Assembly (NCBI GenBank): GCA_026982835.1
Contig: JALSGI010000891.1
Span: forward strand, 1-39,086
DNA: 39,086 bases
Direction of reading: 5' to 3'
From: Planctomycetota bacterium
GTDB taxonomy: Bacteria; Planctomycetota; Planctomycetia; Pirellulales; S012-138
Shown: positions 1 through 39,086 of the stretch, in pieces
How positions within the stretch are numbered: position 1 is the first letter of the stretch
How the letters are laid out: every line of letters begins with the position of its first letter
Notes under the pieces: generated by a model
The model's database searches: none
The model's input: the letters and a program-made list of their open reading frames with translations, nothing else
What the model was told of the DNA's origin: nothing
Program-made: the position numbers and the translations under genes

Positions 1-1
1 C

Positions 2-457
2 CACCTGGTCACGATCCCCAACTCCACCATCGTCAACAATCCGGTGGAGAACATCAGCCGCCGCCCCTCGATCCGGCGGATCCTGGACATTGGGCTCACC
101 TACGACACCCCGCCGGAAAAGATCCAGCAGGTGGTGGATCGCCTGCGGGAGATCCTCCAGGAGCCGGAGTTCCGCGAGCCGCTGCATTTCAAGGTGGGCC
201 AGGACGAGTTCGCCCCGCGGGTCTATTTCACCGACTTCAACGCCGACAATCTCAACGTGCGCGTCATCTACTGGTACCACCCGCCCGCCTACTGGGACTT
301 TCTGGACCACGGCCAGCGGCTCAACCTGCGGATCATGCAGGAGCTGGAGTCCCTGGGCGTGGAGTTCGCCTTCCCCACCCAAACGCTCTACCTGGCCGGC
401 GATCCCCGCCGGGAGCTGCAAGTGACGGTGCAGCAGCCGGGCAGGGAACCGGCGTAA
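2..457 (+). CDS. Mechanosensitive ion channel (MscS family) protein, C-terminal part; the 5' end lies upstream of the window
   Basis: Frame 2 is open from base 2 (HLVTIPNSTIVNNPVENISRRPSIRR...). The TIPNS...N.SRR beta-domain motif followed by an alpha/beta C-terminal domain is typical of MscS-like channels. Stop TAA at 455-457. Confidence 0.75.
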   Translation, partial: HLVTIPNSTIVNNPVENISRRPSIRRILDIGLTYDTPPEKIQQVVDRLREILQEPEFREPLHFKVGQDEFAPRVYFTDFNADNLNVRVIYWYHPPAYWDFLDHGQRLNLRIMQELESLGVEFAFPTQTLYLAGDPRRELQVTVQQPGREPA

Positions 458-611
458 CCGCGGTTCTTCCCCGGGGGCTCGGTTCCTTGGCTTGGAACCG
501 GAACAAACGGGCTCGCCACGCGCGCAAAAACACCGGACCGCGTTGGCTGCGGCCCGGTCTGGTCGTCCAATCCGAGGGATTCCCCATCGGGTGGCCAATC
601 TCCGGCGTGGC

Positions 612-1238
612 TCAGCGCCGCGGTGTGCCTTGCGGGACGAAGGGCCGGGCGGCGGCTCCGCCGGCCCGTTGCTTCAACTGCTGGATCACCAGCGGCGTCA
701 GGTCCAGGGCCTTTTGGTGGTAGAAGATGCGGTTGTTGAGGTGCTTGAGCACGTCCTGGGAGTTGTTCGGATCCAGCTCCTTGCTGTCGAACCGCAGCAC
801 GATGCCGATGTTGTACTGGCGGCAGATTTGGGCCACGATCTGGCGGATTTCCACGTAGGCCGTGTAGTACATCTTGGTTTCCCGTTCCAGCAGCTCCTTT
901 TGTTTGAGCGAAGCGAACACGTTCAGATCGGCCCGCTCTTTGGTCACCTGCGCCTCCAGGTTCTTGTATTCGGGAGTCCCCTGCTTGAGCTGGTTGAGCT
1001 GCTGCACCAGCTTGGCCAGGCGTTCGCGGCGGGCGCGGAAGTCCACTTGGGCTATGTCCACGGCCCCTTGCAGCTCTTTTTTCATGGCCTGAAAGCCCGG
1101 ATGGTGCTCCAGCACCGCTTTCAGGTCCAACAGGGCCACGCCCGGGTAGGCTTGCTGCTGGGCTTGGGCCTCGGCCAGAAAACTCTGCTGGGCAAGAACC
1201 ACCGCCAGCACCGGCAGGAAGCATCGGACCAAACGCAT
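612..1238 (-). CDS. OmpH/Skp family periplasmic chaperone
   Basis: ATG at 1238 is preceded by AAGGAG. N-terminal signal peptide (LPVLAVVLAQQSFLAEAQA). Long coiled-coil-like K/E/Q/L-rich body with a C-terminal IVL..D...L..N segment typical of Skp/OmpH. Confidence 0.8.
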   Translation of the reverse strand: MRLVRCFLPVLAVVLAQQSFLAEAQAQQQAYPGVALLDLKAVLEHHPGFQAMKKELQGAVDIAQVDFRARRERLAKLVQQLNQLKQGTPEYKNLEAQVTKERADLNVFASLKQKELLERETKMYYTAYVEIRQIVAQICRQYNIGIVLRFDSKELDPNNSQDVLKHLNNRIFYHQKALDLTPLVIQQLKQRAGGAAARPFVPQGTPRR

Positions 1239-1574
1239 GGGAAACCGCTCCTTTCCGCAACAGGGGTTGCTGGGGGGGTGCCGGTTGCCGGGGAGCCGGC
1301 ACCACCGGGGGGGGAAATCCGTCCCGGCCAGGGAATCTCAAGCCCCCAGGTGCGCGTTGCCTGGGCGAACTTACGATCCACCCCCCTTATCGGCACAATC
1401 GTTACAATCGGTACAGTCAAACCGGCCGCGAAAATGGGGGTGCCGGGGCCACCGGGGCGCGGGGCATGCTAGCATCGACTCGACTTTATCCCCGGGGAGT
1501 TTTGCGGCATCATAAACGCCGACAAACGGAAACAGAGTGCCTCGGTAACCGAAACGGATTTCTCCTCGCGCACC

Positions 1575-2630
1575 ATGCCTGCAGCGCAAGCCGTCGAGCT
1601 TTTTCCCGGCCGTCGGGTCGGTTCCGGATACTCCGTGCTGGTGGTGGCCGAGCTGGGCCAGAACCACAACGGCTCCCTGGCCCTGGCCTGCCGGATGATC
1701 GAGGCGGCCGCGGCGGCCGGGGCCGAAGCGGTGAAGTTCTGCAAGCGCAACCTGGAACACGACCTGGCCGCCCCGTTGCGCAACCGCCGCTACGACTCCC
1801 CCCATAGCTTCGGCGCCACTTACGGCCAGCACCGCGCGCATCTGGAACTTTCCATCGAAGAGCACCGCCTGTTGCAACAGGTGGCCCACGGCTGGGACGT
1901 CCCCTACTTCGCCACCGCCTGCGATCCTCCCAGCGTGGAGCAGTTGGAATCGCTGAACGTGCCCTGCTACAAAGTGGCCAGCCGCGATCTGACCAACGAC
2001 CCGCTGCTGCACGAGCTGGCCCGAACCGGAAAACCCCTGATCCTCTCCACCGGCATGGACGGGCCGCGGGAAATCGCCCACGCCGTGGAGCTGGTGACCG
2101 CCTATCACGATCAAGTGGTGCTGCTGCACTGCGTCAGTGCCTATCCCACGCCCTATGCGGAGATGAACCTGCGGGCTGTGGGTTTCTTGCAGCGGGAGTT
2201 CGGCTTGCCGGTGGGCTTGAGCGATCACACGCTGGGCACGCCGGTGGCCGTGGCCGCCGTGGCCCTGGGAGCGGTGCTGGTGGAGAAACACTTTACGCTG
2301 GATCGCCGCTTGCGGGGCCGGGACCACGCCTGCTCGCTGGAACCGCATCACTTCGCTCGCATGGTGGAAGAAATCCGCCGCGTGGAGCTGGCCCTGGGCC
2401 GAGCGGAGAAACGGGTGCCGCCCAGCGTGCAGTCCAGCCGCTGGCGGTTGCAACGGACGGTGGTGGCCCGCTGCCCCATCCCGGCAGGCACCCGGCTGCA
2501 GGAACACATGCTGTGCTTGAAAAGTGCCGGACGTGGCGTCCCGTGGTCCCAGCGCCACCGGCTGCTGGGACGCACAGTCCGGCGGGACATTCCTCCCGAC
2601 GAGCCGATCCTGGTACAAGACGTCGCTTAA
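1575..2630 (+). CDS. N-acylneuraminate (sialic-acid-like nonulosonate) synthase family protein, NeuB/SpsE-like, with C-terminal SAF domain
   Basis: Motifs AELGQNHNGSL, AVKF, LSTGM, CVSAYP, GLSDHT, VEKHFTLD and DH..SLEP, then a SAF-like tail (VVARCPIPAGTRL). The insertion RRYDSPHSFGATYGQHRAHLELS resembles the Neu5Ac-9-P synthase (NANS) type as I remember it. Confidence 0.85.
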   Translation: MPAAQAVELFPGRRVGSGYSVLVVAELGQNHNGSLALACRMIEAAAAAGAEAVKFCKRNLEHDLAAPLRNRRYDSPHSFGATYGQHRAHLELSIEEHRLLQQVAHGWDVPYFATACDPPSVEQLESLNVPCYKVASRDLTNDPLLHELARTGKPLILSTGMDGPREIAHAVELVTAYHDQVVLLHCVSAYPTPYAEMNLRAVGFLQREFGLPVGLSDHTLGTPVAVAAVALGAVLVEKHFTLDRRLRGRDHACSLEPHHFARMVEEIRRVELALGRAEKRVPPSVQSSRWRLQRTVVARCPIPAGTRLQEHMLCLKSAGRGVPWSQRHRLLGRTVRRDIPPDEPILVQDVA

Positions 2631-2752
2631 CAGCCCGTTGAAAAGCGCACGTATGGGAGGGCGAGGCTCCCGCCGAGCCGCTTTTTTCAGAAGTGGAGAC
2701 AATTCCAGAAACAAGTTTCGGCTTGACGAGGACTTCTTCAACGGGCTGTTAA
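2627..2752. repeat. Perfect 16-bp inverted repeat (TTAACAGCCCGTTGAA / TTCAACGGGCTGTTAA) bracketing 94 nt of the neuB-like/cytidylyltransferase spacer
   Basis: The arms at 2627-2642 and 2737-2752 are exact reverse complements. The left arm includes the neuB-like stop codon TAA (2628-2630). Confidence 0.85.
2665..2687 (+). terminator. Weak intrinsic-terminator-like hairpin plus T6 after the NeuB-like gene
   Basis: GGCTC-ccgcc-GAGCC (2665-2679) followed by GC and TTTTTT (2682-2687). The stem is only 5 bp. Confidence 0.35.
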
Positions 2753-2819
2753 CTCGGAGGATTCGTCCCGGTTTGATGACATCCGGACCGACTTCGGCAA
2801 ACAACCCGGGAGGCCAAGG

Positions 2820-3575
2820 ATGGAACCCCAGGTGCGGATCGTGATCCAGGCTCGCATGGGCTCGACGCGTCTGCCCGGCAAGGTGCTGCTCCCGCTGGCT
2901 GGTCGGGAGCTGCTCTGGCATGTAGTTCATCGCATGCAGGCGGTGGCTCAATATCTCCGCTGGCCCGTCCAGGTGGTGGTGGCCACCACCACGCGGCGAG
3001 AGGACCGGCAGATCGTCCAGCGCTGCCAAAACTGGAACGTCCCTTGCCTGCGCGGGCCGGCCCGCGATGTGCTCCAGCGCTACGCCCTGGCCAGCCGCGG
3101 CTTGTGGCCCTGGGACGTAGTGGTGCGGGCCACGGCCGACAACCCCCTTTACTGCCCGCGGCGAGCCGCCCGGCTGATCCAGCTCCACGTGCAGGCCCAG
3201 GCCCAATATACCTGCGTGACCAATCTCTCCTACGTGGTGCCCGAGGCCGTGCGCTGCCACACGCTGCGGCAGTTGGCCCACTGGGAATGGGACCCCTACA
3301 CCCGCGAGCACGTCACGCCGCACCTGCGCCGCTATCCGTGGCGCTATCGGGTGCAGCAGCTTCCGCCCGCGTGGGAAGGGCTGCGGCCCGAGTATCGCCT
3401 TACCGTGGATACCCCCGAGCAATACGAGCAGATGGCCCGGCTGTTCGACGCCCTGGGCAAAGACGATCCCCTGTTCCCGCTGGAGGCGGTGTACGACTAC
3501 CTGGAACGGCTCTCCTGGCCCTCGGCGGCTCCGGTGCCGGAAGATGCTCCCACAGTGCTGATGCCTTTTGGATAG
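2820..3575 (+). CDS. Cytidylyltransferase family protein (SpsF / acylneuraminate cytidylyltransferase-like)
   Basis: ATG preceded by GGGAGG. N-terminal IQARMGSTRLPGKVL motif characteristic of the CTP_transf_3/SpsF family. Sits next to the NeuB-like gene on the same strand. Confidence 0.7.
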   Translation: MEPQVRIVIQARMGSTRLPGKVLLPLAGRELLWHVVHRMQAVAQYLRWPVQVVVATTTRREDRQIVQRCQNWNVPCLRGPARDVLQRYALASRGLWPWDVVVRATADNPLYCPRRAARLIQLHVQAQAQYTCVTNLSYVVPEAVRCHTLRQLAHWEWDPYTREHVTPHLRRYPWRYRVQQLPPAWEGLRPEYRLTVDTPEQYEQMARLFDALGKDDPLFPLEAVYDYLERLSWPSAAPVPEDAPTVLMPFG

Positions 3576-3595
3576 CCGGCCCAGGTGCGTTTTTT

Positions 3596-3638
3596 CCAGG
3601 GGGTGGCCCTGGTGCGGAAAGCTGCACAGCTTTTCCGC
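3596..3638. terminator. Two adjacent hairpins between convergent genes (cytidylyltransferase-like and DUF309); candidate bidirectional terminator
   Basis: CCAGGG-ggtgg-CCCTGG (3596-3612), preceded by T6 (3590-3595). GCGGAAAGCTG...CAGCTTTTCCGC (3614-3638) forms an 11-bp stem with one bulge. Confidence 0.35.
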
Positions 3639-3643
3639 TTGGT

Positions 3644-4036
3644 TCAAGGGGCCGGCTGCGGCGGGGGATCGAGGTGGATTTCGGGGATTTTATCCGGGTC
3701 GATCTCCGTCCCCGGAGTCGGTTCCTCCCCTTGGATCACTTCGGTAAAGCACTCCCGCAACTGAGCCAGGAACTCCTCCAGGTCCAGCCCCAGGTGCCGG
3801 GGGCGGTACGGCTCCAGGTGCGAACAGCAACTGTAAAACACCTTCTTGGCCCCTCGCAGATTCCCGTTGACGAAGTGGTGCAGGGCCACGGCGGCCTGGA
3901 TCAGTCCCTGGTAGAACTCGCGGTCGGCCCCTTGCACGTCGGCCCAAAGCTCTTCCCACGCCTCGTGGCTCTCGAAGAACTCGCACTGGTTAAAAAGCTC
4001 GATGCCGCGCAGGTAGCGGGGGTCGTAGTCGGCCAT
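3644..4036 (-). CDS. DUF309 domain-containing protein
   Basis: GIELFNQCEFFESHEAWEELW...FYQGLIQAAVALHH..NGNLRGA matches the DUF309 signature (LFN..yyEaHE.lE..W ... GLIQ.A.a..H). Confidence 0.8.
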   Translation of the reverse strand: MADYDPRYLRGIELFNQCEFFESHEAWEELWADVQGADREFYQGLIQAAVALHHFVNGNLRGAKKVFYSCCSHLEPYRPRHLGLDLEEFLAQLRECFTEVIQGEEPTPGTEIDPDKIPEIHLDPPPQPAP

Positions 4037-4082
4037 GGGATTGCCTTCCCGAAGGCGGCGGATGCCCGCCGGGAGGGGTTGC

Positions 4083-4598
4083 TTACACGGCGGCTGGTTC
4101 GGCTTGTCCGCGGCGCACCTGCTGCACGGCCTGGTAGCTGCGGGCGGTTTTCAAAATGGCCTGCTGCACCACGTCCGGCTCGCGCACCCCGGGCAGCTCG
4201 AACACCAGCACCGGCCCCTGGCGGAAGATAAGATTGCCGCAAGGGAACCACTCCTGCCCGGGCAGTACCTCGATGTCGATCTGGTCGAATCCATCCAGCC
4301 GGATGCTCCGCAGCTCCTGCCGCGAGAGCCAGCGATGGACGATCAAGCGGCGGTTGGTCAACCGGTAGCGACGGCAAGCCCAAGGGCTCAATCGCCAGAA
4401 AAAGTACACCAACGCCACGGGGATCAACAGCAGGGCAAACAGCTTGCCCAGGGTGAAGAACTTGCCGATCCCCCACCGGATGCCGCAGAGCCGCCCGATC
4501 AGCCGTCCCAGCGGCGCTGCCCCCATCGAGGGGAACACGGTCATCACGGTCACTTCTTCCACTTCCGGCGGGGTGAGACCACTGATGGGCTGGACCAT
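4083..4598 (-). CDS. Membrane protein with bacterial PH (bPH_2/YdbS-like) domain
   Basis: Two hydrophobic helices, then RYRLTNRRLIV...I.L..FDQIDIEV.PGQ....GNLIF, typical of DUF304/bPH_2. The track ORF starts at a TTG (4676). I prefer the first ATG (4598); ATG 4544 is also possible. Confidence 0.6.
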   Translation of the reverse strand: MVQPISGLTPPEVEEVTVMTVFPSMGAAPLGRLIGRLCGIRWGIGKFFTLGKLFALLLIPVALVYFFWRLSPWACRRYRLTNRRLIVHRWLSRQELRSIRLDGFDQIDIEVLPGQEWFPCGNLIFRQGPVLVFELPGVREPDVVQQAILKTARSYQAVQQVRRGQAEPAAV

Positions 4599-4863
4599 GG
4601 GTGTTAGTGCTGGCAGGTGGTGGAAGGAAAGGGAACTCCGGTAACGTGTGGAAAAAGTTACCACGCCCCCCGGCAAAATACCAGCCCCCCGAGGCCGTTC
4701 TCCGCCGACTCAAAGCCGGCGGCTCGCCGGTTCTCCGCGGGCTGACGGTGCGCGGCTCGCCGCCGGTGCGAGATAACGTGTCCGGCGAGCCCCCGGCTTT
4801 GTACGTGTTTAGCGTGCCAGCATAAATGGAGTGTTTCCAGATCAAAAGAGTTGATTTTTGTCC

Positions 4864-4947
4864 GGCGAGCCCCGGGCTTTAGCCCGGGGAGAGCCGAGTA
4901 ACCAGATTGCGTTGTTTTTCTCCGCCAGCTGAAGCCCGCGGCTCGCC
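4864..4947. repeat. Composite ~84-nt MITE-like element: two inverted hairpin modules around an A/T-rich spacer, with termini GGCGAGCC / GGCTCGCC
   Basis: The left arm GGCGAGCCCCGGGCTTTAGCCCGGGGAGAGCC is 32/32 identical to 9317-9348 and 19125-19156. The right arm is TTCTCCGCCAGCTGAAGCCCGCGGCTCGCC. The 8-nt termini are exact reverse complements. Confidence 0.75.
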
Positions 4948-5146
4948 GATTCGAGAATAAGCGCTTGTTCCGGCTCCGGTGCGGAAGCACCACCGCAAGA
5001 CCCAGGACCCAAGACCTCCGGAGCGGAAGCTCCGGCGCAACAGCGCACGCCGCAAGCCGCCTTTCGCCGCCTCCCCCCGCTTACGCGGGGAGCTCTTGGT
5101 TGTGCAAGTTGACGTTTGGTTTCACCCCGGTGCGGCAGCACCCGCT

Positions 5147-5174
5147 CAAGACCCAAGACCCACGACCCAAGACC
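5147..5174 (+). repeat. Tandem heptamer run (CAAGACC)x4, one unit CACGACC
   Basis: Read directly. Related runs occur at 4996-5016, 9251-9271, 18596-18622 (reverse complement) and 14135-14157 (degenerate, reverse complement). Confidence 0.9.
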
Positions 5175-5202
5175 TCAAAATCTCCACACTCGCCGGTGCG
5201 GT

Positions 5203-5958
5203 TTACTCTGCCTGGTCGTCGGCGTGCCGCACCTGCAAGGCGGCCAGCATTTCGGTAATCCGTTCTTCCTTGCGGCTGATGCCGGCGATGTTTTCCAGGA
5301 TGATGGGCCGCGCCCCGCGCGGCTCCAGGATCAGCCGTCCCGAGCCCAACAGCAGGTACTCGAACACGTCGTTAATCTCTTTTTCCACCTTGAGGTGCGG
5401 GGCCGAAAACCGTTTCATGTTGCTCAGGATGCCGTGATGGTGCAGCAGCTCGTTGGGGCGCACCTCCCAGTAATCGAAACGGATGGCAATCCAGATGCCC
5501 ACGAACACGAACCCAAACGCCACCGTGATGATCCAGTAAAAGGTGCTGTTGGCCACCGGCCGCAGGGCTTGGAACCAGCGGCTGATCGAGGGGGCTAGGT
5601 CCGGCTTCCAGGTGAAAAGCAGTGTCAGCCCCAAGGCCGCGCTGATCACGATGAACAGCAATGTCAGTGAAGTCCCGCGAGGAAAGTCGAAGGCCAGCAC
5701 AATCGAATTGAGCACGAATACGGCCAGGAACACCGTGCCCAAGGTTACATGGAGCGTGCTCTCGGGATCGGGATCGTGCCCGCCGCTGAAGGTGGAAATC
5801 AACGCGGCCAGGAACGCGGCGATCCAGGTGGGATAGAGAAACACGAACTTGGGCAGCGGGTAGAGCTTAACCGAATTTTCCCGTTTTGTCTTCTTGGCGG
5901 ACTTGGGCTGTTCGGCGGTTTGCTCAGCGGCTTCGGTTTTGGTTTCTTCGCTGTTCAT
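5203..5958 (-). CDS. Integral membrane protein, function unknown (4-5 TM helices; possible C-terminal PH-like domain)
   Basis: The track ORF begins at a GTG (6003). ATG at 5958 has GAGGG 8-12 nt upstream. Multiple hydrophobic helices. The tail WEVRPNELLHHHGILS...GSGRLILEPRGARPIILENI resembles bPH domains. Confidence 0.6.
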   Translation of the reverse strand: MNSEETKTEAAEQTAEQPKSAKKTKRENSVKLYPLPKFVFLYPTWIAAFLAALISTFSGGHDPDPESTLHVTLGTVFLAVFVLNSIVLAFDFPRGTSLTLLFIVISAALGLTLLFTWKPDLAPSISRWFQALRPVANSTFYWIITVAFGFVFVGIWIAIRFDYWEVRPNELLHHHGILSNMKRFSAPHLKVEKEINDVFEYLLLGSGRLILEPRGARPIILENIAGISRKEERITEMLAALQVRHADDQAE

Positions 5959-6244
5959 GGCTGGACCCTCGACTGGAGGAACAGCAGGTATCCCCTTGCC
6001 CACAAGGCAATTCGCCGGGGCGAGGAAAAACTTGCGCGGTAATCACCGCGGGCGGCGGTAATCAAGTTACCCGAAAGCGGCTGGTTCGGGTAGCTGAAAG
6101 TTTCACTTCTCTGCCATCAACTTGATAGCGAAGATGCTCGCGGCTATGACCGGCACCGTGATTGTTTGAGAGGCAATTGGTCGTCGGTTCGCACCAGTAA
6201 GGAGGGCAGTTGCCACCGGGAAGGGGGAGGACCGACAAAGACAA

Positions 6245-6487
6245 ATGGCTGGTGTGCTGAATCCTGGGATGCCGTGTGTGGAATTCCGGGAGCGTCTCCC
6301 CGCGTGCTTGCCAAAGATCGTCAAGGCCAATCGGTTGCCTGAGGGATCATCGACCGGGGACTTCAACATGGCGCCCGGCCGATGGGACCAGGGGCTGTCG
6401 AACCGGATTGAGAAGAGGTCTGCAAAGCGGCTTGTGCTGGCCCACCTGGAGCTGGACATCATGGACTCCGTGCCGGGTGCACGCTAG
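6245..6487 (+). CDS. Possible small hypothetical protein (80 aa)
   Basis: Third-position GC is about 75% in a region of only about 55% GC, and the composition is balanced rather than Arg/Pro/Ala-dominated. GGAGG lies 14 nt upstream, which is a long spacing. No recognisable motif. Confidence 0.3.
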   Translation: MAGVLNPGMPCVEFRERLPACLPKIVKANRLPEGSSTGDFNMAPGRWDQGLSNRIEKRSAKRLVLAHLELDIMDSVPGAR

Positions 6488-6582
6488 AAACTGGTCTGAT
6501 AATGGCAGATTTTTTATTTTAGCAATGGGGTTTCTTCTCGGTTTGATGGACCCAGCCAAACCGGTATCCAGGAGGAAGTGCG

Positions 6583-7413
6583 ATGATGGGCAGCGGTCAT
6601 TGCTCCTTGTCAATCATCCTGCATCTCCGGCGGTTTGGAGACGCCCCCTTTGGTCGGAAGGTGGCGCTAGCGGTGCTCCTGCTCGGAGGGGTGCTTGGGC
6701 AGGGGCCGCTGAATGCCGCGCAGCGCGACTTCACTCTTGTGGAGCTGAGTGGTCGGGCCAAGGACTTTTTCTACACTCGCAACTGGCGAAGGTACTATTG
6801 GTGCGAGGATTTCAGTTTCCTGCTGCAGCAGGAGAAGACGGGCAAAACCTGGAGAGTCATTTCCCGGGAGCCGACTCCCTGGATCGGCAAATACCGCTTC
6901 GGGCCGACCTATACCGGCTTGAAAGTGAACTGGGAGGCAAATCCGGCCGTGAAGGTCGTCGGGGTAATGGGGATTGACCGAATTCCGCCCCAGTTCTACG
7001 AGTTCAAGTTGGGCAAGAATACCATCACGGCGTTTATTGTTTGGGTGAAGGATGCCGAAACCGGTCGGTATCGCGAATGGTATGTGAACAACTGGTTCCA
7101 CCGCTGGGGGCCGAAAACCGACAAGGCCATTCTCCGCTATTACGCCGACCGGAACGCTCCGTACGATGTCTGGTGCCACGTGGGCGGCACCATCGTGCCG
7201 CTGAGCAAGCAAGGGGAAGAAGTGCTTGCCACAACCAAAGGACGCGTCAGGATTCTCCATCTGCGCATCCGCTCGACCAAGAAAACGCCGTTGGGATACG
7301 AAGCCGACATACTGCATCTGTGCGGCTCTGCACCCAGAGGCGGATATACGATCCTCTACGGCGATCCGAAGAAGGTTCCCCTATTGGACGTTCGCCGGCC
7401 AAAGGGCAAATGA
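6583..7413 (+). CDS. Hypothetical secreted protein, Trp/Tyr-rich, no recognised domain
   Basis: AGGAGG sits 8 nt upstream of ATG. Signal-peptide-like VALAVLLLGGVLGQGPLNAAQ. Clear coding periodicity. Lower GC than neighbouring genes. I recognise no family. Confidence 0.55.
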   Translation: MMGSGHCSLSIILHLRRFGDAPFGRKVALAVLLLGGVLGQGPLNAAQRDFTLVELSGRAKDFFYTRNWRRYYWCEDFSFLLQQEKTGKTWRVISREPTPWIGKYRFGPTYTGLKVNWEANPAVKVVGVMGIDRIPPQFYEFKLGKNTITAFIVWVKDAETGRYREWYVNNWFHRWGPKTDKAILRYYADRNAPYDVWCHVGGTIVPLSKQGEEVLATTKGRVRILHLRIRSTKKTPLGYEADILHLCGSAPRGGYTILYGDPKKVPLLDVRRPKGK

Positions 7414-7489
7414 AGGTCTGCCCGGGCAAGTGGGTCATCGCCTCCCACTAACACCGGGGCTGAGGGTCACCAGCCAAGCGAGGTGCGTC

Positions 7490-9055
7490 ATGAGAGGGCT
7501 TCGGTTCCTTTCTCAAGCGGTAACACTGCTTTTGGGAGCCACGGTGCTGACATCCCCAAACGGTCACGGGCAGACAACCCCCAAGCGGTTTACCGACGTG
7601 ACGGCCCGATGCGGTATCGACGTCTCCAAAGACCGCGTTCACGGCTTTGCCATTGAGGATTTTGACGGGGACGGGCGGCTGGACATCATCACCGTCTCGT
7701 TCGACCCGCCTTATGTGCGCTACTTTCGCAATCGGGGTAGGCTGCGATTCGAAGAAGCAACCCAGGGCTCGGGGTTGCGGAGCTTCCGCGGTCGCGGTAC
7801 GGGGGCGGCCGTGGGAGACTTTGACCGCGACGGCAAACTCGACGTGTATCTGGCCTCTCTGGACCCGGGGGCCAGTCGGCTCTTCCGGGGGTTGGGCAAC
7901 GGTCGGTTTGTGGATATGACGGATCGGGCCGGCCTGGCCGTTGACACGCCGGCCCGCTCGTGCGCCTGGAGCGATATCGACGGGGACGGCTGGCTGGACC
8001 TGTTCGTCTGCAACCCACGCGGTCCCAATCACCTGTTTCGCAACAACGGCGACGGGACATTTCGGGATATTGCGATCCCGGCGGGAGTGGCTTTTTCTGA
8101 GTATCGCAGCCTGGGATGCGCTTTTGGCGATATCGACGGCGACGGCAAGGACGACCTGTTTATCGCCAACTACCAATCCCAGCACAGCAAATTGATGAAA
8201 AACCTCGGAGGCGGCAGGTTCCGCGACATCACTGCCACAGCCGGCGTGTTGCGAAAAGCCTCGACGGTGGGCTGTGTCTTTGCGGATGTTTACAACCGGG
8301 GAGTGCTGGACTTGTACGTGACGACGGACTCGTGGATGTCCGGTTACAAGTACACCGAGGAACAACTCAAGCGGATTTTCAAGTTTACCGTGGAGCCGAA
8401 CCTGCTTTACCGAAACGATGGCCGTGGGCGTTTTTCTCCCGATCCGGCCTCGATCTTGCGCCACAAGACGCTTTCCCACGATGCAACGCTGGAAGACCTG
8501 GACCATGACGGTTGGATCGACATCTATGTGGGCGTGGATGCCATTCCCACAGGCAACCGATTCGCCACGCACAAAGGGGGCAATCCCCTTTGGACCCGGC
8601 CGGATGGAAAACACTGGCGGCAGGTCCGCGACACCTGGGGAGTGGGCCACCAGGCCAATTGCTGCTGTGTCCCCGCCGCCGACTTCGACAACGACGGCGA
8701 CTTGGACCTGCTCCTGTCCAACTTCTACAGCAATGTCGTTCTTTACCGCAACAATGCCAACGACCGGAATTGGTTGCGGATCCGCGTGGTCGGCCACAAG
8801 ACCCACCCCAACGGCATCGGAACCCAGGTGCGCCTGTATAGCCTGGATGGTCGGCTGCTGGCTATGCGACATATCCAATCGGGCACCGGTTATGCGCGCA
8901 GTGGGCCGTTGGAGGCGCACTTTGGTTTGGGACCGGCGGCCCAGGGAAAGAAGTACAAGGTGGAAGTATATTTCCCCGCCAGTGGTCGGCGGGTGTGGCG
9001 TCTGGTTGCTCCAGCGACCCGGCTGACCATCCACGAGTCGGACCATGACAACTGA
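7490..9055 (+). CDS. CRTAC1-family FG-GAP/VCBS repeat protein with C-terminal ASPIC/UnbV domain
   Basis: ATG 7490 with GAGG upstream and a signal peptide. Repeated DxDGDGxxD calcium-binding FG-GAP motifs (DFDGDGRLDI, GDFDRDGKLDVY, DIDGDGWLDLF, GDIDGDGKDDLF, DLDHDGWIDIY, DFDNDGDLDLL). C-terminal NRNWLRIRVVG...GIGTQVRLY...SGTGYARSGPLEAHFGLG is ASPIC/UnbV. The track ORF start at 7226 is an upstream extension. Confidence 0.85.
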   Translation: MRGLRFLSQAVTLLLGATVLTSPNGHGQTTPKRFTDVTARCGIDVSKDRVHGFAIEDFDGDGRLDIITVSFDPPYVRYFRNRGRLRFEEATQGSGLRSFRGRGTGAAVGDFDRDGKLDVYLASLDPGASRLFRGLGNGRFVDMTDRAGLAVDTPARSCAWSDIDGDGWLDLFVCNPRGPNHLFRNNGDGTFRDIAIPAGVAFSEYRSLGCAFGDIDGDGKDDLFIANYQSQHSKLMKNLGGGRFRDITATAGVLRKASTVGCVFADVYNRGVLDLYVTTDSWMSGYKYTEEQLKRIFKFTVEPNLLYRNDGRGRFSPDPASILRHKTLSHDATLEDLDHDGWIDIYVGVDAIPTGNRFATHKGGNPLWTRPDGKHWRQVRDTWGVGHQANCCCVPAADFDNDGDLDLLLSNFYSNVVLYRNNANDRNWLRIRVVGHKTHPNGIGTQVRLYSLDGRLLAMRHIQSGTGYARSGPLEAHFGLGPAAQGKKYKVEVYFPASGRRVWRLVAPATRLTIHESDHDN

Positions 9056-9059
9056 CAGA

Positions 9060-9083
9060 CAGCGAATATAGCAGCGAATATAG
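9060..9083 (+). repeat. Perfect 12-nt tandem duplication CAGCGAATATAG x2
   Basis: Read directly, 5 nt after the stop of the FG-GAP/ASPIC gene. Confidence 0.9.
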
Positions 9084-9250
9084 ACATCGGCAGCAAAATC
9101 CTCACGATCCGCAGGCGTTACGGCAATCGATCCTCGGCAGCAAGCCACTGGAAGCTCCAAACCTCCGCCCTCCTTCGGCGGCTGAAGCCGCGAACCTCGC
9201 CGGTTCCAAGAAGAAACGTTTTTTCTTGCATCGGTGCGGAAGCTCCGGCG

Positions 9251-9271
9251 CAAGACCCAAGACCCAAGACC
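9251..9271 (+). repeat. Tandem heptamer run (CAAGACC)x3, perfect
   Basis: Read directly. It is flanked on both sides by GGAA-loop hairpins (9232-9249 and 9273-9290), as at 4978-5035. Confidence 0.9.
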
Positions 9272-9316
9272 TCTGGAGCGGAAGCTCCGGCGAGCCGTGT
9301 GCGTCAGCACGCGGTT

Positions 9317-9399
9317 GGCGAGCCCCGGGCTTTAGCCCGGGGAGAGCCAAGAAAAAACGCATGTCGATTTTCTCCGCTAGCTGACGCTGGCGGCTAGCC
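9317..9399. repeat. Second copy of the composite MITE-like element
   Basis: Same left arm, a 21-nt A/T-rich spacer (AAGAAAAAACGCATGTCGATT) and right arm TTCTCCGCTAGCTGACGCTGGCGGCTAGCC. Confidence 0.75.
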
Positions 9400-9466
9400 G
9401 CTCAACCAGGGCTTACGCCCCCGGCTCGCTGTCCTCCGCCGACTAAAGTCGGCGGCTCGCCACCCC

Positions 9467-9500
9467 TCCAAGCCCCCAAGCCTCCACGCCTCCAAGCCCC
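9467..9500 (+). repeat. Tandem octamer run TCCAAGCC CCCAAGCC TCCACGCC TCCAAGCC
   Basis: Read directly. A 29-nt core (CAAGCCCCCAAGCCTCCACGCCTCCAAGCCC) recurs as an exact reverse complement at 18643-18675. Confidence 0.9.
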
Positions 9501-9632
9501 TGGAGCGGAAGCTCCGGCGCACGGCGCAAGCCGCCGCACGCCTTGGGTTAGCCAGCTAAACACGTACAATTTTTCGGGTAAGCTCTTGACTGGGCCAAGG
9601 TCGCTTCCACCCAGCCGGAAGGAGGTGCCCGG

Positions 9633-10565
9633 ATGAGCGAGCCGGTCGTTTCGGGACCCGTGGTGATCGCCGGAGGCTCGGGGTTCCTGGGGCGCAATCT
9701 CGCCCGGTGCTTGGGCCAGCAGGGCTGCCAGGTGATCCTCCTTTCCCGGCATGCTCCGGCCGAACAGGGTCCCTGGGAACACGTCGCCTGGGACGCAAGG
9801 AGCCTGGGGGATTGGGTGCGGGTGCTCCAGGAGGCTGCCGGGCTGGTGAACCTGGTGGGCCGTTCGGTCGATTGCCCCAAAACGCCCGAGCACTGCGACG
9901 AAATCCTGCGTTCCCGGGTGGAGGCGACCGAGGTGCTGGGCAAGGCCATGCGGCAGATCGACAACCCGCCGCCGGTCTGGGTGCAGATGTCCACGGCCCA
10001 TATCTACGGCGACCCACCGGAGGTGGTCTGCGACGAGCAGTCGGCGTTGGGCTACGGGCTGGCTCCCACGGTGGGCAGGGCCTGGGAGGAGGCTTTCCAT
10101 CGCGGGCGGCTGGACTCCCAGCGCGGGGTGATCCTGCGCACCAGCTTCGTGCTGGGCCGAAGCGGCGGGGCGCTGCCCAAGCTGGTGCGGATCGCCCGCT
10201 TCGGGCTGGGCGGCACTGTGGGCCACGGGCGGCAGGGGATCAGCTGGATTCACGAAGAGGACATGAACCGCATTTTCGTGCGGGCCTTGACCGACCCGAC
10301 CATGCAAGGCGTCTATGTGGCCACGGCTCCCAACCCGGTCTCCAACCGGACGTTTCAGCGCCAGTTGCGACGGGCACTGCGGATGCCGATCGGACTGCCG
10401 GCAGCCGGCTGGATGGTGCGGATCGGCTCGCGGCTGCTGCGGACCGACCCGGAGCTGGCCCTCTACGGCCGGTACTGCGTGCCCCGGCGGCTGCTTGCCG
10501 AGGGGTTCCAGTTCCGCTTTCCCGAGCTTGGCCCGGCCTTGGAGGACCTGCTGCGGAAGCGGTGA
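9633..10565 (+). CDS. TIGR01777/YfcH-like NAD-dependent epimerase family protein (SDR39U1, C-terminal DUF1731)
   Basis: GGAAGGAGG upstream. N-terminal Rossmann [11 protein letters not shown]. Length and the C-terminal [16 protein letters not shown] tail are typical of YfcH-type proteins. Confidence 0.85.
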
Positions 10566-10590
10566 CGGCCGGCAGGCCGCTGCGTTTTTT
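10558..10590 (+). terminator. Terminator-like stem-loop plus T6 at the end of the YfcH-like gene
   Basis: AGCGG (10558-10562) pairs with CCGCT (10577-10581), with an inner GGCC/GGCC pairing, followed by GCG and TTTTTT (10585-10590). The structure overlaps the TGA stop (10563-10565). Confidence 0.4.
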
Positions 10591-10593
10591 CTT

Positions 10594-10622
10594 CTTTGCT
10601 TGCACACAACTTTGCTTGCACA
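10594..10622 (+). promoter_or_regulatory. 13-nt direct repeat CTTTGCTTGCACA x2 (16-nt period) upstream of the PSCyt/DUF1549/DUF1553 gene; possible operator or promoter element
   Basis: Copies at 10594-10606 and 10610-10622, about 160 nt upstream of ATG 10782 and just after a terminator-like hairpin. Contains TTGCTT/TTGCAC -35-like hexamers. The function is inferred. Confidence 0.3.
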
Positions 10623-10781
10623 AAGTGCCTGCCATGCTCTCCCCGGGGACACGCATCTCCGCCCTTGGATTCCTGCTCCTTCCCGCTTTTCCGGATGCAC
10701 AGCTCCGCAATTTTGGTTAAAAAGGAAGGGTAACGGTTCCTGCCTTCCCCCCTTGTGTTTCCCACCACCGAGGCAAGCGTC

Positions 10782-13700
10782 ATGGTGCAACGCAGGATGC
10801 TCTTGGTTGGCCGGCAAGTTTCGCTCTGGGCCGTTTTGAGCTGCGGGGTTGCCCTGTTTTGGGGAGGGAGTCCTGCTGGGGCCGAGCCGCCTTCCGGGAA
10901 AAAGCCTTCGCACCCGGTGGTTGCTCCCCAGCCCAAGCCACCCGGGGACAAGCCGGCTCCGAATGGGAGCCGCGTCAACTCCGGGGCGGCCGTGGATCCG
11001 GATCATGCCCGAAAAATGGCCCGGGGCATGCAACTGTTCAAATCCACCGTGCGACCGCTGCTGGTGAACCACTGCCTGGAGTGCCACGGGGGAGAGACGG
11101 TGGAGTCGGAGTTTGATCTTTCCACCCGCAAGGGTTTGCTGCGGGGCGGCTCGCGCGGGGCGGCCGTACTGCTGGATCAGCCCGACAAAAGCCTGCTACT
11201 GCAAGTGGTCAACCACCAGCGTGAGCCTCACATGCCCGAGGGGGACGACCAGCTTCCGGCGAAAGCTCGCAAGGCCCTGGCGCTTTGGATCTCCCTGGGG
11301 GCTCCTTACGACCGGCCGCTTCGGGAAGGGGGGCCGGTGCAGGTCCACTGGTCGCAGAAGCGCATTCGTCCCGAGGACCGGCAGCACTGGTCCTGGCTGC
11401 CGCTGCGTCGGCCGCCACTGCCGCCGGTCGGCTCGCCCGGGTGGTGCCAAACGCCGGTGGACCGCTTCATCCTGGCCCGGCTGGAGCAAGCCGACCTGAA
11501 GCCCAACCCGGCGCAGGACCAACGCCGCCTGGTGCGGCGGCTTTATCTCACCACTCTGGGCGTGCCGCCTACGCCGGAGGAGATGCAAGCCTACTTGAAC
11601 GACCACCGCCCCGGGCGCTGGCGGCGGTTGGTGGATCGCGTGTTGGCTGACCCCCGCTACGGGGAGCGTTGGGCGCGGCACTGGCTCGACCTGGCCCGAT
11701 TCGCCGAAAGCCACGGCTTTGAGCACGACTACGACCGTCCCTACGCCTACTTCTACCGCGACTTTGTCATCCAGGCCCTGAACCGGGACATGCCCTACGA
11801 TCAGTTTGTCCGCTGGCAGATCGCCGGAGACGAGCTGGCCCCGGACGACCCGCTGGCGATGATGGCCACCGGGTTCCTGGCCGCCGGGGTGCACAGCACG
11901 CAGATCACCAAGAAAGAGGCCGAAAAGCACCGTTACGACGAAATGGACGACATGCTGGGCACCATCGGCACGGCCATGCTGGGGCTGACGATCGGCTGCG
12001 CCCGCTGCCACGATCACAAGTACGATCCCATTCCCATGGGCGACTACTACCGCATGCTTTCGGTCTTCACCACCACGGTGCGTAGCGAGCCGGAACTGAT
12101 CCTCAACCCTGAAGAGTACCGCAAGCAACGGACCGCCTTCGAGGCCCAACACCGCCCCTTTGAGGAGGCCCTGCGCCGCTACGAACAGGAAGAGCTGCCC
12201 GAGGCGTTTCGCCGCTGGGAGCAATCCTCCGGGGCGAAGGAGTTGCCGTACCGGTGGATCGTCTCCCGGCCGCTGCGCCTGGCCACCGCCCGCGGAGCCA
12301 CGCTCAAGGCGCTGGGGGACGGCACGGTGGTGGCCTCGGGCAAGAATCCCAAGCAGGAAGTCTATACGGTGGAGCTGCCAGTAGAGGGACAGCTGGTGGC
12401 CCTGCGGCTTGAGGCCCTGCACGATGCCAAGCTGCCCAAAGGGGGGCCGGGCCGGGCGCCCAATGGAAACTTCGCTCTGAGCCACCTGGAGCTGTTCTGG
12501 AGCAAGCCTGCCCCAGAAGGCAAGCCTCGGCCCTGGCAGCCGCTTGCGCTGAAAAGCGCCCAGGCCACGTTTGAGCAAAAGGGGCTGGCCGTCAAGAACG
12601 CCATTGACGCCGATCCCCGCTCAGCCTGGGCCGTGGACCCGCAGGTGGGCAAGGACCATGCGGCGGTGTTCACGCTCAAAGAGGTGCTCCAAGCTCCGGC
12701 CGGCTCGGTACTGCGGGTGGTGATGCACTTCCGTAACAACACGCGCCACGCTCTGGGGCGATTCCGCCTGGCCTATACGGACAAGCCGCTTCCGGGGCGG
12801 GAAAAACCTTTCGGCGGCGGGGAGATCTCCTGGCGGGAACTGCGAGCCCTGCGCACGTCGGCGGCCCGGCGCGACCCCGAGCAAAAGAAGCTGGCCCTGG
12901 GCTGGTTTGCCCGGCACGTGGATCCCCGCTGGCAAGAGTTGGAGCGCCGCCGCGCAGAACACCTGAAAAAAGCCCCGCGGCCCAAGAAATCCAAGGTGCT
13001 GGTCTGCACCGAGGGGTTGCCGCCGGTGCGGCTGCACTCCCAGGGCAAGGAGTTTTACGAAAAGACCTACTACCTCCGCCGCGGCGATCCGGAACAAAAA
13101 GAAGGGGAAGCCACGCCCGACTACATGCAAGTGCTCACCACCGCCCCGGAGGGCAAAGACCACTGGCATCAGGACCCGCCCCCTGGCTGGCGCACCAGCT
13201 ATCGGCGGCGCAACTTTGCCATGTGGCTGACCGATCCGCAATACGGGGCCGGGCACCTGCTGGCCCGCGTGATCGTCAACCGCCTGTGGCACTATCACTT
13301 CGGCCGGGGGATCGTGGCCACGCCCAGCGACTTCGGCCGCCAGGGGCTGCCCCCTTCGCACCCCCAGTTGCTGGACTACCTGGCCAGCGAGCTGATCGCT
13401 TCCGGCTGGAGCTTGAAGCACGTGCATCGCTTGATCCTCAACAGCGCCACCTACCGGCAAAGCTCGCTTTACGATCCGCAAAAAGGGGCCAAGGACCCGG
13501 AGAACCGGCTCTGGTGGCGCTGGTCCCCTTACCGGCTGGAGGCCGAGGCGGTGCGCGATTCGCTGCTTGCGGTGGCCGGGGTGCTGGATCGGCGGATGTA
13601 CGGTCCCGGCACGCTGGACGAAGGCCACCGGCGGCGGAGCATCTATTTTACCGTGAAGCGGAGCAAGCTGGTGCCGATGATGGTGCTGTTCGACGCCCCG

Positions 13701-14036
13701 GATGCGCTCCAGGGGATCGGCGCCCGCCCCCGCACCACCATCGCCCCGCAGGCGCTGCTGCTGATGAACAACCCGCACGTGCGTAGCTGGGCTGGAGCAT
13801 TTGCCCGCTCGCTCAAGCTCTCTTCGCCGGAGGAGCTGCCCGGGGCGGTGGATCGGGCCTACCGTCGGGCCTTGTGCCGCCCGGCCAGCGCGGAGGAACA
13901 AAAACAGGCCGTGACGTTCATCCGCCAGCAGGCCGAAGACTACCGCCGCGCCGGTCACCAGGACGCGCTGCAAGCGGCCCTGCGCGACTTTTGCCAGACG
14001 CTTTTCTGCCTCAACGAGTTCGTCTACGTGGACTGA
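10782..14036 (+). CDS. PSCyt1 + DUF1549 (PSCyt2) + DUF1553 (PSD1) domain protein, planctomycete type
   Basis: Signal peptide. CLECHGGE cytochrome-c-like motif (PSCyt1). [17 protein letters not shown]...[16 protein letters not shown] and [18 protein letters not shown] (DUF1549). [23 protein letters not shown] and a C-terminal [10 protein letters not shown] (DUF1553). ATG 10782 with GAGG 8 nt upstream is preferred over the GTG at 10755. Confidence 0.9.
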
Positions 14037-14424
14037 GGCGTCTTGGATCCTGGGCGAGCCCCCGGGTTTAGCCGGGGGAGGCGTGGTGACTTGAGGGCTG
14101 GAGAGGAGCCGGAGCGTGCGCACGAGAGTGCGGGGGTCGTGGGGCTTGGGTCTTGAGGAGCCCCGCACGTCAGTGCGGGGAGAATCGGCTTGCGGCTTGC
14201 GCGGTGCGCTGCCCTGCGCCGGAGCTTCCGCTCCGCTGCAAGAAAACAGATCGCAGCGAGCCGGGAGCGTAAGCTCCCGGAGGAGTGAAACAGCGACGTT
14301 TCTTTGTGACTTGCTCCGCGGGCTAACGCACGCGGCTTGCCGGTACAAGAAAAAACGCCGACTCGTGCACCAAACCGGCTAGCCACCGACTTCACTCGGC
14401 GGAGAACGGCCAGCCGACCCCGGA
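14037..14424. repeat. Intergenic repeat cluster 3 (same module vocabulary), between convergent genes
   Basis: Units at 14053-14082(+), 14158-14184(+), 14255-14285(+), 14311-14341(-) and 14377-14407(+). A degenerate heptamer run at 14135-14157. A TTCC-loop hairpin at 14219-14235. The segment 14158-14195 is nearly identical to 18769-18815. Confidence 0.9.
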
Positions 14425-15207
14425 TCATTCCGGAAGCTTGCCTTCGGCCAGTTCCTGGTCCCACTGGTCCAGTAGCGGCCAGTCCTTGGCGCAGGTGCCG
14501 AAATCGGCCCGGTACAGGTACTCTTCCAGCCGGGCGATAGTGGCGTCCAGCAGCGCGTCGTCCTTGCGGAAGGGGGGGCCGTGGCTGGGCAGCAGCCACT
14601 TCACGTCGCTTTGGCGGATGCGGCGTAGCGAGGAGAGAAAATCCTCGATGCTGCTGCCGTGATGGGCGTCGATCACCCCCACGCAGCCGTCCCGGTAGAT
14701 GTTGTCCCCGCTGAAGAGCAGCTCGCCCATGCGAAAGGAAAGTTGGTTGTCGGTGTGTCCCGGGGTGAACCACACCTCCAAGGACAGGTTGCCCACGGTG
14801 AGCGTGTCCCCTTCGTCGATGGTCTGATCGACCTTGACCGAGGGCATGTCCATGAAGATGTCTTGGGCGGGGATATGGGCGTAGGTGGCGATGGGGTCGC
14901 CGGAGGCCAGGATTTCGGCTGCGCGGGGGTGGGCAGCCACGGGCGCCCGCAGAATCTGCTTCAGTTTGGCCAGTCCTTGCACATGGTCCACGTCGGCATG
15001 GGTGGCCACGATCAGCTTGCACTGGGAAAGGGGGAAGTCCATCTGGCGGATCAGCTCGACGATCTCCTCCACGGTCTCCTCGAAGCCGATGTCGATGAGC
15101 ATCCATTCCGGCCCGTCGTACACCAGATACACGCAGCAGCCGATCCGCTCCCGGGCCTGGAAGTTCATCTCGATGACGTTGGGAAAGATAGGGCGACGCT
15201 GAAGCAT
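14425..15207 (-). CDS. MBL-fold metallo-hydrolase
   Basis: ATG 15207 preceded by GGGAGGG. Motifs [18 protein letters not shown] and SGD...D.....D of the metallo-beta-lactamase fold. Confidence 0.85.
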
Positions 15208-15369
15208 GACGGCGGTCCCTCCCCCCAGCACAGGAAGTTTGAAAGCATGCGCAAGCCACCGGCGTGGATCGCTTGGGGGATTGTAGAATACGCCGGGAAA
15301 ATTGGCAACGTCCGGCGGTTGCTGCCCGCTGGGGACAGTACCCCGGGCCGGAAGCAGCCGGGGGGACGA

Positions 15370-15852
15370 TTACTTTTCGTCTTCCGCCTGGCGGACGAAG
15401 GCTGCCAGCAGGTCGGTGGTGGAGACCACGCCCAGCAGTCGCCCCTTGTCGTCCACCACCGGCAGACGATGCACCCGGTTGGAGAGCATCGTCTGGGCCG
15501 CTTCGACAAGGGTGGCTTCGGGGCCTACGGTGATCACATCCGGGGTCATCACTTCGTGGACGCTGCGACGGCCCAGATCGTGTTCTTCCAACTGGTCCAG
15601 TAGCCACTGGTGGGAGGACTCGAACATGGGATACTCGTCCAGTTCCTCGGTCAACTCGCGGGTGAAGGAGAGGATGTCGGTGCTGGAGATGATCCCCACG
15701 CACTGGCCCTTGCCGTTGACCACCGGCAGCGCGCTGACGCGGTTTTCGGCCATGAGGGTCAGCGCCTCGTAGAGGGAATCTTCCGGCCCCACGGCCACCA
15801 CGTCCCGAGTGAGAATATCCTTGATCCGCACCGATTTGGTGGAAGTGGCCAT
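15370..15852 (-). CDS. CBS-pair domain protein
   Basis: ATG 15852 preceded by AGGAGG. Two CBS motifs (VSALPVVNGKGQCVGIISSTDIL and VHRLPVVDDKGRLLGVVSTTDLL). The 430-aa track ORF is an unsupported upstream extension. Confidence 0.85.
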   Translation of the reverse strand: MATSTKSVRIKDILTRDVVAVGPEDSLYEALTLMAENRVSALPVVNGKGQCVGIISSTDILSFTRELTEELDEYPMFESSHQWLLDQLEEHDLGRRSVHEVMTPDVITVGPEATLVEAAQTMLSNRVHRLPVVDDKGRLLGVVSTTDLLAAFVRQAEDEK

Positions 15853-15881
15853 GACGGTCCTCCTTTCCAGGGGAGGGGAGT

Positions 15882-16316
15882 TTACTTTTTGGCCAGGGCG
15901 CTGGGCCGCTCGGCCTCCAGCACCCCATGACAACCCCAAAGCACCTGCGCCACGTGGTTCCACACATCGTCCAGGCTGATGACCCCCACCATGTCCCCCT
16001 CCGGCGAGATCACCACCAGGCGGCGGCAGGGGGTTTGAGCCATCACGCGGGTGACTTCCAGCAGCGAATCCTCGGGCGAGACGGTCACCAGCGGCTGGCT
16101 CATCACCTCCTGGACGGTTACTTCGGCAGGGTTTCGCCCTTGGGCCACCACCCGCACGGCCAGGTCGCGGTCGGTGACGATCCCCACCGGCTCTTTGCCT
16201 CGTAGCACCACCAGCGAGCCGACCACGTGGTCGTGCATTCGCTGGGCCGCCACCAGGACCGAATCCTCGGCCGAAACCGTATCCACTCCCCGGGAGCACA
16301 ACTGGGCAGCATGCAT
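15882..16316 (-). CDS. CBS-pair domain protein
   Basis: ATG 16316 preceded by GGAGG. Two CBS motifs (VGSLVVLRGKEPVGIVTDRDL and CRRLVVISPEGDMVGVISLDDV). Confidence 0.85.
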   Translation of the reverse strand: MHAAQLCSRGVDTVSAEDSVLVAAQRMHDHVVGSLVVLRGKEPVGIVTDRDLAVRVVAQGRNPAEVTVQEVMSQPLVTVSPEDSLLEVTRVMAQTPCRRLVVISPEGDMVGVISLDDVWNHVAQVLWGCHGVLEAERPSALAKK

Positions 16317-16562
16317 GCTTTGCCTCCTTCGGCTTTTGTTCTCCCGGCCATGAGTCCGCCACCGACCCCAGGACAAAACGGCAGTCGGCGGCACTCCCAG
16401 CACACGAGGAAAAAGGACCAAGTGGCAGCTCTAGCGCTCTGCGCTGCCCCAGGTGCAAACGGCGCGCCGGAGGCCGGGGATTCCCGGCGCCCCCAAACCT
16501 GGCTGCGGCTACCAACTTCCCCCCACCAAGCACAATTGCCCCTGTGCGGCTACGGTTAAGGA

Positions 16563-16584
16563 CGAAAAGGGGCCGTTTGGCCCT
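16563..16584 (-). terminator. Terminator-like hairpin about 200 nt downstream of the phosphatase-family gene
   Basis: On the minus strand: GGGCC-aaac-GGCCC followed by CTTTTCG. The stem is 5 bp. Confidence 0.3.
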
Positions 16585-16791
16585 CGACCCAACATCAAGG
16601 AAGAAACCAAACCGCCCCTGCCGGACACATCCATTTCCCATGCGTGTGTCACTTTGACGCACTACCGGCGTCCAAGTGCGCGGTTACTTCTCACTACCGT
16701 TTTACTACTTTTTCAACCGAGGAAAAACGCAATTTTTGGAACCAGGCCCCGGCAGCCCCCCCAGAATCACATTCGCCGCAGGCTGCCCCGG

Positions 16792-18474
16792 CTACGGCTG
16801 CTCCCAAAGCTCGCGTAGCACCGGCTCCCGGGCCGCCGAAGGCTCCGGCACCCCGCACAGGTGGCTCACCGTGGGTGCGATGGCCGCCGGGCTGACCGGC
16901 CGCAACACCCGCTGCGGCTGAACCTTCCACGAGCTGGAAAACACCACCAGCAGCGGCACGTGCCGGTCGTAGTGCCAGGGACTGCCGTGCGTGGCGGCCG
17001 AACCGCCCAGAATGTGATACGGCTTGATCACAAACAGCACATCCCCCGAGCGACGTGGATGATAGGCGTTGCCCAGCAGCCGCAGCATCGGGGTGGTCAA
17101 GCTGCCCGAGAGCAGCTGGTCCCGTGTGGCGGCGGCCGCCACGGCCGGGTGGCGCAGCAGCCAGTCGCGGGCCAGGCGTCGGGCCACCCGGTCCAGGCCG
17201 TTTTGCCACAGCGGGTGATCCTCTACCAGGTACACGTGCCCCGGGGTGACGGCCTGTACCAGCTTCGGAGTGTCTTTCTGGACTCCCTGCAAGCGGCTGC
17301 GGAGGTGTTGTTCCAACTGGACTTCCAGTTCCACCAGGCGGCCGCCGCGGTAGGTTCCCAGGGGATTGCGGGCCGCGGGCAGCCCGTCCCGCAACGCACG
17401 CTCAGGGATCGGGGCCACACCGTGATCGGCCGAGAGGAACATCACCCAGCGGCGGCCTTCCAGCGCCCGGTCCAAAAACGCGGCAAAGCGGCCCAACTGC
17501 AAATCGGTGCGGTAGGTCATGTCCTCCACTTCCAGCGATCCGGGCCCGAAGGCGTGCCCCACGTAATCGTTGGAGGAAAGGTTGATGCAGAGCAGGTCCG
17601 GCACAGGGTCCTGGCCCAGCTCTTCTTCCACTACCAGCAGCCGGGCCACTTCCAGCGTCAGGTCGTTTCCCACGGGCGAAAGCCCCAGTTGCCGCAACAG
17701 TTGCGGGCCGGGGGTTTTGTCGAACCGGTGGGGGAAATCCTTCCCTAGCCCTGCACCGGGACGCTCGCCGTAGCTGTCTTCTTCGGGACCGTGGAGGTAC
17801 TTTTCCCGGGGCAGCAGCAGCGTCCAGCTCTTGCCCGCGTACCGCCGCCAGGACTGCTGCTGGTTGTAACGGTCCAGCCAGGGCAGGGGGGTTTTTCGGT
17901 AGTAGGTGGAGGTGACCCAGCGGGAACCGGAAAGCCAGATGGCCGCGTCGGCCCGATGGCCCGCCATGAGCACCGCCGCACGATCCTTGATGGCCACACC
18001 GAACACCTTGGCCCGGCCGCCGGTGGTGCGCTTGAGCTGGTCGCCAGCCGTCTCTACCAGCAGGTTGCGGGGCGAAGCGGCCGAGCCGCCCGAGCCACCC
18101 ACAAGCTGTTCCTGCGGATCGGCCACGCAGTACACCGAACGACCTTGCTGCCGGTCGAACCAGGCATTGCCTACAATCCCATGCTCGGGAGCATAGCAAC
18201 CGGTGAGCATCACGGCGTGCCCAGCTGCCGTGACCGTGTAGGCGTGCCGGTGCTGGCAGTTGGCATACCAGAGCCCCTGTCGCTGGGCGCGGCGGAAGAT
18301 GCCCTCGGGATGGAAGTTGACCGTAAACCGTTGCAGGTACTCGTAGGCCAGCTGGTCCACGCTCACCACCACGACCAACGCCGGCGGCTCTCCGGCCCGG
18401 GCTGGCCCGGGAAAAAACACAACTGCGGCAACCCAAACGATCAACCAGATCCAACAGACCCAGATGCTTCGCAT
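16792..18474 (-). CDS. Alkaline phosphatase family protein (type I phosphodiesterase / nucleotide pyrophosphatase fold)
   Basis: ATG 18474 preceded by GAGGAG, then a signal/TM segment. Motifs VVVSVDQL, YTVTAAGHAVMLTG (Thr nucleophile context), SSNDYVGHAFGP and LSADHG. Confidence 0.85.
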   Translation of the reverse strand: MRSIWVCWIWLIVWVAAVVFFPGPARAGEPPALVVVVSVDQLAYEYLQRFTVNFHPEGIFRRAQRQGLWYANCQHRHAYTVTAAGHAVMLTGCYAPEHGIVGNAWFDRQQGRSVYCVADPQEQLVGGSGGSAASPRNLLVETAGDQLKRTTGGRAKVFGVAIKDRAAVLMAGHRADAAIWLSGSRWVTSTYYRKTPLPWLDRYNQQQSWRRYAGKSWTLLLPREKYLHGPEEDSYGERPGAGLGKDFPHRFDKTPGPQLLRQLGLSPVGNDLTLEVARLLVVEEELGQDPVPDLLCINLSSNDYVGHAFGPGSLEVEDMTYRTDLQLGRFAAFLDRALEGRRWVMFLSADHGVAPIPERALRDGLPAARNPLGTYRGGRLVELEVQLEQHLRSRLQGVQKDTPKLVQAVTPGHVYLVEDHPLWQNGLDRVARRLARDWLLRHPAVAAAATRDQLLSGSLTTPMLRLLGNAYHPRRSGDVLFVIKPYHILGGSAATHGSPWHYDRHVPLLVVFSSSWKVQPQRVLRPVSPAAIAPTVSHLCGVPEPSAAREPVLRELWEQP

Positions 18475-18595
18475 GGCAGGCAAACTCCTCAGCGGGATCG
18501 AAGGCCAGGAAAGGGTCGCACTTGGCGGGGCCAAACCTTGGGGCTTTCCATCATACTTGCCCCGGCCCGGTTGGCCAGCAGGATCGGCGTGCGGT

Positions 18596-18622
18596 GTCTT
18601 GGGTCTTGGGTCCTAGGTCTTG
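18596..18622 (-). repeat. Heptamer run in reverse orientation (GTCTTGG GTCTTGG GTCCTAG GTCTTG)
   Basis: Its reverse complement matches 4996-5016 together with the adjoining CGGTGCGGAAGCACCG hairpin (18626-18641). Confidence 0.9.
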
Positions 18623-18642
18623 CGGCGGTGCTTCCGCACCGA

Positions 18643-18675
18643 GGGCTTGGAGGCGTGGAGGCTTGGGGGCTTGAG
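18643..18675 (-). repeat. Octamer run, reverse-complement copy
   Basis: GGGCTTGGAGGCGTGGAGGCTTGGGGGCTTGAG is the reverse complement of the 9467-9500 core. Confidence 0.9.
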
Positions 18676-19027
18676 GGGGTGCTTCCGCACCGGGCGAGCC
18701 CCGAGCTTCAGCTCGGGGAGAACAGCGAGCTGCGCACCGTCAGCCCGCGGAGGGCTTGGAGGGATACAGAGCCCCGCACGTTAGTGCGGGGAGAAACGGA
18801 ATCGGCTTGCGGCGTGCGGCCTGCGGCTTACGCCGGTGCTTCCGCACCGGGGCAAGAATAAAACGCGCTTTATGAAAAACAACGCGCCTGGTGCACCTGC
18901 TTTGATTCTTGCAACGGCGAGCCGCGTGCGGGAGCACGCGGTTGGTTTGAACCGTGTTGGCAGTTGCTCCTATTCGATGTAGCCGGGAGCTTACGCTCCC
19001 GGCTCGCCGTCGCATCTGTTTGCGCTT

Positions 19028-19096
19028 AGAGCCTATCCGAAAAATCCCTGCGTTCTCGGAAATAGTGAGGCTCGAACAATTTTTCGGATAGGCTCT
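19028..19096. repeat. Perfect 18-bp inverted repeat (AGAGCCTATCCGAAAAAT / ATTTTTCGGATAGGCTCT) around a 33-nt loop
   Basis: The arms at 19028-19045 and 19079-19096 are exact reverse complements and are unusually A/T-rich for this DNA. A half-copy (ACAATTTTTCGGGTAAGCTCTT) lies at 9566-9587. Confidence 0.85.
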
Positions 19097-19124
19097 TATA
19101 TTTTTGCATTGGAGTGGCAGCTGC

Positions 19125-19195
19125 GGCGAGCCCCGGGCTTTAGCCCGGGGAGAGCCGAATAAGCGATTTTGGTTATTTTCCTCCGCCAGCTAAAA
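19125..19195. repeat. Third copy of the composite element, right arm truncated
   Basis: Identical left arm and an A/T-rich spacer. The right arm TTCCTCCGCCAGCTAAAA breaks off and joins the GTACGTGTTTAGCGTGCCAGCA module, which is also found at 4801-4822. Confidence 0.7.
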
Positions 19196-19550
19196 CTGGG
19201 TACGTGTTTAGCGTGCCAGCACAAGACGAAGCGCCCCCAGAGCAAAAGAGTTGATTTTTTTCCGGCGAGCCGCGTGCGTGAGCACGCGGTTGCTACCGTT
19301 TGTGGCCGATGCTACGCTGGCCAACCGCCGGCCGGCGCCTGCGGCTCGCCCTTTTGCAAGAAAAAACGCTTATTCTCTCCTAGCATGGAAACGCCAAACC
19401 AAGTGACGTGCTAGCTGGCTAAACACGTACTACGCTCCCGGCTCGCCATGTGGAGTGCGGCGGCTTGCCGCCACTTTTCTCTGCTCCAGCAAGCTGGAGC
19501 ACACATGAGCGGAAGCAAGCTTCCGCACTCCAGAACTACGGCCATGAAGC

Positions 19551-22500
19551 TCAATAGCGAATGCGGGGAAAGGAGTTGCCCTGCTGCCACGGGGGAGCCA
19601 CCGGGGACGGAGCGGGGGGACGGGGCCCCGGCAGCCGCTCCAGGCCGACCTGAATCTGTTGCAGCGTGTCGCCCACCAGCGGGAACGGTTCGGAGCGGAT
19701 GCGGGGATTGTCCAGTGGGCCATCCACGTACAGCCGCAGAATCTGCCGGGAGGTGGCTCCCACCAGGTCGCCCACCAGCGGGATGCGGCGATCACTGCGC
19801 CCCACCTCGGCCCGGAAGACCAGCCGTACCTGCTTCTCCAGGTTCATCTCCCCGGCTCCCACCAACGAAATGGCGTCCCCGGCAAAGTCGATGCGGTCCA
19901 GGTAGATGTGGCTCCCCTGGAGGCGGAAGCGGATGTCGCTGGTGGTAAAGGCGGTGGTGCTGGGCAGTTGGAGCTGGAGCACCTTGAGCATGGCCACCAG
20001 CAGGGGGAGTTGATACACGTCGGCCTGGCGCAGTTGAATGTGCCCACGCCCCACCAGCGAGGGGATTCCCTGGTCGGTCCCCCGCAGCTCCAAGTGCCCG
20101 CGACACTTGCCTGATAGGTGTTGCTTGCCGCGGAAGGCTTCGCGGGCCAGGCGTTGCAGCAGCACGTCCTGGGCCTGCACGCGGAGGGCGAACTGCCCCT
20201 GGGAGCCCCAGGTGGCCCAGCCGTCCCCCCACAAGGTGCCTCCGTAGAAGCGGGCCGAAAGATGCGGCTGTTTTCCCGGTTGGATGGCGGCGGCCCGCGG
20301 GGCGCCCAACAGCACACGGTCGTTGGACAGCTCCAGCGGCCCCCGCACCTGGGTGAATTGCCAGCCCCGATAGACCAGGTTTTGCAAGTCCAACTGCCCT
20401 CGGCAGAAGAGGCGGCGCCCGTCCCAGTGCCCCCGAAGCCTCACCGTGCCGTGAAGGTCCTCCAGCAGCACGCCCACGTGCAGGTCCATCTGTTGCAGGA
20501 ACAGCTCCACGTCCCAGGCGCTTTGCCAGGGCGTGGGCTGGTCGGGGCGGAACTGCAGGGTCCAGCTGCCGCGGGCGATAAAGGGGCGATCCGGACGCAG
20601 CTTCAGCACCACCTGCTGCAGTTTCGGGGGCAAGGCGTCGCGCAGGTGGCGATCCAGCAGAACCGGCTCGGCCACGAACTGCTCGAATCGCAACTGCCAG
20701 CCTTCCGGGGGAAGCAGTTCGGCGGTGCCTTGGGCCTGAAAGCGGCTTTCGCCGTGCCGGGCCCGAAGCTGGTGCAACTGCACCCGCCCGTTGTGATAGA
20801 CGATCCGGCCTTGCAGGGCTTCCAGGCGGTAAGGGAACGAGGTCGGCTGGAGCGAAACGCTGCTGCCCACCGGCTCCAGCTCCACCCGCAGGTCGAGTTT
20901 CTTTTCCGGCGAGTGGAAGCGGACCTGGGCCGTGGCATCCACAAGCCCGTGCGGCCGAAGCTGGTTCCAAACCCGTTGTACCTTGGGCGGGAGGGCGGCT
21001 CGCAGTTCCTCGTCCAGCGGCAGGGCCAGTGCTGTCAGCTTCAGATCCAACACGGAGGACTGATCCGGGGCAAGGGTCAGCTTTCCCCCGCCGCTGATGC
21101 GGCAGCGGCCATGCGAGCCTTGCAGGTGGTGGAACGTCCAGTTGCGACCCTCCAGTTGCAGCGTGCCGCGGATGTTCTCCACGCGGAAGGGGAACTTGTC
21201 GAAGCGGATCGAGCACTCCTGCAGCCCCACCACCGCCCGGCGGTGTAGCGGTTGGCCTGGCCCGGGTCGCCAGAAGCGGGCTTGCAACCAGATCGTGCCC
21301 CGGGGCCGAAGCTGCCGCAGCACTTGCTGTCCCTTGGCGGGCATGGCGGCGATCAGCTGCCGGTCCACCGGGATGCTGCTGCCCTGCACTTTCACCCAGC
21401 CCACAAACGCCGGGCCGGGGTCCTCCACGTCGGCCGTGATCCGCAGCGGTTCCCCTCCGGCCAATCCTTGCAGCTCCAGTTGGAGGTGCTTCCCCCGCAG
21501 GGTGATCGTGCCCGTGGCTTGCTCCACCGGGTAGGGGAGCCGGTGATAGACGAACCGCATCCCCAGGCAGTGCACGTCGGCCTGCTGTAGCTGCCACTGG
21601 TCTTGGGCCCGGGAAACCGTCGCCTGGAGATTCACCGTTCCCTGGGGGCGAAACCGCGGCCACAGCTCGGCCAGAGGACCGGGCAAGTTCTGCAACAACT
21701 GCCGGTCCACGGGCAGGTTTTCCGCTTCCAGCGTCAGTTGGAGTGGCGCCTCGGGCCGCAGCCCCTCAAGCACCGCCTCCAACTTCAACCGCGTGTTGCG
21801 ACTGCGGGCCTGCACTCCTTGCAGCCGCAGCTCCTGGTGCGTGCACGTAAAGCGGCCGGAGATTTCCCGCAACGGGAAGGGCAACCGCGGGTGATCCAGC
21901 GTGCCGCGGGAGAAGCTCCCCTGCAGGTGGAATTGCAGCCCCTGGCGGCGGCGGGGGTGATAGTCGGCCTGTACTTGCGCCTCCACCCGCAATCGCATCG
22001 GCGGCACTTCGCCCAAGGCCTGCCGCAGCGGTTGCGGGAGCGAAGCGAGTAGCTCGGAACTGATCTCCAACCGCTGAATCTTGGCCCGCAACGACCAACT
22101 CCGCTGCTGCGGCACCACGGCCACGGCAAACTGCACCTGCCGCAACTGCTCCCCGGTGGCACTTCCGGCCAGGGTGAACTGCACGGGGCCTTGCTCGGGG
22201 ACTTCGCGGGCGAACCGGCCCTGAAAGTTCCACACCCGCAGCACGGCCGGGTCCGGGGCGCGGGGGTCCACCAGCTCCAGGCGGCCATCTTCGATCCGGC
22301 CGCGGATCGTCCGCTGTTTCTTGGAGAAGCGGGGCAGGGGCCAGAGCCGCTGGGGGGACCAGGAGCCGTCGGGCAGGCGCAGGGCGCGGAGCCGCGGCCT
22401 GCGCAGCACCACCTCCTCCACGACCACTTCCCCTTGCAGCAGTTGCTGCAGGTTCAACCTGGCCCGCAGCTCCAGCTCTTCGATGGCAAGCAGCAAAAGC

Positions 22501-22733
22501 GGCCCCTGCTGCCGCGGCAAGGAGAACTTCAACTCCGAGACGACCAGCCGCTGCTGATCCAGTTCAACCCCACCGACTTCCACCAGCAGGTCCGGGTAGG
22601 CTTGTTGCAGCCGCTGTTGCACCCAGGCCCGCAGCTGGCGATCCGCCACCAGGTGCCACAGCACCAGGGCCGCCATCGCAGCGAAGAGCCCCAGGGCCAG
22701 CAACCACTTCAGCAGCCGCCACCATGTGCGCAT
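19551..22733 (-). CDS. AsmA/TamB-like large envelope protein: N-terminal TM anchor, five ~118-aa internal repeats, AsmA-like C-terminus
   Basis: N-terminal helix WWRLLKWLLALGLFAAMAALVLW. Repeats each begin around (P)(V/L)D..L...LP......L.LRP.G and contain (F/L)P(Y/F).(L/V)E...G.(I/L). The C-terminus IPLVGDLVG...LRLYVDGPLDNPRI resembles AsmA/TamB C-terminal segments. The track start 22787 is a GTG; ATG 22733 is an alternative. The family call is inference from architecture. Confidence 0.6.
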   Translation of the reverse strand: MRTWWRLLKWLLALGLFAAMAALVLWHLVADRQLRAWVQQRLQQAYPDLLVEVGGVELDQQRLVVSELKFSLPRQQGPLLLLAIEELELRARLNLQQLLQGEVVVEEVVLRRPRLRALRLPDGSWSPQRLWPLPRFSKKQRTIRGRIEDGRLELVDPRAPDPAVLRVWNFQGRFAREVPEQGPVQFTLAGSATGEQLRQVQFAVAVVPQQRSWSLRAKIQRLEISSELLASLPQPLRQALGEVPPMRLRVEAQVQADYHPRRRQGLQFHLQGSFSRGTLDHPRLPFPLREISGRFTCTHQELRLQGVQARSRNTRLKLEAVLEGLRPEAPLQLTLEAENLPVDRQLLQNLPGPLAELWPRFRPQGTVNLQATVSRAQDQWQLQQADVHCLGMRFVYHRLPYPVEQATGTITLRGKHLQLELQGLAGGEPLRITADVEDPGPAFVGWVKVQGSSIPVDRQLIAAMPAKGQQVLRQLRPRGTIWLQARFWRPGPGQPLHRRAVVGLQECSIRFDKFPFRVENIRGTLQLEGRNWTFHHLQGSHGRCRISGGGKLTLAPDQSSVLDLKLTALALPLDEELRAALPPKVQRVWNQLRPHGLVDATAQVRFHSPEKKLDLRVELEPVGSSVSLQPTSFPYRLEALQGRIVYHNGRVQLHQLRARHGESRFQAQGTAELLPPEGWQLRFEQFVAEPVLLDRHLRDALPPKLQQVVLKLRPDRPFIARGSWTLQFRPDQPTPWQSAWDVELFLQQMDLHVGVLLEDLHGTVRLRGHWDGRRLFCRGQLDLQNLVYRGWQFTQVRGPLELSNDRVLLGAPRAAAIQPGKQPHLSARFYGGTLWGDGWATWGSQGQFALRVQAQDVLLQRLAREAFRGKQHLSGKCRGHLELRGTDQGIPSLVGRGHIQLRQADVYQLPLLVAMLKVLQLQLPSTTAFTTSDIRFRLQGSHIYLDRIDFAGDAISLVGAGEMNLEKQVRLVFRAEVGRSDRRIPLVGDLVGATSRQILRLYVDGPLDNPRIRSEPFPLVGDTLQQIQVGLERLPGPRPPAPSPVAPPWQQGNSFPRIRY

Positions 22734-22915
22734 CCGTGCGAGGTTCCGTGCGAAAGAGGGGGGTTCCGGGGCATGCACTGCTTGCACTCCCCGGGCGTGC
22801 AGCCGGACCGGCAGCCACTGGCCGATCAGGCCGGGTTGCGGGCAGATGTTAGGAGAATCGCCCCGGGGGGGTCAAGACAAGCCCCGGCGACCGGAATCCA
22901 AGCCCTCCTGGGCGT

Positions 22916-24331
22916 TTACTTGCCGGAGCGGGATCTGGCCCGCTGCACCGACTCGGCAACCAGTTCCACGGGGCGGGCGTCCAGGTAGCGGGCCACCAGG
23001 GTGAGCGTGTCGCGGAAGAGGCGTTCGGTGCGGGCTTGCAGCCAGCGGTCGGTGGCGTCCAGCGACTGGCGGTGGCGATTGATGCGGGCCTCGAACTGCT
23101 CCCGGCCGGGAAGCCGCAACAGCTCTTCCAGCAGGGATTGGGCCGTGTCCACGTCTCCTTCGGCCAGCCGCTTTTCGATGCGGCGAATGAGAATCTGCCG
23201 CTGGATCACCACGTCGATCACCTCTTGCTGCAACGCGATCAGAAACGACTCGGTGGCCAGGCGCTGGTCGTCATTGTACACGGGGGCTTCGATCCGGGCC
23301 TCCAGTCCCGGCACGAAGGGGATGCGGGCCAGCACCTGGTAGCCGCTGCGCACAAGCAGCAGTCGCAACCGGTCTCCCGACGGTAACTCCAACTGGCCCA
23401 GGTGGTCGGTCCAACCCAGCGAGACGGTCTTCGGATCGTCCGGCCCGTAAACCAGCACTTCGTATCCTTCCAGGGGGATGCGGGCTCGGTCGTTGCTGAC
23501 CACTTGCAGCACCGTGCGTCGGGGCTGGGGGCGGACCAGCATGGCCACCATGCGGGTGCGGCCGCGGCGGCGGCGAGACAGGGGGGAACGCAAGCCGCTG
23601 AACACCTGGCAGTGAGCCAGGGGGCCTTCCCGCCGCTGGATGCGCAGAAAAGTCCAGGCAATGGCTCGAATCCGCCGCGGGTTCCCCTGGCGATCGTCGT
23701 AGCGGATCACCGGCAACAGCAGGGCACCCGGACGCAGGGGATCGGCCAGGCTGTCCCGCCAGGGGCGGGTACCGGCCCGCAACTGCACCAGGGCCGTTTT
23801 CCCCCTGGCCGTGTCGATGCGGGCCAGGGGCCGAAAGCAGCGTACCAGCAAGTGGCAGGCGGCCCGGGGCAGCAGCCGCAGGGAGCCGCATGCGGCCTTG
23901 CGCACCGGCCCCCAGCGACGCGAAAACACGTCCACCTCCCGGCACCAGAGCTGATAGCCCCCGGCCTGCCAGGAAAGCCCCAGCAGGAAAACCTTGTCCT
24001 GCTGGTCCCAGACCCCCGGCAGCTGCTCCCAGGGGAGTTCCTGTTCCGGAGCCAGCCGGGCCAGGGGGCCGGCGGCGGGGACCACCTCCAGTTGCCAGGC
24101 GGCTCCCATCACCAGATCCACCTGCTGCAACAGCCCTTGGCGGAGTTGCTCTTCGGCGGGCCAGGGCTGCTGGGGCTTCCACGGCACGATCAGCTCGCAG
24201 CGGACGCGGTAAGGGTCTCCTTCCCAGGAAACCGCCGACTGGGCCAGCAGTTCCTGCCACCCTCCGCCGCCCCCCGCCAAGAGCACGGCGGCGGCCAAAG
24301 CCCGAAACGCCACAGGGAATTCTCGACTCAT
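22916..24331 (-). CDS. Hypothetical secreted protein (471 aa), no recognised family
   Basis: ATG 24331 overlaps the upstream stop (ATGA at 24328-24331). Signal peptide FRALAAAVLLAGGGGG. A possible carboxypeptidase-regulatory-like beta segment (VLQVVSNDRARIPLEGYEVLVYG) and a helical C-terminus. Confidence 0.55.
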   Translation of the reverse strand: MSREFPVAFRALAAAVLLAGGGGGWQELLAQSAVSWEGDPYRVRCELIVPWKPQQPWPAEEQLRQGLLQQVDLVMGAAWQLEVVPAAGPLARLAPEQELPWEQLPGVWDQQDKVFLLGLSWQAGGYQLWCREVDVFSRRWGPVRKAACGSLRLLPRAACHLLVRCFRPLARIDTARGKTALVQLRAGTRPWRDSLADPLRPGALLLPVIRYDDRQGNPRRIRAIAWTFLRIQRREGPLAHCQVFSGLRSPLSRRRRGRTRMVAMLVRPQPRRTVLQVVSNDRARIPLEGYEVLVYGPDDPKTVSLGWTDHLGQLELPSGDRLRLLLVRSGYQVLARIPFVPGLEARIEAPVYNDDQRLATESFLIALQQEVIDVVIQRQILIRRIEKRLAEGDVDTAQSLLEELLRLPGREQFEARINRHRQSLDATDRWLQARTERLFRDTLTLVARYLDARPVELVAESVQRARSRSGK

Positions 24332-26718
24332 GGCAGCTGTGCCGTTTGTTGGAGTTTGATTTGCGTCGGGGGGACCCAGCGTTCCACGTGTTGATACAGC
24401 GTCACCAGGTCTTCTCCCACCCCTTGCACCTCTTCCCGCACCGCCGCGTATTCGCTCAACTGCCACAGCGGCAGCAAGGTCACGTCCTGGTGAAGCAGCC
24501 GGTGCAGCTCACGCAACCGCTGGCCCAGACTCCGCCAGTCCGAAGAACGGCTCATCCGGCGGATCGCCAGCCGGATATGAGCCGGAGTGTCGCGGACCAG
24601 TCCCTGATAGCCGAACAGCCGGTACACGTCCACCACCGGCTCCTGGATCACCAGCTCCACGTACCGCAGGTCGTAATCGCTGACCGGTTCCTGGGGGTCC
24701 ACTTCCCGCAGCGTGACTTTCATACCCAGCCGCTCCCAGTAGGCCTTGATCCGGCGGCAGGCGATCCGGGCAATCTCGCTGGGCGGGTGGACCAGCACCA
24801 GCTCCGGGGGGGGAGGCGGGGGAGGGCCTTCGGTCTGGTCATCTTCGCTGGAGTCCTCGCTGTTGGCCGGGGCCGCTGCGGCGGCGGAGCCTCCTTGGTC
24901 CGGCTTGGCCTTCTGGCGAAGCTGCAAGCTGCGTTGGGCCAGGGCGATCAGCACCAGCCCCAACTGGGGGTTGAACGCCCGCGGGGCGATGGCCCCATCG
25001 TAGGCGTAGCCGATCGGATCGCCCGAGCTGCGTGGAGCCGGCAGCGGCCCGCTGAGCACCCGTGACCCGTCCAGCTCGGTTCCCTGGTGCAGGTATTCCA
25101 GGATGGCCTGACGGTTCAGGGCATAGAGCAGTCCGCGGCGAAAGATGCGTTGCCGTAGCAGGGGTTTGTCGGGGTTGAACATCAGGCAGTGGACCGTGGG
25201 CCAGGCGTAGCGTCGCAGCCGCACGCCGGACTGCTCCACCGAGCTTTTCAACCACGGCGGCACGCGGTCCCAAAGGTCCACCTCCCCGTAGTGCAACGCA
25301 CTCAGGGCGTCCTGGGAGCGGGGATAGTGGTACTCGACGATCTCGCGCGGCTGGTTGCGTCCCGTGGCGAAATACTGCGGCACGGCCACAAAGTGCACCC
25401 GACCCTCCCGTTGCCGCTGGCGGCGATAAGGGCCGTTGGGGGGCGGGGCCAGGGGAGGGTAAAGTTGGTCCCAGCCGTACAGCGGCTGGTTGAGCAAGGC
25501 CAGAGGGTGCAACGGGGGGCGGCGAAAGACGACCTCGACGGTGCGGGCGTCGGCGGCGTGGATTCTTTCCACCGCCACCGCCCAGGAAGGTTGATAGAAC
25601 GGGTGGCGCGAGTCGGCCATGGCCGAGAGCGTGGCTGCCACGTCGGCCGCCACCAGGGGACGCCCGCCTTGGCTCCATTTCAGCCCCGGCTTCAATTCCA
25701 GCCGCAGCCGGGCTCCCAGGTCGGCCATCTCCACCGTGCCCCAGGGGCAAACGTACTCTCCCCCCGAGGGACCCGGCCCGGCCAACTCCACCAGACGGCG
25801 ATAGTGCAACCGCCCCACCCGCAACGCGGCCCAATCGTCCAGCCGCGGCATGGTGGATTGGGCCAGGCGGTTCACCGCCACCCGCACCAGGGGGACCCGC
25901 CGCTGGGCCTGCTGCAGTAGCTGGAGGGCCTCGGGCACGGGCCAGATGCGAGCGGCCCGTTGGGCCAGCTCCCGGGCGGCGAACAGCTCTTGCCGGTCCC
26001 AGCGGGCTTGGGCCTGCTGGACCAGTTTGCGGGCTTCCGTTTCCAGGGACTTGCGCACCTGCTGGGCGGCCGGATGCTGCGGATAGCGCCGCAGCAGCTC
26101 TTGCAACAACTGGCGCACCGAGTCGTAGTCTTTCCGGGCCAGATACTGCTGGGCCTTGGCCACCACCAGCCGGCCCAACGCTTCCCGCAGCCCCGGGTAC
26201 TTGCCGTTTTGCTCTTGCAAGTGCAACAGCAACACCAGGGCACGATCCGCCTGGCCCTGCTGGAGGCGGTGCTGGGCCTCGTACCACAAGAAGCGCTGGA
26301 AGGCGGCCGCGTAGCCTTTGAGCTTGGGATAGAACCGCCGGATGTGGATCAGGTAGTCGTAGGCTTCCTCGAACCGTTTCTGGTCCACCAGCTGGTTGAC
26401 TCGATCCAGCAGCAACTGCGGAAAACGCCGAATCTGCTTGATCTCCCGCCACCGCACGCGGTACTTCTCCCCCGGGCGATCCAGCAACTCGACGGTGATC
26501 CGCGTGGTGCTGCGGGGATTCTGAGGCAGGTTTTTCAAAGGCTTGACCCGCAGCGTGGTCCCGTCCACCAGGGTGATCTCGTCGAAGGGGTCCTGCTCGT
26601 ACAAGCGTCCCTGCTGGGCCCAAGCCAGGCCGCCGTATCCTGCCCCCAGCACCAACAGCCAGAGGGTGCATCGGGCCAGGGCAAACCCGCTTGTCCGGCA
26701 GTGCCATCGGGGGGCCAT
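24328..26718 (-). CDS. TPR-like N-terminal domain fused to an ABC-type family-5 solute-binding-protein-like domain
   Basis: Signal/TM segment LWLLVLGAGYGGLAWAQQ. TPR-like helices (FEEAYDYLIHIRRFYP..., ARKDYDSVRQLLQELLRRYPQHP). An SBP_bac_5-like core (LRLELKPGLKWSQGGRPLVAADVAATL..., HFVAVPQYF, LRRYAWPTVHCLMFNPDKPLL...RRGLLYALNR). An acidic/Pro-rich insert (SEDSSEDDQTEGPPPPPPP). Confidence 0.7.
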   Translation of the reverse strand: MAPRWHCRTSGFALARCTLWLLVLGAGYGGLAWAQQGRLYEQDPFDEITLVDGTTLRVKPLKNLPQNPRSTTRITVELLDRPGEKYRVRWREIKQIRRFPQLLLDRVNQLVDQKRFEEAYDYLIHIRRFYPKLKGYAAAFQRFLWYEAQHRLQQGQADRALVLLLHLQEQNGKYPGLREALGRLVVAKAQQYLARKDYDSVRQLLQELLRRYPQHPAAQQVRKSLETEARKLVQQAQARWDRQELFAARELAQRAARIWPVPEALQLLQQAQRRVPLVRVAVNRLAQSTMPRLDDWAALRVGRLHYRRLVELAGPGPSGGEYVCPWGTVEMADLGARLRLELKPGLKWSQGGRPLVAADVAATLSAMADSRHPFYQPSWAVAVERIHAADARTVEVVFRRPPLHPLALLNQPLYGWDQLYPPLAPPPNGPYRRQRQREGRVHFVAVPQYFATGRNQPREIVEYHYPRSQDALSALHYGEVDLWDRVPPWLKSSVEQSGVRLRRYAWPTVHCLMFNPDKPLLRQRIFRRGLLYALNRQAILEYLHQGTELDGSRVLSGPLPAPRSSGDPIGYAYDGAIAPRAFNPQLGLVLIALAQRSLQLRQKAKPDQGGSAAAAAPANSEDSSEDDQTEGPPPPPPPELVLVHPPSEIARIACRRIKAYWERLGMKVTLREVDPQEPVSDYDLRYVELVIQEPVVDVYRLFGYQGLVRDTPAHIRLAIRRMSRSSDWRSLGQRLRELHRLLHQDVTLLPLWQLSEYAAVREEVQGVGEDLVTLYQHVERWVPPTQIKLQQTAQLP

Positions 26719-26731
26719 GTGTCGTTCTCGC

Positions 26732-29700
26732 CTATCGTCGGGAAGTTCGGGTCGCTGGGGCTTCCGCTTTTTCGGTTTTACGGGGCTCCAGCATGTGGAA
26801 AGCCCCGCCGGGAGTGGGGATCAGCAGGCGGTTGTCCTTCAGCAGCAAGGGGGAGCCGGCCAGGGCTTCCGCAGTGCGGTAAGTGTGGCGCAGCGCACCG
26901 GTGTCCAGCTCCAGCTGTAGCACCTTGCCGGAGGCGATCGCCAGCAGACACTCCCGCCGGTTCAGTCGCACCGGCTCTCCCACGGGGAGCTGTCCGGAGA
27001 GTTCCCGTTGCCAAAGCAGTCGCTCCTGGCTCAGGCAAAGGAGTTTGCCATCCCGGGTCAGGCACAGCACCCGGTCCGCACCGCAAAACACCGGCCCCCA
27101 GACGGGGCGCCCCGGGTCGGGGGCAGCCTGGTTTTTTTTCTTCTCCGGGGCCTTTTGCACCGCAAGCTTCAGCTCCGGCAGCGAGACGCGAACCAGGCGG
27201 CCTTGGGCGTCCCAGAGCCAGGCGGCGCGGTGGAACAGCACCACCGGGCCGTGCAAGGGGCCGGGAGCCTTGGCTTGGCGAAGGGGAAGGAGGGCTTCGT
27301 TGGGACCGGGCAGCTTGTCGAACAGCAGCAGCCGTCCGTCCCCGGCGGCCAGCAGGAGCGATCTTCCGTCCGTGGCTCCCACTTCCAGCCAAGGAGGCGG
27401 ATGCCCCGGCACCGTGGGAGGAAAATACGGCGAACCGACCATGCGGCCCTGGACCGCGTCCATTACGAACAGCGGGCCGGAACGGCTGGCCAGCAGCAGC
27501 TTCCCCTGCCAGGGCACGGGAGGGATGAGCAGGGCCTGGGGAAGCTCGTGCCAGAGCAGCTTCCACGGGGGGGACTGCCCTCGCCGCAGGATCGGCAGCC
27601 GCCGGGCGCCTCCCGGCACGCGCCCGGCCCAAACCCCCAAACCCAGCGGCAGCCACACCCGCGGCAAGGCCCCGGCCAGCTGCCGGCCATTTTCCGGCGA
27701 CCAGACAGGTGAGACCACCACGGTCCCCTCGCTTGAAGGCCAGCGAGGCTGATACACGTTGCCCCGAGGGTCCACCACACCGGGCAAGCCTGCTGGATCC
27801 TGGCCTCCTCGCAGCGGGGTCCAGCTCATGGGCATGGCGAAGCGGGTGGTCCATATCTCCAGACCGCTGGTGGCATGGAAGGCAGCCACGCGCACCGTCC
27901 CGTCCTCCTCCTGGGCCACGGCGAACAGTGCCTCGCCCAACTTGTGCAAGGGGAGAGGGAACGAGACATTTTCCAGCAACACGCGGTCGGGATTCATTTG
28001 TCCTTGGGCCGCCTGGATGCGATAGCGAGTCAGCCGGCGGTCGGCCACCCAGGCGCGGGTCCCCTCCAGCAGAATCTGCACCGGTCCCGGCTCCTCGTAC
28101 ACCGCCGCCCGCGAGGCGACCGAGCTGAGCGGTTCCTTTTTCTTCTGGGGTTGCGGGTTGACTTCAAACAGCACGATCTGGCCCAGGTCCGTGGCCACGG
28201 CCAGCATCCGTCCGCGAAGCACCGGGGGCCGGAACACCTGTCCCTGAAGTCGCACGCTTTGCACCAGCTGCATGGTGTGTTTCTTGGCATCGAAGCGAAG
28301 CACCCGCAGCCGCGAAGAGCGCTGGCCGGTGTTCTCGGCCAGGATGACAAACGGCCCGGCCACGATCCCCGGGGTCACGATCGTATTCTGCTCGTGGCCC
28401 AGGTAATACGCCCCCACGCACTGCCGCTTCTCCAGGTCCAGTACATAGACGTTGGAATGGCCTGCCGGAAGGAACATCAGCGAGCCGGCCAGCGCCGCAG
28501 GGGCCGACAGCGCCTGGGGAAACTCGTACCGCCCCAGCACCTGCCCGTCCTCGGCCTGAATCTCCCACAGCTGATCGGCCAGGGGGACGTAGAGTCTTCC
28601 TTGGGCCAGCACCAGGTCGGCCACCGGCTCTTGGGGCAGCGGCAGGTGCCACCGCAGCGAGCCGTCTTTTCCCTGCAACCGCCACAGTTGCCGGTGTTGG
28701 GGGCTCCAGGCCACCACGTCCGGCGGCGCCTGGTCGGAGAGGACCACCGGCGAAAGCCACAGGTCCTTGCCCAGGTACTGCCGCCAGCGCAGCTTGCCGT
28801 CCTCGGCCGAAACGGCCCACAACGCCCCCGCGGCGGTTACAAATAACAGGTGATTTTTTGCTTCCGGGATGGTCTTTCCCTGGGTGTGAGCCACGGGGAG
28901 GGTGCGGGAGCCGAGTTTTGGGGCCGGGGCCGCCGCTGGCTTATCCACCGGCTGGTAGCGGATGGCGCGGCGTTCGGCGCCGGTGGCTTGGGCGATGGCC
29001 TCCTGGAGTTGGGGATTGGTTTCCAGCTCGGGATATTCTTTGAGCAGCTGGCGGCGGATCTGATAGGCTTGCTGGGTTTGCTTCTGATCGATGGCCAGGC
29101 GGATCTGCTGCAGGGCCTCGCTAAGCCGCCGGTTGCGGCCCAGCATCCGCTCGATCTGCAAGAAGCGCCCTTCCAGCGTGGCCAACCGGGTGCGATTGCG
29201 AAGCTTGTCCGGCACGTAGTTGGGATTGAGGATCATCTGGTACACCCGGCGTGCTTTTTCCAGCAGTTGGGGGCTTTGCTGGCTTTCGGCCATGTCGGTC
29301 AGCCCTTCGGCCACGCGGGGGAGCATTGCGGCCAGCTCGGGGCGCGCCTCGGGGAATTCCTTCTCCTTGCGTATTTCCTTGACGGCCTGCTCAATGATCT
29401 GAAGGGTTTTCTCCCAGTCCGAGCCCTGGTCCACCGCCCGACGCATGATGGCCAGGCCCCGCAGCACGCGCACGTGGCCTGCCCGCGTGTGGTCGGGAAA
29501 ATAGTCCAGGAACCGCTCGAACTTCTCGATGGCCAGGGTGTAGGAGCCGTTGTTGTAGTCCTCTTCGGCCGACTGCAGGAGCTGGTCGGCCGATTCCCGG
29601 CCAATGGCCCAATAAAGACCTGCGGCGATTACCACCAGCAGGATCAACCCCCCTCCGCCCAGCAGGAACAGGGGGGATTCCCAGACGCTTCGCCGGACTC

Positions 29701-30148
29701 GGGCCGCTCCCCAGGCCGGGGCGGGCACTCCCGGCGCGGCGGCCGCTGGGCCTAGCTCGGCCGGCCCGGCCGCATCCAGAGCCTCCAGATCATCCAGCAG
29801 GGCCGGGCCCCCGCCCGATGCAGGAGCCGCAGGAGGCGACGGAAACGCCGATTCGGCTCTGCCGGGGGCGGGGTTGGCCTCGGGAAGGGAAGAGGGGGGC
29901 GTGTGCCCTTTGGCCGCAGGAGGCGTTTTCGGCCGGGGTTCTTCGGCGGTTTCCACCGCCTTGAGTAGTTCCTGGGCCTGGAAGCGGGTCAGGTGGCCGT
30001 GATCCACCAGCCACCCGGCCACGGAACGGGCCGAAGGAGGGGGTTGCCGGCTACGGAGCTGTTTCCGCAGGTGGCGCACCAGCTTCTCCGGCACCGTGCC
30101 GCGTTGCTGCAGCAGGTTCAGGAAAGTTTCCCACTGGGGAGTGCTCAT
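26732..30148 (-). CDS. Large bitopic protein: cytoplasmic N-terminal domain, Pro-rich linker, one TM helix, TPR-like region, PQQ/BamB-like beta-propeller repeats
   Basis: TM segment SPLFLLGGGGLILLVVIAAGLYWAIG. TPR-like YNNGSYTLAIEKFERFLDYFPDH. More than ten repeats of the type LWAVSAEDGKLRWR, LWRLQGKDGSLRWH, LWEIQAEDGQVLGRY, LLCLSQERLLWQREL and VLQLELDTGALRHTY, characteristic of PQQ-like propellers. Confidence 0.7.
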   Translation of the reverse strand: MSTPQWETFLNLLQQRGTVPEKLVRHLRKQLRSRQPPPSARSVAGWLVDHGHLTRFQAQELLKAVETAEEPRPKTPPAAKGHTPPSSLPEANPAPGRAESAFPSPPAAPASGGGPALLDDLEALDAAGPAELGPAAAAPGVPAPAWGAARVRRSVWESPLFLLGGGGLILLVVIAAGLYWAIGRESADQLLQSAEEDYNNGSYTLAIEKFERFLDYFPDHTRAGHVRVLRGLAIMRRAVDQGSDWEKTLQIIEQAVKEIRKEKEFPEARPELAAMLPRVAEGLTDMAESQQSPQLLEKARRVYQMILNPNYVPDKLRNRTRLATLEGRFLQIERMLGRNRRLSEALQQIRLAIDQKQTQQAYQIRRQLLKEYPELETNPQLQEAIAQATGAERRAIRYQPVDKPAAAPAPKLGSRTLPVAHTQGKTIPEAKNHLLFVTAAGALWAVSAEDGKLRWRQYLGKDLWLSPVVLSDQAPPDVVAWSPQHRQLWRLQGKDGSLRWHLPLPQEPVADLVLAQGRLYVPLADQLWEIQAEDGQVLGRYEFPQALSAPAALAGSLMFLPAGHSNVYVLDLEKRQCVGAYYLGHEQNTIVTPGIVAGPFVILAENTGQRSSRLRVLRFDAKKHTMQLVQSVRLQGQVFRPPVLRGRMLAVATDLGQIVLFEVNPQPQKKKEPLSSVASRAAVYEEPGPVQILLEGTRAWVADRRLTRYRIQAAQGQMNPDRVLLENVSFPLPLHKLGEALFAVAQEEDGTVRVAAFHATSGLEIWTTRFAMPMSWTPLRGGQDPAGLPGVVDPRGNVYQPRWPSSEGTVVVSPVWSPENGRQLAGALPRVWLPLGLGVWAGRVPGGARRLPILRRGQSPPWKLLWHELPQALLIPPVPWQGKLLLASRSGPLFVMDAVQGRMVGSPYFPPTVPGHPPPWLEVGATDGRSLLLAAGDGRLLLFDKLPGPNEALLPLRQAKAPGPLHGPVVLFHRAAWLWDAQGRLVRVSLPELKLAVQKAPEKKKNQAAPDPGRPVWGPVFCGADRVLCLTRDGKLLCLSQERLLWQRELSGQLPVGEPVRLNRRECLLAIASGKVLQLELDTGALRHTYRTAEALAGSPLLLKDNRLLIPTPGGAFHMLEPRKTEKAEAPATRTSRR

Positions 30149-30195
30149 GGATCGTCTCGCATCCGAGGCGGATAAGGGGACGGCCGGGGGCCGGG

Positions 30196-30849
30196 TCAGA
30201 ACTCCTCTTCGTCGGGGGCCTTGCGAATGTCCTCAAAGCCGGCGGCCCGGGCCGCGTCGAACACCATCACCACCGTATCATGCCGGGCTTTCTCGTGGAA
30301 AGTGACCAGCACCCGGCTGGGACCCCCGCCGCCGCTGCGCCGCTGCCGCAGCAGCGAGAGCAGCTCCTGGCGGGTGGGGGCCTCGTGGTCTTCCACCCAC
30401 ACCACACTCGTTTCGTCCACGCGGATGATGATGTAATCGTCGTCCTCTTCCAGCTCTTCCAGGCTGCGGCTTTGGGCCGCCTGTTGGGTCGGGTCCGGCG
30501 AGGGCGTCTCCAGGGCCTTCTGCTTGGCGAAGGAAGCCGTGAGCATGAAAAAGATCAGCAGCAAGAAGGTCACGTCCACCATGGGGGTCATGTCCATCTC
30601 CTCCTCGCGGCGGCGGCCAGAGGTGGAGAAGCGAACCGGCGGCAGCGTTTCCTCTTTTTTTTGCGGCTCCTCCCGCAAAGAGTCGGCCTGGTCCAGCAAC
30701 TGGCCCTCGCTGGGCATGTCGATCTGGTTCTGCCAGCGGGGAATGATGCCGATCCGCCCGCAGCCGGTGCACTGGAACCGCTTGCCCACCTGCTGCGGAT
30801 CGGCCTTGAGTTTCTTCCCACACTGGGGACATCGAAAGCGAACGGCCAT
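30196..30849 (-). CDS. ExbD/TolR family protein with N-terminal CxxC...CxxC zinc-ribbon extension
   Basis: The N-terminus RFRCPQCGKKLKADPQQVGKRFQCTGCG has four Cys in zinc-ribbon spacing. The ExbD core DMTPMVDVTFLLLIFFMLTASF follows, with a periplasmic alpha/beta domain. Confidence 0.8.
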   Translation of the reverse strand: MAVRFRCPQCGKKLKADPQQVGKRFQCTGCGRIGIIPRWQNQIDMPSEGQLLDQADSLREEPQKKEETLPPVRFSTSGRRREEEMDMTPMVDVTFLLLIFFMLTASFAKQKALETPSPDPTQQAAQSRSLEELEEDDDYIIIRVDETSVVWVEDHEAPTRQELLSLLRQRRSGGGGPSRVLVTFHEKARHDTVVMVFDAARAAGFEDIRKAPDEEEF

Positions 30850-30883
30850 CGCCTTACGTCCTGGAAGTTGGTTTGCGGGGAAA

Positions 30884-31378
30884 TCAATCCTCGTTCATCA
30901 CGGCGATGTGCAGCGTGCTGTAACCGGCCTCCCCGGCCAGTTGCTCGATGCGATTGACGTCTCCTTCGCTCACTGCGCCTTCGGCCTTGATCAACACGGT
31001 GGTCTTTTTTCCATCAACCAGCTGTTGTTCCAGGTACTCCAGCACCTGCTGCCGCACCTCCCGCCAGGGACCGCTGACCCGGTTCTCTTCCAGCTTGCCG
31101 TTGCCCAGATAGACGGCCGCCAACTCCCCCGGCTGGTGGCCCAGGGTGATGATGGCCGCCGTGTCCGGGTCCACTCCGTCGCCGAAGCGGGCCTTGGGGA
31201 GCCGGATGGCCCGCTGCGGGTCCATGGCCGAAGCCACCAGGAAAAAGATCAACAGCAGGAAGGTAATGTCGATCATGGGGGTGATGTCCATTTCGGTGGT
31301 TTCTTCCATGGAGCGACGGGGTAGCAGGGGTCCGTCCAGCTCCACGTCTTCCGGCAAGGGAGCGTTTGCGGGTGCCAT
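30884..31378 (-). CDS. ExbD/TolR family biopolymer transport protein
   Basis: ATG 31378 with GAGGA 8 nt upstream. EMDITPMIDITFLLLIFFLVAS motif and a periplasmic domain ending VLIKAEG......V..I... Confidence 0.85.
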   Translation of the reverse strand: MAPANAPLPEDVELDGPLLPRRSMEETTEMDITPMIDITFLLLIFFLVASAMDPQRAIRLPKARFGDGVDPDTAAIITLGHQPGELAAVYLGNGKLEENRVSGPWREVRQQVLEYLEQQLVDGKKTTVLIKAEGAVSEGDVNRIEQLAGEAGYSTLHIAVMNED

Positions 31379-31465
31379 GGTGCGATTCCTCGTATGCTCT
31401 TGCATCACGGCGGGGAGTGGACCGCCAGGAAAAAGGCCAGGGCCACCCAGCCGGGAAAAAGCCTC

Positions 31466-32167
31466 TTACCGCCCTTGGGGTAATACGGCCCGCAGGCTGT
31501 CCAGGAACCGGGTCAGGCCCAAAGCCACCAGGTCTTCCATTTTGCGAATGCGGACGTTGATACTGGCCAGCGACAACACCAGCGGAATGGCGATGGCCAG
31601 TCCCAGGGCCGTGGTGATCAGGGCGATGCTGATGTCGTCGGCCAGGTCCTTGGGGTCCGGCTGCTGGGTGGCCAGTTTGCCGAAGGCCCCCATCATGCCC
31701 ATCACCGTCCCCAGCAGCCCCACCATGGGGGCCGCCTTGATCACCGTCTGCACCCAGCTGAGGCGGTATTCCAGGTCGGAGAGCACGTCGCGCTGGAACC
31801 GTTCGGCCACGAAGTGTCGCAGCTGGGCCGGGCCCATGGCCCGATTGAGAATGGCCAGCCGGGCCAACTGGGGCATGGCTCGCGGGTCCTCCTCGCACAG
31901 CCGAGCTGCCCCCTCGAAGTCCCCCTGGCTGAGCAGTTGTTCCACCTGGGAGAGGAACTCCGATTGGGCATTTTCGTCCCGGAATCGCAATGTTCCCACC
32001 CGGCGCCACACCATGGTGACGCAAAACAGCCCCCACAACGCGATCAAAGCCAGAACCACGTAGATGATGTTCCCGATGACATTGGTCAGCTGAGTGATGT
32101 CGATCATGGTTGCTGTCGCTCCATAAGATGCGATCCGATGGAAAAAAAGGAATATCCCGACAAACAT
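31466..32167 (-). CDS. MotA/TolQ/ExbB family proton channel protein
   Basis: C-terminal signature APMVGLLGTVMGMMGAFG...ISIALITTALGLAIAIPL. ATG at 32167 overlaps the upstream TGA by 1 nt (TGATG). ATG 32107 is an alternative start. Confidence 0.85.
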   Translation of the reverse strand: MFVGIFLFFHRIASYGATATMIDITQLTNVIGNIIYVVLALIALWGLFCVTMVWRRVGTLRFRDENAQSEFLSQVEQLLSQGDFEGAARLCEEDPRAMPQLARLAILNRAMGPAQLRHFVAERFQRDVLSDLEYRLSWVQTVIKAAPMVGLLGTVMGMMGAFGKLATQQPDPKDLADDISIALITTALGLAIAIPLVLSLASINVRIRKMEDLVALGLTRFLDSLRAVLPQGR

Positions 32168-33066
32168 CAGATCCCTAACAACTCCTGGTCCACGACCACG
32201 AACCGGTAGCCGGAGCCGCTTCGCTGGACCTTGAAGTAGGTGCGGCGAATTTGCTTGGGCTGATGCCCCCGGAAAGCCACTTCAAGTTGGGCCAGCTGCG
32301 CTTCGACCTCCGGGGGATAGAACTGGAGGATGATCTTCCCCTGGGGATTGATCCCCGCTTTGCGCAGCAGCTGCAGGTCGAACTTTTTCAGGGAACCTTC
32401 GGTCCAGGACATGTAGAGCCGGTTCTCTTGGGCGTTGCGTCCGGCGGTGCGGCGTCGGGGGCGCGCCTGCGACAACGCCGAGGCGTATTCCACCCCGTTC
32501 TCCCCTACGGCGGCCAGCTCGATTTTGAAGAAGTCCAACTGCCGGGCGTACTCTTCCAGCGAGCTGGCCTCGTAGTGAATGATCCATCGCTTGTACCGGG
32601 GCACCCCGCCGACCGAGCCGCCTCCTTCGCCCAGGGCGGGATTGTCGCCGGTCCCTTCGCTTTTGCCCGCCTTCCCCGATTCCGGATCATCGCTTAGCTG
32701 GGGATCGTCCAGTTCGGCCAGGTGGGCGGCCACCACGGTTTCCACCAGGGCCAGGGTTTGCTCGATCTGAGGTTCTTCCAGCTCGGCTTCCCGGGAGATT
32801 TCCTCCGCGTCCGGGGCGTCCAGTTGCAGGCTGTCCCCCAGCACGCCTTCCGGGCTACCGCCCAGGTTCTCCGCCTGAATGGGGACGGCCACCAGCGGGG
32901 GCGAAAGCCGGTTGGTGAGCCAGATCACAAACAAGCAAAACACCGTCACTCCCACGAAGATCAACAACGCCACCAGCCAACTGGCAACCCGGTCGTAAAG
33001 GGAAACGTGCAACGGGGGGGCATCGTTGACCGAAGGGGATCGCGGATTGGAGGAGGAAGCAGACAT
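32167..33066 (-). CDS. Hypothetical bitopic membrane protein in the TonB/TolA gene position: N-terminal TM, acidic linker, ~130-aa C-terminal domain
   Basis: ATG 33066 preceded by GAGGAA. TM segment WLVALLIFVGVTVFCLFVIWL and an acidic linker (DAPDAEEISREAELEEPQIEQ). The C-terminal domain RWIIHYEASSLEEYARQLDFFKIELAAV... has no TonB-C motif that I can recognise. Confidence 0.6.
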   Translation of the reverse strand: MSASSSNPRSPSVNDAPPLHVSLYDRVASWLVALLIFVGVTVFCLFVIWLTNRLSPPLVAVPIQAENLGGSPEGVLGDSLQLDAPDAEEISREAELEEPQIEQTLALVETVVAAHLAELDDPQLSDDPESGKAGKSEGTGDNPALGEGGGSVGGVPRYKRWIIHYEASSLEEYARQLDFFKIELAAVGENGVEYASALSQARPRRRTAGRNAQENRLYMSWTEGSLKKFDLQLLRKAGINPQGKIILQFYPPEVEAQLAQLEVAFRGHQPKQIRRTYFKVQRSGSGYRFVVVDQELLGI

Positions 33067-33119
33067 GGATTCCTCATCTGAAGTTGCAAGCGGAAGCAAC
33101 ATCGCCGGGGCCGCCGCGT

Positions 33120-34766
33120 TTACGGACTGCCCTGGGGGAGCAATTCCCGGGCGGCATCCGGGCGGGCCGTCCGGTACCAGCGGGTCCATCGCAAGATGGC
33201 CTGACGACGCTGCTTGGGACTGGGGCGATCCGGTAACCCGAATCCTTCCATCCGGCGACTCAACCGCCGCAAGGCGTCGCGGGCGGCACGCATCACCCGC
33301 AAGTCCGGGTCTTCCAGCAGCCGGATCAACAGGGGTACCACGTCCATTTTACCCGAGGCGGCCAGGGCCTTCACCGCGGCGATCTTTGCCTCGGGGGAAC
33401 CGTCCTGGGCCAGTTGGCGCAGCTGGCGGTCCAGCCGGGAGAGCATCTGCGGATCCGGGTCCTCTCCCAGCTCCTCCAACGCGGCCAAGGCCTGCTGGTA
33501 CTTCGGATGATTCGGATCGCCGATGATCCCTAGCAACTGGTCCGCCGGACCCCGCAAGGGCTTGACCCGAAGCTGGCCGCCGCGCAACTCCAGCGGGCCG
33601 CCCAAGCGGGGAAGCCCCCGTCCGCCGACCAGCTTGCCGCTGGCCGGTTGCACATCCTGGAGCATCTTGCGGGTGGCCCGAACCAGGAACAAAACGGCAA
33701 AGGCCGTGGGGGCTGGGTCGGGGCTGACCGTGGCATCGTTTTTGCCCCAGCTTCCATCCCCCCGTTGACGTGCCAGTAGATATTCCAAGCCCAAGTTGTA
33801 CCATTGTTCGCTCGTGGACCCTTCCGGATCGACCAGTTCCCGAAAACTGTGGTAACGCTCCAACGAATAAAGGAAGTAAAACACGTACTCGTGCTCTGCT
33901 TTTTCAAAGGAAAAATTGGCTTCCAGCCATTGTTCGGCCCTTTGGGCGGCTTGGGACAACTGGGCCACGGGAAGGGAAACGGAACGCATTTTGTGCACTC
34001 CCCCGCCCGCTTCCACCTTTTCCAACGCCGGCGGCAAACCCGTTTCTTGTTCCCGACGCCCTCCCAACTTGGCACGGGCCTGGCAGATATACAGAGCACT
34101 CAAGGCCGCAGCGGTGGTGCCGACTCGAGGACCCCTTGCTGGTTGGGCCGGCTCGTACACGTATCCGCCTGAGGAGTGCTGGGTACGCACCAGCCACGTG
34201 GCCAGGTTTTGCCACGCCCCGGCCGACGTCCCCACGCCGGACTGATCCATGGCCCACAAAGCCAACGCCCCGTACTGGGTCATCGAGGTATCCCCTCCGA
34301 CTTGCTTGGGGCCGCGTGACTGGCCGAACAAACAGCTGAATCCCCCATGAGCCATCTGAAATCTCATGATGTTCGAGCGAAGAAGGCGAATCTCCTCGGC
34401 CGAACCATCCGGATTGATCTCCGACAAAGCCGTCAGCGCAATGGCTATGGAGTAAGGGGCTGAGTATTCCCTGGCCAGTTGTGGGCGGTGGATATCCTGT
34501 CGGATAGCGGCCAGGGTGTTTCGAACGATCGGGTCCGTGGGTTGCACGGCTTCCGCCTTGTAAAGGGCCAGAATGGCCAAGCTGGTCAGCCCCAGACGCC
34601 GGGAAGTAGAGGCCTCATTGCGAGCACGACGGAGACCCGTGGTTTTCAGATAATTGCAGGCCCGCTGAACGGATTGACGCACTTTCGGTGGCAATGGTTC
34701 GGCGGCTTGCGATCCGGTGGCCAGAGAAAAAAGCACCAACCACACAAGCTCTCGATACGGTTTCAT
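33120..34766 (-). CDS. Secreted prenyltransferase/squalene-oxidase-like (alpha/alpha-toroid) repeat protein with C-terminal HEAT-like repeats
   Basis: ATG 34766 followed by a signal peptide. Repeated motifs QMAHGGFS, RTQHSSGGYVY and ARQRGDGSWG. The C-terminus SPEAKIAAVKALAASGKMDVVPLLIRLLEDPDLRVMRAARDALRRL is HEAT/PBS-lyase-like. Confidence 0.6.
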   Translation of the reverse strand: MKPYRELVWLVLFSLATGSQAAEPLPPKVRQSVQRACNYLKTTGLRRARNEASTSRRLGLTSLAILALYKAEAVQPTDPIVRNTLAAIRQDIHRPQLAREYSAPYSIAIALTALSEINPDGSAEEIRLLRSNIMRFQMAHGGFSCLFGQSRGPKQVGGDTSMTQYGALALWAMDQSGVGTSAGAWQNLATWLVRTQHSSGGYVYEPAQPARGPRVGTTAAALSALYICQARAKLGGRREQETGLPPALEKVEAGGGVHKMRSVSLPVAQLSQAAQRAEQWLEANFSFEKAEHEYVFYFLYSLERYHSFRELVDPEGSTSEQWYNLGLEYLLARQRGDGSWGKNDATVSPDPAPTAFAVLFLVRATRKMLQDVQPASGKLVGGRGLPRLGGPLELRGGQLRVKPLRGPADQLLGIIGDPNHPKYQQALAALEELGEDPDPQMLSRLDRQLRQLAQDGSPEAKIAAVKALAASGKMDVVPLLIRLLEDPDLRVMRAARDALRRLSRRMEGFGLPDRPSPKQRRQAILRWTRWYRTARPDAARELLPQGSP

Positions 34767-35073
34767 TGCTCGGCCGGTCACGTGCTGGAGAAAGGAAAAG
34801 CCAACAAGCACCCGATTCCCACCCTTCCGGCAGGAACGCCCCGGCTACCGATCGGAACCAGGAAACGCACCCCTGGGCTCCCGGCCGATCGCTCTCTCTG
34901 TCCCGATCCGCTCCCGCGCCGTGGCTATGACGGGTGGAGGCAATCCGGCTTCACCCTGGAAAAGGATAAAAACGACAAGGCCACCGCGGGATTCCTCCTG
35001 CGGTTGTTTCGCCGGAAAGCCCCCAACTGCCAAACACGACCGGGATACGGAACAAGTCCTTCAGGCAACAAAA

Positions 35074-35103
35074 ATCTTACACTAAGGCAAAAAACACCGT
35101 CAA
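35074..35103 (-). promoter_or_regulatory. Sigma70-like promoter candidate for the nine-gene minus-strand operon
   Basis: On the minus strand: TTGACG (35103-35098), an 18-nt spacer, then TAAGAT (35079-35074), about 300 nt upstream of ATG 34766. It lies back-to-back with the plus-strand candidate. Confidence 0.3.
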
Positions 35104-35197
35104 GCAAACGCAAACCTCGCTGCTGCCCCCAGGAAACACCCCCGGCAGCCGAGACCGCCGATTCCGGCTCCTGTAGGGGACCGCGTGCGAAAAAAGA

Positions 35198-35226
35198 TTG
35201 ACCCCGGCCCCCGGTTCGGCTACAAA
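35198..35226 (+). promoter_or_regulatory. Sigma70-like promoter candidate for the DUF1549/1553-DUF1501-WD40 operon
   Basis: TTGACC (35198-35203), a 17-nt spacer, then TACAAA (35221-35226), about 130 nt upstream of ATG 35358. Planctomycete promoter consensus is poorly known. Confidence 0.3.
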
Positions 35227-35357
35227 CAAATCAAGAGGCGTTTATCCTTTTGCCGTGCCCCAACCGTGGCCGATACCAGTAACGATACGCTGCCCCGCCT
35301 TTGCTGATTCCCACCTGCCAACCTCCCCGCCTTTCCCGCCAAGAACAAGTAAGAAAG

Positions 35358-37055
35358 ATGGCCGCCTTGCAGAAAATCCGGCTTTTCTTCCCGCTTCTGG
35401 CCCTGGCGGTAATCTCGCCGCCGGCCGAAGCCGACGAGCCGCTCCACCGGCAGATCGACCGCATGATCCAGGCCAGGCTCCCTTCGGCCCCCGCCCCGCT
35501 GGCCGATGATGCCCAGTTCCTGCGACGCGTGTACCTGGACCTCACCGGGCGCATCCCCACGCCGCAGGAAGCCCGGGCCTTCCTGGCCGACGGCTCGCCG
35601 GAGAAACGCCTGCGGCTGATCGACCAGTTGCTCGCCTCGCCGGAGTTCCCCTGGCGGATGGCCCATGTGCTGGACGACTGGCTCATGGAACGCCGCACCG
35701 CCCCGGGGGTCAGCCGCACGCAGTGGCTGGAGTACCTGCGGCGCACCGTGGAACAGAACCGGCCGCTCCATCTGCTGCTGGCCGAGTTGCTTCAGGCCGA
35801 CGACCACACGCCACAGGAAGCCACTGCGTTCCTGCTGGCTCGCAATGCCGAACCGCACGCGGTGACGCGCGACGTGGGCCGCACCATCTTCGGCGTGGAC
35901 TTGCAGTGTGCCCAGTGCCACGACCACCCGGACATCGACGACTACAACCAGGATCTATACTACGGGTTGTTTGCCTTCTACACCCGCACCAGCCTGTTTA
36001 CCGAACCCAAGAGCAAACGCAAGCTGCTGGCCGAAAAGGCCCAAGGCGAGGCCTCCTACACCTCGGTGTTCGACTCCTCGATCAAGAAAGAACGGGTCGA
36101 TCCCCAGCCCCCGGGCGGCAAACCTCTGCCGGACCCCAAGCTGGCCAAGGAGCAGCTTTACCTGGTGGCTCCGGCCAAGGGCGTGCGGCCTGTGCCCCGC
36201 TACAGTCGCCGGGCGCGGCTGGCCCAGGTGGTCCGCCAGGGCACCAACCGCTATCTGGCCCGAAACGTGGCCAACCGGCTTTGGGCCATGATGATGGGCC
36301 GCGGGCTGGTCCACCCGGTGGACTACTTCCACAGCGACAATCCCCCTTCGCACCCGGAGTTGCTGGAACGCCTGGCCGACTACTTGATTCAGACACGCTA
36401 CAATCTGCGCGGTTTCCTGCGCCAACTGGCCTTGAGCCACACCTACCAGCGAAGCAGCCTGCCGCCGAAGACTCTGCCCGCCGAGATGTTGGCCCCGGAG
36501 CTATTCGCCGTGGCGCAGCTCAAGCCCCTACGGGCCGAACAGCTGGCCTGGAGCGTGATGGAAGCCACTGGGATCAGCACCGCCACGCGGGAAGCGGTGC
36601 GGAGCCAGTTATTGCGGGATCCGAAGATGCGGGACATTTTCCAGTTGGACGCCCGCCGGGCGGCGCTGCTGGAGCAGATGGTGCAGCACCAGCTGGCCCG
36701 GCGAATGGAGGGCAACGTGCGGGCGTTTGTGCGCGAGTTTGCCCCCCCGGTCGGGGAGCTGCAGGATCAGTTCCACGCCACGGCCGCCCAGGCGTTATTT
36801 ATGAACAACGGGAACTTGTTGCGTTCCTGGCTTGCCCCGCGCAGCAACAATCTCACCGGACGTTTGCTCAAGATCAAAGACACAAACAAACTGGCCGAAG
36901 AGCTTTACCTGAGCGTGCTGACCCGACCGCCGGACGAAAGCGAACGGCAGGCGGTGGCCCAGTACCTCAAAGGCCGCGACAAGGACCGCCCCGCGGCCGT
37001 GCAGGAGATGGCCTGGGCGCTGCTCTGTTCGGTGGAGTTCCGGTTCAACCATTAA
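35358..37055 (+). CDS. DUF1549 + DUF1553 domain protein
   Basis: ATG 35358 and a signal peptide. IDRMIQARL...FLRRVYLDLTGRIPTPQEARAFL (DUF1549). CAQCHDHPDIDDY and a C-terminal AWALLCSVEFRFNH (DUF1553). Confidence 0.85.
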   Translation: MAALQKIRLFFPLLALAVISPPAEADEPLHRQIDRMIQARLPSAPAPLADDAQFLRRVYLDLTGRIPTPQEARAFLADGSPEKRLRLIDQLLASPEFPWRMAHVLDDWLMERRTAPGVSRTQWLEYLRRTVEQNRPLHLLLAELLQADDHTPQEATAFLLARNAEPHAVTRDVGRTIFGVDLQCAQCHDHPDIDDYNQDLYYGLFAFYTRTSLFTEPKSKRKLLAEKAQGEASYTSVFDSSIKKERVDPQPPGGKPLPDPKLAKEQLYLVAPAKGVRPVPRYSRRARLAQVVRQGTNRYLARNVANRLWAMMMGRGLVHPVDYFHSDNPPSHPELLERLADYLIQTRYNLRGFLRQLALSHTYQRSSLPPKTLPAEMLAPELFAVAQLKPLRAEQLAWSVMEATGISTATREAVRSQLLRDPKMRDIFQLDARRAALLEQMVQHQLARRMEGNVRAFVREFAPPVGELQDQFHATAAQALFMNNGNLLRSWLAPRSNNLTGRLLKIKDTNKLAEELYLSVLTRPPDESERQAVAQYLKGRDKDRPAAVQEMAWALLCSVEFRFNH

Positions 37056-37113
37056 CAATGCTCGTGCGGACACCGCGGATGCGAAACAACCCCACTCCCA
37101 GGGAGGACAAGTC

Positions 37114-38385
37114 ATGAAGTGTCGCTATGCTTGTGGCAGCCCGGAGCATGCCCTGCACCGGCGCAAGTTCCTGGGCGCGTTGGCCGGGGTGACGGGTTTG
37201 GGCACTGTGGGCTTTTTCACTCGCCCGGCGGTGGCCAAACAGTTGCAAAAGAAGCAAAAGCACATGCTGGTCATCTACCTGGCCGGGGGGGTGAGCCAGC
37301 TGGAAACCTGGGACCCCAAGCCGGGGACCGACACCGGGGGTCCGTTTCGGGCCATCCCCACCTCAGTACCCGGGGTGCACATCTGTGAGCTCCTGCCCCA
37401 CACCGCCAAGCAAATGCACCGCATGGCCCTGGTGCGCAGCCTCAACACCAAGAACAACGATCACGGGATGGGGCACTACCAGATGACCCACGGCCGCAAC
37501 CGCGGCGGGCTGAACGTGCCGCACGTGGGCGCGCTGGTCAATCGCATGCTCCACCCCAAGGAAAGCCCCCTGCCGGGGTTCATCCACGTGGGCCGCGGCG
37601 GCGACATCAAGGACGCCGGATATCTTGGCCCGCAGTACGGCAGCCTGGGGTTGCCCTCGGGCGGCCCGCCGGCAGGGATCGCCCGGCCCAAGGGACTCTC
37701 GCTGGAGGCCGACATGCGACGGCACAAGTTCCTCCGCGGAGTGAACAACCACTTCCTGGCCCAACGCCGCTCGGCCGAGACGGAAGCCTACACCTACAGC
37801 TACGAGCAGGCCCTGCGGTTGATGGAGCAGCGGCACGTGTTCGAAGTGGACCGCGAGCCGGAAAAGCTCCGCGAAGCCTACGGCTCCCACCCCTTCGGCC
37901 GCCACTGCCTGCTGGCCCGGCGACTGATCGAACACGGCGTGACCTACGTGCAGGTGAACCACACCAACTACGACACCCACCACGAGAACTTCAACTTCCA
38001 CATCGAGCAGCTCGGGGAGTTCGACCGCACGTTCGCCACGCTGCTGGAAGACCTGGCCAGCCGCGGCTTGCTGGAGCATACGCTGGTGGTGGTGATGAGC
38101 GAGTTCGGCCGCACGCCGCGGATCAATGAGCGGCTGGGCCGCGATCACTGGGGCCGCTCCTGGAGCATTGCCCTGGCCGGTTGCGGCATCCAGCACGGGG
38201 CGGTGATCGGCAAAACCAACAAGAACGGCACCGCCGTGGCCGAGCGGGAAGTGGATCACGGGCACTTGTTCCACACCTACCTGCAGGCCCTGGGAATCGA
38301 CTCCACGGGCAACGTGGACGTCAACGGCCGCGAGCTGCCCGTGGCCGACCCTGCCCGCGAGCCGATCGAGGAGCTGCTGGCATGA
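37114..38385 (+). CDS. DUF1501 domain protein (sulfatase-like fold) with twin-arginine signal
   Basis: GGGAGGAC upstream. RRKFLGALAGVTGLG Tat motif. LAGGVSQLETWDPKP, NYDTHHENF, SEFGRTPRIN and GRDHW are typical of DUF1501. Confidence 0.9.
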   Translation: MKCRYACGSPEHALHRRKFLGALAGVTGLGTVGFFTRPAVAKQLQKKQKHMLVIYLAGGVSQLETWDPKPGTDTGGPFRAIPTSVPGVHICELLPHTAKQMHRMALVRSLNTKNNDHGMGHYQMTHGRNRGGLNVPHVGALVNRMLHPKESPLPGFIHVGRGGDIKDAGYLGPQYGSLGLPSGGPPAGIARPKGLSLEADMRRHKFLRGVNNHFLAQRRSAETEAYTYSYEQALRLMEQRHVFEVDREPEKLREAYGSHPFGRHCLLARRLIEHGVTYVQVNHTNYDTHHENFNFHIEQLGEFDRTFATLLEDLASRGLLEHTLVVVMSEFGRTPRINERLGRDHWGRSWSIALAGCGIQHGAVIGKTNKNGTAVAEREVDHGHLFHTYLQALGIDSTGNVDVNGRELPVADPAREPIEELLA

Positions 38386-39086
38386 GCCCCCAACAAGCCG
38401 CCCAGCTGCCCAAGGTGGACCCCAAGGCGTTCCGCGAGCTGAAGCGGTTCAAGTACGCCTCGCCGTTTCTGGCCTGCCGCTTCGATCCCAAGGGGCGGTT
38501 CGTCTTCGCCGCCGCCCAGGACTTCTCCATCCAGCGGTGGGAGCTGGCCTCGGGGAAACAGGCCAGCTACCTGGGAGGACACGAGAGCTGGGTGCGTGCC
38601 TTGGGCTTCGACCCCCAAGGCCGCTGGCTCTTAAGCGGCGGTTACGATGGGCGGCTGATCTGGTGGCCCGCCGATGCCGAAAAACTCGAGCCGCTCCGCA
38701 AGATCGACGCCCACCAGGGCTGGATTCGGGCGCTGGCTGTCAGTCCCGACGGGCAACTGGTGGCCACTGTGGGCAACGACCACCTGGTCAAGCTCTGGAA
38801 AGTGGAAGACGGCTCCCCGGTGGCCGAACTGGCCGGACACCAGCACCACGTCTATAACGTGGCGTTCCACCCCGGGGGAAAGGACCTGGCCACCTGCGAC
38901 CACCACGGCGTGGTCAAGCACTGGTCGCTTAAAGAGCTGAAGCAAGTCCGGGAGCTGAAAGCCGCCGATATCCACAAGTACGATACCGGCTTTCATGCCC
39001 ATATCGGCGGGGCGCGGGCCATGTGCTTCGACGCCCAGGGCAAACTGCTGGCCGCCGGCGGGATTACCAACGTCACCAACGCCTTT
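38382..39086 (+). CDS. WD40 repeat protein, N-terminal part; runs off the 3' end of the window
   Basis: This ORF is not in the supplied track because it has no stop. My own translation from ATG 38382 is open to base 39086. The ATG overlaps the DUF1501 stop (ATGA). WD repeats: GHESWVRALGFDPQGRWLLSGGYDGRLIWW, AHQGWIRALAVSPDGQLVATVGNDHLVKLW, GHQHHVYNVAFHPGGKDLATCDHHGVVKHW. Confidence 0.8.
   Translation, partial: MSPQQAAQLPKVDPKAFRELKRFKYASPFLACRFDPKGRFVFAAAQDFSIQRWELASGKQASYLGGHESWVRALGFDPQGRWLLSGGYDGRLIWWPADAEKLEPLRKIDAHQGWIRALAVSPDGQLVATVGNDHLVKLWKVEDGSPVAELAGHQHHVYNVAFHPGGKDLATCDHHGVVKHWSLKELKQVRELKAADIHKYDTGFHAHIGGARAMCFDAQGKLLAAGGITNVTNAF

Follow-up and report, generated by a model that had tools for sequence, protein, structure and literature searches.

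An eight-gene planctomycete cluster encodes a probable, previously undescribed envelope machine akin to Ton, Tol-Pal and gliding systems, with a candidate transducer of a new family

What does a motor of the ExbB/ExbD type drive when none of its familiar partners is recognised beside it? This question is raised by a planctomycete contig (JALSGI010000891.1), whose 39,086 nt constitute the window analysed here. A preliminary description, made from the sequence alone, had read nine genes in this window as one operon that couples the motor to an AsmA/TamB-like protein, and had recognised no TonB-dependent receptor, Pal, flagellar gene or ABC permease. The ORF check agrees with the nine minus-strand ORFs and their coordinates (Table 1), and the domain calls (HEAT, ExbB, both ExbD, zinc ribbon, propeller/TPR and SBP5) were recovered as Pfam profile matches, with AsmA-clan matches below cut-offs. 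The inter-ORF gaps were recomputed as 53, 87, 34, 47 and 13 nt; genes 7 and 8 share a 4-nt ATGA overlap (24328-24331), and the spacing from gene 8 to gene 9, 128-182 nt, is the largest of the series. Of the junctions described earlier, only the 1-nt TGATG overlap between genes 2 and 3 did not survive, being an artefact of the longest-ORF choice: in homologues and in the source gene call, ExbB begins at M21 (~32107), so that genes 2 and 3 are 57 nt apart. The boundaries also hold, as the REP-like cluster is present and the upstream region is AT-richer, modestly so (GC 0.56-0.62 vs ~0.65-0.69).

Table 1. Features of the locus, in window coordinates
Feature	Position	Strand	Evidence or remark
Upstream intergenic region, divergent; probable promoter region of the cluster	34767..35300	.	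GC 0.56-0.62
Gene 1, secreted, 548 aa; C-terminal HEAT repeats, weak alpha/alpha-toroid signals	33120..34766	-	HEAT_2 2.7e-9
Gene 2, candidate force transducer, 299 aa	32167..33066	-	TM helix, conserved motif, linker, C-terminal domain
Gene 3, ExbB/TolQ-type pentameric stator subunit	31466..32167	-	PF01618 (MotA_ExbB) 1.4e-24
Gene 4, first ExbD/TolR paralogue	30884..31408	-	PF02472 6.6e-19; probable start 31378
Gene 5 (ExbD'), second ExbD/TolR paralogue; cytoplasmic N-terminal zinc ribbon	30196..30849	-	PF02472 1.9e-22
Gene 6, bitopic, 1138 aa; TM + TPR + propeller	26732..30148	-	PQQ_2 4.3e-17; YfiO 28 bits (cut-off 25)
Gene 7, secreted, 796 aa; TPR + SBP_bac_5	24328..26718	-	SBP_bac_5 1.6e-28; TPR_14 5.1e-5
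Gene 8, secreted, 471 aa	22916..24331	-	AF2 pLDDT 88.6
Promoter-like hexamer pair TTGACC-18-TAACAT, gap between genes 8 and 9	22846..22875	-	consensus match only
Gene 9, AsmA-clan-like, TM-anchored, 1060 aa	19551..22733	-	DUF748 3.9e-8, 32 bits (cut-off 50)
REP-like repeat cluster	18560-19550		adjoins gene 9

The motor shares with Ton systems an ExbB (PF01618) and ExbD (PF02472) with its transmembrane Asp, which is kept in both paralogues (MIDITF in gene 4, MVDVTF in gene 5). Gene 3 probably encodes 213 aa from its true start, as in the source gene call, and its best NCBIfam match is TolQ (64 bits vs a 221-bit cut-off). The motor subunits of the cluster score best against TolQ/TolR models, although the TolQ, TolR and CpoB matches in the cluster all lie far under the equivalog cut-offs. 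Unlike Ton, the cluster has a second ExbD, and this one bears a zinc ribbon: the N-terminus of gene 5 reads CPQC...CTGC with weak Zn-ribbon profile matches, and the CxxC...CxxC ribbon is found in 59/67 orthologues of the second ExbD and in 1/69 of the first.

The conserved unit is eight genes, genes 1-8 (window 22916-34766), not nine. Their order recurs across Pirellulales and Planctomycetales, for example in Polystyrenella, Botrimarina, a Schlesneria-like contig, a Thermoguttaceae contig and a 6.75-Mb genome labelled Pirellulales. Scored next to gene 2 in the best 80 of 483 species-genome loci, ExbB lies beside it in 67/76 loci, ExbD in 66/73 and ExbD' in 62/71; gene 6 is syntenic in 56/65 loci, gene 7 in 41/49 and gene 8 in 32/41 assessable loci, while gene 1 lies upstream of gene 2 in 49/74. 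At least one part is missing beside gene 2 in ~10-20% of loci, and gene 1-gene 2 pairs without a motor in cis (L033, L036, L051, L075) as well as gene 2-gene 6 without ExbBD occur, as would be expected if the genes were independent and merely adjacent and the periplasmic proteins worked without the motor, gene 6 for instance as a receptor kinase or sensor. However, order and strand are fixed across two orders in most assessable loci, down to 25-40% protein identity, so an absence of functional coupling is unlikely and we give independence very little credence. One locus (L006) has the classical exbB-exbD-exbD-transducer order. Another (L039) is limited to ExbB-ExbD-ExbD'-gene 2, beyond which the ORFs are unrelated, and the same order is found in L050 (tblastn table); the smallest module thus appears to be the motor together with gene 2.

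Gene 9 shares with the AsmA-like clan (AsmA/TamB/YhdP/DUF748) an N-terminal TM anchor, a long beta-rich chain and several clan matches (DUF748, YhdP, GspN_Lepto), but every one of these is under its curated cut-off. It lies on the same strand downstream of gene 8 with no opposite-strand gene between, and a second assembly has the identical nine-gene order, all of which would fit a single operon whose motor energises an AsmA/TamB-type protein of lipid transport or outer-membrane biogenesis. Against this, a gene 9 counterpart beside the cluster was found in 0/87 related loci, and it does not follow gene 8 in Botrimarina, the Thermoguttaceae contig or either of the two closest relatives (79-89% protein identity). 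Compared with the nearest relatives, the DNA stays collinear only as far as window 22938, a short distance inside the 3' end of gene 8. Absence in relatives and the end of collinearity exclude gene 9 from the unit: it is a neighbour specific to its lineage, located where synteny breaks off, without a conserved link to the motor cluster. The proposed coupling of the motor to lipid transport therefore falls, and the nine-gene operon becomes a most improbable reading; what stands of it is a dedicated, conserved cluster of motor and periplasmic scaffolds. The gap before gene 9 holds a promoter-like pair, as would fit a transcription unit of its own for this gene, and gene 9 abuts the REP-like repeats.

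The earlier statement that none of the known motor partners is present proved too strong, given the TonB/TolA-like architecture of gene 2 and its place beside ExbB. As in TonB, a flexible linker connects a single-pass anchor to a globular C-terminal domain. The N-terminal TM helix (~27-50; 23-54 in the AF2 model) comes with an invariant D/E25, and just past the helix, at 60-70, lies a strand-like conserved motif, AVPVxLxE(V)GGG, in a position equivalent to that of the D-box behind the anchor of E. coli TonB (PMC10907165). The linker has low confidence in the AF2 model, whereas the domain at 157-299 has pLDDT >90. D/E25 and G70 are each conserved in 57/57 family sequences, S29 in 49/57, P62 in 47/57, V61 in 44/57 and V63 in 42/57 (Ile in 9 more). 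Gene 2 differs from TonB in several respects. Its linker is acidic and Gly-rich where that of TonB is Pro-rich; in place of the SHLS/His motif, by which TonB/TolA docking is defined, it has D/E25; and, as had been noted for the cluster, a TonB or TolA C-terminal domain is missing, with TonB_C or TolA found in 0/57 family members at E<=1 and no Foldseek match of the model in the PDB at E<0.001. No Pfam match of any kind occurs among the 57 members, and the family, 2049 clusters at 50% identity, is without a Pfam model. Among the species genomes scanned, 483 loci were found, and of the 80 kept all but one are labelled Planctomycetota. From its three-part architecture, its TonB-like position and its adjacency to ExbB, it follows that the machine has a transducer and that this belongs to a new family, with gene 2 as the candidate.

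There is precedent for such a transducer in the PVC group, where non-canonical vWA transducers are reported next to tolQ-tolR-tolR (PMC12204202). These proteins likewise join a TM helix through a disordered linker to a globular C-terminal domain that is not of TonB type, and their genes neighbour one tolQ-like gene, two tolR-like genes and TPR partners. In gene 2, however, the C-terminal domain has no vWA match, the SHLS His is absent, and the accompanying genes 1, 6, 7 and 8 differ.

The resemblance to TonB allows for divergent Ton-like uptake, in which gene 2 would be a TonB analogue opening an outer-membrane transporter encoded elsewhere, while the SBP5 domain of gene 7 would bind the imported oligosaccharide or peptide on the periplasmic side. 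Uptake of macromolecules into the periplasm is a trait of planctomycetes, and the transporter could be their crateriform-structure uptake route. Besides the architecture and position of gene 2, the strongly detected SBP_bac_5 domain speaks for this reading. It is nevertheless unlikely: the TonB_C fold was not found by Pfam or by Foldseek against the PDB; neither a TonB-dependent receptor nor an ABC permease, for gene 7 or otherwise, was found in the cluster, in the scanned ORFs of the window or in the gene-called related loci, in line with the preliminary description; and kinase/FHA and zinc-ribbon handles are atypical of Ton systems. Pal/OmpA and flagellar genes are likewise missing from the cluster and from the scanned ORFs of the window.

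Gene 8, through its best structural matches, gives some support to the earlier suggestion of a rearranged Tol-Pal. Past its TM helix (~169-191), gene 6 has a BamD/CpoB-like TPR region and then PQQ/BamB-type beta-propeller(s); before it lies a small cytoplasmic domain with a P/A-rich linker. Gene 8, without a Pfam match, is modelled with an alpha/beta domain at the N-terminus, followed by two beta-sandwich domains and by a helical bundle at the C-terminus. Its top Foldseek matches are FlgT (3w1e, 2e-8) and A. baumannii TolB (7mx5, 2.4e-6), with low TM-scores (0.18-0.21), high rmsd and a single TolB entry in the top 50. A BamD/CpoB-like TPR region, a periplasmic propeller and a TolB/FlgT-matching protein share one cluster with the TolQ/TolR-like motor. 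Unlike in Tol-Pal, the propeller, of PQQ/BamB type, is part of the same chain as a TM anchor and TPR, the TolB-like match is on a separate protein, and a Pal/OmpA-like domain and TolA domain III are absent from the cluster, which adds SBP5, toroid-HEAT, kinase/FHA and zinc-ribbon modules. The toroid signals of gene 1 are SQHop_cyclase_C and Prenyltrans, each ~0.01, and its orthologues have faint SQHop_cyclase_C and TED_complement matches. The cytoplasmic part of gene 6 orthologues contains a Ser/Thr kinase (Pkinase) in L007, L010, L016, L018 and L030 and FHA in L001, L005, L028 and L059; others carry neither.

Such cytoplasmic modules recall Agl-Glt of Myxococcus xanthus, and the motor could move or position a trans-envelope complex at the surface or cell pole under Ser/Thr phospho-signalling, in adhesion, in the handling of a holdfast or fibres, or in gliding-type movement. 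Like AglRQS, the motor combines one TolQ-like subunit with two of TolR type, inner-membrane components carry zinc-ribbon and FHA as in GltJ and GltG, and the large periplasmic TPR proteins resemble GltD/E/C. Yet the zinc ribbon is on ExbD' and not on a TonB-like protein, FHA/kinase is on the propeller protein, GltA/B/H/K-type barrels and a CglB-like adhesin are absent from all loci, and TonB-CTD-like domains were not found (Pfam, Foldseek vs PDB). Most Pirellulales and Planctomycetales are not known to glide. We consider this reading improbable.

Genes 1-8 probably form a proton-motive-force-driven envelope machine of the broad kind to which Ton, Tol-Pal and Agl-Glt belong, undescribed so far and with a new transducer. 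In such a machine, an ExbB pentamer would enclose an ExbD/ExbD' heterodimer, and gene 2 would dock on it through its TM helix and the strand-like motif. Proton flow may then pull or rotate gene 2, so that its C-terminal domain exerts force on periplasmic partners; candidate recipients are the TolB-N/FlgT-like gene 8, the toroid-HEAT protein of gene 1, and genes 6 and 7 with their TPR/propeller/SBP5 scaffolds. The ExbD' zinc ribbon and the kinase/FHA domains on gene 6 orthologues may serve as cytoplasmic regulatory handles, a role that GltJ-ZnR and GltG-FHA have in the myxobacterial gliding motor (PMC11761067). Within this overall reading, our tentative choice for the most likely output is envelope maintenance or remodelling, in which inner membrane, wall and outer membrane would be coupled in a Tol-like manner. 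Tol-Pal has been reported as largely reduced in Planctomycetes (PMC8871954). What speaks against the overall reading is that neither an outer-membrane component nor a lipoprotein or peptidoglycan-binding (OmpA/Pal) domain is encoded by the cluster itself. No Rfam family matches the upstream intergenic region; a promoter-like site, a consensus match only, lies upstream of the cluster at 35103-35074 on the minus strand.

On the minus strand of this DNA (GC about 0.65, planctomycete-like) lies a gene cluster whose parts are conserved in fixed order across related loci, and whose two ExbD paralogues both retain the proton-binding aspartate. All nine ORFs of the preliminary description were recovered (Table), and the same nine-gene order is found in a second, independent assembly record. 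For the survey of this arrangement, an alignment of gene 2, a 299-aa TM-anchored protein and candidate force transducer, was scanned against one genome per species, yielding 483 loci. The best 80 were kept, all but one of them labelled Planctomycetota, and all nine proteins were compared with the kept loci by tblastn, each gene being scored only at loci with sufficient DNA.

Table. Features of the window, and occurrence of cluster genes beside gene 2 in related DNA (last column: loci with the gene/assessable loci, best 80 of 483 loci)
Feature	Position	Content	Beside gene 2
Gene 1	33120-34766	signal peptide; weak alpha/alpha-toroid matches; HEAT_2 2.7e-9	49/74 (upstream of gene 2)
Gene 2	32167-33066	no family matches	
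Gene 3 (ExbB)		MotA_ExbB PF01618 1.4e-24, 86.7 bits against a cut-off of 22.9	67/76
N-terminal extension of longest ExbB ORF	32107-32167	MFVGIFLFFHRIASYGATAT	
Gene 4 (ExbD)		ExbD PF02472 6.6e-19; TM Asp kept (MIDITF)	66/73
Gene 5 (ExbD')		ExbD PF02472 1.9e-22; TM Asp kept (MVDVTF); CxxC...CxxC N-terminus	62/71
Gene 6	26732-30148	TM helix; YfiO/BamD-type TPR 28 bits, barely over cut-off; PQQ_2/BamB-type propeller 4.3e-17	56/65
Gene 7	24328-26718	TPR; SBP_bac_5 1.6e-28	41/49
Gene 8	22916-24331	no family matches	32/41
Gene 9	19551-22733	AsmA-clan matches under threshold: DUF748, YhdP, GspN_Lepto	
Intergenic region	34767-35300	modestly AT-richer	
REP-like cluster	18560-19550	short palindromic units, non-coding, about 1 kb; beside gene 9, downstream of synteny breakpoint 22938	
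REP-like unit GGCGAGCC-hairpin-GGAGA	within 18560-19550	5 copies	
REP-like unit GGTGCTTCCGCACCG	within 18560-19550	3 copies	
Perfect 18-nt inverted repeat	19028-19045/19079-19096	in REP-like cluster	
PSCyt2+PSD1 gene, then DUF1501 gene	35301-38385	flank of cluster	
PSCyt1+PSCyt2+PSD1 gene	10755-14036	1093 aa; flank of cluster	
NeuB-family synthase with SAF domain, and CTP_transf_3 cytidylyltransferase	1575-3575		
FG-GAP/ASPIC protein	7226-9055		

Where does the conserved unit end? In Botrimarina, genes 1-8 occur in order and are followed by an opposite-strand GFO_IDH_MocA oxidoreductase gene (11467-12801 of that locus), and in a relative with 79-89% protein identity genes 1-8 are followed by unrelated genes. 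In a Thermoguttaceae contig (L006) the order is gene 1-ExbB-ExbD-ExbD-gene 2-gene 6 (in two pieces)-gene 7-gene 8. Genes 2-8, or 1-8, are also present in Polystyrenella, a Schlesneria-like contig and a 6.75-Mb genome labelled Pirellulales. A counterpart of gene 9 was found by tblastn in none of the 87 related loci. In both of the nearest relatives, DNA alignment to the window breaks off at 22938, still within gene 8 but close to its 3' end (the stop codon ends at 22916), and no gap in the series is wider than that separating genes 8 and 9. By these sequence comparisons, gene 9 is a local neighbour at a synteny breakpoint beside the repeat cluster, and the unit comprises eight genes; the linkage of an AsmA-like protein to the motor, put forward in the preliminary description, is thus not supported. 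A promoter-like site within the same gap is weak evidence. Gene 9 itself scores under the thresholds of the AsmA-clan models DUF748 (32.3 bits vs 50), YhdP (21.9 vs 46) and GspN_Lepto (32.5 vs 50), and DUF748 is listed for it in the source's precomputed annotation.

Most of the junctions described earlier were reproduced when recomputed (gaps of 53, 87, 34, 47 and 13 nt, a 4-nt ATGA overlap, and 128-182 nt before gene 9). The exception is the 1-nt TGATG stop/start overlap of gene 2 and ExbB, which is probably not used, because the 20 extra N-terminal residues that it gives the longest ExbB ORF occur neither in homologues nor in the gene call of the source. Homologues of ExbB begin at the counterpart of M21, and the source makes the protein 213 aa long, so that the real gap is probably 57 nt. 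Both block boundaries, the REP-like repeats and the intergenic region on the other side, are real. A riboswitch or other known RNA was rejected, since a search of the whole window, the region upstream of the cluster included, gave no Rfam match at the gathering score.

For the family to which gene 2 belongs, a word-indexed search gave 194 matches and full HMMER 2049 clusters at 50% identity; its members are about 300 aa long in almost all of the 150 matches listed, and no Pfam model covers it. An AlphaFold2 model built from a 57-sequence alignment (mean pLDDT 78) contains a TM helix (23-54), a low-confidence linker and a C-terminal alpha/beta domain (157-299, pLDDT >90), a predicted three-part layout shared with TonB and TolA. 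In position, too, the gene corresponds to tonB, lying either before exbB or, in three loci (L006, L039 and L050), after the second exbD. In L039 the set consists of ExbB-ExbD-ExbD'-gene 2 only, with genes 6-8 not adjoining, which points to gene 2 as the direct partner of the motor.

Despite this shape, gene 2 is, by both sequence and model, neither TonB nor TolA. None of the 57 family members matches TonB_C, TonB_2 or TolA at E<=1; the model has zero Foldseek matches in the PDB at E<0.001, and the family profile retrieves nothing relevant from PDB sequences. For a vWA domain at the C-terminus, there was no Pfam match and none among the Foldseek matches listed. The conserved SHLS histidine is absent from the anchor helix, H20 being present in 5/57 sequences. 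The earlier claim that none of the known motor partners is encoded therefore holds for canonical TonB and TolA domains, which Pfam, Foldseek and the PDB profile all failed to detect in gene 2, but it had overlooked a transducer of TonB/TolA architecture.

The helix of gene 2 conserves S/T22, D/E25 (57/57) and S29 (49/57), and a motif A-V-P-V-x-L-x-E-V-G-G-G with an invariant G70 follows 7-20 residues past it. ExbD dimers capture the TonB D-box by strand recruitment, and the gene 2 motif is in a position analogous to TonB 43-54 (PMC10907165). By this analogy the motif may have a D-box-like role in binding ExbD. The invariant D/E25 prompted another reading, in which gene 2 supplies a third ExbD-like pore helix; this was rated less likely, because two ExbD paralogues are already beside gene 2 in most loci and because D/E25 lies at the cytoplasmic boundary, adjoining a basic residue.

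Non-canonical transducers were described in PVC bacteria in a 2025 study, which is the work nearest to ours in a search that found no published description of this cluster (PMC12204202). Those vWA transducers likewise have a TM helix, a disordered linker and a globular C-terminal domain and are encoded beside tolQ-tolR-tolR, whereas the gene 2 family differs from them in fold, motif and gene set (PMC12204202). The two nonetheless belong to the same kind.

In the gene 8 model (12-sequence alignment, pLDDT 88.6, pTM 0.74), an N-terminal alpha/beta domain is accompanied by two domains of beta-sandwich type and a bundle of five helices. The top PDB matches by Foldseek are the Vibrio flagellar basal-body protein FlgT (2e-8) and Acinetobacter TolB (7mx5, 2.4e-6). 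For each of them the probability is 1.0 and the TM-score about 0.2; the TolB entry is the single one among the top 50 matches, and the tool does not report the aligned residues. A profile of gene 8 against PDB sequences gave noise only. FlgT and TolB are both periplasmic partners of 5:2 motor systems, and FlgT-N resembles the TolB N-domain. The gene 8 homologue of L006 (17012-18541) has a low-complexity Arg/Ala-rich C-terminal third in place of the conserved helical bundle, probably owing to a frameshift in that assembly.

On the cytoplasmic side, the two ExbD paralogues stay distinct across loci, with a zinc ribbon in 59 of 67 ExbD' orthologues vs 1 of 69 orthologues of the first ExbD. Gene 6 orthologues of about 1500 aa carry a Ser/Thr kinase at their cytoplasmic end in five loci (L007, L010, L016, L018 and L030), and those of four others (L001, L005, L028 and L059) have an FHA domain at the cytoplasmic N-terminal position. 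Gene 6 of the window has neither, but a small helical domain and a P/A-rich linker. That the same position can hold a kinase or a phospho-threonine reader suggests a connection of the complex with Ser/Thr phospho-signalling. The nearest precedent for such cytoplasmic handles is the Agl-Glt gliding system, whose motor likewise combines one TolQ-like with two TolR-like subunits and which has a cytoplasmic zinc ribbon on GltJ and FHA domains on GltG (PMC11761067). However, GltG/GltJ-type transducers with a TonB-CTD-like domain are not matched by gene 2 (Pfam, Foldseek), and no domains of the GltA/B/H/K barrels or the CglB adhesin occur in the cluster or in gene-called loci. That the cluster has a Glt-like surface function is thus, for all the likeness of the motors, quite improbable.

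Compared with the Ton system, the cluster shares an ExbB of the MotA/TolQ/ExbB family (PF01618) and the TM aspartate of ExbD in both paralogues, but it has no TonB_C domain and gene 2 lacks the SHLS histidine. No TonB-dependent outer-membrane transporter was found among the window ORFs scanned or the gene-called related loci, nor did the nine proteins and flanking ORFs scanned contain a TonB-dependent receptor, OmpA/Pal, flagellar protein or ABC permease. A Ton-like uptake function is, on this balance, unlikely.

The motor subunits score best against the TolQ and TolR models, far under the equivalog cut-offs (TIGR02796, 64.4 bits vs 221; TIGR02801, 36.7 and 42.9 bits vs 127.3). TolA domain III was not detected in gene 2 by Pfam, Foldseek or the PDB profile, and Pal, the OmpA-like peptidoglycan-binding lipoprotein, was not found in the nine proteins or flanking ORFs scanned. 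TolB joins an N-terminal alpha/beta domain to a six-bladed propeller; in the cluster the TolB match is that of the gene 8 model, at a TM-score of about 0.2, and the propeller, of PQQ/BamB type, is on gene 6. The likeness to CpoB/YbgF (TIGR02795, 24.9 and 19.3 bits vs 90.1) is generic TPR similarity only. Genes 1, 7 and 8 carry, by eye, ordinary signal peptides without a lipobox Cys, and the cluster encodes no outer-membrane or wall-binding component. We nevertheless favour a Tol-like envelope-coupling role by analogy, because only a reduced Tol-Pal has been reported in planctomycetes (PMC8871954) and because the parts echo that system (TolQR-like motor, TPR, propeller and TolB/FlgT-like fold).

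In the mechanism that we propose, an ExbB pentamer would surround an ExbD/ExbD' heterodimer, and gene 2 would be anchored to this motor through its helix and the motif that follows. The flow of protons would put gene 2 under tension, its C-terminal domain would act on the periplasmic proteins of genes 8, 1, 6 and 7, and gating from the cytoplasm would come from the zinc ribbon together with the kinase or FHA domain. Planctomycetes divide without FtsZ, possess a very large, remodelled periplasm and take up macromolecules. The cluster might therein substitute for Tol-Pal, as a proton-driven machine built on the hitherto unrecognised gene 2 fold that pulls the TolB-N/FlgT-like gene 8 and the TPR, propeller and SBP5 proteins and couples inner membrane, wall and outer membrane in FtsZ-less budding or periplasm remodelling, gated by Ser/Thr phospho-signalling and the zinc ribbon; this fuller account is a tentative possibility. 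Some family-5 binding proteins bind muropeptides, and a muropeptide-binding role for the SBP5 domain of gene 7 would be speculation. The preliminary view of a distinct PMF-driven machine survives as regards the missing canonical partners and loses its AsmA component.

With its two-ExbD motor, its TonB/TolA-shaped transducer from a new family of very large size and its fixed periplasmic partners, this cluster, conserved in Pirellulales and Planctomycetales, is a concrete and genetically tractable candidate for powering the outer envelope. It extends the recent evidence for 5:2 proton motors behind many envelope systems besides Ton, Tol, flagella and gliding, and suggests that Ser/Thr kinase and FHA signalling can be connected to motors of this type.

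Several loci depart from the common arrangement. Gene 1-gene 2 pairs without adjoining ExbB/ExbD or genes 6-8 occur in L033, L036, L051 (Schlesneria sp. T3-172) and L075, which suggests either a direct relationship of the two proteins or a second, paralogous pair that may use a motor encoded elsewhere. In L081 (10000-18745) and L082, gene 6 directly follows gene 2 with ExbB/ExbD undetected between them, genes 7 and 8 coming next in L081; L082, labelled as a Deltaproteobacteria MAG, is probably mis-binned. In L006, the DNA immediately upstream of gene 1 (1-5870) carries divergently oriented genes for a secretin (Secretin_N) and pseudopilins (N_methyl, T2SSG), neighbours unseen in other gene-called loci, and an opposite-strand GFO_IDH_MocA oxidoreductase gene (18714-20084) directly follows gene 8. 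Two distant loci of Pirellulales type (L002, that of Botrimarina, and L006) thus share this arrangement, which the window lacks. A Zorya-like MotAB defence system was rejected, PADLOC returning only a weak HEAT match. The PSCyt/PSD1 and DUF1501 genes in the window flanks belong to hallmark planctomycete families, and L007 has a pair similar to PSCyt2+PSD1/DUF1501 upstream of its cluster. Further away in the window, the NeuB-family synthase and the CTP_transf_3 protein form a nonulosonic (sialic-like) acid activation pair.
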